In this document: positions 1 through 64,000 of the stretch, one piece after another | How the letters are laid out: the number at the start of each line of letters is the position of its first letter | Numbering within the stretch: the first letter of the stretch is position 1 | Source: Dictyostelium discoideum | Taxonomy: Eukaryota | Assembly (NCBI GenBank): GCA_000004695.1 | Contig: CM000151.3 | Location: 6,752,001-6,816,000, forward strand | Length of the DNA stretch: 64,000 bases | Direction: 5' to 3' | The notes under the pieces: generated by a model | The model's input: only the letters and a program-made list of their open reading frames with translations | Database searches by the model: none | Told to the model about the DNA's origin: nothing | Made by a program: the position numbers and the translations under genes

Positions 1-7543
<7,543 letters not shown>

Positions 7544-8042
7544 ATGAAATAAAATTAAAATTAAATAAATTTTCTATTATAAAAAAAAAATATATTTTTA
7601 ATGTTTTAACAAATTTTTTCAATTTTATAAAATCACAATCTTTAAATGGACTAAAACCTTTTCAATTATGTTGTTGGGAGCTCATATCACTATTATTTTT
7701 TATTTGATTATTTTTTCAAAAGAATTTTATAATTGTTATAAATAATTTATATTTATAAAAGTCTCTTTATTAAAAATTATTTTTATTATTTTAAATATAT
7801 TAATATATTACTATTATTTAAAATAGGTTAATATTTTACCTAAATAATTATTATTTTTATTATTTTAATCCAGATTTATTTTAAGTTTTTCTGAATGTTA
7901 TGAGAAGTGGTAAAAAGAAAAAAAAATTAAATTTTGTTATTTTAATCATAAGAGATTTTTGGAAAAAAAAAAAAAAACAATGTCCTATTTTTAGTTTCTA
8001 AACACCCCTTTTTTTTTTCAACTTCACACACAATCAGTTAAT

Positions 8043-8079
<37 letters not shown>

Positions 8080-8196
8080 TAATAAAAAAAAAAATTAATT
8101 AAAAATTTTAATTATTAATTAATAATAAAAAAATAAATATATATTAATAAACAGTTTTAAAATTGTGTTTATAAATAAAATTTAAATTTTAAAAAA

Positions 8197-9306
8197 ATGA
8201 AAGTAATATTTTTATTAATATTATTAATTTTATTAAAAATTGTTAAAAGTTATGAATGTAATTGTATATTAAAAGAATATTGTAAACCATTAGAAGTTGG
8301 TGAGAGAATAGAATTTATTGGATTTTCATTTAATTCAACAGGAAATTATTTGAATTATGATTATTATTCAGTTACAACTATTGCAATTTCATATCAATCT
8401 AATTACGATATACCAGAAGAATTAGTTTGTAAATCACATGAAAATAGAGTAAGATTAGTTTGGTCTGCAATTATTTCAAATAATCAAATATCAAATGAAA
8501 CCTATAGAAATCAATTTATTGATTCCATTGTTGAGACAATTCAAAAGGAAAATATGGATGGAGTAATATATGAATTAGATAATCCAAATGATTTAACCAT
8601 TGAAAATAGTGATTACTTTACAGAAATAATTAAAAAAACATATCAAAAATTGAAATTGATCAATTGGAATTATCAAATTTCTGCAAAATTTCCATTTTCA
8701 CCAAATATTGATTTTTCGTATAATTACCCTGAAATTTCATATTACAGTGATTATTTAGTTATAATGGATTATAATATTGGTAGTAGAGTTTCAAATGATG
8801 GTAACTATTGTTTAGCAGGCTCAAATTCACCAAATCCTTTGATTGAGCAAGGTGTTCACAATTTCACATCAATGGGTATTCCTGGTGAAAGATTGGTTTT
8901 AACATATCCATGGTTTGGTTTAGATTTTATTTGTTTCAATGGTAATTTATCAAGTGTAGATTGTTTAGTTACTAAAAGTGAAAATGTTAGTTGTAATGAT
9001 ATCAATTCAATTTCAAATCAAATAAGTTATGGTGAAATATTAAAGATTCTAAATGATGATAACATTATAAATGGTGGAATAAATTGGAATTCTCAAAGTA
9101 AATCAGTATTTTTCAATTATTATGATAAACAAGGTATCCTTCACCAAATTCATTTTGATAATCCAAAATCACTCTTTATAAAAGTATTTTTAACAAAAAG
9201 ATTAAAAGCAAAAGGTATTGCTGCTCAAAGCATGGATAATTTGGATTTTAATGATTTAGTAAATTCATATAATATGTTTGATACAATGGCTTATTTTTTC
9301 ATGTAA
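8197..9306 (+). CDS. Secreted GH18-family di-N-acetylchitobiase (CTBS)-like protein
   Basis: N-terminal signal peptide (MKVIFLLILLILLKIVKS) followed by a CxC…C…P cysteine pattern, as in CTBS. GH18-like motifs MDGVIYELDNP (DxxDxDxE region), DYLVIMDYN, LVLTYPWFGLDFICFN, FFNYYD…IHFDNPKSL…RLKAKGIAAQSMD, collinear with human CTBS. Single exon, 369 aa. Confidence 0.7.
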   Translation: MKVIFLLILLILLKIVKSYECNCILKEYCKPLEVGERIEFIGFSFNSTGNYLNYDYYSVTTIAISYQSNYDIPEELVCKSHENRVRLVWSAIISNNQISNETYRNQFIDSIVETIQKENMDGVIYELDNPNDLTIENSDYFTEIIKKTYQKLKLINWNYQISAKFPFSPNIDFSYNYPEISYYSDYLVIMDYNIGSRVSNDGNYCLAGSNSPNPLIEQGVHNFTSMGIPGERLVLTYPWFGLDFICFNGNLSSVDCLVTKSENVSCNDINSISNQISYGEILKILNDDNIINGGINWNSQSKSVFFNYYDKQGILHQIHFDNPKSLFIKVFLTKRLKAKGIAAQSMDNLDFNDLVNSYNMFDTMAYFFM

Positions 9307-9549
9307 AATTTAATAAAATAAAATTAAAATTTTTTTTTTTTTTTTTTCCACATAATATATCGTTGAATAATACATTTAATTGATTATCAATTAAATTTAC
9401 AATTTAATTTATAATGGAATAAAATTTTAATTTTAATTTAATTTTTCCTGATAATTTCTATTTTTTTTTTTTTTTTTTTTTTTCAGACCCACTCTTTTTC
9501 TGAATCATTTTTTTTTTTTTTTCCATCTATACTATTTTTCAAATCAAAA

Positions 9550-10644
9550 ATGGAATTAAAATCATTTACATTTAAAGTTTCAAATGTTAAAAAATCAAAT
9601 ATTGAAATAAAAGATTTAGATATATTTGATATAGTTAATCCAAAAGAAAATGAATTTATTCCACTTGCAGAAAGAAAACAAACACTTAGCTTTAATGATA
9701 AACCTCAAGAAAAAAGGATTGTAAAATCATCATTTACAAAACAATCTAAATATATTGGAATTAATTCATTTATAGTATCTGCAATAAAAGCATATTCACA
9801 TCATCATCACTTAGTGATAAGAGTTGATGATATATGGATGGCAATATTAAATCAATTTTCAATTTATGTTAATTCAAATGCAGAGATATTAAGAGAAAAG
9901 TTTGTTGATTTCAATGGAAAGAAAACATTGACAGTGACTAGTAATGTTCCAATTTTAAGTGCACCCCTTGATCAATTAACAATTCAAATGGCTGAAAATA
10001 TAAAATCAAATATTATTGATCCATCCATTAGAGATTTGATTATTGGTGATTTTAGTACAACTACAGAAAATGATCGAGTTGTATATTCTGCATCATTAAT
10101 GTCAACTTTTAAAAGTTATTTTGATTATAGGTATATGACATTTTGTGGTTTACCAAGTGTTACATTGCAAGGATCAACTGAAGATTGGTTAAATTTAAAA
10201 CAAAGAATTGAAAGATTAATTGATTTTGAAATTGATAGTAGTAGTAAGACAGGTGAAATGAAAGAATGGGTTAGTATGTTACATCCAATAATAGATCAAT
10301 TCATTTCCACTTCAATGGGTAAACCAAATATTGAATGGTGGAATCAGATCGCTGATAAAAAACAATCATCTGGTAGTGTAAATTTAACTGGTTGGATCAC
10401 TGTATTTTGTGTATATGATAAAAATGGTAAATGGATTGGTAAAAAAGACACAACAAATTCACAATGGTTAAGAATAAACTTTGATTCCATCCCATTAGGT
10501 TATCTATCAACTCCAATAACTTTAATAGATTTTGATAGACAAGAATATAAATGTGATCTATTATCTGGTCATATGGCAATTAATATTGATTTAAATGATC
10601 AAACAATTTTAAAACCATCATTAGATTGGGTAATTATTAATTAA
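9550..10644 (+). CDS. Hypothetical protein (364 aa, no low-complexity; possibly a conserved DUF-type family)
   Basis: Clean single ORF of normal composition, with AT-rich flanks and poly-T upstream. No catalytic motif recognised. Family assignment is not possible by eye. Confidence 0.55.
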   Translation: MELKSFTFKVSNVKKSNIEIKDLDIFDIVNPKENEFIPLAERKQTLSFNDKPQEKRIVKSSFTKQSKYIGINSFIVSAIKAYSHHHHLVIRVDDIWMAILNQFSIYVNSNAEILREKFVDFNGKKTLTVTSNVPILSAPLDQLTIQMAENIKSNIIDPSIRDLIIGDFSTTTENDRVVYSASLMSTFKSYFDYRYMTFCGLPSVTLQGSTEDWLNLKQRIERLIDFEIDSSSKTGEMKEWVSMLHPIIDQFISTSMGKPNIEWWNQIADKKQSSGSVNLTGWITVFCVYDKNGKWIGKKDTTNSQWLRINFDSIPLGYLSTPITLIDFDRQEYKCDLLSGHMAINIDLNDQTILKPSLDWVIIN

Positions 10645-11232
10645 AAAAAATAAAATAAAATAAAATAAAAATTAAAATAAGTGTTCTTCCACACATTTCT
10701 GCATATTTTTCCATTTAAAAGTTTTTTTTTTTTTTTTTGATACCACAAAAATTGCAAATAAAAAAAAATATTTGGATTTAATCAGCAGTGCACTAAAAAT
10801 AAAACAAATCAAGCAGTTGGGATCCAAAAAAAAAAAAAAAAAAAAAAAAAATTTTTATTTTATTTTTTTTGATTTTTTTTTTTTTTTTCAATTTATTTTT
10901 AAATTTAATATCCTGGCCATATAAAGTTTTTTTTTTTTTTTTTTTCATTCACACACAAACCTTTTTTTTTTTTTTTTTTTTGTTTTTTCAATTATTAAAT
11001 TTATTTATTATAATAATAAAAATAAAATAAATAAAATAAAAAAAGATATATTAAAATTTCATATTTTTTTTTTTATTTTAATTTTTTAAAAAAAAAAAAA
11101 TTTATTCGGTACCACAAACAAAAAAAAAATAAAAATAAAAATAAAAATAACAAAGATAAACACCCACACACACACACAACACACTTTTATAAACATATAG
11201 ATAATTATTGAATTCAATAGTATAAATAAAAA

Positions 11233-13975
<2,743 letters not shown>

Positions 13976-14173
13976 ATTTTAAATAACAATAACCAATAAA
14001 TAAAATAAAAAAAATAAAATAAAATAAAATAAAATAAAATAAAATAAAAATAAATCATATCAAATAAAATAAACATTAAATCATATAAAAAAAAAATAAA
14101 AAATATATAAATAAAAAAATAAAATTAAAACTTTTAAACAAAAAAAAAAAAAAAATATTTGTAAAAATTTTTT

Positions 14174-14240
14174 GGATGGGAAAAAAAAAATATATAAATA
14201 ATAAAAAATGTTTATATATTTTTTTTTTCCCATCCAAAAA
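14174..14240. repeat. Near-perfect inverted repeat (hairpin): ~24-bp stem TTTTTTGGATGGGAAAAAAAAAA / TTTTTTTTTTCCCATCCAAAAAA around a palindromic ~29-nt AT loop
   Basis: Read directly in the sequence. It lies about 200 bp downstream of the ACAP stop codon. Confidence 0.6.
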
Positions 14241-14971
14241 ATATTGAAATTTTTTTTTAATTTTTTTTGTAACTCATTTTATTTTGTTTATTTTTTATTT
14301 GATGTGATTTATTTTGTTTTATTTTAATCCAAAACCTATATTAAATTATAAAAAAAAAAAATTTCCAACTTTTTTGTTCATTCACAAAAACATTCTTGAT
14401 TAAAAAATATTTTATTCTTTTTTTTTGTAAGTCTCTTAGAAAACTCCAATCGAATTTTGCTATTTTAGGGAAAGCTGAGACCATTATCAATAATCTTTTA
14501 TTGATACTTTTCAAATATTTTAAATATTGGATAGGTAATTAGTTTTCTAATATGGTTACTGCTATTCATTTTTAAAATATAACAGAAGTGGTATGCCCTA
14601 GAATGACTTGAAGAATTTATATTTTATTTATAATTTGATTTATATATTTATTTTATTTAACTTTATTAATTTAATTAATTTAATATTAATTTATTTTTTT
14701 AATTTTAATTATATATTTATAATAAAACTAACCAAAGTATCTTCTAATGAAACTAACATTTATTCTATATAAAATGAGTTGACATAATTTTCCAAAAGAG
14801 ATTAATTAAAATAATATACTAATTTGGAAAATATTTTAATTTTATATTAATTAATGAATATCTAATTTAATAATATAAATTTTCTAATAAACTATTAAAA
14901 TAGTTTAGAAATAATTATAAAAAATTATTGTAACGAACGACTACTGCTTTCGTAACAAAAATTTCCATCAA

Positions 14972-15045
14972 GCCTTAGTAGCTCAGTTGGTACGAGCGTG
15001 AGACTGAAGATCTTAAGGTCGCTGGTTCGATCCCGGCCTGAGGCA
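14972..15045 (+). tRNA. tRNA-Phe (anticodon GAA)
   Basis: GCCTTAGTAGCTCAGTTGGTACGAGCGTGAGACTGAAGATCTTAAGGTCGCTGGTTCGATCCCGGCCTGAGGCA. 7-bp acceptor stem (GCCTTAG/CTGAGGC), anticodon loop CTGAAGA, T-arm GGTTCGATCC. Close to canonical eukaryotic tRNA-Phe. Confidence 0.92.
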
Positions 15046-15148
15046 ATTTTTATGATTTTCTATTAAATTTGTTGAATTGGATAGCGCCTTCCAATAAACC
15101 CTTACATCCCATCCACCCCTAAGACACCTGTCAATAAAGAAAAAAAAA

Positions 15149-16698
15149 CCGCACCGCGATCAAGAGGATACAAGATACACGTGAAAAGTAATTCATCCTT
15201 TTCTATCCTTAATCTCGGTCAATTTTAACCAATCTTTCAAAAAAAATCACCAATCCACCACGATCTACAGATCTAACTTACCAAATCGCCGATTCAAAGG
15301 AATCCCATCGAGATGAATTCCTACGCAGACGCGGCTAAAATGGCCAACCCCTCCACCCATATGGACGAGGCATCAGAGAACTTCATTAAGGAATTCTCCA
15401 CAAAAACAGCAGAGATAAAGGAGACCTACCCCAAATTATCAATAGGCCTCAAAGACATCTCCAAATACTGCGAGACCATATTGAACATGACTGCTCTCTC
15501 AACCTACGAGAAAAACAACGGATTCTACCCAATTACACTCGAATTCCCCAAAATGGATCTCATGGGGTTAGAAGAAATGAGAAAAACACTCTCAAACTAC
15601 GATATCCCAATCGACAAGATATACATAGGCAAAGGAACTAGAAAAACGATCCACCTGATGATTAAAAACGAACAATCTCTCCTAAATATCATTAGAGATA
15701 GAAGCAAATTGGGAACCTTCATCACCTCCAGTAGAGACTACCACGTCCTCACAGGAAGAGTAAGAATTCCAAGAGAAAAGGCAGGAATAGTGGACGCCCT
15801 CATCAAAACTGCCTTTGCAGAAGAAATACCCTATGCAATATACCATACTATATACTCCACCGACCACCTCCTAGTATTCGGTCTAATAGAATGCAAAATA
15901 GGCGATCAAATGAAATCTGGCCAACACAATACAGAAATCGCCAACTTTACCATCAGAACGGCCACCAAAACCTACTCCTCACAAAAGAAAAATAAGAAAG
16001 TAGAGTCAAACAACACGGAAGAACCATTAGAAGATGAGATGACAGATGATCCTCCCAACATCCAAAACAGGATAGCAATCAAATCCTCTCAACCAAAACC
16101 ACAACAACAAACATACAACCCAGCAAACAATAAGTCTGATAAACAATCAACCCAAGAGAAAAAAGCCCAATCAAAAAAGTCCTCTCAACCTCTTCCCCCC
16201 AAAAACCAAGCAGAATCTCAATCTGTCAAACCCACCACAACCACTACCACAACATCCAACGCCATCCAAAAAGACAATGCCAACAAAACGAGCACTAACA
16301 TCCATTCATCCTCGGAAAACAGAGAGAAGACACCAAACATCCCTCCATCACATAAACGCAAGAACGAGGAAATCCACTCAAACAACGAGGTCACCCAACT
16401 CTCACCAACAATAAACAGAAGCAACCCTTACATCCCATCCACCCCTAAGACACCTGTCAATAAAGAAAGGAAAGGAATCATTGAGAGCTTCATAGAGAGT
16501 ATCTACCCTTCACCATCCAAACCGCAGCTATACGACTCCCAAGAGGAGATCGATATCATCTCATAATGGTAGTAATCAAAATCAACCAATGGAATGTCAG
16601 AGGTTGGGGCACTGACACCTCCTTCAAAAACAAAACAGACTTTATCAAATCCCAATCCCCCCCAAACTCATTGGCAATAACCATAGTCAATGAACTCA
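15149..16698 (+). mobile_element. tRNA-gene-associated non-LTR retrotransposon (TRE-like), 5' part: 5' UTR, ORF1, and the first 44 codons of ORF2 (APE-type endonuclease) truncated by an assembly gap
   Basis: Starts about 100 bp downstream of tRNA-Phe, at CCGCACCGCGATCAAGAGG preceded by an A-run. ORF1 spans 15313..16566. ORF2 starts at 16566 by ATAATGG overlap (MVVIKINQWNVRGWGTDTSFKNKTDFIKSQSPP…), the characteristic start of an L1-type AP endonuclease. Insertion downstream of a tRNA suggests a TRE3-type element. The subfamily cannot be named from the sequence alone. Confidence 0.7.
15313..16566 (+). CDS. Retrotransposon ORF1 protein (417 aa)
   Basis: Intact ORF. It has normal (non-AT-rich) codon composition, unlike host genes. 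A diverged, frameshifted inverted copy lies at 17215..18224 (minus). Confidence 0.7.
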   Translation: MNSYADAAKMANPSTHMDEASENFIKEFSTKTAEIKETYPKLSIGLKDISKYCETILNMTALSTYEKNNGFYPITLEFPKMDLMGLEEMRKTLSNYDIPIDKIYIGKGTRKTIHLMIKNEQSLLNIIRDRSKLGTFITSSRDYHVLTGRVRIPREKAGIVDALIKTAFAEEIPYAIYHTIYSTDHLLVFGLIECKIGDQMKSGQHNTEIANFTIRTATKTYSSQKKNKKVESNNTEEPLEDEMTDDPPNIQNRIAIKSSQPKPQQQTYNPANNKSDKQSTQEKKAQSKKSSQPLPPKNQAESQSVKPTTTTTTTSNAIQKDNANKTSTNIHSSSENREKTPNIPPSHKRKNEEIHSNNEVTQLSPTINRSNPYIPSTPKTPVNKERKGIIESFIESIYPSPSKPQLYDSQEEIDIIS

Positions 16699-16835
16699 NN
16701 NNNNNNNNNNNNNNNNNNNNNNNNNNNNNNNNNNNNNNNNNNNNNNNNNNNNNNNNNNNNNNNNNNNNNNNNNNNNNNNNNNNNNNNNNNNNNNNNNNCG
16801 CCAGTGTGATGGATATCTGCAGAATTCGCCCTTGC
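16699..16835. other. Assembly gap (100 N) immediately followed by 37 bp of pCR-TOPO cloning-vector polylinker (CGCCAGTGTGATGGATATCTGCAGAATTCGCCCTT)
   Basis: The N-run is 16699..16798. The string at 16799..16835 is the reverse complement of the pCR2.1/pCR4-TOPO right-flank polylinker AAGGGCGAATTCTGCAGATATCCATCACACTGGCG, which abuts TOPO-cloned inserts. Confidence 0.85.
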
Positions 16836-18418
16836 TGGTAGTGCGTGGGCGTTGAGTTCATTGACTATGGTTATTGCCAATGAGTTTGGGGGGGATTGGG
16901 ATTTGATAAAGTCTGTTTTGTTTTTGAAGGAGGTGTCAGTGCCCCAACCTCTGACATTCCATTGGTTGATTTTGATTACTACCATTATGAGATGATATCG
17001 ATCTCCTCTTGGGAGTCGTATAGCTGCGGTTTGGATGGTGAAGGGTAGATACTCTCTATGAAGCTCTCAATGATTCCTTTCCTTTCTTTATTGACAGGTG
17101 TCTTAGGGGTGGATGGGATGTAAGGGTTGCTTCTGTTTATTGTTGGTGAGAGTTGGTTGACTTCATTGTTTGAGTGGATTTCCTCGTTCTTGCGTTTATG
17201 TGATGGAGGGATGTTTAGTGTCTTCTCTCTGTTTTCCGAGGATGAATGGATGTTAGTGCTCGTTTTGTTGGCATTGTCTTTTTGGATGGCGTTGGATGTT
17301 GTGGTAGTGGTTGTGGTGGGTTTGACAGATTGAGATTCTGCTGGGTTTTTGGGGGAAGAGGTAGAGATGACTTTTTTGCTTGGGCTTTTTTCTCTTGGGT
17401 TGATTGTTTATCAGACTGATTGTTTGCTGGGTTGTTTGTTTGTTGTTGTGGTTTTGGTTGAGAGGATTTGATTGCTATCCTGTTTTGGGTGTAAGGAGGA
17501 TCTGTCATCTCATCTTCTAATGGTTCCTCCGTGTTGTTTGTCTCTACTTTCTTGTTTTTCTTTTGTGAGGAGTAGGTTTTGGTGGCCGTTCTGATGGTAA
17601 AGTTTGCGATTTCTGTAATGTGTTGGCCAGATTTCATTTGATCGCCAATTTTGCATTCTATTAGACCGAATACTATGAGGTGGTCGGTGGAGTATATAGT
17701 ATTGTATATTGCATAGGGTATTTCTTCTGCAAAGGCAGTTTTGATGAGGGCGTCCACTATTCCTGCCTTTTCTCTGGGAATTCTTACTCTTCCTGTGAGG
17801 ACGTGGAAGTCTCTACTGGAGGTGATGAAGGTTCCCAATTTGCTTCTATCTCTAATGATATTTATGAGAGATTGTTCGTTTTTGATCATCAGGTGGATCG
17901 TTTTTCTAGTTCCTTTGCCTATGTATATCTTGTCGATTGGGATATCGTAGTTTGAGAGTGTTTTTCTCATTTCTTCTAACCCCTTGAGATCCATTTTGGG
18001 GAATTCGAGTGTAATTGGGTAGAATCCGTTGTTCTTCTCGTAGCAGTCATGTTCAATATGGTCTCGCAGTATTTGGAGATGTCTTTGAGGCCTATTGATA
18101 GTTTGGGGTAGGTCTCCTTTATCTCTGCTGTTTTTGTGGAGAATTCTTTAATGAAGTTCTCCGATGCCTCGTCCATATGGGTGGAGGGGTTGGCCATTTT
18201 AGCCGCGTCTGCGTAGGAATTCATCTCGATGGGATTCCTTTGAATCGGCGATTTGGTAAGTTAGATCTGTAGATCGTGGTGGATTGGTGATTTTTTTTGA
18301 AAGATTGGTTAAAATTGACCGAGATTAAGGATAGAAAAGGATGAATTACTTTTCACGTGTATCTTGTATCCTCTTGATCGCGGTACGGTTTTTGTTTTTT
18401 TTTTTTTTTTTACCTAAA
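16836..18418 (-). mobile_element. Inverted, diverged (frameshifted) copy of the same TRE-like element 5' part (ORF2 start, ORF1 remnants, 5' UTR)
   Basis: Reverse complement of 15149..16698 at roughly 95-97% identity (for example CATCAGAG versus CATCGGAG). ORF1 is broken into track ORFs 17976..18224 and 17215..17994. Both arms stop at the same element position at the gap. Confidence 0.7.
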
Positions 18419-18442
18419 AGTGGTGTAGGAGCAATTACATAG

Positions 18443-18510
18443 TTGAAAAAAGGAATTGAAAAAAGGGATTGAAAAAAGGAATTGAAAAAAGGAATTGAAA
18501 AAAGGAATTT
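18443..18510. repeat. Tandem array of a 13-bp unit GGAATTGAAAAAA (~5-6 copies)
   Basis: Read directly in the sequence. It is flanked by T(n)ACCT(A/G)… motifs. Confidence 0.9.
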
Positions 18511-18627
18511 TTTTTTTTTTTTTTTTTTACCTGTGATCAGACCTTCAAGGAATGTCCTTGTGTCTTTTCGGCGGTGTTTGTTAAACGATTTTATTTTTAT
18601 TATTCAATTGTATTAAATTTTTTAAAC

Positions 18628-18636
<9 letters not shown>

Positions 18637-18663
<27 letters not shown>

Positions 18664-19250
18664 ACTACTACTTAAATTGGAAGAGGGTTCGGAACTACTG
18701 GGGTTTGCCAGGCTTTGTTGAATTTGTATTTGTGAAGATCTTGATTGGTGTTTTTTAGTATTGCTTCGTCGTGTTTGATTTTCTATAGTGTGATGAATTT
18801 TTCAGTTTCGATGAGATTTAGTAATTCTGTTTCTATGACCTTTTGCTCGAATTTTGGCTCTGGTTTGCTTTCATCAGTGTTGAACAATTTTTGACAGATT
18901 ATCTTCCATAATTGGTGTGCTATTATTCCTATGAGATTGGGGAAGATTCTCTCAGTTCTGTTATATTTTGATATGTCTAAGGTATCCATTGACCATCTGT
19001 GGATTTTGATGAATGATAATTTGTTAACTGTTGATATGATGGTTTTTTCAATATCTAGGATATCTCGGCATAGAGTGAAGAGGTGAGAATAAGGGTCTCT
19101 GAATAGGTGGCCACAGATCTTGCATCTGGTGTCTCTTTCGTGGTTGATACCTGGAAGTGATCTTGAGAAGAAGGTGTTTCTACCTTTTTGGTGAGAAATG
19201 CTGTTGATGTTTATGAATACTTTGGGTATTGCTGTGTTGTATCTCACCGA
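18637..19250 (-). mobile_element. 5'-truncated non-LTR retrotransposon 3' fragment: ORF2 C-terminus (CCHC-like zinc knuckle region), 3' UTR and oligo(A) tail
   Basis: Track ORF 18783..19247 (minus) reads …CKICGHLFRDPYSHLFTLCRD…, typical of an ORF2 C-terminus. On the minus strand it is followed by about 120 nt of UTR ending in A(25), seen as the T-run at 18640-18663 on plus. Confidence 0.6.
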
Positions 19251-19540
19251 TTGAAAAAAGGAATTGAAAAAAGGAATTGAAAAAAGGAATTGAAAAAAGG
19301 AATTGAAAAAAGGAATTGAAAAAAGGAATTTTTTTTTTTTTTTTACCTAAAAGCGGTATAAATTGAAAAAAGGAATTGAAAAAAGGAATTGAAAAAAGGA
19401 ATTGAAAAAAGGAATTGAAAAAAGGAATTGAAAAAAGGAATTGAAAAAAGGAATTGAAAAAAGGAATTGAAAAAAGGAATTGAAAAAAGGAATTGAAAAA
19501 AGGAATTGAAAAAAGGAATTGAAAAAAGGAATTGAAAAAA
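19251..19540. repeat. Two tandem arrays of the 13-bp unit GGAATTGAAAAAA (~6 + ~14 copies) separated by T(17)ACCTAAAAGCGGTATAA
   Basis: Read directly in the sequence. The same unit occurs at 18443..18510. The arrays abut the 3' side of tRNA-Pro. Confidence 0.9.
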
Positions 19541-19542
19541 GT

Positions 19543-19613
19543 GGGGAGATCCGAGAATCGAACTCAGGACGCTACCACCCAAAGGTAGCATTATACCACT
19601 TAACTAATCTCCC
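19543..19613 (-). tRNA. tRNA-Pro (anticodon UGG)
   Basis: The minus-strand sequence is GGGAGATTAGTTAAGTGGTATAATGCTACCTTTGGGTGGTAGCGTCCTGAGTTCGATTCTCGGATCTCCCC. Perfect 7-bp acceptor stem. Anticodon stem CTACC/GGTAG with loop TTTGGGT (anticodon TGG, G37). T-arm GAGTTCGATTCTC. Confidence 0.9.
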
Positions 19614-19685
19614 ATTTTGGAATTTTTGAATTTTAATATCTAATATTATTCCTTTAATCTTTTACGATTGTGAATTATAAAAATT

Positions 19686-19759
19686 TGCCTCAGGCCGGGA
19701 TCGAACCAGCGACCTTAAGATCTTCAGTCTCACGCTCGTACCAACTGAGCTACTAAGGC
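19686..19759 (-). tRNA. tRNA-Phe (anticodon GAA), identical to the copy at 14972..15045 but inverted
   Basis: It is the exact reverse complement of the 74-nt tRNA-Phe sequence. Confidence 0.92.
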
Positions 19760-20072
19760 TTGATGAAATTTTTATTTTTTATACTTAATAAGGGTTCGAG
19801 TAATTTTTTTAAAAATATCGAGATTCAAATGAAATTAAAGGATTTCAATAGCATCCTATTTTTTTTTTTTTTACATATAATTTCAACACAAGAGAAAATA
19901 AAAAAAATGGTTCTTTTTCCCCACAATTAAAAAATTTGATGAACATGAATAAAGGATTAGAAGAAAATTAATTTTTTAAAGCCAATTTAAATTTATTAAT
20001 AATGCATTAATAACTTTTTATTTCTCGAACCATTGATTAAGGGTAAAAAAAATTAAAAAATAAAAAAAAGTA

Positions 20073-20132
<60 letters not shown>

Positions 20133-20154
20133 TTATAGTAAAGTTTTTTTTAAA

Positions 20155-25982
<5,828 letters not shown>

Positions 25983-26048
25983 TTATAAATGTATATATGT
26001 ATATATATATATATTATTTTTTTTTTTTTTTTTTTTTTTTATTATTCT

Positions 26049-26087
<39 letters not shown>

Positions 26088-26159
26088 TAAATATGACTTA
26101 AAATTATTTATGTTAAATATTTAAACTGTGGATTATGATAAAAATGATAAAAAAAAAAA

Positions 26160-26194
<35 letters not shown>

Positions 26195-26378
26195 CGAGAC
26201 CAAATTTGTAACCGTGTTCAAAACTATTCTACGTGGTCTTAAGCCTACTTTTTTTTTTTTTTTTTTTTTAATTTCTCTATCCCAAAAATATCAATCTAAT
26301 TTTTTTTTCAGCATTCGATTTGTTTTTATAAAAAGTGGGAGAATAAAAAAAAAAAATAAAAATAAAAACTAAAAATAA

Positions 26379-26412
<34 letters not shown>

Positions 26413-26443
26413 AAAAGAAATTAATTTAAAAATAAAAAAAAAT

Positions 26444-26479
<36 letters not shown>

Positions 26480-26626
26480 AAATTTTTAGAAAAGTTTCCA
26501 AACCAACCCAAATTATAAGAGATTGAACAAATATAATAAAAAAAAAAAACAAATAAAAAAAAAAAAGATTATAAACTTTTTTTTTTTTTATTTTTTTTTT
26601 TTTTATAATTTAAAATATTTGGATGA
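25983..26626. promoter_or_regulatory. Divergent intergenic region between the RCC1-kinase-HECT gene (minus) and ercc8 (plus), dominated by A/T homopolymers: putative bidirectional promoter
   Basis: Position only. No specific motif was identified. Confidence 0.3.
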
Positions 26627-28280
26627 ATGAATAAATTTCTACTGAAAAGAGAACTTGGTATATGTAATGAAAGAAGAGAAATAATTGATGAAATTAAAAG
26701 AAGTATAAGACATCTCGATTTATCAGTATATAAACAAATTATAAACTATAATAAAGGTCCTATCAATCATTTAGATATTGATGTTGCTGAAAATAGATAG
26801 TAATGTATAATAATATATTTAATATTAAAATTTTAAATTTATTTTAAAAATAAAATTTTTCTAACTATTTTCTTTTTTTTTTTTTTTTCTCTCTGTCATA
26901 TATATATATAGTTTATTATCTGTTAGTGGTGATGGAATAATACAAATTTATGATTTATTTGAAAATTTATTAAATAATAAAAAAAATAATGAAATTAAAA
27001 CAGAATTTCAACCAATATTAAAAATAAATAGAAAAAGTAATAATAATAATAATAATAATAATAGTAATAGTGAAGGTATTTTATTAAAAGGTATATCAAG
27101 TGTTCAATGGTACCCAATTGATACAGGAATATTTTTTATTGGTGGTGTTAATGGTAATGTTGAAGTATGGGATACTAATCTTGGACAAGTTTCACAAACA
27201 TTTTATCTTGAGAATTGTGTAAATTCAATATCCTACTCTCAAGTTAATTGTACCAATTTATTAATTGCCGCTGCAACAACTGATCCAAAAGTTAGACTAT
27301 GTGATATGCGTACAAACTCTTCCGTTCATTGTTTAACAGGTCATCGTGAAAGTGTACTCTCAATTAAGTGGTCACCTTTCTCTCCAAATTTAATTGCAAC
27401 CGCTTCAAAAGATAAAACAATTAGATTATGGGATATACGTAGAGGTGATACATTTCTATTTGCTTTAGATCAATATAATGGTAGTGGTATTGGTATTGGT
27501 GTTGGTGGTGGTAGTGGTGGTGAAAGTAATGATGATGTTGGTAATGATATTGGTGGTGGTAATAAGAATGATTTAAAGCAATCAAAAAGGTATAGACAAA
27601 AATTACATAAACCTAAATCACTTCAAACCAGTAGTAGTTCAATTATTGAGAAAAGAAATATTGGTGGTGGTGGTGGTGGTATTGGTGGATCAGCTAATTT
27701 AACATTGAAAAAAGAGGTACCAACTGCTCATAATGGTACAATCACATCAATTGCTTGGACACCCGATGGTAATTATTTAGTTAGTACAGGAGCTGATAGT
27801 AAAATTAGATTATGGGATATTCAAAAAGGTGGTGCAAATACAATGATCAATTATCCAAATGCTCACAATGTTCACAAAATACCAAATCAAATTTGTTTAT
27901 CTACCAATGGTCAATATCTATTTCATCCAAATGGTAGAGCGATTCATGTTTATGAAACTGCAACAGGTAATTTAGTACGTCAATTAAAAGGTCATTTTGA
28001 AAAAGTCAATTGTTGTGTTTTTAATCATTGTGATCAAGCTTTAATCTCTGGTTCAAATGATAGATTAACTTTGTATTGGGATAATTCAAATGATGATCAA
28101 ATTGATGATCAACAATTTTTAAATGAAGAAAAACAAAATAATCAAAATAATGATGATGATAATAATAATTTTCAAGTTACTACTAATACAACAACTAAAA
28201 CTTCAACAACAACAACAACATCAACAACAATATCTCCTCCGACAACTTTAGAAGATGTTGATAATTGGAGTGATGATTAG
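26627..28280 (+). CDS. ercc8: Cockayne-syndrome WD-repeat protein CSA / ERCC8 orthologue, 2 exons
   Basis: Exon 1 is 26627..26799 (MNKFLLKRELGICNERREIIDEIKRSIRHLDLSVYKQIINYNKGPINHLDIDVAENR-) with a GTAATG donor. The intron ends …CTCTCTGTCATATATATATATAG. Exon 2 is 26912..28280 and includes track ORF 27306..28280. The product is collinear with human ERCC8. GPINHLDIDVAENRYLLSVSGDGIIQIYDLFEN matches [61 protein letters not shown] matches [84 protein letters not shown] matches [55 protein letters not shown]. Confidence 0.8.
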
Positions 28281-28464
28281 TGAAAAAAAAAAAATTAAAA
28301 AATTAAAAAATTAAATTTATAAAAAAAAAAAAAAAAAGCGGTGTCGAATAATTCAATTTCATTTTTTGAATAAAAAAAAATATCACGACTAAAACAAAAA
28401 AAAAAAATAAATAAAAATAAAAATTAAAATTAAAATTTCGACTTCCATCCATTTTTTTATTTTT

Positions 28465-28502
<38 letters not shown>

Positions 28503-28753
28503 CAATTTTCAAAAAAAAAGTAAACTGAAAATTCCAAATGTTTCAAAAAAATAAAAAAAATAAAAAAAAAATATTTTTTGAAAAAAAAAAAAAAAATTAA
28601 AACAAAAAAGAAAAAGAAAAGGAAAATAAAAAAAAAATTAAAACAAAAATCGATTCTAATTGTTCTATTTTTTTCTTTTCTTTTTTTTCTTTTTTTTTTT
28701 TTTTTTTTTTTCATTAAATGGTATTGTAATAGTACCAAGTTATATTATTACAA

Positions 28754-28786
<33 letters not shown>

Positions 28787-28882
28787 CAAAACAAAAAAAA
28801 AAAAATTAAATAAATTATATACAAAAAAAAATAAAGAAAAAAAAAAAAAAAAGTATTTTCATTTTAATATATAAAAATTAAA

Positions 28883-28954
28883 ATGTCAAATAATAATTAT
28901 AATAAAATACAAAGCCAATCATCAGGCAAGCGGAGATTTTTACAAGAAATACGT

Positions 28955-29001
<47 letters not shown>

Positions 29002-32000
29002 AATTTTGGAATTTACTAATAGTCATAAATTTTAATTAATTTTTATTATTATTTATAGCCAAAGGTGAAGAAGATGAATTATATAGTGAGCATTTTATTG
29101 AGATAGATAAATTAATAAAACAAGAGCAAGAAAAAGAAGAAAATGGTGGATTTTCATTACCAAAATGGCCAGCTAGTAGTACTATAAACAACAATAGTAC
29201 TCAAAATTTATTTAGTAATTTTATGAGTGATAGTAGTAGTAGCATAAATAGTGATATTAATAGTAATTATACAAGAGATAATAATGGAATGTTTATAGTT
29301 AGAACAGATTTAAATACAGATATACCTTCATCACATAAATCAACCATCTATAGTAAACAACAACAATCACCAAGACATCAAGATATAAATAGTAATCATT
29401 ATTCAATGACTTATGATAGTAGTTTACTTAGTGTTAGTGGTAGTAATGCAAGTAGTAATTGTAATACATCAGCTTCATCATCAGTAAATAGTTGTAATAA
29501 TTCAATTGGTAATTTAAGTAAAGTTTTTAATTTAAATTCTTCAACAAAGAGTTTAAATAACAACAACAACAATAATAATAATAATAATAATAATATGGAG
29601 ACAATTTCAGGTTTTAATAATATAATGAAAATTGATAATCTTATAAATCATGATACAAATAATAATAATAATAATAATAATATGATAACATCACCATCAC
29701 TAACTACAAATACAACAACTACTACAACAATGACATCAAATAATAGTACACCAATTAGATCACCATCACCACCAAAAACTCCACAACATCAATCAGTATT
29801 AATATCACCAATGACACCATATGATGTTTATAATTCTTATAAATTTGATAAATTGAAAACAACGCCAACATCACCAACATCACCAACTAAATCAACAAGA
29901 TTTAAGGAACCTCTATTACCAAGATCAAATAATAATTTTAATAATAACAACAACAAGAATAGTACAATGAGTTTATCAGGAATGATGAGTGGAACATTCT
30001 CAACATCACATTTATCAAGTTGGGTTTGGGTTAAAAATAAACATAGTATTGTTATCATTGGTCCAACTGGTATTGGTAAATCATTTTTATTAAATACTTT
30101 ATTACATTCAACTTTTACACCTTCTTTAAATTCAATTAGACCAATATTAGGTAATCATAGATTATCTTTAAAACCACAACATGATACAACTTCAACTTCA
30201 ACAACTTCAACAACAAATACAATTTCAACCGATCATATTATGTCAAATAATGAATACTTTTTATTAGATAAATTAAAAACTAAATTAATGAATATAAGTA
30301 AGAGTCAAATTGATCAAAAGATGATATTGGATCAATCATTTTATCAATCAATAAATTGGGATAAAGAAAGGGATAATGAATTTGAACGTGTTTATACTAC
30401 CAGTCAATATTTAACTAAAAAGATACCTCAAGTTAATGATAGTCATGCTTTTATATTACCACAAGGTAGATTGGGTCCAAATCAACAATTTAAATTCACC
30501 TATGGTGCTATCTGTGAATTAAATGTTGAATTCCTACAAGAGAGTGAAGTTCGTGTCATACTTTGGGAATTACATCAATATTCAGAGGATAAAACCATAC
30601 CAATGAATCCAAATAGATTACAATCATTGCAATGGGTTTACTCATCGGTTGTTGATGGTGCAACTTTTGATTATTCAAATCAAAGTAGTTCAAGTAGTAC
30701 GAGTAGTATCAATAGTGGTACCAGTGGTAGCAATAGAATGGTTAGAGTGGTGGAAGATATTAACTCCTATTGGGATATACCCATTAAAGAGAAATTTAAA
30801 AAGTTATTTGGTAAAAGAATTCAATTTAAAGGCTTGGGTAAAGATCACAATATCGATAGAATTTATGTTCGTGAAAAGGTTAAAGAGGTTTTATCAGTTT
30901 ATGGTTGTATTTTAAATTTATTACATATCAAATTACCTTCAAGTGTCCTATTCAATAAACGTGAAATCACAATGATATCCGATGATTCTAAAAGAGGTAA
31001 CATTTCAAAGTTTACAATCACTCGTATTTTGGATGATGCTGATCAAATTTTATTATCAATTGATTATCGTGGTTTATCTGCTGATCTTGCTGATTTATTA
31101 TTAGCTTCAAAATTCACTCAAAAGTTTTCTGCTGATGATGGTTCTATTCAATTCCTTGAATTAGGTGAACATCGTCAATTTCAATTACAACAACAACTAC
31201 AACAAAAACTTCAACAACAACAAGTTTCATCACCACAACCACAACCACAACAACAACAACAACAGCAACAAGTTCAACAATGTCAAAGTCAACAATCACC
31301 ACAACAATGCCAAAGCCAACAATCACCACAACAATGCCAAAGTCAACAATCACCACAACAATGCCAAAGTCAGCAATCACCTCTACAACAACAACAACAA
31401 CAACAACAATCACCACAACAATTACAATCACCACAACAACTTCCAGATATTCATTCATTCGTTATTAATCAACTTAGAAAATTATTTAAAGATGCAAGAA
31501 ATATTTCAAATATTCATAGAATATTAGATTCTTTTAAAATTATTAAAATTAAAGTAAGTTAAAATATTTTTCAAAAAAATATATATGCATTATAAATTAA
31601 TATTAACTTAATTTTTTTATTATTATTATTATTTTATATAAAGCCTTTATTATTTTCATCAATTCATTTAAATAAATCAGTACCACCAGAGTATAAATTA
31701 AAAGGATATTCAAGTATTAGACAATTGAAAGAGATATCAAATGTACCAGTTTTAATAAGATTAATGCATGTTTCAAATAATTCAACATGGACAACTCAAC
31801 ATAATTTATTGGATAAATTTAAACAAGGTATTGCAAAGAAACCTTCAATTTTAAATCATTTAGTTGAACAACAACAACAACAATACCAACAACAAGATGC
31901 ATTAAATTCAACTGGATCAAAACCAATTCCAACTGATAAAGAATTAAATGATTTACAAGAACAATTAACAAATTCATTTAAAGATACTTTAAACGTTAAT

Positions 32001-32009
32001 AATAATCAA

Positions 32010-32099
<90 letters not shown>

Positions 32100-34529
32100 T
32101 ATAATAATAATAATTATAATAATAATAATTATAATAATTATAATTATAATAATAATAATGTTATTACTAAAAACAATAATAATGTTATTAATAATAATAA
32201 TAACTATAATAATAATATAAATAATAATAATTGGAGAAATAATTACAATCGTGGTGTTATTAATCCACCAAGTGGTATAGATAGAATAACGACATCATTT
32301 AGAACTAGATTTGCAGGATGGAAAAGAAAGTTGTTAGCCAATGTTAGTTCAGAGGCATCAGAATCACTTTTCCAAAATAAATCTAATGAATGTGAACAAA
32401 TGGCAAGAATGGAATGGATTAAATTTAAAATGGTATCACCTGATGCAGTGGTGAATATTAATGATTTTTGTAATCTTGTCTATAGTACATTTGGTGGTAC
32501 AAATGCAAAACCAGATACCCTAAGCAATGTCAATGGTAATAATCCAGTGATTCTATTATGTAAAACTTTATTACAATGGACACCAAACTTTTGGAGGGAA
32601 AATATAGTTGAAAGATTACCAACACTTCAAGAAGAGATCAGTAGCTTTTCAAAGACTTTACTCTTTGAAACCAATAAATTACTTTTAAACAGAATCACCC
32701 TACCAAATGATGAAAAGAATTATTTAATGAAAGTGTTGCATTATTGTCAAGCTGCCACCGATCGTAATATTAGTTCAAAGATTAGTGGTGTTCAAACTTT
32801 ATTCAATCAAAATATGAATTTAATCATTTATAATACTTGTTTGGATACTTTTTGTTCAGAGGTTACAAATATTAAATTTCAACAATCATCAGTAAACTAT
32901 CATCTCATAATGGAAAGCTGTTTCTCTATCATTCCATACGCTGTCTCTACTAAAATTCAACAAAAACTAATTGAAATTTTACGTCAAGGTTTATCTTATC
33001 TAGATTCAATTGAAAAACATATTGAATATACTATTCAGTATTTATTAAATTCACCTTTCCGTATAAAACGTCAACAACAATTAAAACCATCAATTGATGT
33101 TTCCGATTCAGTTATTGAAAATTATGTTAATTTAGTTAATCCAATAACAAAACAATCACCATTAAAATCTCAATCACAACAAACTACTACAACTACAACT
33201 ACTACAACAACTACTACAACTACTACTACAACTTCTTCACCATCTAATTCACCAAAATTGTCAACTGATGAAATGGATATTGAAACTCCAAATAAAAAAA
33301 TTAAATCTGATAACTCTGTAAATAATATTAATAATACAACCGAAACAACTCCAACTGAAACTTCTCCAAATAATAGTAGTAATGTAATACCAACTCCAAT
33401 GATTATTAATAATCAAACCACCACAACAACAACAACAACATCATCAACAATATCAAATAATAATAACACTAACAATAATAATAATAATAATAAACCAATG
33501 TTTGATAATGGATCATGTAATTATATACCAAAACAAATTTTACCACCACAAACTGCAGACTCATTAATTCAAATTTGTGTTGGTAAAATTGTACAAAACA
33601 TTCATTCTTTAACATCAGTAAAAGGTACAACAATACCAGAGGAAATCTTACAAAAGATTATTACATTATTAATTAGTCAAGATAAAATTAAGGGTGGTAG
33701 TAATGATCCAATAACCAATCAATTGGATGATAGTTTATTAGCAAGATTATTAAGTCCATTCATGCAATCATTAGATTTAGAGGGTGCAAAATTCTTATCG
33801 ACAATATCATTGAAAACCATTGGTTCAACTTGTTCACAATTAAAGAAACTTTCATTGGCAAATTGTATCAATATACCAAGTGATGCTTTAAATTCAATTA
33901 GTATGAGTTGTAAGAATTTAGAGGTTATCATTTTGAAAGGTTGTTATCAATTATCAAATCCTGGTATAGTTTCTTTGGCAAGAGGTTGTCCAAACCTTTA
34001 TGTTGTGGATCTTTCTGGTTGTATGAAAATCACTGATTTTGCAATTCATGAATTACTACAAAATTGTAAACAACTTCATACATTGGATTTAAGAAAATGT
34101 GTAAATCTAACTGATGGTGCCTTTCAATCATTTAATATCACAACATTGGCCAATATCGATTTATTAGAGTGTAACTATATATCCGATCAAACTATATTCA
34201 ATATTTGTTCAACTAGTCGTAATCTATTATCAATAAAACTCTCTGGAAAAGGTATTACCGATCAATCCTTAAAGAAAATCTCTGAAAATTGTCAATCACT
34301 TACAAATTTAGATTTAGTACTTTGTGAAAATATAACTGATCAAGGTGTTCAACTTTTAGGAAAAAATTGTTTAAAATTATCTTCAATCAATTTATTTTCT
34401 TCAAAAAATTTAACTTCTTCAGTATTTGATGAAACAATTAATAATAATAATAATAATAATAATAATGTAAATAATAATAATAATAATAACAATATTGTAA
34501 ATAATAATAATAATAATAATAATAATTTA

Positions 34530-34560
<31 letters not shown>

Positions 34561-35557
34561 TGATAATTAATATATTTAATCAACAAAGTTGGTCATCATT
34601 AACTTCATTAAATTTAAATCGTTGTATTACAATTAATGATACATCAATTCTTACAATTACAAATCAATCACCATTATTGGAAACACTTATTTTAGCAATG
34701 TGTACTGATATTTCCGATGAAAGTGTAATTACAATTGCTCAACGTTTAAAGAATTTAAAGAATATTGATTTAACAAAGTGTACTCAAATTAGTGATCGTG
34801 GTGTAATTGAAATTGCAAAACAATGTAAACAAAATTTAAATCGTTTAATTTTGGTTAGTTGTACTCAAGTAACTGATGCATCGATTATTGAGGTTGCAAA
34901 TCAATGTTCCTCATTGATTCATTTGGATTTATCTCAATGCGAAAAGATTACCGATCAATCTTTATTAAAAGTTTCACAAGGACTACGTCAACTTCGTATT
35001 CTTTGTATGGAAGAATGTATCATTACAGATGTTGGTGTCTCTTCTTTGGGTGAAATCTCTGAAGGTTATGGCTGTCAGTATTTAGAGGTCATCAAATTTG
35101 GTTATTGTCGTTTCATCTCTGATTCCTCATTGATCAAGTTGGCATTTGGTTGTCCATTCGTTTCAAATTTAGATTTATCTCAATGTAGTAATTTAATTAC
35201 ACCACGTGCCATTAGAAGTGCAATTAAAGCTTGGCCACGTCTTCACACTTTACGTTTACGTGGTTACCAAAGTTTAACCAATGAATCCATCGTTGAATCC
35301 ACCCCATTGAAATTGAAAACTGTAAATCTTAGTTGGTGTGCCAATATGGAAGATAGTGCTTTGATTGGTTTTCTCAAACAATGCACCGCTATTGAAACTT
35401 TAGATATCTCAAAATGTCCAAAAATTACCGATAATTCTTTGGAATCAATTTTAGATTCTTGTCCTTCAATACGTGTTATCAATGTTTATGGTTGTAAAGA
35501 AATTTCAAGTTTTACTGTTCAAAAATTATCTTCTTTAGGTAAAGCAATTTATAGATA

Positions 35558-35558
<1 letters not shown>
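28883..35558 (+). CDS. Large ~2150-aa protein: low-complexity N-terminus, Walker-A (P-loop) NTPase-like region, polyQ, F-box-like motif, ~700-aa cysteine-containing leucine-rich repeat (FBXL-type) domain. 3 exons, merging track ORFs 29223..31562 and 31725..35558
   Basis: Exon 1 is 28883..28952 (MSNNNYNKIQSQSSGKRRFLQEI-, donor GTAGGT). Exon 2 is 29061..31553, ending …FKIIKIK with a perfect GTAAGT donor. Intron 2 is 90 nt (GTAAGTTAAAAT…TTTTATATAAAG). Exon 3 is 31644..35558 in phase 0, reading PLLFSSIHLNKSVPPEYKLKGYSSIRQLKEISNVPV…. The 'M' of track ORF 31725 is a TTG inside this open frame. P-loop …KHSIVIIGPTGIGKSFLLNTLLHS. F-box-like TIPEEILQKIITLLISQDKI. More than 20 LRRs of the type L..LDLS.C..ITD..L…. 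Confidence 0.6.
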
Positions 35559-35596
<38 letters not shown>

Positions 35597-35823
35597 AAAT
35601 CGATCGACCAAAGATTTAACTAAAAAAAAAAAAAAAAAATTAAATAAAATTTATTTATTTTCAAAAATAAAAATAATTAAATAGTTTATTTTTTAATATT
35701 CAATTTAAAAAAAGTAGTAAATTATATAATAAATAGATTTGTTTTTAATAAATAAATAAATATTTTACAAATTATAATAGCAATATAAATAATATGTTTT
35801 TTTTTTACTATTATAAAATTATG

Positions 35824-36164
35824 ATTTTCCTCTATGACCACCCAAACCCATTCTACTTGTTCTTTTATTTTCATTATCGCTATCTGTATTATTATTATTA
35901 TTATTTTGATTATTATTATTATTTTGATTATTTTGATTATTATTATTATTATTCAAACCAATATTATTTAAACTTCCTTTACCAATTGTTTCAATTAAAG
36001 TTGATTCAGCAATTGTAGTTGTAATTGGAACTAAATTTGATGATGATGATGAGTGTGAATTTAGTAAGTGGGTTGAGGTTAAAATTGATGGTGATGATGG
36101 TGGTGAATTATTAAATTGTATAGTAGGTGTTGAATTTGAAGAAGAAAATTGTGGAGAATTACTA

Positions 36165-36225
<61 letters not shown>

Positions 36226-36678
36226 ATAGTTGTGAAATCTGTTGTTGAGCTACAGAAGTAGGTACAAATGATAAACGTGAATAACTACTTGAAATGGATT
36301 TGCTTTCATTTTCAATTGGAGGTGTTGTTATATTTAAAGAAATCCCTGTTAAACTTAATAATGATAAAAATTGATCTTTTTTTTTTTTTTAATAATTAGT
36401 ATCCAGTCAAAAAAAAAAAAAAATTAAAAAAAATAGAGAGAGAGTAAAGTGCCACAATACTTTACAAAATGTAATTGTTGAATTATTAAAAATTAAAAAC
36501 TTTTCAAATTCTATATTAAAACTATTTAATCCTGTTTTATTGCTTTTATATTGATCAAAATCTTCTTTACATATATATCCCTTTGATTCTAAATCAATTA
36601 AATTAAATATATTTTCAAATATTTTTATCTCTTTTTCATCAAACCTATTACTCTAATTTTTTAATAATTTTAGTTAGT

Positions 36679-36738
<60 letters not shown>

Positions 36739-36781
36739 TTAAAAAAATTTCTGATTCTTTTGATGAAAGTTGGTTGACCAT
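35824..36781 (-). CDS. Putative unannotated small gene (~260 aa, 3 exons) with an EF-hand-like loop and an S/N/T-rich C-terminal half
   Basis: Exon 1 is 36737..36781 (ATG; MVNQLSSKESEIFLI, donor GTAAAAA… into a poly-A intron). Exon 2 is about 36465..36652 (SNRFDEKEIKIFENIFNLIDLESKGYICKEDFDQYKSNKTGLNSFNIEFEKFLIFNNSTITF, donor GTAAAG). Exon 3 is 35824..~36347, open for about 175 codons to a TAA at 35824-35826 (…ISLNITTPPIENESKS…SRMGLGGHRGKS*). The track did not report it because the last exon has no in-frame start codon. Exon junctions are good to ±2 nt only. Confidence 0.35.
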
Positions 36782-37173
36782 TTTTTCTATAATTATATTT
36801 TAAAAATAAAAAAACAAAACAGAAGTTATATTTTTAAAATAAAAAGTAGTGAAAAAAAGTATAAAAATAAAAAAAAAATTGAAAAAAAAAACTGAAAAAG
36901 ATATTTTTTTTTAAAAAAAAAACAATAACTAAATTTTCAAATAATTTTTTTTAAAAAGAAACCCAACAACGTAATTTATTAGATGATCTGAAAAAGATAT
37001 TTTTTTTTTTTTTTTTGAAAATGTTAGAAAATGAATTTTTTTTCATTTTTTTTTTTTTTCATTTTTTATTTTTTATTTTTTTTTTTTACGCAACCAAGCA
37101 CGAACAATAGAAAAAATAATCATACATATATTTTAATAAAAAATAAATATAATAAAAATAATAAATAATTATA

Positions 37174-40100
37174 ATGAATGATGAATATAATGAAAAATTA
37201 TTTTGGAAAGTTTTTAAAAATAAATATTTATTAAATTATATATTAAAAAATAAATGTTGTCATAAAAGTAAAAAATTTAAAACTATTATATCAATAAATT
37301 CAATGTTAAATCATAAACAATATCAACTATTGATATGCAAATTGAAAGCAAATGAAAATTTATACTATGGTATTGATTTTGAAAGTCGGTTTCCCAAAAT
37401 TTTGGAGAATATTGGGGAAATAGATGATTTTGAAGCATTCAAAGAGATACATTCATTGTTATTTTTAAAAGGATATGAACATCATGGTAATAATTATTCT
37501 TGGTATATGAAATTATTAACAAGGTTCGATTTAGGTCCAAAATTTGAAATTTATTTAGATTTACACTTGAAATATTATCAACAGGAATTAAAACAGTATA
37601 TATTAAATAATATGGATGAAGTATTTTATTATTTTGATTCAAAATGTATTAATAAAATTTTAAATTGTTTTCAACAACAATCCATCAGTAATAAACCATT
37701 TACTCTTTCTTCATTTGAAAGAAATCATTTACTTATTAAATTTTTAAATAGAAGTAATCCAAAAGAATTAATGAAAAAGCTTAAAATAATATCTAAAATT
37801 CCAATTTCACCAACTTCACAATTGAAACGTATTGATGAAAATTTAAGATTGAGTTTTGGCTTGTATTTAGAATATTTAAAACAACTAAAACAATTTGGAT
37901 TACAAAATATTCCAACGTTTCTCCTCTGTCAAAAACTGTCGGGTGGAGAATTTAATTCTGAAATTAAAAGATACATAATGAACGATAAAGGAAATTTAGA
38001 GTATTCTTCTTTATCCGTTTATTCAATTTTATTATATTTTAAAATGTATTATAACAGCTATGATTATCGTAGTATACCAAGATCCATTCAAACTCAAATT
38101 GATATAATAATTGAAAATAGTAAACACAGACGTTGTACACCATATCAATCAACTAAACAACTATTTCAACTATTGGCCAGTGAAACCAAATCAATTGCTC
38201 TATATACATTGTATTTAAAAGAGTATGATGAACCAATCGAAACCATTGAAATTAATGAAAAAATTTTACTATATATCATGATAAAAACCTATAGCATCAA
38301 TATATTGAAATTTCTATTGAAAAATCATATAGAAATTGAATCTGAAAAAAATAAATTAATTGATGATTTTGATTTATATGATCTAGGAAAAATATTTAAA
38401 AATAGTAAATTTGATAAAAGAAATATTATTAAATTTTTCAAAGTCTTCTCATCACAAAAATCAATTATTATTAAAAATTTTGATCAAGACAAAGAATTGT
38501 ATCCAATTTCATTTAATCAATTATGTATGTCTAAATGGAAAGAAATTATATCAAATCTAATCGATAAAGATATGATTGTTACAATTAAAGATAAAGAAAC
38601 AATCGATTGGTTATCCGATACAAAAATAGGTGGTTGTAGTTATATAACAATAAGAGATGCTTTAAATTCAAAATTAAAACAATTAAAACTTCAATTTGAC
38701 ACATTGGAACTATTAGATTATGCAAGATTAAAATTAAATCAAATTATTCAAAATTTTGATTCAAATCAAGAAATATGCAATATTCACATTTTACGTACTC
38801 ATGATGATATTGTATCATTAATCAATCGTTTAAACGAATCAAACTTTAAAAATAATGAAGATTTATTTAAATATTATATGGTCCAAATTATTCAATTTGG
38901 TTCAAGAAATTCAATCAAATACCAAAGGTTATTTTGTGATAATTTTGATGAGCTACGTTATAGTGGTACCAAAAGTTTGGATGAATATATTAATACTATC
39001 AAATTTGTTGGCGAAAGGTTTATTGAATCAAGCAATTGTTGTGAAAGTAAACCAGAATATCGTAAAAATGAAAAGCCCCGTAATTACAAAATACCAACTC
39101 AACAAACATGTCAAATAATCAATCTTTCTAAAATTAAAGTCAATGTCAGTCACTTTCCAAATGCAACATCTTATTTATTACAAAAATTTATCCAGCTTTT
39201 GGACATTGACGGTGTTCAATTTATTCTTGATAATTTAAATGGTAATGGAGTAGGAATAGATGAATATTCATTTATTGATACATCTGGTCTCAAGAAATAT
39301 ATCTGTGGATATTTATATAAAGACTTAATGGTTTTTATTCAATTTATAATTGATAAATTCAACCAACACCAATATAATATATCATTATCAAATTTATCAT
39401 TTTCTTTAAATTTCTTATTTTCAAACTTATTAAGAATTAAAAATTTAACTATTGATCAAATCAAATCAGCATATCAATTAATATCCAACTATGTTGAAAT
39501 TAATTGTTCTGATATCCATTCACATTATTATTTAAATACATTATCACCATTGATTGGATCACTTTCTGTTCGTTCTTTCTCAATAGAAAGATTCTGTACA
39601 TATGAAACAGATGCAAAGGTATATACATTTGGATACATTTTTAAAAATAGAGATAATAATGATTTACATCAATTTATCGATTCAACAATCATGGATATTT
39701 TAAAAAAAAAACCATTTAAAAGATTAATATCATTTCATAGTCTACTTGTACATATGTTAGATAATAATAATCCAAGAATTAATTTATTTTTATATTATTT
39801 CAAAATGCAATTAGAGTTTATAAAGACAAATGAAATCAAAGAACCATTTTTACATTATAAACTATTTAAGTTAATAATTAAAACATTTGATTTAGAATCA
39901 TTTATTAAATTAGATAATTTATTACAACAATATAATTTCTATTTTAAAAAAGATGAAGATAGTGATGAAGAAGAATGTGAATATAAAAATTCTAAAAAAA
40001 AACCCAAAACATCAACATCGAATATGGTTGAATGGTTTGGTGTAAATATTTACAAAGATTATTCAGATTATCCAGATATTATTAATTACTTATATAGTAA

Positions 40101-40248
40101 ATATAGTCTTCAATTGGAACCATATTTGGAATACTATGCATTTGATCGTATTAAACAAAAAACCTTTGAACAATACTGTACAAAAATTCCTCACGGAAGG
40201 AGAATAATAAACAAAAAAAGTGGGGCAGAGAGGGTATTTGGTATTTAA
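37174..40248 (+). CDS. Member A (intact, 1024 aa) of a lineage-specific, probably Dictyostelium-specific, protein family of unknown function
   Basis: Single long ORF (MNDEYNEKLFWKVFKNKYLLNYILKNKCCHKSKKF…). It shares collinear blocks with the copies at 59793..62683 and 63001..end (…IPISPTS…, …SIQTQIDIII…KQLFQLL…ETKSI…YLKEY.EPIETI…, …WKEI.SNLID.D.IVTIKDKETIDWLSD…, …CNIHILRTHDDIVSLINRLN.SNF.NNEDLFKYYM.Q.IQFGSRNSIKY…, …KEPFL..KL.KLIIKTFDLESFIK.D.LLQQ…). Confidence 0.8.
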   Translation: MNDEYNEKLFWKVFKNKYLLNYILKNKCCHKSKKFKTIISINSMLNHKQYQLLICKLKANENLYYGIDFESRFPKILENIGEIDDFEAFKEIHSLLFLKGYEHHGNNYSWYMKLLTRFDLGPKFEIYLDLHLKYYQQELKQYILNNMDEVFYYFDSKCINKILNCFQQQSISNKPFTLSSFERNHLLIKFLNRSNPKELMKKLKIISKIPISPTSQLKRIDENLRLSFGLYLEYLKQLKQFGLQNIPTFLLCQKLSGGEFNSEIKRYIMNDKGNLEYSSLSVYSILLYFKMYYNSYDYRSIPRSIQTQIDIIIENSKHRRCTPYQSTKQLFQLLASETKSIALYTLYLKEYDEPIETIEINEKILLYIMIKTYSINILKFLLKNHIEIESEKNKLIDDFDLYDLGKIFKNSKFDKRNIIKFFKVFSSQKSIIIKNFDQDKELYPISFNQLCMSKWKEIISNLIDKDMIVTIKDKETIDWLSDTKIGGCSYITIRDALNSKLKQLKLQFDTLELLDYARLKLNQIIQNFDSNQEICNIHILRTHDDIVSLINRLNESNFKNNEDLFKYYMVQIIQFGSRNSIKYQRLFCDNFDELRYSGTKSLDEYINTIKFVGERFIESSNCCESKPEYRKNEKPRNYKIPTQQTCQIINLSKIKVNVSHFPNATSYLLQKFIQLLDIDGVQFILDNLNGNGVGIDEYSFIDTSGLKKYICGYLYKDLMVFIQFIIDKFNQHQYNISLSNLSFSLNFLFSNLLRIKNLTIDQIKSAYQLISNYVEINCSDIHSHYYLNTLSPLIGSLSVRSFSIERFCTYETDAKVYTFGYIFKNRDNNDLHQFIDSTIMDILKKKPFKRLISFHSLLVHMLDNNNPRINLFLYYFKMQLEFIKTNEIKEPFLHYKLFKLIIKTFDLESFIKLDNLLQQYNFYFKKDEDSDEEECEYKNSKKKPKTSTSNMVEWFGVNIYKDYSDYPDIINYLYSKYSLQLEPYLEYYAFDRIKQKTFEQYCTKIPHGRRIINKKSGAERVFGI

Positions 40249-40442
40249 AAATATAATTTAAAAATATTTTTATTTTTTGTACAAAAAATTTAAAAATATA
40301 ATTTAAAAAAATAATAAAAAATAATAAAAACAGATAAAGATTTTTTAAATTAAATACAAATATAAATTTATTTTTATTTGGTGTTGTGATTTTATTTTAG
40401 AATTAATTTTATTTTTAATTTTTTTTATCAATTGTTTTTAAT

Positions 40443-43412
40443 TTAAAATAATCCATTATCAACACGTAATTGTTTAGTTTTCCAAGCAGGAGTTTTTTGG
40501 AAGATTTCTTTTGTCATTTTAAAGGTTGATAAAAATTCTTCATCAGAAAGGTACAAGTGAAGACAACTTTTATCAATATCATTTGGTAAATTAGTTTTTT
40601 GTTTTAAAACTGATAATGGATAGAATGTTGTAATTGTAGTTGGTGATGGAGTAGAGGTATTTGTAGTGGTAGCAACTTTAGATGGAGTAGTTACAGTTGT
40701 TGGCTTTAAAGTTACAGCAGGTGTAACTGTTTTTAGAGTAGCTACTGTCGGTGTAGTTATTGGTTTAGGAGTAGTTACTGTTGGTGTAGTTATTGGTTTT
40801 GGAGTAGCTGCTGTTGTTGGTTTTAAAGTAACACCAGAAGTAGGTAACATAATTGGAGAAGCTGGACCACTATTGTTTGAACCAAGGATAGCACTTAATT
40901 TTGATTTATAAGAATCTTGTTGAGTTTTATTAACTTGCCAAGCATGGAAATTAAAAGTGAATTCATGTGGTTCAAAACCATCTTGAATGGTAAAGATTGG
41001 ATCATCTCTTCTATGAGTTGGAGCATTCATAATATACTCGAGAGCAGTTTCATTTGCCATTAATTTTTCAGTATCACTACTTTCTTTACCAACCCAAACG
41101 AAAATTTGTTTTTGATTATCCAAGATCATTACATCATCAGAATCTAAATCATCTTGAGAGAAATCATGAATTTCAAATACTTTGAATACACCACTATTAT
41201 TTGAACATTGGAATAAACGAGTTTTCTTCTCTTGTTCAACGGTTCTCAATTGAGTGTAATAATCTTTTAAGAGTGATAAGGATGAGTTTGTTTCTAAAGA
41301 TTCCCAAAATTCAGAAGTTTCATCACCTTCATCAATCAATTGGAAATTATAACCAGTGAAAACATTTGAAGAAATTTGAAGGGCAGCTTCTTTTTCATCA
41401 GAGTATTTACCAACCCAAATATAGGAAATTGTATTTTTAAAATTAACTAAAATGAAAGAATCATTTGAATCCAATGATGAAATTGCTTTTTCAACTTGAA
41501 TTGAATGAATATTAATTGGCTCAGTACCTCTAACATGATATAAGCCTTGAAGTGATGAAGATAAATTTTCCAATGAAACTTCAGTGGTTGCATTTGGTCT
41601 TGAACCTTTAAAAACAACCATACGACCTTGGAAATGTTCTAAAAAGTGGTTTGGTTCTTTATTTTGAACGGTTCTGACATGAATACAAGAACGATGCAAT
41701 TCTTTACCAACATCTTTAGCCAAAAGAGCAGCGGCACCTTTATCTTCACTTGAACTGAATCTACCTTGCCAATAGTATAATATTGAATTATTTGAGCCAT
41801 CGGCAGCAAATAAAGTAAACAATACTAAATAACAAGATTGATTATAGAATAAACCAAATTCAGATTGAGAAATTTCAAATTTATTACGATTTCTAACATG
41901 CCAAATCTTTAATTCACCTCTATGTTTATCATCGACATGATGAAGAGTTGGAATAGTTGATTTTCTTTCTTCCTTTGAAAGTTGATATTTTTCAGGATTA
42001 TGAAGAGCATCTACATTGATTTTCTCTTGAACTGCTTTGGCAGCAACACCTTTACCTGTGATTGGTTTCTTTTCAAAGTTATCATTAACATATTCACCCC
42101 AACTACCTTTTTTAAATTTATCTTTAAAGAGAGTATTCTCAGAGCCTTGAGTCATCTTTATAATTGGTGTCCAACTTGGTCTATTATCTTCATGTAATAA
42201 ATCCATTGCATTTGCCATTGCAACTGTTCTTTGATCATTTGCTGATGCTTTACCTAACCAAACGTATAATTCGGTTTCACAATCTAAAATATAACAAAAC
42301 TCTGCATTCAATTGAGTGGTTGAATAAACATCACCAATTGGATCGATTAGATGAAGATGTACTTCATAATTTAAATTTTCAACTTGATATAATTTAATTT
42401 GTTCAACCGATTTCTTTTCATAAGCGAAATCATCACCACCTTGTTCAGCTTTTTGAACATCATCTTTGCAACCACCTAATCTCTTCCAAAATTCTGGATG
42501 ATCCTTATCGGTATCATTTTCATCCATAACGATAATCTTTGCTTTTGCTGATTTTTCATCACGTAATCTAATGGTAAGATCTAAACCTTTACCTTTTTCT
42601 AAACGACTTGATTCGCTTCCATTCCATTGATAAATGAAATCCTCACAATCCAATACGAAAACATCGCCACTATTTAATGACTTTGATGAAATATCAACTT
42701 GTTTAACTCTAATATTACGTCTACCCTTAAGGTGGAATAATTTATATTGTTTTGCTGCTGTTGCAATTGCTGCTGATGCTGATGTTAATTTCAATGGTGC
42801 AACATATCTTGGACCACCATAAGATTTAAAGTATGACATAAAAATATCACCTTCTTTACCTTGAAATTCTCTATAAAGAATTGGTTCTGGATAAAATTGT
42901 TCTGAATCAAATTGTTTTTGATTATATTTAATAATTCTTTCAAGTTCTTCAATTCTATCATTACAAAAATTAATTGTTTCTTGTGAATTTATTAATAATT
43001 CACCAATCCAAAAATGAATATTATAAGTTTTAATATTCATATTACCATCATAAAATTGTCCCTATAAAATTTTTTTTTTTTTTTAAAAAAAATAATTAAT
43101 AAATGTATAATTAATTTTAAAAAAAAAAAAAAAAATTAATTAATTACAAACCATTAATAATAAATAAGATTTATTAGTTTCAAAAGTTGAATGATTCACT
43201 TTTGGAACTTTTTGAATTGTTGAATCATCAATAATTTTCCAAATTTCTAAACCAATTTCTTTACCAATTTCATTTATATGACTAAAACATGAAGATTGTT
43301 GTAAATTTTCTCTGTTTTTTTCTGCTTCAATTTCTGCATTTCTTTTGAGGATACCAAATTTTGATGGGATAACTCTTTTTCTTTGTGTTGGTAGTTCAAG
43401 TGGTGGTTCCAT
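40443..43412 (-). CDS. vilB: Villin/gelsolin-family actin-binding protein with six gelsolin repeats and a C-terminal villin headpiece. 2 exons, 959 aa (protovillin-like)
   Basis: Exon 1 is 43152..43412 (MEPPLELPTQRKRV…EIGLEIWKIIDDSTIQKVPKVNHSTFETNKSYLLLM), the gelsolin S1 start (compare villin GLQIWRIE…FFDGDCYIVL). An intron of about 90 nt lies at 43062..43151. Exon 2 is 40443..43061 (GQFYDGNMNIKTYNIHFWIGE…), joined in phase 0. Headpiece …LSDEEFLSTFKMTKEIFQKTPAWKTKQLRVDNGLF. The PT-rich linker has a repeated TPKPITTPTV unit. The total of exactly 959 aa matches the published size of Dictyostelium protovillin. The symbol is given on that basis. Confidence 0.8.
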
Positions 43413-43914
43413 TTTAAAAAGTACAATATTTATAAATTTACAATTTTTTTAAATAAAATAAATTAAAATAAAAAAATAAAATAAAATAAAAAGTAAAAAA
43501 ATAAAAAGAAAAAAAAAAAAAATTAAAAAAAAAAAAAAGAATAGGAAAAAAAAAAAAAAAAAAAGAAAAGAAAAAAATTAAAAAAAATAAAAAAAATTTG
43601 AATAAAAATTGATAAATATCTTAATAACCATTTTTTTTAATTTTTTTTGATTTTTTTTTTTTTTCCTTGATTTTTAAAAAAACTTTTTTTCAGATCTTTT
43701 TTTACTAACCGCCGATTCTTTTTATTTGAAATAATCAAAATTTATTTTTATTTTTATTTTATTTTATTTTTTTTTTTTTTTTTTGTTACTTTTAGAAAAT
43801 GGAAAAGTAGATAAACAAGAAATTAAAAAGTTTAATTTTTTTTTTTGAAAAGTTTTATTTATTTTTTTTTTTTTTAGATTGGAAAAAAAAAAAAAAAAAA
43901 TTTATTTATTTTAT

Positions 43915-46856
43915 TTATTCATCAAAATCCTCAACTTCTTCATTTTCAGCTTCATTAATTTTTAAATTATTTAATGCATTTGGTAAAAGATTTAAATCTT
44001 TAATATTTACAGTCAAGAAATCAAAAGCATAAGAAACATTTTGATTAAAATCATCATCATCTTCATCTTTCATTGGTAAACTTGCTTTAACATTTGGATA
44101 ACGTTGAGAGAAATGAGTTAAAATTGTAGAATGAGAATTTGATTGATTAAAAGCTTTGATTGCATCTTTAAATGTACAATGTCTTTTTTGATTTGCTTTA
44201 TCTTGCTGACAATCATGAAAAGTTGCTTCATGAATAACTATAGTACTATTGTCAGCCAATTCAACAAATTCACTACAGTAAGAAGTATCACCAGAATATG
44301 AAACTTTCCAACCATTTTCACTCTCAATCATAATACCATGAGCACCAAATGAATGAATCACTGATACAGCAATACATTTAACAATACCCAATTCTTTCTT
44401 TAAAAATTGACTAAATATTGAATCTTGTTGATAATTTGAAAAATTAAAAAATTGAACATATTTCCAAATACCTTTAAATCCATTATTATTATTATTATTA
44501 CCATTATATAATGTAAAAGATTTTTCTAAATCTCTTATATATAAATTTGCACCTGGTGGTGATAAAATTACTAAGGAACGTTTTTCAAATGGTATATAAA
44601 ATTCATCCATTGCTAAATGTCTAACTTGTAAAAGTTTTTGAAGATCTTGATGATGATCAGCATGTAAATGTGAAATGAAAATGAATTTTAAAGTTGATAA
44701 GATTTCTTTGGTTTTTTGATCACCATATTTTCTAAATAATTGTGAATAGGCACCACCACCTGTATCAAATAATATTGAACCTTTATCAAATAGATTTAAA
44801 AGTATACAAGTTTCTGATCTAAATAATGAAGTTTGTGAGCAACCAGTACCCAAGAAAACAATCTCCAATTCTCTATCACTTAAACTTTTAATTAATTTAT
44901 TTTGACTTTTAATAAATTCATTTCTTGATGAACTAATTAATGATTTTCTTTTATTATTAATAATTGATTTTGATGATGTTGATGATGGTGATGGTGATGA
45001 TGGTGATGTTGGCGATGTTGATGTTGTTGTTGTTGTTGAATTTAAATCAAGAGATTTTAAAGGTGATGATGGTGGTGATGGTGATTTCATTTCAAAAGTG
45101 TAATCGATATCTTGATTTTCAATGCATGCAGAATTATCAAATAATGGATGACCTAAAGGTGATAAAGGGTTCATAATTATAGTTTGATGGAATCTACCCC
45201 TTTGAATATTTGGCATTGATGAGATTGTTTCAGGTAATGGTAAACTATTGCAAGGTGGATACAGTTTTGGATAGAATGTTGGTGAAACTTTATTCAACCC
45301 GTTAACTAATTGACCAGATAATTGAATTAGTTCATGATATGCACAACTTTTATTTAAAATGATATGTTGCCATTTTTCATTTGAAAATTTCATAACAAAT
45401 TCACAATACTCTTTCGATGAGAATATCTCCTCAGGCACCATATGAACTATACAACCACTTCTAATTGGATTACCATTCCCACTATAGGATAGAATTTGTT
45501 GGTTATTAATTATGGATTCTAAATAATCAATACTTGGACATGCTATAATTATCATTGCAGGACCTATGGTGGAGGGTGATAACACCTCTTGGGGTGTCAC
45601 GACTCTGCCTACTTTCTCACTGAACACTGATTCACCTTTACAAAGCTTCGATCTTCCAATACCGACTATACCAAGTTCATTTGCTTTCTCAATTGAAAAT
45701 TTACCAATAATATCAGGTAGATGACAAATATAGCAAATTACATCAGAAGATCTTTGTGATTTTGGGAATGTTACATTATGTGAATTTATAGGCCCATAAA
45801 TTGGATCCTTTAAATAAATGTTCATTCTCTTTCTAACCATATCACGTTTCTCTTTATTGGTTAATCTTAATGATTTAGTTAATCTTGTAATTAATCTAAA
45901 ATGTCTACTTTCCATACACCAAAATTCTTTTTCACTTGAAATTAATTTATTATTATTATTATTATTATCATTTTCATCTAAACAATAATTTGAATCTGAA
46001 TTATCAGATAAAAACTTTTTAATTAATTTTGAATTTTTTGGTTTAAATTGAAATAATTCTTGTTTACTAGAAATTTTAGTTGTACCTGCTTTAATATCCT
46101 CTTTTAATAATTTATAAGAAGCGTATTGTTCAATTTCACTCATTGTAAATTCTGATCCAGTGCTTGAATGAATAATACCACCACGTAATATTGTCCAATC
46201 ATAAAATGATTTTGATGATCCAATTGCAACTTTCATCGAATTATTATTTGATGGTCTTTCAATAGCTCCAAATGATTTATTAAATGTAAATGGTAATGAT
46301 TCTACTGTTTTCATTGTTACATTTGGTGAAGATGATGAACAAGATGATGATGATGATGTTGATGATGTTGATGATGATGAATTATCAATTGAACTTTTAA
46401 TTACAACTGGATAAACTGATAAATGACCATCTGATAAATGAAATGATTCATCATCACTACATTCTGTAATACAGAATGTTTTATATCTTTTACTCAAAAA
46501 ATATCTATATGACATTAAATTTGATGTTAACCCATTTGGTCCAATAATTGATAAATCACCTTTATTACGTAATACATAATCTAAAATAATAATAATAATA
46601 ATAATAGTTAGAAAATAAACAATATATATTATATATATTGTTTACTACATACTTAAAAAATCAGTTTCAGTTGAAGGATCTAAATGAGTTAAGAATAGTA
46701 TATCTGAATCAGCTGGTTTAGAATGACTTGATCCCAATGATTGTCTATGAATACCATTACCCATATTAAAACAATACTTTTGATTACCATTTGTAATCAT
46801 TACTGAAGAATCTGTGTGACCTGATCCTGTTGACATTATTTTTATTGATGCTTTCA

Positions 46857-46857
<1 letters not shown>
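43915..46857 (-). CDS. Long-form ribonuclease Z (tRNase Z, ELAC2-like; metallo-beta-lactamase fold), 2 exons, ~956 aa
   Basis: Exon 1 is 46653..46857 (MKASIKIMSTGSGHTDSSVMITNGNQKYCFNMGNGIHRQ…DPSTETDFL, donor GTATGT). The intron is about 72 nt. Exon 2 is 43915..46580 (…NYVLRNKGDLSIIGPNGLTSNLMSYRYFLSKRY…), which continues into track ORF 43915..46515. C-terminal MBL domain with LGTGCSQTSLFRSETCILL, FDTGGGAYSQL and the catalytic His motif FIFISHLHADHHQD. Confidence 0.75.
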
Positions 46858-46899
<42 letters not shown>

Positions 46900-47874
46900 T
46901 GTTTTTTTTTTTTTTTTTTTTTTTTATATATTGCTATTACTTTTTAATATTTTTTTTTTTATTATTATTATTTTTTTTATTATTATTTTTATTATTATTA
47001 TTATTATTATTGTTGTTATTATTAATATTAATGTGGAGAAGATTATTCATAGATTGTTTTAAAGTATTTGTTTGTTGTAAAATAATTAATGAACTGTTCA
47101 TATGTGAAAGCTTGAATTCGTTTTTTTAAAAAAAAAAATTTTTTTTTTATTTTTGTTTTTTTTTTTAAAAATGAAACACAGAAAAAAAAAAAATTTTTAA
47201 TTTAAACAATTTTAGAAATGCGCGGGTTTGGGAATTTTTTAAGAAATCGATTTGAAAAATAATATTAATAAAATTATGTGTTTTTTATAAAAATTATACC
47301 GAGATTATTCTCTTTTTTTTTTACTATTTGATAATTTTTTTAATTATTTATTATAATATGTATTTCTTTTTTATTTTACTTTAGTATTACCCTAAATTGA
47401 ATTTGAATTTTGTAAACAAAAAAAAAAAATTTCATTTATATTTTTTTTTTTTATTAATGGTTTAATTATATTTATTTTTAATATGAATTTAGTGTATAAA
47501 AATAGAGCACTCAAAAATACACAAAATGATATAAAAAAAAATTAGTATATCAATTCTGTTTTTTAATTTTTTTTTAATTAAAAAAAGGTAATTTTTAATT
47601 TAAAATTTTTTATTTTGTTCATTCAATCTTTTTTTTTTTTAAAACTTGGAAAGAAAAAAAAATAATTAAATAAAAAAAATAAACCAATTCAATCAAATCT
47701 AAGGTTGGCTGGTAGTTTATCAATATTCCTAGTTTTTTTTATTTTTAGTTTTTTTATTTTGGTTGAAATATAATACCAATTAGGTAATAAATAAAAAGAA
47801 AAATAACATTGGTATAAAAATACATTTTATTTATTTATTTGTTTTTTATTTTATCTTTTTTTTTTTTTTTTCTC

Positions 47875-47924
<50 letters not shown>

Positions 47925-48297
47925 TGTACGATACTTGGGAAAAAAAAAATTATTTAAATTATTATTTGAAATAATAATCAAATAAATTGAGGAGTAGGAG
48001 GGAATATTATGAACATGGTGGACTACTGAAAGAATTAAAAAATATATACATGTTTTTTTTTTTTTTTTTTTTTTTTTTTTTCGTTGGTTGTCAATTGTTA
48101 CTATTATTATTATTTTATAAATTATTGTTATTATTTTTTTTTTTTAATTATTATTTATATTTGAACGCGTTTTAATGGAAGAAAAACAAAATAAAAAAAA
48201 AAAAAAAATTATTTCATTCTTTTAGATACCTCCTTCCTCTATATAAAATTTTAAAAGAAAAAAAAAAAAAAAATGTCAGTAAAGATGAAAAATATTA

Positions 48298-48974
48298 TTA
48301 AATAAATATTATAAAATAAATAAAAATTATTATTAAATAATTACCCATAGTTTGACGAGTAAGAATATCTTTTACAGCTTCAAAAACATGACCAATATTA
48401 GTTGTATCAGTTGCGGTTGTAACATTTGTATAAACTGCTTTTGAAGTTTTATTTGCAGATAAAATTTTCTTTTTCAAAAAGACCAAAGATTGTTCGTAAT
48501 CATCGGATGGACCAGTGTAATCAGGGAAACAAATTGAAATACCAGTCTTTTTAATTTTCTCTGCGAATAAATCACGTTTATTTAAGAAAAGAATGATTGG
48601 AATATCTTTGAACCAACGTTGATTAATTATATCACCAAATACTTTAATTGATTCAATCATACGATTAGTTTTACCATCTTCTTCCAAAACTTGATCATAT
48701 TCACATAATGAAATTACAAATAATATTGCTGTAACTTCACTAAAATGATGAATCCATTTATCTCTATGTCCTCTTTGACCTGCTACATCAATCATTCTAA
48801 ATTTAATACCCCTAACTGAAAATCTAGTTTCGCTAACAGATGTTGATGCAACTCTAGTATATAAAATATCTTGATCTGTTGGTATATAATCTTCCTCTAT
48901 TAAAATATAAATTTTAAAAAAATTAAAAAAAAAAATTAAAAAAAATTAGAATTAAAAAATAAATAAATAAAAAA

Positions 48975-49065
<91 letters not shown>

Positions 49066-49370
49066 TTTACCTGAAAATCTTGCAATGTCATCTAAAAAGT
49101 ATTGTGAAGATGAATGTAATTGGAAATTTGAACCACTATTATTAGCAGCATTAATGAATGATTCATTTTTAGAAAGTTCTGCAACTCCTTTTAATACATT
49201 TTTATCTAAATTTGTATAATTTTTAGTTTCATAAATTTCTTCAATCTATTTTTATGTATTTTATAAGAAAAGTGAAAAAATAAAAAAAATAAAAAAAAAA
49301 AAATTTAAATTAAAATTAAAATTAGTCGCAATTTGGCTTGGGGAAATTTTTTTTTTTTTTTTTTTTCAAA

Positions 49371-49401
<31 letters not shown>

Positions 49402-49839
49402 TATACATACAGATGAACAAATTGAATCAAATTGTGATGGAATTGTTAAATTTAAAACACCACAACCACGAATGATTGAATAAGCAATTTCAATGATATT
49501 TCTATAAACAAATTGTCTTTGATTAATTCTTTCCTCTTGAGAGTAACCTTCAAGATGTAAGATTTTCATTTGTTTAACGACTGTTGATTTACCAGAATCA
49601 CCAGTACCAAGTAATAATAATTTTAATTCACTATCCATTATCTTTTTCTCTTCTTTTAATTGTTTTTCAATTTGTTTATTGACTGCTTTTTGCTCTCTAT
49701 AACGAGTTAAAAGTGATGGTGACATTGGTGGTGATAAAGTTGATGTTGATGATGATGGTGATTGTGGTGATGATGATTGATTACCATTCACTTGAATTGC
49801 TGGTGTTGCTGTTGTTGTATTTGTTGTAGTGCTACTCAT
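48298..49839 (-). CDS. Heterotrimeric G-protein alpha subunit, 3 exons (~400 aa), with atypical N-terminus and switch-II sequence
   Basis: Exon 1 is 49411..49839 (S/T-rich extension, then KLLLLGTGDSGKSTVVKQMKILH…; donor GTATGT after …FDSICSS). Exon 2 is 49071..49245 (IEEIYETKNYTNLDKN…QYFLDDIARFS, donor GTAAAT). Exon 3 is 48298..48896 (EEDYIPTDQDILYTRVASTSVSETRFSVRGIKFRMIDVAGQRGHRDKWIHHF…FLNKRDLF…TTATDT…). All junctions are in phase. The true 3' end may instead use a GTAATT donor at about 48344 and a micro-exon near 48222-48240 (see findings). Confidence 0.8.
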
Positions 49840-50098
49840 TTTCTTTTAATTATTATTACTATTCTAGTATTTATTTTATTTTATTTTATTTTTTTTTATT
49901 TTTTTAATATTGAGGATGTGTGTAGTGATACAAAATTATTTTTTGTTTGGTTTTAGTATAATAAAGTGATAAATATATGTATATGAAATTTAAAAAATAT
50001 AGAATTTGTGGATGATTAGGAGTTATCAAACAACGAAACCTATGAAAACTAATAATGGGTGATTTGAAAAAGAAAAGTCAGTAAGGGTGGCTTTTGTT

Positions 50099-50131
<33 letters not shown>

Positions 50132-50391
50132 CTTTTGAATGGATTAAAATAAAAAAAGATTTTTTTTTTAAAAAAAAAGAAAAAAAAAAAAGAAAAAAAA
50201 AAAAATTAAAAAAAAATTGAAAAAAAATAAAAATCCAATGGGATCAAAAGGGTAATTTTTATTTTTATTTTTTTTTTATTTTTTTTTTTATTTTTTTAAT
50301 GCACCTCAGTACCCATGATAGCCCGAAAAAAAAAAAATATTAATGGAAAATAAGATATTTTTTCATATTGGTTGGTGAATCAAAAATACCC

Positions 50392-50453
<62 letters not shown>

Positions 50454-50972
50454 GGATGGAAAAGAAAGAAAAGAAAAAAAAAAAAAAAAGAATCTTTTAT
50501 ATTTTTTTTATTATTCCCTACAAGGTAAGATAGTAGATTCACACCAGAAACTAAAGGAAAATAATGAAAAAAAAATAAAAAAATAAATAAAATAAAAAAA
50601 AAAACAAAATAAAAAAAAAATAAACAAATCTTTTTGAGTTATTTGATATTTTTCATGATGTACATACTGCAAAAATAGGTTTTGATTATTTTTCTTTTTT
50701 TTTCTTTGTGCTTCAAACTGTTTTTTTTTTTTTTGATATGAAAAATGGGTATTGTTTTTAATAAAATAAAAAAACTCTGTTTGAGTAAAAAAGTGTTTTT
50801 TGTTTTAAATAAATAAATAAATAAATTAAATAAATAAATAATTGATTGATTTGATTTGATTTTTATTTTATTATTTTGGTTTTGGTTTGGTTTTGATTTT
50901 GATTTCTCTCTTTTTTTTTATAGTTTTTTTTTTTTTTTTTTTTTTTGTTGAGTTGAAGAAGAGAGAAAAGAA

Positions 50973-51012
<40 letters not shown>

Positions 51013-51163
51013 ATAACAAGATAAAAATAAAAAAAAAATAAAAAAACAAAAAAAAAAAAAAAAATTAAAAATAGAAAAAAAAAATTAAAAATAAATTTAA
51101 AAAAAAAAATAAAAAATAAAAATTTTAATAATTACGACACACCCATTAAACATGCATATTAAT

Positions 51164-51230
<67 letters not shown>

Positions 51231-51489
51231 ATAACAATTATTATTATTAATATTATATTATAAACACCCACCACTTAAACACTAACCCGTGTTATTTTAA
51301 ATTCAATATATATAAATAAAATTTTTAACAGTTATATTTAGATAGATTTAAATGCTGAATTATGATTACAAAAACTAGATTTTTTCGATAAAAATGGATA
51401 ATTTATTTTTATTAAGAAAATTTAAATATGTTTTTTTAATTAAAATTATAAATACATATATTTTTATAATCTTATTTATTATTATTATA

Positions 51490-51549
<60 letters not shown>

Positions 51550-51810
51550 TTTTAGTGTGGTGTGTCGATTGTAAAATAAAAATAAAAATAAAAATAAACA
51601 AAACAAAACAAAATAAAATATATTTGGTTTTTTTTTTTTTTTTTTTTTTTTATTATTAATTTTTTAAAAAATAAAAATAATTCTTAAAAAACAACAAAAT
51701 GATGAATTTATATGAATATCTTACATTTCTTTGCAGGATTATTAATATTAAAAATAAAAAAAAAAAAAAAAAAAAATTATAAAAATAACGAATATTGTTG
51801 TTATAAAAAT

Positions 51811-51849
<39 letters not shown>

Positions 51850-52587
51850 TAAAAGTAAAATAAAAAATAAAAAATAAAAGAATAAAAAAATCAGATGAGT
51901 TGTTTTTTTTTATTTTTATTATTTTTTTTTTGCTCAGAGTTAAAAAATATCTTTTTTTTTCAATCAGTGAAAAAAAAAATTGAAATTATTTTTAAAAATA
52001 ATTCGATTTGATAACCGCTTTGATTTTGAATAATAAAAATAAAAAAAAAAATAATGAAAATAAATTTTTTTTTGATATTTTTTTTTTTAATTCACTTAAT
52101 ATGATTTTACCAAAATTTTTTCCTTTTTATTTTTATAATGGGGTTAATAATTCCCACTATTTTGATTTTCTTTTTTTTTTTTTTTTTTTTTTTCATTTTT
52201 TAAAACCTTTTTCAACGAATTAAAATAAAATAAAACAAAATAAAATAAAACAAAATAAAATAAAATTTTGTTTCGAAACCTCATAAAAAAAAAAAAAAAA
52301 AAAAAATATTCAAGACCCCACACAATTGTTTGTGCAGTACAAATTTGTGTCAAGTAATCATGTGATTCGGCACTTTGATCAACAACAAAAATTTGATTGA
52401 CACTCTCATCGTCTTCGGCATTTTTAAAATTATAATAATTTCTAGAAATCGCTATTTTTATTTTTAATTTCTATTCCATTTCTATTTTAATTATTATTAT
52501 TTTATTGCTTATTCTAAAAAATAAAACTTTTTTACAAAATTAAATAAATTAAATTAAATAAAATTAAATAAAATTAAATTAAATTAA

Positions 52588-52632
<45 letters not shown>

Positions 52633-52849
52633 AAAAAACACTAGGAAAGAAAAGTGTTTTTTATTTTTATTTTTATTTTTCTTAAAAATCCAAATTGTGT
52701 TAACAACAAACAGAACCACTTTGAGTCTTGTAATCAGCATTTTGATCAACACTTGAATGAATTGTACCATCTTCTTCTTTTTGAAAATAATAACCAACAA
52801 AAATGGAATTGGTTTTTTAAATTCCATCTCCATTTTTTTTAAATACATT

Positions 52850-52863
52850 TTAATAATTTTGGT

Positions 52864-52896
<33 letters not shown>

Positions 52897-53178
52897 CATC
52901 ATAATAATAATAATAATCATAATTAATATTATTTAGAAGACTATTTTGGGGATAAAAATCATTTTTTGGATTACTTGATAAAGAGGATGCTGTAGAGAAT
53001 TTTCCTTCAAAAAATATATTACCAGTTTTATTATTATTATTATTATTATTATTTTTATTTTTATTTTTATTTTTATTTTTATTATAATCTACATTTGTAA
53101 TATCAAAGGTTAATGGGTTTTTAACTCTATCTGATATATCAATTTCACGACTATCTCTATATCTTTTAACACCACAAA

Positions 53179-53213
<35 letters not shown>

Positions 53214-53473
53214 TTGATGGATGATGTTGAAGATGTACATGAATATGAAAAAGATGATGAAGTTGTTGATAAAGATGAAAATGTGGTAAAATCCTCACTA
53301 AAATCGGCTTTTTCAATATTTTCCTTATTTTCCAAATTAAATACTGAATAATCAATTTGTTTAAATAATTGTTGGATTTTAAATAATTCTTCTCTAATAT
53401 TTTTTAATTCATTATTACCATTATTATCCCTATCTCTTAATAATAATTTATGATCACTTTCAGTAGTTTCCAT
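52850..53473 (-). CDS. Hypothetical low-complexity protein (S-rich). The C-terminal polyY is read-through of an ATT repeat and is probably not coding
   Basis: The N-terminal 60 aa (METTESDHKLLLRDRDNNGNNELKNIREELFKIQQLFKQIDYSVFNLENKENIEK) look protein-like. The remainder is serine and N/K homopolymer. Confidence 0.3.
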
Positions 53474-54087
53474 ATTTTATTTATTTATTTATTTTTATTT
53501 TTTTATTTTTAAAATATTTATTTCCTAATTATGTTTATTATTGTTTATAAGTCCCTTTGGTTATATAATAATAAAAAAATAAAAAAAAATAAAAAAAAAA
53601 TAAAAAAAAAAATAATAAAAACAAAAAACAAAAAAAAAAAAAAAAAAAATATAAATAAAATAAATTAAAAAAATAAAAAACAAAACAATAACAAAAAGAA
53701 AATGAAAAAAAAAAAAAAGAATTATAAAAATTTGAAAAAAAAGACTAAACAAGTGTTTAAATAAATTTTAAAAAAAAAAAAAAATAAAAAAATATAAAAT
53801 AAAGGAAAAAAAGTTTATAAACTGATATTTTTGGTATGTTTAATTATTAAAAAAATTTTAAAAGTGATTATTTTTTTTTAAAAAAAAAAAAAAAAGATTT
53901 AAACTAATTACATTACATTTTTTTTATTTTATTTTTTTTTTTATTTTATTCTAAAATTGAAATTCTATGAATTTTTGTTTTTTTTTTTAAACACTATTCC
54001 ATTTTTTTCAAACAATCGAAATAGGAAAACAACCAATCGAAACAATTAAAAAAAAAACAATATAACCCTAATTTGGTTTTGTATTTA

Positions 54088-54135
<48 letters not shown>

Positions 54136-54162
54136 TTCTAATTCAAGTAATAGTTTATTTTA

Positions 54163-54515
54163 TTATAAAACTAAAGTATCTCTAATTCTATGAATAAATG
54201 AATGATTAAATATTTTTTTAGATTCTGAAATAATTAGTTCTAATTTTCCTTCATATGATAAATTTTGATCTTTTATATTTTTTTGACCAACATTTGAAAT
54301 TAATAAAAATAAATTATTCATTGATAAATTTGGAATTTGGTGATGACCTCCCTCTAATATTTTTTCTAAAAATCCTAATTCTTTCTCAATATTTTTATTA
54401 TCATTTTCTTCATTTATTTTAAATATATAAATTGAATTTTTATTATTTAAAGATTGTTTTTTAATTTTATCAATTATTTGATTATTTGAAAATTTTGAAA
54501 ATTGAATTATACTAC

Positions 54516-54555
<40 letters not shown>

Positions 54556-54938
54556 GTTATTATTATTATTATTATTAATATTACTATTATTAGTTGTAAA
54601 TAAATTTAATAAGAAATTAATAGTTTTATCATAATCATCTGTTGAAATATGAATTGATATTGGTCTTTTATAATTTTTATCATTTTGAATATTTGCAGAA
54701 TTTGATAAAATTTGAGATTTCATTGAATTTCCAAAATATTGAAATTCATCTGGATAATTAAATTTATTTATTAAATCTTTAAAATCTTTATCAGCAACAT
54801 AACTACTTGCTTTATTTTTATTATCTTTTAAAAATGGATATCTATCATTAAAAACTATTGCAATGAGTACTATCAAAAATAAATAAATTATTATTTTTTT
54901 TTTATTTTTTTTTTCATTTTTATAATCTTTAACTTTAA

Positions 54939-54996
<58 letters not shown>

Positions 54997-55386
54997 ATTA
55001 CTATTATTATTTAATATATTTGGTTTTTGTTTTTGAGGAGAAGAGGAAGAAGAAGAAGAAGAGGTTGATAATGGTGGTGGTGGTGTATTTAAAAGTGAAG
55101 ATGATCTTGATTGAACTATAATTTCCTCCTTTTTATAAAAACTATTATTATTTATAGTTTTTGGTAAATATTTTTTTTTGTCAGTATTATTGATGTTGTA
55201 ATTTTCTTCATCAGTTTCAGACTCTTCTTCGCTATCATCTTTGTCATCATTTTGAGTTTCGCTATCGGAACTATTTTGATTTTCAGTTATTGAATTTTCA
55301 TCATCTTCATCTTTTTCATAATATTCATCTTTTTTGTAATTATTTTTAGTAATTTCTAAATTATCTGTATAATATTCAATTTCCAT
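54163..55386 (-). CDS. Hypothetical single-pass membrane protein (acidic N-terminus, one TM helix IIIYLFLIVLIAIVF, N-rich spacers), 407 aa
   Basis: ORF with ATG, an acidic cytoplasmic N-terminus, a hydrophobic segment and a C-terminal region of normal composition (…ELGFLEKILEGGHHQIPNLSMNNLFLLISNVGQKNIKDQNLSYEGKLELIISESKKIFNHSFIHRIRDTLVL). No family recognised. Confidence 0.5.
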
Positions 55387-55403
55387 CTATCTTTCTATCT
55401 CTT

Positions 55404-55478
55404 TTTTGTTGTTTTATAACTTGAGGGATTGAAAAAAAAAGGAAAAAAAAAAAAAAAAAATTAAATAAAATTAGTGGG

Positions 55479-55509
<31 letters not shown>

Positions 55510-55545
55510 CCTTTTTTGTTTTATAACTTGAGGGATTGAAAAAAT
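55404..55545. repeat. ~30-bp direct repeat (TTTTGTTTTATAACTTGAGGGATTGAAAAAA) present twice ~105 bp apart in the 5' flank of the minus-strand gene at 54163..55386
   Basis: Read directly in the sequence at about 55404-55436 and 55510-55545. Confidence 0.7.
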
Positions 55546-55797
55546 AAAATAAAAAAAAAAAGAATTAAATTAAATTCATTTTGGTAATTTTAATTTTTTG
55601 ATCATTTAAATAGATTAAAAGAAACAATTGCATCTTCTTTTATTTAACTAAAAACTATTTTATTTTATTTTTTTTTTATTTTTTTTTTTATTTTTTTTTT
55701 ATTTTTTTTTTTTCCCACAACCCAAAATAAAATTTTTTTAAAATTTGAAAAAAAAAAAAAAAAAAAAAAAAAAAACAAATAAAATAAAAAATAAGAA

Positions 55798-56245
55798 ATG
55801 ACCATTTTTAAAAAAGGTATTGAAAAAATTCAAAAATCTAATAAAAATATCATTATTAGATCTTATTCAAGTAGGTACAGATTTAATAATTATTAAAAAA
55901 TCCATATTTATATAAAAAAAAAAAAATTAATTTTAAAAAAAAAAAAAAAAAAATATATATATATGTATAGAAAGTAGGTATGAAGAAATTGTAAAATTAA
56001 GAGAAGGTTATAGTAGTGCACAAGTTGAAGAAAATGATTTATCAAAAGAAATTATGGATAGAATAAAAGATAGAAGAAAACAACAACCAAATTATCGTGA
56101 TGATATTAATGATGATTCTACTGTATATTCATCAAGAAAAGATGAACAATTTAAAGAACAAAGTCATTTAATAATAAATGGAAGAAAAGTTTCTTGTGAC
56201 ATACCAAAAGATCAAGTAGAAGTTGTATCTCTTAAAGATTATTAA
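55798..56245 (+). CDS. Putative small protein (~116 aa, 2 exons) with a basic, presequence-like N-terminus
   Basis: Exon 1 is 55798..55874 (MTIFKKGIEKIQKSNKNIIIRSYSS-, donor GTACAG). The intron ends …ATATATATGTATAGAAAG. Exon 2 is 55975..56245 (…RYEEIVKLREGYSSAQVEENDLSKEIMDRIKDRRKQQPNYRDDINDDSTVYSSRKDEQFKEQSHLIINGRKVSCDIPKDQVEVVSLKDY*), which contains track ORF 56054..56245. Confidence 0.35.
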
Positions 56246-56700
56246 TAATAAAAAAAAAAATTATAAAATAAAATAAAATAAAAAAAACTTTGTACATAAA
56301 AGAAAAGCAATTTGCGATAGCGAGAGATACCACCCAATTTTTTATTTTTTTTCATTTTTTTTTCATTTTTTTTTTATTTTTTTAATTTTTTGGAGTTCGT
56401 AAATGGGCAATTATTTTTAATGTGACAAAAAGTTGTCGAGTTTTTTCAATTTTTTACTTTTTTTTTTTTTTTTTCGTATTTTTTTTATTTTTTTTTTTTG
56501 GGCTAACCTAAAATTTTTTTTTTTTTTCTTTTTTTTTTTTCTTCCTTTCCACTATCAACAATATTGTTATACTTGAAACAGGTACAGATACACCCTTTGT
56601 TATTAATTTAAAATGTTTAAATGTCAAACTTTATTGTATTCAATTTTAATTGATACAGCATTGCACACACATGCATTTCAAATAATAATCATCCAATAGG

Positions 56701-56778
56701 TAAAGTAAACATTATGAATCAATTTGAAATTATCTTTAGCGTACAATTAAAATAATTTCAAACATAATGTTTACTTTA
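56701..56778. other. Extended near-perfect hairpin (16-bp stem + 6-nt bulge + 11-bp stem, 18-nt loop): candidate structured ncRNA or regulatory element
   Basis: TAAAGTAAACATTATG-aatcaa-TTTGAAATTAT-ctttagcgtacaattaaa-ATAATTTCAAA-CATAATGTTTACTTTA. It sits in a locally less AT-rich patch (56560-56860), about 400 bp upstream of rps15a. Confidence 0.5.
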
Positions 56779-57159
56779 GAGACCTACTTTTAAATACAAA
56801 AAGGATATCTCATCTCTGCACTCAAGTATAAACCTCTTGCAGCTCTAGAGGATTATATATTTTTTTTTAAAAAAAATAGAGATAAAGTCCCAGAATATTT
56901 AAAATAAAAATAAAATATTATTTTAACTCCAAAAAAAAAAAACCAAAACCAAAAAAAATTAGCATCATTCAAAAAGATATTTTGGAATTTTTTTTATTTT
57001 TGGATATAAAATATATTTATATTTTTTTGGAAATTAGATAATTAATTGACTGATGTGTTTAGAGACAAATTAAAGCATTTAAGTATAAAATTTTAAAAAA
57101 TAAAATATTAACCCCCCTTTATTTTTTTTTATTTTTTTTTCTCTTTTAACAGATACAAA

Positions 57160-57552
57160 ATGGTCAGAATCAGTGTTTTAAACGATTGCTTAAACTCCAT
57201 TGTCAATGCCGAAAGACAAGGTAAAAGACAAGTCTTAGTCAGACCATCATCAAAAGTCATCGTTAAATTCTTAGAAGTTATGATGAAAAAGAGATACATT
57301 GGTGAATTCGAAATCGTTGATGACCATCGTTCCGGTAAAATTGTCATTGATTTAATCGGTCGTATCAACAAATGTGGTGTCATCTCCCCAAGATTTGACG
57401 TTACTTTAGACGAAATCGAAAAATGGGCCTCTTACTTACTCCCATCCCGTCAATTCGGTCATATCGTCCTCACCACCTCCCTCGGTATCATGGACCACAA
57501 CGAAGCCAAAACCAGACACACTGGTGGTAAATTATTAGGTTTCTTCTATTAA
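57160..57552 (+). CDS. rps15a: 40S ribosomal protein S15a (uS8)
   Basis: The 130-aa ORF is near-identical along its length to eukaryotic RPS15A: [89 protein letters not shown]…[35 protein letters not shown]. Confidence 0.95.
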
Positions 57553-57777
57553 ATTGCTAGTCTTTTTTAAATAAAATTAAAATATTATTTAAATCCTTTA
57601 AAATTTCTTTTTTTTTTTTTTTTTTTTTTTTTTTTCTTTTTCTTCCAAAGCCTTAATTTATTAGTTTCTAATAATAAAATTATCGTAGTGTGTTTATTTT
57701 TAACAAAACCTTAAATTTAAACTAACAATAAATAAAAAATATATTTTCTATACAAAATTGGTGTTTATTAACAATTA

Positions 57778-59185
57778 TTATAATGGTGGATGTAATGTTT
57801 CTTTTTTAATTAGTTTCGTAGGTTTTAAATATTCTATAGTATTATCTAATTTTCCAATTACAATCGTCTTATCACCATTATTTTCAACTTGACCAATAGA
57901 CAGGGTGTGACACCAATCATCCAATGAATGGTCACATATTACCTAAATGTTTTTTTTTTTTTTTTTTTTTAAAATAAAGGTTAGGAATTAAGAATTTATA
58001 AACAATAATGAAAATATATTATTTAAACATACCTCTTTATTATAAAACATTTTTATTGAATTAAAATAACCAGTACATATCAAAATATCTAAATCATCGT
58101 CAACATCATCATCATCATCATCACCATTTGAATTATTATTACCATTATAATTATTATCATTATCATTATTATTTATATCAGAGTATTTCATTTTATTTAA
58201 TTTTGTAATCGGATAACCAATTTGACAATAAGGATATATTTTAAAATCAACTAATAAATATATGAAACCATTCTCACAACCTAAAGCTATTTGTGGTGAT
58301 AATGAAGCTGAAGATGAAGAAGTTGAATTTGAATTTGAAGAAGCATTTGATGATGGTGATGATGTTGAAAGGTTTGAATCAAAATAACCAATACACATAC
58401 AATTAACAGGTGATGGTGTTGGAATTGAACATAATCTTTTACCTTGATCAAGTATATGAATAAATGATGCATTTTCACTAATGACTAAATAATTGAATTT
58501 ATTTTTAAACATATCATATCCTTCAACTGATTTCATATCCTTTATATGTAATGATGTTCCAATAGTATTTGTTGTATCATAATTAATTTTTATATTTGGA
58601 TTAATTGCAATAATATCTGAATCTATTAATGAATTTAAAGTTTGATTTACACTTGGTATTTTATATCTCCAAATTGCATTTTGATGTGGTTTTATTGACG
58701 TCACTAAACCTAAACTATCTCCAACTACAATATTAAAATCATTATCTTTTTTTTTTTTTTAAAAAATAATATTTAAATTTTATTATTAATAATAGTTAAA
58801 ATAAATTATATAATAATATATATATTTTATTAATATACTTACTTGATAGTCTGTGAGTAATTATTGAAGTGATTGAACCATTGAGAGTATCTCTATATAG
58901 GATTTGATGATTTGAAAAAATAACTAAATTACCATTTGAATCACCTGAAATTACATCTATTGATCCAAATTTAGTTGTGTCTAATAATTCTAATTGTTGT
59001 ATTGATGAACCCTTTGTTTCTAATACTTCAATTTCTTCATCATTTAAATAAACTATAATCTTTCCATCAACAGTCCCAATCAATAAATGTTTATTTGTAC
59101 TTTTAAAAATTTCACCAACTAATATACAATTAAAATCATATCCAATTACTTTTTTAAACTTTGAAATTAATTCAATATTTATCAT
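57778..59185 (-). CDS. Beta-propeller (WD40-like) repeat protein of unknown function, 3 exons (~406 aa)
   Basis: Exon 1 is 58843..59185 (MINIELISKFKK…ITHRLS-, donor GTAAGT). Exon 2 is 58033..58745 (-NDFNIVVGDSLGLVTSIKPHQNAIWRYK…MFYNKE, donor GTATGT). Exon 3 is 57778..57942 (VICDHSLDDWCHTLSIGQVENNGDKTIVIGKLDNTIEYLKPTKLIKKETLHPPL*). All junctions are in phase. The 'M' of track ORF 57988..58704 is a GTG inside exon 2. Repeated G-[DS]-x-x-G-x-h-x-h motifs suggest a propeller. Confidence 0.55.
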
Positions 59186-59259
59186 TATTATTATTATTTT
59201 GAAATAATAAAAAAAAAAATAAAAAAAAATAAAAAAAAAAAAAAAAAAAAAAAAAAATG

Positions 59260-59290
<31 letters not shown>

Positions 59291-59792
59291 TTAATAATAA
59301 ACCCGTTCTACCCTTTTTAATTTTCATAATAATTATTATTTTAAAAAAATCCTTTTTAGGACCAAAAAAAAAAGTAAAAAAAGTGGAGAATCTATTTACT
59401 AGTATAAATAATTTCTACAATTTAGTTTTTTATTGTCATCAATGCATCCATATTTAGTAAAATGACTTTGTGACTCTGTGCGGAATTCAAACACATAGGT
59501 ACTAATAAAATGATAGAGAAAGGAAATATTTATGGTTTATGTCAATTTTCCGTATCCAGTGTCATATTATAAATCTATCTATGCACTATGACAAATTTGA
59601 TTGAAAAAAAAAAAAATGTTCTGGACCCAGAAATAAAATTATTATTATTGGTTTATTTAAATTGTGTTATAATGTATCAATTTAAGAATTTTCATTAAAA
59701 ATTTATTTATATTTTAAATTGGTTGATAAAAAAAAAAAAAATTGATTTTCTTACGATCGTGGGGTCGCACTCTAAATTTAATAATAATTAAA

Positions 59793-62683
59793 ATGAATAA
59801 TGAATGTAATGAATATAGTGAAAAATTATTTTGGAAAATTTTTAAAAATAAATATTTATTAAATTGTATATTTAAAAATAAATGTTGTCATAAAAGTAAA
59901 AAATTTAAAACAATTGCATCAATAAATTCAATTTTAAAACATAAACAATATCAACTGTTGGTATGTAAATTAAAAGCAAATGAAAATTTGTATTTTAACA
60001 ATACATACAGAATTATTGAAAAGATTTATGAAATAAAAGATATAGAATTATTCAAAGAGTTAAATTCATTATTACTCACCAAAGGTTATCAAGAAGATGT
60101 TAAAATTTTATTTGATGGCGACTGTGATATAAAATCAGCAGATTTATTCGATCTTCATTTACAATATCACCCAAAAGAATTACAAACCTATATTACAACA
60201 TCTATAGACTCAATCATCCTATATAATAATCCAAAATTGATAATAGTGGTTTTAAAAATTTTAGAACAGTATATCAATGATAGTAAACCATTTACTCTAA
60301 CAGAAATTGAAAGAAATTATTTCATTGGGGAATATTCAGAAATTGGTAAACATAGAGACCAGGAAATTATTGAAGAATGGATTAAAATGATATCGAATAT
60401 TCCAATATCACCAACTTCTATATTAGGTACCAGAGAATATAAAGTAATTCGAGGTGTGGATCTGTGTTGGTATTTAAAATATCAAAAATTACTACCTATG
60501 GTGTATAGTATCAAAACATCATTTGATTCAGAGGAGAATCAACGATTTGGTTTATATAAAAGTATTGAGCAACATGGTGTTAATCTGTCGAATAATAGTT
60601 TAAGTTTAGTTTCAAGTTTTCGTTGAGGCTTTGATAAATGTATTAAAGAGCACATAGAAGATGTCAAAGGAGAATTGGGGTATATCTCTTCATCTATCGA
60701 TTCAGTTTTATTATATTTTGAATTTTATTATTGCAACTATCATGTTAATAGTAAATCAAAAAGTATACCAACATCGATTCAAACTCAAATTGATATAATA
60801 ATTCAAAATAATAAACCATATCAATCAATTAAACAATTGTTTCAACTATTGGTCAATGAAACCAAATCAATTGTTTTATATGCATGTTATTTAAAAGAAT
60901 ATAATGAACCAATTGAAACCATTCAAACCTGCCAAAAAATTCAGTTATTGTTGATGTATTTCATGACAAGAGCTTATAACACCAATGTTTTAATGTTTCT
61001 ATTGAAAAAAGATTTACAAATCAAATTAACTTCGGACTATAGCGAACCATATCTCAACATTTTATTCAGATGTAATCAAATCGATAAAACCAATACTATT
61101 ATATTCTACAATACCTATACATCACAAAAATCAATCATTGCGGAAGATATTGATAAAAAACCACTGGATGATTTAATATCAACAAAGGATCTTGTTGATT
61201 TTGGTAATAAACAATTTCATTCAATTTTAGGTAATGAGTCATCATCGAAATGGAAAGAAATTACATCAAATCTAATTGATCATGATAATATTGTTACAAT
61301 TAAAGATAAAGAAACAATCGATTGGTTATCAGATAGAAACAGGTGGTTGTAGTATTTTAAATATAAGAGATGCTTTACATTCAAAATTAAAACAAATGAA
61401 ACTTGATTTTAGTACATCGGAATTATTAGAATATGCAAGAATCAAATTTAAACAAGTAATTCCAATTTTAGATTCAAATAAAGAGTTGTGTAATATTCAC
61501 ATTTTACGTACTCATGATGATATTGTATCATTAATCAATCGTTTAAACCAATCAAACTTTAATAACAATGAAGATTTATTTAAATATTATATGATTCAAC
61601 TAATTCAATTTGGTTCAAGAAATTCAATTAAATACCTAAGATCAATTTGTGATAATGTTGGTGAAATAGATTTTGTTTTAAAAATCATGGTTGAACATTT
61701 TAATATTGAAGAATACTCCCTAGGAGCAGATATTCAGGATGATTCACCAAGCTATCATCAAAATGATGAATTCAACAAATACAAAATACCAACTCAACAA
61801 ACATGTCAAATAATCAATCTCTCAAAAATTAAAGTCAATGTCGACCACTTTCCAAATACAACTTCTCATTCAAACATTTATCAAACTTTTAAATTTTGAA
61901 GGTGTTCAATTTATTCTAGAAAATTTAAATGGTAAAAATTTAGAATTAAATGAAAAAGCATTTAAAGATCGTTTCCGTAATAGAATATATATCTCCAAAT
62001 ATTCATATAAAGATTTAATTGATTTTATTCAATTTTTAATTGATAAATTCAAAGATTGTCAATTATCATTATCAAATTTATCATTGATATTAAATTACTT
62101 ATTTTTAAAGTTAATTAGAGTCAATAGTTTAACAATTGGTCAAATCAAAAAAGCATATCAATTAATATCACACTATATTGAAATAAATCGTTCAAAACAC
62201 AATTCATACTATTATTTAAAAACATTATCACCAATTATTGGATCATGTATTACCGTTGGTGAAGATCCAACAAATGGTTCTAAAAGAAATGGACCATACT
62301 TTAATTATGATATAGATACATCAGTATATACATTTGAATATATATTTAAAAATAATAATCCAAGAATCAATTTATTTTTTCATTATTTCGAAATGGAATT
62401 AGTAGAAAAAAAAAAGATAAACCAAATCAAAGAACCATTTTTAAATTTTAAACTATTGAAATTAATAATTAAAACATTTGATTTGGAGTCATTTATTAAA
62501 TTTGATAGTTTATTACAACAACATGAATTCAATTTAAAAAGAAAGAACCATAATGTTGTTAATGGTGAGCAAGAGGATGCAAATGATTCAAATTTTTTTA
62601 ATATAAAAGTACAGTTTCGTGTGTTGGTGAGACCCCTTTCAATTTTTTTTGTGTGTGTGATGGTGAGACCCCATGATTCTTGA
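59793..62683 (+). pseudogene. Decayed paralogue (member B) of the 37174..40248 gene family: one in-frame TGA nonsense codon and at least two frameshifts
   Basis: It is collinear with member A, but split into four track ORFs. There is a TGA at 60624-60626 in the same frame (…LVSSFR*GFDKCIKEH…), where member C reads …NFCYGFDKSIKEH…. There is a 1-nt deletion near 61340 (AGAAACAGGTGG versus ACAAAAATAGGTGG in member A). A further frame change lies near 61840-61900. Confidence 0.65.
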
Positions 62684-62861
62684 ATAACAAAGAAAAAAAA
62701 TTAATTTATTTTATTATTTTTTATTTTTAATTTCTTTTTTTTTTGTTTTTGGTTGGTTTATTAAAAATAAAAATTAATTTTTTAAAAAAAAAATATATAA
62801 TCAAACTCTAAGTTTTTAACAAAAACAACAATCATAATAATAATTAATAGTAATATTAATA

Positions 62862-62870
<9 letters not shown>

Positions 62871-62950
<80 letters not shown>
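62871..62950. repeat. (AAT)n microsatellite between family members B and C
   Basis: Read directly in the sequence. Confidence 0.95.
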
Positions 62951-62956
<6 letters not shown>

Positions 62957-63000
62957 TTAATAATAATAAATAATAATAATAAATAAAATAAATAATTAAA

Positions 63001-64000
63001 ATGAATAATGAATATAATGAATATAGTGAAAAATTATTTTGGAAAGTTTTTAAAAATATATATTTATTAAATTGTATATTTGATAATAAATGTTGTTACA
63101 AAAGTAAAAAATTTAAAACAATCACATCAATAGATTCAATGTTAAAACATAAACAATATCAAATTTTGATATGTAAATTAAAAGCAAATGAAAATTTGAA
63201 TTTTAAGAGTACATATAGAATTATTGAAAAAATTTATGAAATAAAAGATATAGAATTATTCAAAGAGATAAATTCATTATTACTCACCAATGGTTATCAA
63301 GAAGATGTTAAAATTTTATTTGATAGTGACTGGGATATAAAATCAGCAGATTTATTCGATCTTCATTTAAAATATCACCCAAAAGAATTACAAACCTATA
63401 TTACAACATCTATAGACTCAATCATCCTATATAATAATCCAAAATTGATAATAATGGTTTTAAAAATTTTAGAACAGTATATCAATGATAGTAAACCATT
63501 TACTTTAACAGAAATTGAAAGAAGTTATTTCATTGGGGAATATTCAGAAATTGGTAAACATAGAGATCAGGAAATTATTGAAGAATGGATTAAAATGATA
63601 TCGAATATTCCAATATCATCAACATCAATATTAGGTACCAGAGAATATAAAGTAATTAGAGGTATGGATCTGCGTTGGTATTCAAAATATCAAAAATTAC
63701 TACCTATGGGGCATAGTATCAAAACATCATTTGATTCAAAGGAGAATCAACGATTGGATATATTTAAAAATTTTGGGCAACATGGTGTTAATCTCTCCAC
63801 CAAAAGTAAAAGTGCAAGTTTAGTTTCAAATTTTTGCTATGGCTTTGATAAAAGTATTAAAGAGCACATAGAAGATGTCAAAGGAGAATTAGGGTGTATA
63901 TCTACATCTATCGATTCAGTTTTATTGTATTTTGAATTTTATTATTGCAACTATCATGTTAATAGTAAATCAAAAAGTATACCAACATCGATTCAAACTC
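63001..64000 (+). CDS. Member C of the same gene family, 5' end. 3'-partial (runs off the window)
   Basis: MNNEYNEYSEKLFWKVFKNIYLLNCIFDNKCCYKSKKFKTITSIDSMLKHKQYQILICKLKANENL… It is about 90% identical to member B over the first roughly 330 codons. The frame is open to the end of the window. Confidence 0.7.
   Translation, partial: MNNEYNEYSEKLFWKVFKNIYLLNCIFDNKCCYKSKKFKTITSIDSMLKHKQYQILICKLKANENLNFKSTYRIIEKIYEIKDIELFKEINSLLLTNGYQEDVKILFDSDWDIKSADLFDLHLKYHPKELQTYITTSIDSIILYNNPKLIIMVLKILEQYINDSKPFTLTEIERSYFIGEYSEIGKHRDQEIIEEWIKMISNIPISSTSILGTREYKVIRGMDLRWYSKYQKLLPMGHSIKTSFDSKENQRLDIFKNFGQHGVNLSTKSKSASLVSNFCYGFDKSIKEHIEDVKGELGCISTSIDSVLLYFEFYYCNYHVNSKSKSIPTSIQT

Follow-up and report, generated by a model that had tools for sequence, protein, structure and literature searches.

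In Dictyostelium discoideum, retrotransposons of the TRE3 group integrate 40-150 bp downstream of tRNA genes and in the same orientation (PMC5911963), and in a genome survey the distance of TRE3-A from the tRNA gene was found to be 14-228 bp (PMC5006619 Table 1). The TRE3-A consensus is 5,229 bp long (PMC5006619 Table 1), and tandem TREs that arose through sequential targeting are on record (PMC5006619 supplement). TRE5 and DGLT-A of Dictyostelium, as well as yeast Ty3, also use Pol III genes as safe landing sites via a Pol III factor complex, but these elements integrate upstream of tRNA genes, whereas all insertions at the locus described here are downstream and co-oriented. TRE5, which would be expected about 50 bp upstream and in opposite orientation, was rejected on these grounds. 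The locus is an ordinary, already-described TRE3 situation of D. discoideum, a textbook case of tRNA-gene targeting by TRE3 in a compact genome, and the core of an earlier sequence-only reading, serial insertion beside tRNA genes, holds. It is very likely (probability about 0.9) that convergent tRNA clusters have been hit here repeatedly and independently by TRE3, and that the palindromic look of the locus is due to an assembly gap and clone artefacts. What the case adds is a single locus resolved in detail, in which a young, probably active TRE3-A copy stands opposite an old one in decay, and for which another strain provides the empty allele.

The window, which is the whole analysed stretch of 64,000 nucleotides (contig CM000151.3, positions 6,752,001 to 6,816,000 of the forward strand), has a GC content of 24%. 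ARAGORN detects a tRNA-Phe(GAA) gene at 14972-15045 on the plus strand, the target of the left-hand insertions, whose native downstream flank of 51 nt is recognizable by sequence at 15046-15096 (plus strand). On the minus strand, ARAGORN finds tRNA-Pro(TGG) at 19543-19613, the target nearest to the right-hand insertions, and a second tRNA-Phe(GAA) at 19686-19759, which sequence comparison identifies as the inverted twin of the first. The two tRNA-Phe calls are the same at 74 of 74 positions, confirming the claimed identical and inverted pair, but the 4.6 kb that had been given as the distance between them is an artefact of a placeholder gap. In the comparison genome GCA_054883475.1, which belongs to a near-identical strain and is gapless at this locus (L001), about 8.5 kb take the place of the gap, which gives a spacing of about 13.0 kb for the pair. 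With its gapless contig of 4.9 Mb, this assembly appears to be independent of the reference.

The left element (15149-16698, plus strand) begins 103 nt past tRNA-Phe and constitutes the 5' 1.55 kb of a full-length TRE3-A-type element that is cut by the gap. It consists of a 5'UTR (15149-15312), an intact ORF1 of 417 aa (15313-16566), and the first 44 codons of ORF2, which begins at 16566 in a TAATG overlap with ORF1; an element about 100 bp beyond the plus-strand tRNA with intact ORF1 and an ORF2 start had been correctly recognized from the sequence. The full copy covers L001 9837-15061 and has 5,225 bp without its A26 tail. Its ORF2 of 1,234 aa contains an endonuclease, a reverse transcriptase (RVT_1 match, 1e-33), and a CCHC zinc finger, the endonuclease match (Exo_endo_phos) covering the full profile length but being weak and below the curated cut-off. 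The full copy thus has the plan of TRE3 elements, ORF1 / ORF2(APE-RT-ZF) / poly(A), and has no LTRs. Database matches of ORF1 are confined to Dictyostelium proteins, with 86-98% identity to D. discoideum entries, and the cluster formed at 90% identity has 37 members, mostly from D. discoideum and some from D. citrinum; in none of the sources are these proteins named. There are no mismatches between window and L001 across 14900-16698, and a second copy about 126 kb distant (L002) matches the left one with 99.98% identity over 4.6 kb. The left arm is a recent, intact and probably active TRE3-A copy. A target-site duplication was sought for the left copy and none was identified. A transduced extension is found at the 3' end of this copy and of its L002 sister: after the tail come 64 nt, the last 180 nt once more, and a second tail.

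The right arm (16853-18388, minus strand) represents the 5' 1.54 kb of an older TRE3-A-type copy with frameshifts. When 15149-16698 (plus) is aligned with 18388-16853 (minus), there are 1518 matches and 34 mismatches, and the right arm has three deletions of 10, 3 and 1 nt relative to the left one; the identity of about 97%, far above chance expectation, agrees with the 95-97% proposed for a frameshifted reverse-complement copy. Its ORF1 is broken into pieces of 82 and 259 aa, and in L001 the copy is seen to be internally deleted. The right element is flanked, together with its leader, by a 12-bp target-site duplication, GGAGCAATTACA, at 18428-18439, the second copy of which adjoins the element tail at L001 18859-18870. 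Later insertions and a tandem array now separate the right copy, an older, degenerate TRE3-A copy, from tRNA-Pro by 1.15 kb. The two elements had been described as meeting head-to-head and breaking at the same nucleotide, but they point towards each other and are therefore convergent, tail-to-tail, and the right arm extends 19 nt beyond the left (16834-16852).

The assignment of these elements to the tRNA-gene-targeted, downstream TRE3 group, which had been deduced from their placement, is supported by co-oriented insertions at 103 nt (left copy), 47 nt (L002) and 82 nt (locus L003) past tRNA genes; further elements in L005 and L007 lie about 100 nt from a tRNA. The left element shares the plus orientation of its tRNA-Phe, and the right element, a 740-bp fragment and a mini-insert share the minus orientation of tRNA-Pro and the second tRNA-Phe. 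Target-site duplications have 12 bp (right copy), 11 bp (L002) and 16 bp (L003), and 5'-truncated copies occur at 18510-19249 and in L003. The arms are most likely TRE3-A (formerly Tdd-3), a non-LTR, L1-like retrotransposon, the letter being given by length, copy number and position only: the 5,225 bp compare with 5,229 bp of the consensus, with TRE3-B only 50 bp longer, and the copy number is high and the largest. The TAATG overlap, ORF2 in the -1 frame, APE, RT and CCHC domains, and the oligo(A) tail are likewise features of TRE3-A, from which there is no substantive difference.

The sequence-only reading had also noted an assembly gap next to vector sequence, and this is what the region between the arms contains. 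A placeholder of 100 N occupies 16699-16798, with no other N run in the window, and is followed at 16799-16833 by the polylinker of a TOPO-type cloning vector, recognized by its sequence, which ends in the TOPO site (CGCCAGTGTGATGGATATCTGCAGAATTCGCCCTT); the same string is found within vector-derived sequences (PMC7827051, PMC3161177). The adjoining 16834-16852 (minus strand), within ORF2, differs at 4 positions from all three genomic copies examined and is therefore the primer-derived end of a cloned PCR amplicon. The right arm of the window differs from L001 at 7 positions, every one within 16837-17090, and three of the seven (16874, 16983 and 17090) turn right-type bases into left-type ones, so that the approximately 250 nt beside the gap (about 16853-17100) are a PCR clone of another TRE3-A copy. 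In the gapless assembly, L001 1-11386 corresponds to window 5305-16698 at 99.88% identity and L001 19898-21254 matches window 16833-18189, and the two blocks are separated by 8,511 bp without any N. The 100 N thus stand for about 8.5 kb that comprise the remainder of the left element including its transduced 3' repeat, a TRE3-C-like element on the plus strand, and the 3' portion of the right one. Work on this locus, be it annotation, read mapping or a census of tRNA genes or TREs, needs to allow for the untrimmed vector and primer (16799-16852), the wrong-copy sequence and the hidden 8.5 kb of the reference.

It has been considered that the right arm could be an artefact, that is a palindromic clone or a mis-join of the left arm, with only a single element present. 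The shared sequence stops at the mirror positions 16698 and 16853 beside the vector, and over the 300 bp closest to the gap the window shows no difference between the arms, as would be expected in that case. However, the arms are separated by 34 substitutions and 3 indels, and a leader and a target-site duplication of its own, as well as an internal deletion, distinguish the right copy. L001, in which the single-copy idea could be checked, holds two element copies with the same indels and mismatches between them, and there the final 300 bp show further differences. The arms are real because this gapless assembly independently shows both of them with the same differences, and what is artefactual is confined to the junction, namely the gap, the vector, the primer and the last 250 nt; a right arm that is altogether an artefact is extremely improbable. 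A biological inverted segmental duplication of tRNA-Phe with an already inserted TRE3-A, followed by 3% divergence, could draw on the identity of the tRNA-Phe genes and their short common flanks, and also in L002 an inverted tRNA pair (Arg-TCT) surrounds a TRE3-A. Yet the similarity is limited to 14958-15051 and 19680-19773 (94 nt at 97%), ending 14 nt before and 6 nt after the tRNA, the elements have unequal distances and different leaders on the two sides, and the left copy matches the L002 copy at 99.98% but the right arm at only 96.6%. Moreover, no TRE is present at the corresponding locus (L004) of a divergent strain although the inverted tRNA-Phe genes and tRNA-Pro are all there, and the pair therefore predates the insertions. 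A duplication is very unlikely.

The preferred reading is thus that of independent insertions into facing tRNA clusters. The plus-strand tRNA-Phe faces the minus-strand genes for tRNA-Pro and tRNA-Phe, and TRE3 elements would have struck both sides independently, each by target-primed reverse transcription (TPRT) a short way past a tRNA gene whose orientation it took, with guidance by TFIIIC and the B box likely in view of the literature. The two TRE3-A copies are mutually inverted because the tRNA clusters face each other, and they look like a palindrome because the reference assembly, which did not span them, lacks about 8.5 kb at a gap that carries vector, primer and wrong-copy sequence. 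As to the order of events, newer insertions probably displaced older ones outward; closer to tRNA-Pro sit the 3' fragment of a TRE3-C-like element and a mini-insert of 16 nt.

This 5'-truncated fragment of 740 bp (18510-19249, minus strand), whose existence beyond tRNA-Pro had been rightly noticed, contains an ORF2 C-terminus with a CCHC finger, a 3'UTR, and a tail at about 18510-18528. The poly(A) position given for it has to be corrected to this tail, the A27 run at 18637-18663 lying within its 3'UTR. It was thought to be of the same family as the arms, but its ORF2 C-terminus shares only 39% amino-acid identity with theirs, and it belongs to a separate TRE family, with 95.8% identity over 761 nt to L003 5191-5951. 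The length of this family, reconstructed from L001 15321-18852 and L003 4819-5931, is about 4,645 bp, and its database matches are short ORF fragments only, which is consistent with few intact copies. By length only, the family would be TRE3-C or alternatively TRE3-D, as the reconstructed 4.65 kb compare with a 4,734-bp consensus of TRE3-C, the TRE3-D consensus having only 1.56 kb and being partial; position downstream of a tRNA gene, co-orientation, the CCHC finger, the 3'UTR and the tail agree with TRE3-C.

Short segments precede both arms. On the left, where an element-like segment before the arm had already been pointed out, repeat search and sequence inspection reveal a TRE3-A-derived leader at 15097-15148 (plus strand); its first part (15097-15142) is identical to 46 nt of ORF1 (16423-16468), has AATAAAGAAA at its end, and continues into an A-run that abuts the 5' end of the element. 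The leader of the right element (18389-18427, minus strand) reads TACACCACTTTTAGGT + A17 + C + A5, and a second mini-insert of 16 nt, TATACCGCTTTTAGGT with an A14-16 run, is found at 19329-19360 (minus strand), both defined by sequence. The motif CTTTTAGGT-poly(A) occurs twice in the window. The leaders may be separate, extremely 5'-truncated insertions whose A-runs were later entered by full-length elements, or they may have been added in the same event through template switching, and the resulting sequence would be the same under both models. Repeated targeting of a single tRNA gene is on record (PMC5006619 supplement), and the mini-insert within the array is a stand-alone example of such a short insertion, but the 12-bp duplication on the right encloses leader and element as one unit, all five full-length 5' ends examined start with A5-9 and then CCG(Y)ACCGCG, and TRE-derived leaders are present at three of these ends, which fits an annealing of the terminal T-run of a cDNA to A-rich RNA. 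Separate insertions have slightly less than an even chance. In the case of template switching, full-length TRE3-A RNAs would start with an A-run, and the T-run of the cDNA would promote switching onto poly(A) or A-rich TRE RNAs.

Beside tRNA-Pro, an array of about 25 units of 13 bp (minus-strand unit TTTTTTCAATTCC), detected by TRF and by sequence, extends on the minus strand from 19361-19541, beginning 1 nt past the tRNA-Pro 3' end, over 19250-19328 to 18443-18509. The unit looks like an amplified combination of the tRNA-Pro terminator T-run and the core of the external B box of this gene. The mini-insert and the 740-bp fragment share their insertion position within the unit, and because two independent insertions hit the same position, the array could be a multiplied TRE3 landing pad; that this holds together with an origin of the TRE3-A 5' leaders by template switching is unlikely. 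The array itself might have been built by repeated duplications of target-site size from abortive TPRT events. If general, an array derived from the external B box, like the leaders at the 5' ends, would hold modest interest as regards how TRE3 chooses its targets. In the divergent strain a single GTTCAATTCC lies about 30 nt past the orthologous tRNA-Pro.

The two arms of the inverted pair (15149-16698, + strand, and 18388-16853, - strand) align with 1518 matches and 34 mismatches, an identity of ~97% that is far beyond chance, and with a G+C content of 41-42% they stand out from flanks of 14-24%; to this extent the sequence-only reading, which had described an inverted pair of element 5' regions, was correct. 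The left arm has an intact ORF1 of 417 aa (15313-16566), the stop of which overlaps the start of ORF2 (TAATG, -1 frame), whereas the right arm has three deletions of 10, 3 and 1 nt relative to the left arm, and its ORF1 is broken into pieces of 82 and 259 aa. An exact-protein look-up with the window ORF1 led to two places on one 4.89-Mb contig of GCA_054883475.1, a gapless assembly of a near-identical strain, and synteny with the window is seen at one of the two, L001: its positions 1-11386 are 99.88% identical to window 5305-16698, and L001 19898-21254 corresponds to window 16833-18189. The 8,511 bp between these two matching blocks contain 0 N, and therefore the only N run of the window (16699-16798, 100 N) stands in reality for ~8.5 kb. 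The left element is completed in this region, which also holds an element from a second family on the + strand, with a 291-aa ORF1 and RVT_1-bearing ORF2 pieces, and, in minus orientation, the right element's 3' end; between this end and the 5' 2.1 kb of the right element, ~2.6 kb have been lost by an internal deletion. As the gapless locus carries both TRE3-A-type copies, these are real and convergent; the arms do not meet head-to-head, as had been thought, and the gapless assembly did not reduce them to the single copy that would have spoken against the pair.

The apparent meeting of the arms in the reference has another origin. The 35 nt at 16799-16833 are CGCCAGTGTGATGGATATCTGCAGAATTCGCCCTT, a polylinker with a TOPO site, presumably from a pCR-TOPO-type vector. 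The string was absent from the plasmid collection that was searched, and it is described as a polylinker/TOPO site beside cloned inserts (PMC7827051, PMC3161177). The following 19 nt (16834-16852) continue ORF2 with four mismatches to both arms and to the second TRE3-A locus L002 alike, a pattern expected of a PCR primer whose design was based on imperfect sequence. The right arms of the window and of L001 differ at seven positions, all within 16837-17090, and there are no differences in 17091-18189; at 16874, 16983 and 17090, where the true right arm has another base, the window carries the left-type one, so that a cloned PCR product of a young-type copy, joined onto the right arm, is the source of ~16853-17100. 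With this amplicon, and with both contig ends probably halted at one primer site, the identity of the arms over 300 bp and their stops at mirror positions are explained. The palindrome-like look is an assembly artefact over a real convergent pair, and the practical value of this result is that it flags contaminated reference sequence (vector and primer, and ~250 nt of the wrong copy).

The left element covers L001 9837-15061, which is 5,225 bp up to its A26 tail, and its ORF2 of 1,234 aa has an RVT_1 domain (1e-33), a CPLC...H...C finger and a match to Exo_endo_phos that is weak, yet extends across the whole profile. Over 4.6 kb, it has 99.98% identity to the copy in L002, ~126 kb away, and both copies have the same composite 3' end, in which the tail is followed by 64 nt, by a second copy of the element's last 180 nt and by a second tail (L001 15062-15320, L002 14947-15211). 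Since the composite lies within a single 11-bp target-site duplication in L002 (ATATGAAGATA), it is one retrotransposition unit and points to a 3' transduction that was passed on by a master copy; for the same reason, a separate insertion of the 180-bp repeat with a CATCAAC duplication was rejected. From the identity and the common 3' end it follows that the left copy is young. Between the right and the left copy, the identity is 96.6%; the right copy has a simple 3' end and is bordered by its own 12-bp target-site duplication GGAGCAATTACA, found adjoining the tail at L001 18859-18870 and again at window 18428-18439.

The 740-bp element fragment near the tRNA-Pro gene belongs to a different family, as its ORF2 C-terminus has only 39% identity to the ORF2 of the arms. 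It is 95.8% identical over 761 nt to 5191-5951 of another locus, L003, and by this alignment the A27 run at 18637-18663, which had been taken for the poly(A) end, is internal, the true end being CTGATCACAGGT with ~A20. L003 3635-4818 in turn matches L001 17670-18852 at 99.5% identity, so that the + strand element in the gap region is of the fragment's family. The L003 element is preceded by another tRNA-Phe, 82 nt upstream, and by an external B box (GGTTCGATTC), and it is enclosed by a 16-bp target-site duplication. The family has an ORF1 and an RT-bearing ORF2, and judged by the length of ~4.65 kb that was reconstructed from L003 and L001, it is closest to TRE3-C; an assignment to TRE3-D, which was based on short protein hits only, was dropped because of this coding capacity and length.

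TRE3 elements are non-LTR retrotransposons with two ORFs, an ORF2 with APE, RT and zinc finger, and an oligo(A) tail, and every testable defining feature of TRE3 was found here. The consensus lengths and copy numbers (total/full-length) are 5,229 bp and 67/13 for TRE3-A, 5,279 bp and 43/9 for TRE3-B, 4,734 bp and 29/2 for TRE3-C, and 1,559 bp (partial) and 11/0 for TRE3-D (PMC5006619 Table 1). The names TRE3-A for the arms and TRE3-C for the fragment are provisional and follow from length, abundance and position. Protein matches of ORF1 are restricted to Dictyostelium, with 86-98% identity to proteins of D. discoideum (AX4 as well as a newer assembly), and its 90%-identity cluster has 37 members across chromosome-sized contigs of D. 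discoideum and also in D. citrinum, all annotated as 'hypothetical protein' and without a family name. Published work covers TRE3 elements with their tRNA targeting and their tandem insertions well; sequential hits of TREs on one tRNA gene can produce tandems (PMC5006619).

The window has exactly three tRNA genes according to ARAGORN: tRNA-Phe(GAA) at 14972-15045 (+), tRNA-Pro(TGG) at 19543-19613 (-) and tRNA-Phe(GAA) at 19686-19759 (-). That the two tRNA-Phe genes form an identical inverted pair holds (74/74), with flanking similarity reaching 14 nt upstream and 6 nt downstream and no further, but their spacing is ~13.0 kb according to L001 and not ~4.6 kb. Starting 1 nt past tRNA-Pro, the minus strand carries an array of a 13-bp repeat TTTTTTCAATTCC (19541-19361), the mini-insert TATACCGCTTTTAGGT with A14-16 (19360-19329), more of the array (19328-19250), the 5'-truncated fragment (19249-18510) and a last part of the array (18509-18443), ~25 units altogether; then come the 12-bp duplication, the right leader TACACCACTTTTAGGT with A17 C A5 (18427-18389) and the right TRE3-A copy. 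The array occurs nowhere else in the window and was not found when searched for in L001-L003; as the 12-bp target-site duplication moreover marks it as target DNA, it is no element 3'UTR. At the syntenic locus of a divergent strain (L004), a T-run lies behind the orthologous tRNA-Pro, with a single GTTCAATTCC ~30 nt on, and the AX4 13-mer looks like a Pol III terminator with an external-B-box core that was amplified ~25-fold. Fragment and mini-insert are two independent TRE insertions, and they share one entry point within the repeat unit (GGAATT^G, plus strand). A 16-nt piece, TAYACCRCTTTTAGGT, is present twice (18412-18427 and 19345-19360), each time followed by poly(A); the pieces look like the extreme 3' end of some element or RNA, which in comparison with the ends of both characterised families is that of neither.

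Both arms could in principle have arisen by inverted duplication of a unit of tRNA gene and element, but this is not needed. L004, from a more divergent D. discoideum assembly (GCA_054859385.1) and with flanks 92-97% identical, has tRNA-Phe and tRNA-Ile facing tRNA-Pro and tRNA-Phe with 1.6 kb in between and not a single TRE; the inverted tRNA pair is thus older than the insertions. As to the short leaders, each of the five full-length TRE3-A 5' ends examined has A5-9 at its start and then CCG(Y)ACCGCG / CCG(Y)ACCGCGATC (window 15139-15151 and 18386-18394, L005 ~2330-2345, L006 and L007 ~2155-2170), and three of the five are preceded by a TRE-derived leader: 46 nt of ORF1 ending in AATAAAGAAA at the left arm, a 16-nt CTTTTAGGT end with A17 at the right arm, and in L005 a 3'UTR piece that ends at an alternative poly(A) site. 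This suggests that the RT may have switched template, leaving the A-rich 5' end for other RNAs with an A tail, which would account for what is seen, and serial insertion into A-runs, as originally proposed, fits equally well; the TRE-derived segments themselves are confirmed. The external-B-box array and the leaders are the two small leads that are left.

The insertions are co-oriented with a tRNA gene at short distances from it, have target-site duplications of 11-16 bp, 5' truncations and A tails, and come with APE-RT-ZF coding capacity, which together are the signature of target-primed reverse transcription beside Pol III genes. According to the literature, TRE3 choose their targets via TFIIIC at the B box or an external B box. 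For the events we infer an order in which an ancestral pair of convergent tRNA clusters would have received a TRE3-C-type element behind tRNA-Phe(+), then the older TRE3-A behind tRNA-Pro(-), after which fragment and mini-insert would have entered the array, and as the latest event the intact TRE3-A would have inserted 103 nt behind tRNA-Phe(+).

On the same chromosome, L002 (9738-16574) also has an inverted tRNA pair of identical anticodon (Arg-TCT) and a tRNA-Leu(TAA), with a TRE3-A in between, and this setting of inverted tRNA pairs seems to recur. L004 (13490-13926, minus strand, and 14034-14106) has an extra tRNA-Ile(AAT), missing from the AX4-type locus; ~110 nt further downstream follows an rpl27-like copy, intron-less and interrupted by an in-frame stop, which may be a processed pseudogene put there by the TRE3 machinery; a degenerate tRNA-Pro-like remnant lies at L004 ~12637-12725. 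The right-flank gene (20155-25982, -) encodes a protein of ~1,888 aa with protein-kinase and HECT domains in the C-terminal part; its only predicted intron (25344-25507) is nearly all an (ATT)n run, and the annotation of the divergent strain splits the gene into two models.

Follow-up and report, generated by a model that had tools for sequence, protein, structure and literature searches.

The stretch of Dictyostelium discoideum DNA analysed here, hereafter the window, is 64,000 nt long and contains a single run of N, exactly 100 N at positions 16699-16798. The run lies inside an inverted repeat of retroelement sequence and is followed, on its right side, by a few dozen nucleotides that do not belong to the repeat. 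The question raised by this locus is therefore what the N run and the adjoining letters stand for, and how far the palindrome around them can be taken as genomic sequence.

A cloning-vector remnant adjoins the gap

The N run is immediately followed by the 35-nt string CGCCAGTGTGATGGATATCTGCAGAATTCGCCCTT (16799-16833, plus strand), which matches the reverse complement of AAGGGCGAATTCTGCAGATATCCATCACACTGGCG at 35/35 positions. AAGGGCGAATTCTGCAGATATCCATCACACTGGCG is the polylinker sequence that adjoins the cloning site, on its T7 side, in pCR2.1-TOPO, pCRII-TOPO and pCR-Blunt II-TOPO, and the string is the remnant of such a polylinker with CCCTT at its 3' end. This topoisomerase site occupies 16829-16833, and element-homologous sequence begins at the next base. 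The G+C content of the vector piece is 51% vs 24% for the genome, and its 12-mer AAGGGCGAATTC occurs only once in the whole window, at the vector string itself. An exact vector match of 35 nt cannot occur by chance in 64 kb, and a fortuitous vector resemblance of genuine Dictyostelium sequence was excluded on the basis of the 35/35 identity, the G+C content and the occurrence of the same context in engineered records. A previous reading of the window from its letters alone, the sequence-only reading, had recognized a pCR2.1 polylinker in reverse complement at this position, and the match to AAGGGCGAATTCTGCAGATATCCATCACACTGGCG confirms it. Of the span 16799-16835 given there, the start is correct, but the true end is 16833 and the span overshoots by 2 nt.

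The sequence-only reading had also named pCR4-TOPO as a source vector, which is probably wrong. The pCR4-TOPO polylinker should diverge after AAGGGCGAATTC, or after GAATTC, and continue with AAGGGCGAATTCGCGGCCGC past the insert; the window reads TGCAGATATCC downstream of GAATTC and does not fit that sequence. A literature search with the pCR4 polylinker string returned nothing usable. When the polylinker string of PMC9365391 was combined with the sequence of the T7 primer, the first base of the vector piece was located 34 nt beyond the 3' end of that primer. Such a start is typical of the first readable base of a Sanger read, and we infer that the read was T7-primed.

The orthologous locus in an independent assembly is uninterrupted

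The window was compared with contig JBTAPE010000033.1 of the long-read assembly GCA_054883475.1, which was located via the exact ORF1 product and extended by a second look-up. Exact-product look-ups with the flanking ORFs at 12308-13975 and 20155-25293 gave no match, presumably because of introns or other starts. The most likely source of this assembly is the Nanopore/Illumina set of PMC12745789. Judged from the near-zero divergence and the species list of the project, the assembled strain is probably AX2-214 and not AX4, so the gap content in the sequenced strain could differ from that described below.

Positions 1-11386 of the retrieved locus correspond to window 5305-16698 (99.88%), and positions 19898-30027 to window 16833-26983 (99.72%). 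Between both collinear blocks lies approximately 8.5 kb of continuous retroelement sequence (8,511-8,531 nt), which contains neither N nor vector. The unstranded placeholder at 16699-16798 thus stands for about 8.5 kb of real sequence.

This comparison bears on whether a vector fragment was physically integrated into the sequenced strain via transformation. The polylinker is indeed physically present in engineered genomes, such as that of E. coli BL21-AI. However, the orthologous locus in the near-identical laboratory-strain assembly is uninterrupted retroelement, and the window holds only 35 nt of vector, with a read-like start beside an N gap and a primer-like 18-mer after it. Moreover, the D. 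discoideum reference strain is not known to be a transformant. We consider physical integration extremely improbable. The claim of the sequence-only reading that TOPO-vector contamination is present at the gap is borne out by the 35/35 match, the CCCTT end and the absence of the string from the orthologous locus.

The stretch hidden by the gap contains the remaining 3.7 kb of the left element, whose ORF2 is intact and whose poly(A) occupies L001 15066-15087. It also contains two parts of the right copy, namely its 3' end, with a poly(T) at 18870-18903, and the N-terminal 271 codons of its ORF2. Beyond the poly(A) of the left element, L001 15088-15320 comprises about 60 nt of other sequence and then a 170-nt duplicate of the element 3' end. 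This 170-nt fragment, of the same family as the left element, has its own poly(A) and represents another insertion with a severe 5' truncation. A second, different non-LTR element was observed at L001 15517-18903 on the plus strand, wholly inside the reference gap; it consists of an ORF1 at 15517-16392 (291 aa) followed by frameshifted Exo_endo_phos (APE) and RVT_1 fragments, and its 3' side appears to be truncated by the poly(T) end of the right copy.

Another discrepancy between the assemblies was noticed at window 10673-10853, where 6 substitutions and 1 indel fall within 180 nt of AT-rich intergenic sequence. The rest of the left flank (approximately 11 kb) shows 0 substitutions and one other indel. 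The cluster is either a low-quality reference patch or a real strain difference.

The arms belong to TRE3-type elements between convergent tRNA genes

The left arm (15133-16698, plus strand) is the authentic 5' part of a full-length non-LTR retrotransposon of the TRE3 type. It contains the 5' UTR and ORF1 (15313-16566) and, from 16566 on, the initial 44 codons of ORF2 before it is truncated by the gap. Over the last 3 kb on this side, zero differences from the independent assembly were found. ORF1 encodes 417 aa, and homologs with 86-98% identity are annotated only in Dictyostelium discoideum. ORF2, as present in the full-length copy in the independent assembly, encodes 1234 aa with an RVT_1 domain (E=1e-33), a weak Exo_endo_phos match over residues 8-253 (18.6 bits, below the cut-off) and a CX2C...H...C motif in the vicinity of the C-terminus, and the copy ends in a short 3' UTR and a poly(A). 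The flanking ORFs carry poly-N and poly-Q tracts typical of the D. discoideum genome.

A tRNA-Phe(GAA) gene was detected by ARAGORN at 14972-15045 on the plus strand, and the left element starts approximately 88 nt downstream of it (at about 15133). TRE3 elements integrate approximately 100 bp downstream of tRNA genes (PMC5633606). Both the two-ORF architecture and the tRNA spacing of about 100 bp that characterize TRE3 were found here.

The authentic right arm (17157-18404, minus strand) was delimited by comparison with the independent assembly and represents the 5' part of a TRE3-type copy that is defective, with an internal deletion and a frameshifted ORF1. In this interval all right-copy-specific variants (about 45 substitution/indel sites) are common to the window and the independent assembly, and the arm is contiguous with the unique right flank. 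The frameshift splits ORF1 of the right copy (window 17215-18224, minus strand) into two ORFs, one of 82 aa and one of 259 aa. In its version from the independent assembly (L001 19130-21059, minus strand), this copy has ATA at the ORF2 start, and an internal deletion of ORF2 follows codon 271.

The right flank beyond this arm holds a short tandem repeat, a run of poly(T), a zinc-finger TRE fragment and two minus-strand tRNA genes, for tRNA-Pro and tRNA-Phe. The latter are a tRNA-Pro(UGG) gene at 19543-19613 and a second tRNA-Phe(GAA) gene at 19686-19759, again detected by ARAGORN. A distance of 1.1 kb separates the right copy from tRNA-Pro, and a further TRE fragment is located between them; this is the C-terminal zinc-finger fragment of a different TRE (18783-19247, minus strand), which shares 39% identity over 57 aa with the ORF2 C-terminus (E=1e-7). 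The short tandem repeat, at 18425-18510 just outside the 5' end of the right arm, is composed of GGAATTGAAAAAA-like units, and a repetitive ORF at 19343-19591 (FFQFLFSIPFFNS repeated) overlaps tRNA-Pro. Both repeats look like members of the same family in opposite orientation. Two convergent tRNA-Phe(GAA) genes and one tRNA-Pro(UGG) gene were observed to bracket the cluster, with TRE insertions downstream of tRNA genes on each side. The locus can thus be described as a cluster of TREs enclosed by convergent tRNA genes.

The inverted repeat is real and its arms are about 8.5 kb apart

In the window, the arms of the inverted repeat (about 15133-16698 and 16853-18404) are 94-99% complementary with few small indels, and complementarity to the left arm is exact for 304 nt from 16853 outward. 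In the independent assembly, 9824-11406 pairs with 19898-21470 in inverted orientation at 96.7-96.8%. The inverted repeat is therefore real, with 1.57-kb arms that are approximately 97% identical and lie downstream of convergent tRNA genes. The near-adjacency of the arms is not found in the independent assembly, in which they are separated by about 8.5 kb vs 154 nt in the window. The TRE3 5' regions face away from each other, and no near-perfect hairpin-like structure with a 154-nt spacer exists. The sequence-only reading had cast doubt on the exact structure of the repeat. That doubt is unfounded as to the existence of the arms and justified as to their spacing, which is about 8.5 kb, and as to the innermost 240-300 nt of the right arm, which are wrong.

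The left arm stops at 16698, and this stop and the first clean base of the right arm, 16853, are a perfect mirror about the primer site considered below. Because of this mirror position, the same primer site may have bounded both contig ends, which suggests that proper clipping was carried out only on the left.

The 18-mer beside the vector is a diverged version of an ORF2 site

Directly abutting CCCTT, the window reads GCTGGTAGTGCGTGGGCG (16834-16851) and then T16852. No second site for GCTGGTAGTGCGTGGGCG was found in the window even when 3 mismatches were allowed. The interval 16834-16852 (plus strand) is antisense to ORF2 codons 45-51 and is the putative primer-derived start of a cloned insert, GCTGGTAGTGCGTGGGCG(T). 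Compared with the genuine ORF2 site GCTTGTGTTGCGTCGGCG, GCTGGTAGTGCGTGGGCG agrees at 14/18 positions without gaps in all six sampled copies; with an 8-nt gap allowed, the alignment gives 17/20 instead. GCTGGTGTGCTTGTGTTGCGTCGGCG adjoins ...TTGAGTTCATTG in the copies L002 and L003 as well as in the two copies of the independent assembly, and GCTGGTAGTGCGTGGGCG aligned to the proximal 18 nt of GCTGGTGTGCTTGTGTTGCGTCGGCG again gives 14/18. By our own binomial estimate, a match of at least 14/18 at a fixed position has a probability of about 4e-6, so the 18-mer is homologous to the ORF2 site. The sequence-only reading had left the 18 nt as a primer or junk; this homology speaks against junk, and a primer is the better fit.

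The divergence is sharply bounded. The sequence flanking the 18-mer matches the element at >99.7%, and of 13 alignment columns that differ along the right arm, 10 lie inside 16834-16852. Since the divergence is confined to the first 18 nt of the TOPO insert, the 18-mer is interpreted as the probable trace of a mismatched PCR primer internal to the element. An origin of the 18-mer from a GenomeWalker adaptor, which ends in GCTGGT, was rejected, as no other part of that adaptor is present and the element site itself is homologous to the 18-mer. Simple slippage or deletion was rejected likewise, since an 8-nt deletion still leaves 3 mismatches.

The 18-mer could instead be the true sequence of a diverged element copy, in which case the clone would be a restriction or sheared fragment and not a PCR product. 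Its clear homology to the ORF2 site fits this, and a literature search with the 18-mer and its reverse complement found no paper, so no published primer matches it; the exact 18-mer was also absent from the retrieved sequences. In that case, however, a divergence of 4/18 (or an 8-nt deletion plus 3 mismatches) would have to be confined to the 18 nt at the TOPO site, while the next 238+ nt are identical to the consensus. Furthermore, GCTGGTAGTGCGTGGGCG would make ORF2 read NAHALPA, where the D. discoideum copies have NADATQAHQLFPG, the right copy NADATQAHQLFSG and D. citrinum NADTSLAHQLFPG; NAHALPA was not found among the sampled ORF2 homologs covering the site (D. discoideum, D. citrinum and D. 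cf. discoideum). TOPO vectors, moreover, accept PCR products. A diverged copy is thus quite improbable, and the mismatched primer is preferred.

The innermost right arm is not authentic

The window right arm, the right copy of the new assembly, both left copies, L002 and L003 were compared column by column. From 18162 down to 17157, the window has every right-copy-specific variant. At 17090, 16983 and 16874, by contrast, the window has the consensus (left-like) base where the independent assembly shows variants private to its right copy; one of these variants destroys the ORF2 ATG. Over the 10,131 nt compared on the right side, the window and the independent assembly differ by no substitutions other than these three. 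All three are located at most 238 nt from the primer, and the probability of such clustering by chance is about (238/10131)^3, i.e. about 1e-5. Because the three substitutions cluster near the primer and all revert to the consensus, the segment 16853-17156 (minus strand), which resembles the consensus or the left copy and has about the length of one Sanger read, is not authentic sequence of the right element. Positions 17090 and 17157 bracket the switch from foreign to authentic right arm, and the source of the innermost 240-300 nt is either another element copy or a chimeric PCR clone.

In principle, the new assembly could be in error at the discordant bases or could carry changes private to its strain there. 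More broadly, the clone read might represent a genuine PCR product of the right-copy junction, the three bases being Taq errors, AX2/AX4 differences or errors of the new assembly. From 17157 outward the right arm is perfectly locus-specific, PCR-clone reads do carry polymerase errors, and the comparison strain is probably not AX4, all of which agree with a genuine junction. Nevertheless, all three differences sit on sites of right-copy private variants, with the family consensus in the window each time, and random Taq errors would not lead back to the consensus at three sites out of three; the remaining 9.9 kb are without further substitutions. A genuine junction is accordingly unlikely. Still another proposal would be that the inverted TRE3 arms (1.57 kb, 97%, 8.5 kb apart) are unstable in recombination or replication, which, more than their repetitiveness as such, would explain a resistance to cloning and assembly, and that the consensus-like inner arm of AX4 arose by gene conversion between copies. 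We hold this to be very unlikely, and a foreign inner segment is the reading retained below.

Proposed origin of the junction

It is highly probable that the whole of the junction is an assembly or sequencing artefact, in which a TOPO-cloned PCR product of the repeat was merged at a contig end. The starting point is two TRE3-type copies targeted to tRNA genes and arranged tail-to-tail between convergent tRNA genes in D. discoideum reference-type sequence. The Sanger assembly would have been unable to cross this repeat cluster, and two contigs would have been joined by the conventional 100-N spacer. A PCR product made with the element-internal antisense primer GCTGGTAGTGCGTGGGCG(T) would have been TOPO-cloned into a pCR2.1/pCRII-type vector, and a read of the clone from the T7/M13-forward side would have kept 35 nt of polylinker and the primer unclipped. 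Because of its near-identity to the repeat, the read would then have been merged onto the inner end of the right-hand contig. As a result, 54 nt (16799-16852) are non-genomic, the next 240-300 nt derive from another element copy or a PCR chimera, and about 8.5 kb of real sequence is missing.

The sequence-only reading had spoken of a gap-closure PCR clone. The PCR-clone artefact is retained, but the gap is left open by the clone, which looks like a repeat-derived read attached to a contig end. The same reading had dismissed as gap artefacts the three listed ORFs containing X residues (16556-16861, minus strand; 16566-16841, plus strand; 16668-16985, minus strand), and rightly so, the coordinates in the ORF list being exactly as it gave them.

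The observation is ordinary assembly contamination; it is nothing biologically new and no biological feature. Its value lies in curation, as the reference contains 54 non-genomic nt, about 240-300 nt of wrongly assigned repeat and three spurious ORFs. In addition, the 100-N spacer conceals about 8.5 kb including an apparently intact, full-length TRE3 retrotransposon. Studies of retrotransposon copy number, tRNA-gene insertions, palindromes or read mapping at this locus would be misled, and the sequence of the long-read assembly can replace the faulty reference stretch.

Comparison with known systems

The TRE3 elements of D. discoideum (PMC5633606, PMC5006619) have, like the elements in the window, two ORFs, an ORF2 with endonuclease, RT and zinc finger, and a poly(A). 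In the window, the 5' end lies likewise about 88 nt downstream of a tRNA gene, and the copies are clustered and nested. The elements in the window differ in that the right copy is internally deleted and defective.

The vector string itself is known from the literature. It has been printed as vector sequence that continues ...GGCCGCTCGAGCATGCATCTAGAGGGCCCAATTCGCCCTATAGTGAGTCGTATTACAATTCACTGGCCGTCGTTTTAC into the T7-promoter and M13(-20) primer sites (PMC9365391), it serves as a vector primer (PMC7295847), and AAGGGCGAATTCTGCAGATATCCATCAC is a vector primer on a pCR-Blunt II-TOPO-derived backbone (PMC11514169). The polylinker was not found in the other Dictyostelium loci retrieved. Searches with the vector piece gave no match in PLSDB plasmids and a phage collection, nor did the exact 35-mer in bacterial and archaeal genome contigs; evidently, these sets are screened or are without cloning vectors. 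The exact 35-mer is present in 4 of 5426 complete E. coli genomes, at engineered or contaminated junctions. Two of the four loci, those of BL21-AI and E. coli 536, were read. In both, an XhoI-NotI polylinker precedes the 35-mer and foreign DNA follows it directly, and CCCTT terminates the vector piece in these two loci and in the window alike.

The araB::tet(B)-T7 RNA polymerase junction of BL21-AI shares with the window the identical 35-mer and a cloned PCR insert directly after it. There, the 35-mer marks the junction of tet(B) with the T7 RNA polymerase gene in the engineered ara cassette and is preceded by CTCGAGCGGC. In BL21-AI, however, the polylinker is physically part of the engineered chromosome, whereas here it exists in the assembly only.

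The RefSeq chromosome of E. coli 536 was seen to carry a 69-nt pCR-TOPO polylinker block, CGAATTGGGCCTCTAGATGCATGCTCGAGCGGCCGCCAGTGTGATGGATATCTGCAGAATTCGCCCTT, in the yaaJ-tal spacer (NC_008253.1, approximately 8005-8073). It resembles the window in the polylinker, in the orientation to the insert and in the CCCTT that abuts genomic sequence. Unlike in the window, 69 nt were kept (CGAATTGGGCCTCTAGATGCATGCTCGAGCGGC plus the 35-mer), from right after the T7 primer site, and no N gap is present. Judged from the locus itself, this block is probably an analogous artefact of a gap-closure clone.

The closest known class is the vector contamination of deposited assemblies that falls within the scope of VecScreen/UniVec, with which the window shares a short exact polylinker at the gap-side end of a contig, left by an unclipped clone read. 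Nothing essential differs between the two; the window adds a mismatched primer and a repeat insert that is not authentic to the locus.

Follow-up and report, generated by a model that had tools for sequence, protein, structure and literature searches.

A three-exon gene is located on the + strand of the window (the whole stretch of 64,000 nucleotides that was analysed, whose numbering is used throughout), on chromosome 2 of Dictyostelium discoideum AX4 (Table 1). The joined coding sequence comprises 6,480 nt, and its spliced translation gives 2,159 amino acids (aa) without an internal stop. From the N- to the C-terminus the protein is composed of a disordered region, a predicted G domain, a middle domain, a low-complexity linker, a putative VHL-box-like element and LRRs.

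A three-exon gene with relatives in Amoebozoa

In a preliminary description, made from the sequence alone, the open reading frames (ORFs) 29223..31562 and 31725..35558 had been joined into one gene with a product of about 2150 aa. This is borne out by the splice sites, by the open joined coding sequence and by the orthologues, transcript-derived ones (Trinity) among them, which align with it colinearly at either junction. A single gene thus contains both ORFs as exons. Furthermore, the order of domains is preserved in single polypeptides (1,890–2,188 aa) from Heterostelium, Acytostelium and a Clastostelium transcript. Since intron 2 falls inside the predicted G-domain fold, the two ORFs cannot be separate genes. 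The small 5′ exon proposed earlier, with its donor, was also found, but the next exon begins two bases before the proposed position 29061, which is the first full codon of exon 2; intron 1 splits codon 24 (C/CC, Pro24). The greater part of the conserved N-terminal motif SSGKRRFLQEI(P) is encoded by exon 1, and the sequence across junction 1, SSGKRRFLQEI/P (a slash marks the splice site), matches SSGKRKFLQDIP of Heterostelium and Acytostelium. At junction 2, KIIKIK/PLLFSS matches the family-wide KPLL(F/Y)SS. An in-frame TAA lies 6 nt into intron 2, after the donor GTAAGT, and the start reported for the second ORF is, as had been noticed, a TTG, i.e. an internal leucine codon of exon 3.

Homologues of the exon 2 product were found with E values down to 7.8e-116 in an exhaustive search of protein-cluster representatives, and all named family members belong to the Amoebozoa. 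All three conserved regions are present together in single polypeptides, including those from Trinity transcripts. The Acytostelium orthologue shares 46 % identity with the D. discoideum protein in the multiple alignment and 49 % by phmmer. The Heterostelium orthologue carries a wrong name, tyrosine kinase. A literature search found no description of the gene or of its domain architecture, nor of the combination of a dynamin-type domain with a ubiquitin-ligase-type LRR arm.

Table 1 Features of the gene, with positions in the window and residues of the 2,159-aa product
Feature	Position	Strand	Residues (aa)	Remarks
Exon 1	28883-28952	+	1-23 and first base of codon 24	ATG start, donor GTAGGT
Intron 1	28953-29058	+		106 nt, GT..AG, phase 1; 8 % GC, T40 run, stops in all three frames
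Exon 2	29059-31553	+	24-855	N/S/T-rich disordered region, most of G domain, polyQ tract; frame joins in phase
Putative dynamin-superfamily G domain, first part	30021-31169	+	345-727	Large insert between helix alpha-1 and strand beta-2
G1/Walker A, GPTGIGKS	30060-30083	+	358-365	Read directly from the sequence
G3 position, MISD	30972-30983	+	662-665	End of strand beta-3; D665, D666 after the strand; from alignment and model
G4 position, ELGE	31158-31169	+	724-727	Replaces (N/T)KxD
PolyQ/QQCQSQQSP repeat insert in G domain	31170-31454	+	728-822	Tandem repeats of 27 + 54 nt; orthologues without insert
G domain, continued	31455-31553	+	823-855	Helix to exon 2 boundary; aligns with model helix 376-394 and next residues
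Intron 2	31554-31643	+		90 nt, GTAAGT...AAG (3′ end TATAAAG), phase 0; 8 % GC, stops in all frames
Exon 3	31644-35558	+	856-2159	With TAA stop; A-rich tract downstream
G domain, last part	31644-31793	+	856-905	PLLFSS strand at G5 position, then helices (SNVPVLIRL)
Conserved middle domain	32253-33080	+	1059-1334	phmmer against relatives
T/N/S-rich linker	33081-33560	+	1335-1494	At OTU position of non-dictyostelid relatives
BC-box-like motif, SLIQICVGKI	33561-33590	+	1495-1504	Fits [STP]Lxxx[CSA]xxxPhi
Cul2-box-like motif, IPEEILQKI	33633-33659	+	1519-1527	Fits PhiPxxPhixxxPhi; within the segment earlier called F-box-like
Cys-containing FBXL-type LRRs, ~20	33762-35555	+	1562-2159	phmmer, Pfam, pattern search
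PolyN loop within LRR array	34437-34562	+		

The N-terminal half and the middle domain

A model of the G domain was computed with AF2 using the Acytostelium orthologue as the query and an MSA to which the D. discoideum exon pieces had been added (pLDDT 84.5, pTM 0.85). It shows a genuine P-loop NTPase fold, as had been proposed for the N-terminal region, and carries the dynamin-specific additions to the Ras-like core that mark a large G domain. The top structural relatives of this model are membrane-remodelling dynamin-like proteins, and in an independent Foldseek search it matched families of the same BDLP/mitofusin/EHD type (E 2e-7 to 1e-3); a sequence profile also touches EngA/Der in the beta4-alpha3 region. 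The last part of the domain is marked by the family-wide motifs KPLL(F/Y)SS and TNIPxLL and corresponds to the model strand 411–413 and the helices after it. In addition, the model contains helices C-terminal to the G domain (residues 376–475). The G2 switch-I region after alpha-1 aligns poorly and has a pLDDT below 60 at model residues 50–95. A single-sequence AF2 model of D. discoideum aa 320–727 reached a pLDDT of only 33, and the Pfam dynamin and mitofusin models do not detect the D. discoideum protein. Judged by the model of the orthologue, the N-terminal half probably contains a dynamin-superfamily G domain that belongs to the BDLP/mitofusin/EHD type but has diverged strongly, and not an NLR/STAND ATPase. 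The preliminary description had left the choice between a STAND/NACHT and a Ras-like fold undecided; the fold search speaks against the former and for a dynamin-like G domain.

The Walker A motif of the GxxGxGKS type noticed earlier is indeed present as GPTGIGKS, and the P-loop GxxxxGK[ST] is intact in 15 of the 20 family members that cover the site and degenerate in the other five. DxxG is missing at the G3 position in D. discoideum, (D/E)xxG being kept in seven relatives, and NKxD at G4 was found in no family member, the most frequent form being (E/D)L(S/G/T)E. With a non-canonical G3 in D. discoideum and a non-canonical G4 in all of the family, D. discoideum included, it is doubtful whether the domain is specific for GTP and hydrolyses it.

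Known proteins of this kind include C. jejuni DLP1/2, SynDLP, BDLP, IniA, MFN1/2, Fzo1 and the EHD ATPases. In contrast to these bacterial dynamin-like proteins, mitofusins and EHD proteins, the amoebozoan family lacks (N/T)KxD anywhere and its dictyostelid members lack DxxG, while alpha-1 and beta-2 are separated by an insert of some 270 residues (some 240 in the model of the Acytostelium orthologue). Moreover, the D. discoideum protein showed neither a transmembrane nor a paddle segment, and in place of a membrane-binding trunk the C-terminal part in the family comprises OTU, VHL-box-like and LRR regions. The dynamin-superfamily proteins of D. discoideum have been catalogued as eight genes (PMC8565484), none of which lies at the present locus. 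If the assignment is true, the protein would be a ninth, very divergent member, detectable by structure only.

The middle domain is conserved in Heterostelium (phmmer E 1.4e-100), Clastostelium (7.6e-30) and Cavostelium (5.2e-19). Its profile has no credible match in Pfam or among PDB sequences; it may form a helical stalk or bundle of the dynamin-like module. Many relatives possess an OTU domain at the position of the following linker (family profile against OTUD5, E 3.6e-17), whereas no OTU similarity was found in the D. discoideum protein and the domain is missing from dictyostelids. In 9 of 11 relatives Ser, Ala or some other residue stands in the place of the catalytic Cys, and the His is absent from most sequences, so that this OTUD5-like domain appears to be catalytically dead in most of them. 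Its location just upstream of the box described below points to the ubiquitin system.

The LRR array and the segment in front of it

The presence of FBXL-type, Cys-containing LRRs, as described before, is confirmed by phmmer against PDB (FBXL2 1.6e-40, FBXL17 7.2e-28, Rad7 3.8e-12) and by Pfam LRR_6 (3.5e-17); 17 regular repeats were recognised by pattern search. Transmembrane-like or membrane-binding segments were not detected in the 2,159-aa product (the top Kyte-Doolittle window of 19 residues scores 1.46), which is probably soluble.

The segment TIPEEILQKIITLL (aa 1518–1531, 33630–33671) in front of the LRRs had been called F-box-like. It has no Pfam F-box match in the D. discoideum protein or in five full-length homologues and fits a Cul2 box instead. 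The general idea of an adaptor-binding box ahead of substrate-binding LRRs stands, but the F-box identity finds no support. The BC-box-like motif upstream of it aligns with the SOCS box SLQSLCITKI of Rad7 (5zb2_A). Its consensus is found in 13 of 14 relatives, and its Cys as well as the Pro of the Cul2 box are kept across the family. The Cul2-box-like motif follows 14 aa C-terminal to the BC box; the published spacing is 8–23 aa and the published consensus PhiPxxPhixxxPhi (PMC3355856). The full VHL-box pattern occurs in 10 of the 14 relatives; the D. discoideum protein contains it only once, and among 2,000 shuffled sequences 45 (2.25 %) hold a match somewhere. Among PDB chains, Rad7 alone (5zb2_A, residues 3–117) could be aligned with the pre-LRR profile over its entire length (full-sequence E 6e-12, domain E 2.9e-7). 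The profile of this cap also weakly matches LRR proteins that are not ligases, namely CroV588 (4e-8) and DRC5/TCTE1 (0.04). The BC and Cul2 boxes, short and degenerate motifs, together probably form a VHL-box-like element homologous to the SOCS-box region of Rad7; the Cul2 box taken alone is only weakly indicated.

Rad7 is a yeast E3 of GG-NER which combines a SOCS/BC-box with LRRs and acts with Elongin C-Cul3, and further VHL-box LRR receptors are LRR-1, ZYG11/ZER1 and PRAME. The D. discoideum protein shares with them a BC box, PhiPxxPhixxxPhi 11–16 residues further on, a helical cap and LRRs, and its alignment with Rad7 spans the entire pre-LRR segment and takes in the Leu and Cys of the SOCS box. 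These residues, L168 and C172, are the ones that were mutated in the SOCS box of Rad7 (PMC4551923). Unlike in Rad7, the LRRs are closer to FBXL2/FBXL17 and the box is located about 1,500 residues into the protein, behind a dynamin-like half; binding of an adaptor and a cullin is predicted from the motifs. With the SCF F-box/LRR receptors FBXL2 and FBXL17 the protein shares the Cys-containing LRR type and a strong similarity over many repeats, but not a detectable F-box.

A possible nucleotide-controlled ubiquitin ligase receptor

With reasonable though far from complete confidence, the product of this single gene, with its diverged dynamin-type G domain, presumed stalk, VHL-box-like element and about 20 FBXL2-type LRRs, can be regarded as a putative nucleotide-controlled, self-associating substrate receptor of a cullin-RING ligase. 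The LRR arm would bind a protein substrate, and the BC/Cul2 box, like that of Rad7, LRR-1 and ZYG11, would dock an Elongin-C-type adaptor and the cullin-RING core. Nucleotide bound by the dynamin-like module would let it dimerise or assemble, which may determine the place or time of receptor activity. The present analysis demonstrates the structure of the gene, its homology, the fold of the G domain, the type of LRR and the matches to the box motifs, from which nucleotide binding, self-assembly, binding of adaptor and cullin, and a ligase function are inferred.

The first competing interpretation is a sensor of the NLR/STAND or Roco type, in which a STAND (NACHT/NB-ARC) or Roc-COR NTPase oligomerises upon ligand binding to the LRRs. 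The order of NTPase and LRRs and the GxxGxGKS Walker A had suggested it, the protein is likewise large and multidomain with a P-loop NTPase and LRRs, and Pfam gives weak matches at the P-loop (nSTAND3 16.0 bits, Roc 14.7 bits, NACHT 12.1 bits). However, these matches span just 22–29 residues around Walker A and stay below the cut-offs, so that neither the NLR/STAND identity nor the likeness to Roc could be upheld. The fold search, which favours a TRAFAC dynamin-like domain over STAND or Roc-COR, largely refutes the idea. The LRR type differs as well, and signatures of NACHT, NB-ARC or COR, a STAND core (Walker B hhhhD[DE], sensor-1 Arg, helical and winged-helix domains) and a Ras-like Roc directly followed by COR were not found in the protein. 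In Roco proteins the LRRs precede Roc, and the order cited for them thus does not apply; such a sensor is hardly credible here. The second is a true F-box protein, an SCF (Cul1-type) receptor of the FBXL class in which the LPEEL segment would form helix 1 of a divergent, Skp1-binding F-box. The LRRs, nearest to FBXL2 and FBXL17, are in line with it. Furthermore, ‘tLPEElvqkiltll’ aligns with helix 1 of the Skp2 F-box, ‘SLPDELLLGIFSCL’ (11 bits, i-E 4.5), and the pre-LRR segment of one of 14 relatives touches Pfam F-box-like (E 0.18). Against it, Pfam yielded no F-box or F-box-like match for the D. discoideum protein up to E 10, nor for the five full-length relatives up to E 0.01, and the family profile could not be aligned with the F-box regions of FBXL2, FBXL17, FBXL5 and FBXL3. 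The (V)CKRW stretch conserved in F-boxes is missing, and the conserved BC box 14 aa upstream is not needed by F-box proteins. A canonical F-box of about 45 aa (three helices, LPxE...VCKRW) was not found and is rejected in view of the profiles, and a divergent one is considered clearly unlikely.

More weight, although still on the unlikely side, is given to an explanation without any link to a ligase, according to which the pre-LRR segment does no more than cap the LRR solenoid at its N-terminal end, and the protein acts as a dynamin-like scaffold whose LRRs bind a partner or cargo, e.g. at membranes or the cytoskeleton. The weak matches of the cap profile to CroV588 and DRC5/TCTE1, the degeneracy of the box motifs together with their frequency in shuffled sequences, and the membrane remodelling by the top structural relatives are in line with it. 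On the other hand, the cap finds its best full-length match in Rad7, in which the equivalent L168 and C172 form the functional SOCS box of an Elongin C-Cul3 ligase. The conservation of Cys and Pro in the box, the OTU domain directly upstream in relatives, and the lack of a detected membrane-binding or transmembrane segment also argue against a scaffold of this type.

We know of no earlier protein in which the substrate-receptor arm of a cullin-RING ligase is fused to a dynamin-like G domain. If the proposal of a nucleotide-controlled receptor is true, it would link nucleotide-driven self-assembly directly to ubiquitylation, and with D. discoideum as a tractable genetic model it can be tested directly. 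Two tempting mis-annotations, as ‘NLR-like’ and as ‘F-box protein’, are corrected by the present analysis. A machine of cell-autonomous defence or quality control in Amoebozoa, similar to GBP/IRG or NLR proteins in its working but made of other parts, is a speculative and quite improbable extension. The LRR arm would then recognise a foreign or damaged target, on which the dynamin-like module would assemble in a nucleotide-dependent manner. The VHL-box would recruit the cullin-RING core so that the target is coated with ubiquitin, and the ancestral pseudo-OTU would read ubiquitin.

Among known proteins that join a GTPase to a BC-box, the one that comes closest as a precedent is Rab40, a Rab GTPase with a C-terminal SOCS box which serves as a CRL5 receptor. 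As in the protein described here, a GTPase domain and a BC-box are combined in one polypeptide, but Rab40 is a small Ras-like GTPase without LRRs, whereas here a dynamin-like domain and a long LRR solenoid are predicted. Rab-40C has been listed among the SOCS-box proteins with a GTPase domain (PMC3355856).

Gene model and relatives

The earlier proposal that two ORFs form one gene is supported by a three-exon model. The assembled CDS encodes 2,159 aa with zero internal stops, and an in-frame TAA stands immediately inside the intron after the exon 2 donor. Its exon boundaries could be retained except for the start of exon 2, given as 29061; this is the first full codon of an exon beginning at 29059. 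As noted before, the reported 'M' of the downstream ORF is a TTG (31725), an internal Leu codon in the joined frame. Both junctions are colinear with the orthologues, SSGKRRFLQEI/P corresponding to SSGKRKFLQDIP at the first and KIIKIK/PLLFSS to KPLL(F/Y)SS, common to the whole family, at the second. In the relatives a single chain contains the domain of exon 2 together with the middle domain and the LRR region of exon 3. Since intron 2 is positioned within the predicted G-domain fold, two independent genes are excluded, and the three-exon model is almost certainly correct. It may well be present in dictyBase already, and this one-gene part of the finding is ordinary. Neighbouring ORFs are exact matches to EAL69263/XP_643201, DDB_G0276367 and DDB_G0276401, which puts the window on chromosome 2 of Dictyostelium discoideum AX4.

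Features of the gene under study and of the surrounding window (gene structure read from the sequence)
Feature	Position	Strand	Details
Exon 1	28883-28952		donor GTAGGT
Intron 1			106 nt, 8% GC, T40 run
Exon 2	29059-31553		phase 1 splice at start; donor GTAAGT
Tandem repeat in polyQ tract	31275-31422		27 and 54 nt
Intron 2			90 nt, 8% GC
Exon 3	31644-35558
Linker	33081-33560
ORF	65-7543		2,492 aa
GC-richer block with tRNA genes	14972-19759		GC 0.32-0.40
tRNA-Phe	14972-15045	+
ORF in GC-richer block	15313-16566
tRNA-Pro	19543-19613	-
tRNA-Phe	19686-19759	-
ORF	20155-25353	-	1,732 aa
Upstream neighbour ORF	27306-28280		324 aa

With aa 320-727 as the query, exhaustive HMMER searching recovered 52 relatives. 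Among the best matches are Heterostelium album D3BDF6 (2,188 aa, 55% identity), the Acytostelium subglobosum orthologue (1,953 aa), a Clastostelium recurvatum transcript product (1,890 aa) and transcripts of Cavostelium and Protostelium. All relatives with a named source are Amoebozoa, a statement outside which the Logan and JGI matches stand. In public databases the H. album protein (P0027; XP_020432720) is entered as 'Non-receptor tyrosine kinase spore lysis A'; this is probably a transfer error, because a Pfam search gave LRR and P-loop matches only and no kinase domain.

Fold and motifs of the NTPase region

A P-loop NTPase in the N-terminal half had been proposed, and the predicted structure of the Acytostelium orthologue agrees, showing a dynamin-like G fold. 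In this region Pfam detected the P-loop alone, and each match (AAA_22, IstB, RsgA, nSTAND3, Roc and NACHT) covered 22-35 residues and scored below its cut-off. Searching the PDB with phmmer yielded Walker-A matches only, to an EngC GTPase and septin-8, and the family profile weakly matches EngA/Der at 'anllivavDs.rGls...lL' (E 0.012), the beta4-alpha3 region of TRAFAC GTPases.

The AF2 model (Acytostelium orthologue aa 325-800; 49-row family alignment including both D. discoideum exon pieces) reached a mean pLDDT of 84.5 and a pTM of 0.85. In the fold comparison the C. jejuni dynamin-like protein (5owv_A) scored 20.5, followed by SynDLP (19.7 and 17.6), Mitofusin-2 and Fzo1 (15.7 each), IniA (15.6), EHD4 (14.6) and OPA1, Mgm1, MxB and dynamin (10-11.7), while generic G domains (IF2, EngB, Ras, LRRK1 Roc) gave about 9-10 with far fewer residues aligned. 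Foldseek, run independently, placed the same families at the top, and neither search returned a STAND or AAA+ protein. The model therefore makes it very probable that the NTPase is a dynamin-superfamily G domain of the BDLP/mitofusin/EHD group. The NLR/STAND reading of the preliminary description has to be given up; the Pfam nSTAND3 and NACHT matches are below cut-off and confined to the P-loop.

The G motifs were located by mapping the Acytostelium model onto the D. discoideum sequence. Beta-1 and the P-loop correspond to HSIVIIGPTGIGKS (aa 352-365); of 20 relatives, 15 have an unaltered GxxxxGK[ST], and the presence of the P-loop argues that nucleotide binding is retained. Alpha-1 and beta-2 are separated by a large insert with the conserved motifs W..E, DDxxxFLLPQG, YGxIPELxVxF..E.ELR..LWELH and LLGK..xFxGxG....DRIYIREK. 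In four relatives (P0030, P0035, P0039, P0046) the variable insert that follows the P-loop helix, from Walker A to the conserved W..E, is dotted with copies of a short 'T-x-Y-x-F' motif, several in number (for example TSYAF, TTYGF, ATVYLW). The beta2-beta3 hairpin, 'LLHIKLPSSVLFNKREITMIS', resembles 'P..LL..hhhhDxPG' of dynamin and mitofusin. At the G3 position D. discoideum has MISD, then D666, (D/E)xxG being kept in seven relatives; the G4 position reads ELGE, and NKxD occurs in no relative compared. The G domain also contains the polyQ tract (aa 728-822), an insert specific to D. discoideum and not found in orthologues; the tandem DNA repeat inside it encodes about five copies of QQCQSQQSP.

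Middle domain, pre-LRR box and LRR arm

The family shares a conserved middle domain (aa 1059-1334) for which no relative was detected in Pfam or PDB; by analogy to dynamin-like proteins it may form a helical stalk. In non-dictyostelid relatives an OTUD5-like OTU domain (profile versus OTUD5 3.6e-17; e.g. P0035, aa 1071-1215, P0040, P0068 and P0032) follows the middle domain and precedes the VHL-box. It is likely a pseudo-deubiquitinase: of 11 such domains, 9 carry Ser, Ala or another residue in place of the catalytic Cys, and most have lost the His. The domain is absent from the D. discoideum, Heterostelium, Acytostelium and Clastostelium proteins, a loss in dictyostelids and Clastostelium; the D. 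discoideum linker stands in its place.

The array of about 20 LRRs, with a polyN loop, is of the Cys-containing FBXL type as previously described (FBXL2 1.6e-40, FBXL17 7e-28, Pfam LRR_6 3.5e-17). The preceding segment had been called F-box-like, a term that the profiles do not support: Pfam F-box and F-box-like gave no match in the D. discoideum protein or five full-length relatives, and F-box-like matched one of 14 pre-LRR segments (E 0.18). A relation to F-box helix 1 is a weak resemblance, that of Skp2 giving 11 bits against the motif. The family profile of this region (A4; consensus SLxDLCxxxIxxxIxxLPxLxGxLPEELxQxIIxxLIxxxKLDDxxLxRLL) aligns over its full length only to yeast Rad7 (5zb2_A residues 3-117, E 6e-12), SLQSLCITKI of Rad7 standing opposite SLxDLCxxxI. 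In Rad7 the SOCS box has been inactivated by mutation of L168 and C172, and the protein's partners are Elongin C and Cul3 (PMC4551923). The Cul2-box consensus PhiPxxPhixxxPhi lies 8-23 residues downstream of the BC box (PMC3355856); in D. discoideum SLIQICVGKI is followed after 14 residues by IPEEILQKI. This is the sole match to the combined pattern in the whole protein; any match occurs in 45 of 2,000 shuffled sequences, and the full pattern is present in 10 of 14 relatives. From the Rad7 alignment and the agreement in consensus and spacing, the most fitting description of the motif is the Cul2-box half of a putative VHL-box-like element. The BC-box/cap part of A4 is also matched by CroV588 of the giant virus Cafeteria roenbergensis virus (6nyr_A, E 4e-8).

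No transmembrane-like segment was found in the D. discoideum protein. The best-supported reading is a soluble dynamin-like module that would bind nucleotide and be linked to a VHL-box and LRR arm serving as cullin-RING substrate receptor, the ligase-receptor part having roughly even chances. Nucleotide binding, self-assembly, adaptor/cullin binding and ligase activity are what we infer. The eight D. discoideum dynamin-superfamily proteins of a 2021 review include none at the present locus (PMC8565484), a 2023 survey of new dynamin-related proteins left out the BDLP/mitofusin branch (PMC10280142), and no description of the dynamin-like, VHL-box and LRR architecture was found in the literature searched. 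The protein would be a dynamin relative detectable by structure only and fused to a partner without precedent, in an organism that is a tractable model.

Other features of the window

The upstream neighbour ORF appears to encode the WD40 repeats of a gene that has several exons and Gly-rich inserts. Neither this ORF nor the two very long ones have an exact single-ORF product in the protein collection searched. Three tRNA genes flank a GC-richer block, which is probably a tRNA-gene-targeted retroelement; the product of the ORF inside it belongs to a 37-member multi-copy cluster of Dictyostelium genomes (DDB_G0276397-like).

Follow-up and report, generated by a model that had tools for sequence, protein, structure and literature searches.

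Birth-and-death turnover and a multiply damaged pseudogene in a Dictyostelium-restricted family of putative alpha-helical proteins

The stretch of Dictyostelium discoideum DNA analysed here (the window, 64,000 nucleotides of chromosome 2 of strain AX4) carries three members, A, B and C, of a gene family, and B is a true pseudogene that has been damaged several times. The best overall explanation, to which a probability of about 80% can be given, is that these genes belong to a Dictyostelium-restricted family of alpha-helical proteins that undergoes birth-and-death turnover and for which a scaffold role may be proposed. The members and their most conserved segment are located as follows.

37174..40248, plus strand: member A, intact single-exon gene DDB_G0276401 (1024-aa open reading frame).
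37192..37368, plus strand: conserved N-terminal module of A, residues 7-65 (LFWKVFKNKYL...KFKTI.S..SM..HKQYQLLICKLKANE).
59793..62587, plus strand: member B, a pseudogene, paralogue of C and orthologue of the intact genes ACTFIR_006413 and ACTFIW_004487 (homology across three frames).
63001..64000, plus strand: member C, first 333 codons of intact DDB_G0276403 (1042 aa), which runs past the end of the window.

As the original prediction held, A, B and C form one collinear family with a single orientation. When A was compared with the window by tblastn, B was matched in three successive frames (59808-61334, 61312-61869 and 61865-62542) at 45-61% amino acid identity, with E reported as 0.0, and C was matched over 63001-63999 at 41% identity (E 1e-52); all matches are collinear and on the plus strand. 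B and C are indeed closely related, but the earlier estimate of about 90% identity at their 5' ends was slightly low: they are 93% identical over 1021 nt, and DNA identity of B to C is put at 93-94%. The N-terminal motif of A also opens B at about 59826 and C at about 63034, and the module is among the best-conserved blocks within the family.

Member A, whose branch in the family tree is the longest and the most divergent, was rightly described as intact, its open reading frame being 100% identical to P0001, 'hypothetical protein DDB_G0276401 [D. discoideum AX4]'. Its syntenic copy, adjoining the villin gene, is broken in the “D. cf. discoideum” isolate ACTFIY, where it is split into five frame segments by deletions of 7, 1 and 1 bp, a 398-bp insertion and two stop codons. 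Protein searches found no close A-like protein annotated in the ACTFIR, ACTFIW and ACTFIZ genomes, the ACTFIR contig L001 ending about 12 kb before the position of A. Over its 333 aa in the window, member C is 100% identical to P0026, and the whole gene, a single exon of 3129 bp, is present at L005:10001-13129. More clustered copies lie about 14-20 kb past C, namely DDB_G0276409 and a neighbouring gene of 1101 aa.

Two intact syntenic orthologues of B are available, both from tropical isolates. ACTFIR_006413 (1020 aa, L001:10001-13063) stands downstream of the same rpS8 gene and is 92-93% identical to B at the DNA level; the other is ACTFIW_004487 (1025 aa). With the orthologues of B and C (Bo and Co) as reference, five lesions are found in B.

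60624..60626, plus strand: lesion 1, nonsense codon TGA; TAT (Tyr) in C, Bo and Co.
61334..61335, plus strand: lesion 2, 2-bp frameshifting deletion; B GAT--AGAAACA versus Bo/Co GATATAGAA.
61870..61871, plus strand: lesion 3, 5-bp frameshifting deletion; B CATT-----CAAACA versus Bo TATTTATTTCAAATA.
62350..62351, plus strand: lesion 4, 99-bp in-frame deletion (33 codons), from alignment gaps.
62587..62592, plus strand: lesion 5, junction of a 748-bp deletion, from comparison with L001.

The stop codon and at least two frameshifts had been noticed from the window itself and are all present; that account of the damage was incomplete, since the 99-bp and 748-bp deletions have to be added. Lesion 4 appears as gaps of 65, 22 and 12 nt relative to Bo, Co and A, which sum to 99, and BLAST matches break at 62354/62351. 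As for lesion 5, window positions 62351-62587 correspond to L001 12656-12880 and the window from 62592 onward to L001 13629 onward, so that L001 12881-13628 is missing. This deletion removed the last 61 or so codons, the stop codon and about 565 bp of intergenic DNA. B had been drawn to 62683; homology in fact stops at about 62587, and the tail of the reading frame beyond it is unrelated sequence. In a blastx search the top matches of B are proteins of other genes, the best at 88%, so that the family protein search found no AX4 product of B. Measured against continuous and intact orthologues, B is a decaying pseudogene, as had been proposed.

Could B nevertheless be intact, its stop and indels being errors of the Sanger-era AX4 assembly? 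That assembly is old, the genome has only about 22% G+C, and two of the lesions are small indels in an A/T-rich context. However, the whole 2908-bp B region, with all five lesion contexts, is found exactly in the assembly GCA_054883475.1, which shows 4 mismatches in 10 kb of flank. This assembly is almost certainly that of AX2; the set to which it belongs was built from Nanopore and Illumina reads and includes the laboratory strain AX2-214 (PMC12745789). The lesions, including those around 60624 and 61340 for which an error had been envisaged, recur base for base in an independent assembly and are therefore not assembly errors; in addition, deletions of 99 and 748 bp cannot be produced by base calling. 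An intact B is thus extremely improbable. Since AX2 and AX4 have a common NC4 ancestor, the comparison confirms the sequence of B and not the age of the lesions. Splicing of the breaks as short introns, which would restore a full-length protein, has just as little chance of being right. Automatic annotation of the near-identical assembly does place two gene models across B (510 and 372 aa), and the first covers 1560 bp, so that a small intron presumably skips the TGA. Yet where one codon is replaced, or where 2 or 5 bp are lost, there is nothing to splice out, and the conserved C-terminal 61 codons are physically missing. The breaks are point or deletion changes relative to orthologues and paralogues that are continuous and coding through each of them; hence they are not introns, in line with the earlier observation that they are not intron-like. 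B should be flagged as a pseudogene in annotations, rather than as two gene models.

The tandem duplication that produced B and C had been called recent. Tandem duplication stands, but it is not especially fresh: dS between B and C is 0.086, close to the 0.10-0.15 that separates these genes from their tropical-isolate orthologues. The duplication thus dates from about the time when AX4 and the tropical isolates separated, and “fresh” is too strong a word for it and for the pseudogene alike. The dN/dS comparison of B and C that had been suggested was extended to all pairs and gives 0.42-0.78, including 0.54 for the intact pair Bo-Co. On single branches, omega is 0.69 for B, 0.47 for Bo and 0.77 for Co, so that B is indistinguishable from the intact copies, with small counts. 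These values, about 0.5-0.7, indicate only weak purifying selection on the family; they are also compatible with strong constraint on some blocks combined with positive selection elsewhere. The more variable segments lie roughly at residues 60-120, 180-260, 600-620 and 840-860 of A. A raised mutation rate at the locus was considered and rejected, since neighbouring genes show dS of 0-0.14 when AX4 is compared with the ACTFIR isolate, a range that overlaps the 0.10-0.15 of the family.

The history of the locus is as follows. The family evolves through tandem duplication and the loss of copies, a birth-and-death process, and B and C derive from a duplication about as old as the separation of the NC4 lineage (AX4, AX2) from tropical D. 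discoideum. In the NC4 lineage, B then gained the nonsense mutation, the two frameshifting deletions, the 99-bp deletion and the 748-bp 3' truncation; it is dead there and still intact in two tropical isolates. A illustrates the converse decay, being intact in AX4 and having a broken syntenic counterpart in a cryptic sister lineage. Because B is dead or alive, and A alive or dead, in different lineages, individual copies are dispensable and under only weak purifying selection.

The family was expected to be specific to Dictyostelium, and it has no relative outside the genus; it is, however, not confined to D. discoideum. A sequence search with A gave 32 matches, all from D. discoideum or cf. 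discoideum. A family profile run against 1.84 billion representative proteins gave 21 matches, all from Dictyostelium, and none from outside the genus in that set. The genome-wide count of paralogues, proposed as a follow-up, amounts to about 6-13 gene models per genome, which are clustered and accompanied by many truncated fragments; other members are DDB_G0276559, DDB_G0271218 and DDB_G0271262. In D. purpureum, very divergent and clustered relatives of 1100-1180 aa occur, including a head-to-head pair, and the 76-aa “partial” models of this species are really the starts of genes of about 1100 aa. They have in common with the family the N-terminal 100 or so residues and a C-terminal block. 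Indeed, collinear matches cover positions 1-119 (hhalign E 6e-15), 518-569 (E 0.016) and 771-907 (E 5e-5), the N-terminal module being the part most clearly common to both. A full-text literature search with six family gene identifiers found no paper, and the keyword-retrieved passages of PMC12745789 do not mention the family.

With regard to the proteins, the absence of a recognisable domain was borne out: a Pfam scan of A gives nothing at E <= 1, that of a D. purpureum reading frame gives nothing meaningful, and no protein returned by the family profile searches carries a precomputed Pfam domain. Searches of PDB sequences with full-family and N-terminal profiles gave no match, or chance bromodomain matches at E ~1. 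The conserved Cys-rich N-terminal block reported earlier comes down to two adjacent cysteines in a loop that the model predicts with little confidence; at this place, the relatives in D. purpureum carry a longer insert that has no Cys. The N-terminal motif 'LF.K...N.YL' suggested the FNIP-repeat proteins of Dictyostelium (PF05725), and this lead was dropped, as Pfam finds no FNIP match in A. Structural models are all-alpha, both at full length (pLDDT 57) and for the N-terminal 150 aa (pLDDT 75, pTM 0.66); residues 455-580, among the most conserved blocks of the family, are modelled worst. The models weakly resemble HEAT/ARM solenoids. There is no obvious transmembrane segment or signal peptide; the maximal 19-residue Kyte-Doolittle hydropathy, 1.62, is borderline and falls inside a predicted helix. 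From these predictions, the family proteins are probably soluble, all-alpha, HEAT/ARM-like solenoids of about 1000 aa.

Proteins of this kind would probably be intracellular, and we infer a probable role in binding other proteins, as putative scaffolds or adaptors. A conserved partner would be bound through the strongly conserved first 60-100 or so residues, and variable partners through the helical body, which diverges fast. A narrower possibility is that they are F-box-like or otherwise ubiquitin-ligase-linked substrate adaptors, the N-terminal module docking on the ligase core and the variable helical body picking substrates. Such an architecture is in keeping with the short N-terminal module, which is strongly conserved, and with the rapid divergence of the body behind it; tandem clusters, copy-number differences and pseudogenes suit its dynamics. 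The N-terminal model gives no support to an F-box in the module, and none was found by sequence or fold; this possibility looks unlikely. About equally unlikely would be a family of Dictyostelium-specific intracellular alpha-solenoid receptors engaged in an evolutionary conflict, of which intracellular bacteria or social cheating might be the cause. If so, changing targets would be recognised by the hypervariable body, and the members would be linked to one shared downstream effector through their conserved N-terminal module; presence/absence of copies among isolates together with pseudogene polymorphism would represent functional variation and not neutral decay. Should fast turnover reflect conflict and not drift, the family would be of interest as a candidate set of genes for immunity in amoebae or for social conflict. 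It is very unlikely, more so than either of these two proposals, that the copies are genes of mobile elements or integrated viruses. Such an origin would agree with multiple, clustered copies of variable number, with many truncated fragments and with the lack of homologues beyond the genus. Against it, A, B and C keep their positions relative to neighbouring genes (rpS8, villin, DJ-1) across diverged isolates, B and C resemble each other only from about 20 nt before the ATG onward, family paralogues are 50-60% identical and not near-identical, and the Pfam scan of A shows no transposase, integrase, reverse transcriptase or capsid domain.

A probable scaffold role in a family of host genes remains the preferred reading, and HEAT/ARM alpha-solenoid scaffolds such as HEATR1, Tra1, TEL2 and condensin CAP-D3 are among the closest known systems, the likeness of fold being weak and drawn from a low-confidence model. 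In nematodes and plants, F-box and BTB families are expanded, rapidly turning-over adaptors. Like the present family, they lie in tandem clusters, have expanded in particular lineages, include many pseudogenes and fragments, and combine a short conserved N-terminal module with a variable remainder; unlike them, the present family has no F-box or BTB domain by sequence or fold. The value of the case is modest, since it concerns a genus-restricted, uncharacterised family without a Pfam model; it does provide one well-supported pseudogene whose counterpart is intact in other D. discoideum isolates. B's state is ordinary gene-family turnover and not a new kind of system. Within Dictyostelium, tgr genes also duplicate often, include pseudogenes and vary in copy content from isolate to isolate, according to the relevant passages of PMC12745789, and the two are alike as duplicating multigene families with pseudogenes and isolate-variable content. 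In contrast, tgr proteins are transmembrane proteins with TIG/IPT immunoglobulin-like domains, whereas those of the present family are modelled as all-alpha and lack a clear signal peptide or transmembrane segment, and its copy numbers are far below those of tgr.

The ORF of A (37174..40248, 1024 aa), which lies in a window of about 22% G+C, is 100% identical to the hypothetical protein DDB_G0276401 of Dictyostelium discoideum AX4. With A as a tblastn query against the window, four further segments are found, collinear and all on the + strand:

59808-61334, 61312-61869 and 61865-62542, +, pieces of B in three different reading frames, 45-61% amino acid identity to A
63001-63999, +, match in C, 41% identity to A, E 1e-52

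Between B and C, identity is 93% over 1021 nt, where about 90% had been estimated for their 5' ends, and the similarity sets in about 20 nt before the ATG. The family in one orientation, with B and C as a tandem pair, is thus real and far beyond chance. C corresponds exactly to the first 333 residues of DDB_G0276403 (1042 aa, 100% identity), and the complete gene, visible in another assembly (locus L005), is single-exon.

In a different D. discoideum isolate (L001, GCA_054859385.1, locus tags ACTFIR), the syntenic locus carries an intact tandem pair in place of B and C, likewise downstream of the ribosomal protein S8 gene; these genes, named Bo and Co, encode 1020 and 1038 aa. A five-way DNA alignment of B, C, Bo, Co and A gives five lesions in B:

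60624-60626, +, TGA, where C, Bo and Co have TAT
61334, +, 2-bp deletion
61870, +, 5-bp deletion
62350, +, 99-bp in-frame deletion
junction 62587/62592, +, 748-bp deletion, which took away the stop codon together with the ~61 codons before it and ~565 bp of spacer

The in-frame TGA and two frameshifts of the original prediction are found again; its count was low, the 99-bp and 748-bp deletions having been missed. Because the latter removed the end of the gene, the ORF tail reaching 62683, formerly assigned to B, is unrelated read-through sequence. An intact B-type protein also occurs in a second isolate (ACTFIW, 1025 aa, same 90% cluster as ACTFIR_006413).

Spliced introns are ruled out as the cause of the breaks, which consist of one substituted codon and short deletions, every relative being continuous and coding across each of them, as had been argued from the sequence. 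Assembly errors are ruled out as well. Protein C occurs exactly in assembly GCA_054883475.1 (locus tags ACTFIT), whose locus L005 differs from window 54000-64000 by 4 mismatches and 40 gap positions; the whole B region (2908 bp) and the contexts of all five lesions recur there letter for letter. This effectively supplies the resequencing across the breaks suggested earlier, and B is broken there too. PMC12745789 describes ten genomes assembled de novo from Nanopore plus Illumina data, among them the lab strain AX2-214, tropical D. discoideum CR116C and OT3A, and the possible cryptic species M4B and S6B; the ACTFI* assemblies match this set, from which we infer that the near-identical GCA_054883475.1 is AX2. 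Its automatic annotation divides pseudogene B between a 510-aa and a 372-aa protein-coding gene (L005:6793-9853), which is regarded as an artefact, the 510-aa model apparently skipping the TGA via an invented small intron. AX2 and AX4 are both descended from NC4, so the lesions of B are probably older than the lab strains.

The tandem nature of the B/C duplication stands, but not its recent date. Over the 5' kilobase common to all four, B, C, Bo and Co have pairwise identities of 92-94%, dS(B,C) is 0.086, close to the 0.10-0.15 of the other pairs, and in a neighbour-joining tree of this clade C splits first, then B, leaving Bo and Co together. By these data, the duplication dates from about the split of the NC4 lineage from these isolates and is not very recent, its age possibly being blurred by gene conversion. 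dN/dS lies between 0.42 and 0.78 in all pairs, those of two intact genes among them (Bo-Co 0.54), and a parsimony count gives branch-specific omega values of ~0.69 (B), 0.47 (Bo) and 0.77 (Co). The whole family is under weak constraint, and B is not yet distinct in this. Since flanking genes of the same two genomes have dS of 0-0.14 (omega 0.13-0.50), their divergence between AX4 and the ACTFIR isolate gives no sign of a local mutational hotspot. Divergence between these genomes varies strongly from place to place: rpS8 shows 100% identity, nearby ORFs have differences in 1.5-5% of their aligned bases and numerous simple-repeat indels, and window 52001-59793 compared with L001:1912-9672 is 88% identical overall with 624 gap positions.

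For A, no close intact relative was found in other genomes, the next best protein being 53% identical. In the ACTFIY assembly ('D. cf. discoideum'), the site adjoining the villin gene corresponds to the position of A, whose villin neighbour in the window is at 40443..43040. The copy found there, 90% identical to A and annotated as three short genes, is broken into five frame segments; its damage comprises deletions of 7, 1 and 1 bp, an insertion of 398 bp and two in-frame stops. Therefore, the living copy differs from lineage to lineage. The neighbouring ORFs at 40443-43040 (-) and 43915-46515 (-), of 865 and 866 aa, resemble a tandem pair; they are unrelated, one being villin-type (six gelsolin repeats and a headpiece), the other having a metallo-beta-lactamase fold domain.

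In AX4, the family comprises DDB_G0276401, DDB_G0276403, DDB_G0276409, DDB_G0276559, DDB_G0271218 and B, together with shorter models (DDB_G0271262, DDB_G0276487) and small N-terminal relics (DDB_G0273369, DDB_G0277623). A second tandem pair, DDB_G0276409 and a 1101-aa gene, lies ~14-20 kb beyond C in the opposite orientation. Other isolates have roughly 6-13 gene models each, several of them fragments, and many carry consecutive locus numbers (e.g., ACTFIW_004465-004470, ACTFIR_006375-006388). A 23-member profile searched with HMMER against 1.84 billion representative proteins gives only 21 matches, none of the nameable ones outside D. discoideum, cf. discoideum and D. purpureum. The supposed Dictyostelium-specific expansion is thereby upheld as to the genus, and extends to D. 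purpureum.

The D. purpureum matches are 76-79-aa 'partial' models, matched in the N-terminal module only. In the DNA, each of them opens an uninterrupted ORF, 1126-1153 aa long:

L002:7896-11357 (GL870942.1), DICPUDRAFT_23830 (76 aa, 'partial'), uninterrupted ORF of 1153 aa
L003:7338-10718 (GL871065.1), DICPUDRAFT_23422 (76 aa, 'partial'), uninterrupted ORF of 1126 aa

Hence, both genes are under-annotated. The L003 ORF has ~220 additional N-terminal residues before the family module. One D. purpureum ORF has a head-to-head neighbour of ~1100 aa (36% identity over the full length), and two paralogues are annotated, DICPUDRAFT_83255 and DICPUDRAFT_100004. When the family profiles of the two species are compared with each other, three matches result, all collinear:

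D. discoideum 1-119, D. purpureum 1-136, E 6e-15
D. discoideum 518-569, D. purpureum 475-524, E 0.016
D. discoideum 771-907, D. purpureum 720-892, E 5e-5

This collinearity shows the families to be homologous, probably over their whole length; outside the N-terminus they have diverged almost beyond recognition.

As anticipated, no Pfam domain is found in A, and sequence searches gave no PDB relative. Neither a signal peptide nor a transmembrane segment is obvious: hydropathy over 19 residues peaks at 1.62, a borderline value, inside a predicted helix. AlphaFold2 on the family alignment gives an all-helical, low-confidence model (pLDDT 57). With D. purpureum sequences added, the N-terminal 150 residues form a stack of helical hairpins (pLDDT 75, pTM 0.66). 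The proposed conserved Cys-rich block is not retained: its 'CC' sits in a low-confidence loop of the model, and D. purpureum has a longer Cys-free insert. The N-terminal motif 'LFWKVFKNKYL' was suspected of being possibly F-box-like; it has no F-box profile match, and the top 60 matches include no chain with an F-box description, so the family is not counted among the F-box proteins. Conserved and variable stretches alternate in the family, the conserved ones being residues 1-60, 455-580, 641-680, 741-780 and 901-920, a pattern which shows that the intact copies are not simply drifting. From the architecture, we would guess that these proteins are intracellular scaffolds or adaptors of the alpha-solenoid type, whose N-terminus would be a conserved contact surface and whose body would be variable.

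Elsewhere in the window, tRNA genes bracket a large inverted repeat (14958-19773) with raised G+C (0.40):

14972-15045, +, tRNA-Phe(GAA)
15133-16698 and 16853-18404, inverted-repeat arms of ~1.57 kb, 94-99% identical, with a 154-nt spacer
19543-19613, -, tRNA-Pro(UGG)
19686-19759, -, tRNA-Phe(GAA), opposite in orientation to the first

Its ORFs of 417 and 259 aa are without Pfam match, and it has the appearance of a tRNA-gene-targeted retroelement present in two incomplete copies, face to face. At 20155-25353 (-), a 1732-aa ORF unites RCC1 repeats, a protein kinase and a HECT ubiquitin-ligase domain, an unusual combination in one polypeptide.

The original observation holds and is here extended, its interpretation being essentially right. 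B is a well-documented pseudogene, which has died in the NC4 lineage and which other isolates retain intact. There is no indication of a new kind of system, and a conflict-driven receptor family, the sole reading of wider interest, is unlikely and has no positive evidence; A, B and C belong to an orphan gene family that is restricted to the genus and evolves by ordinary birth and death.
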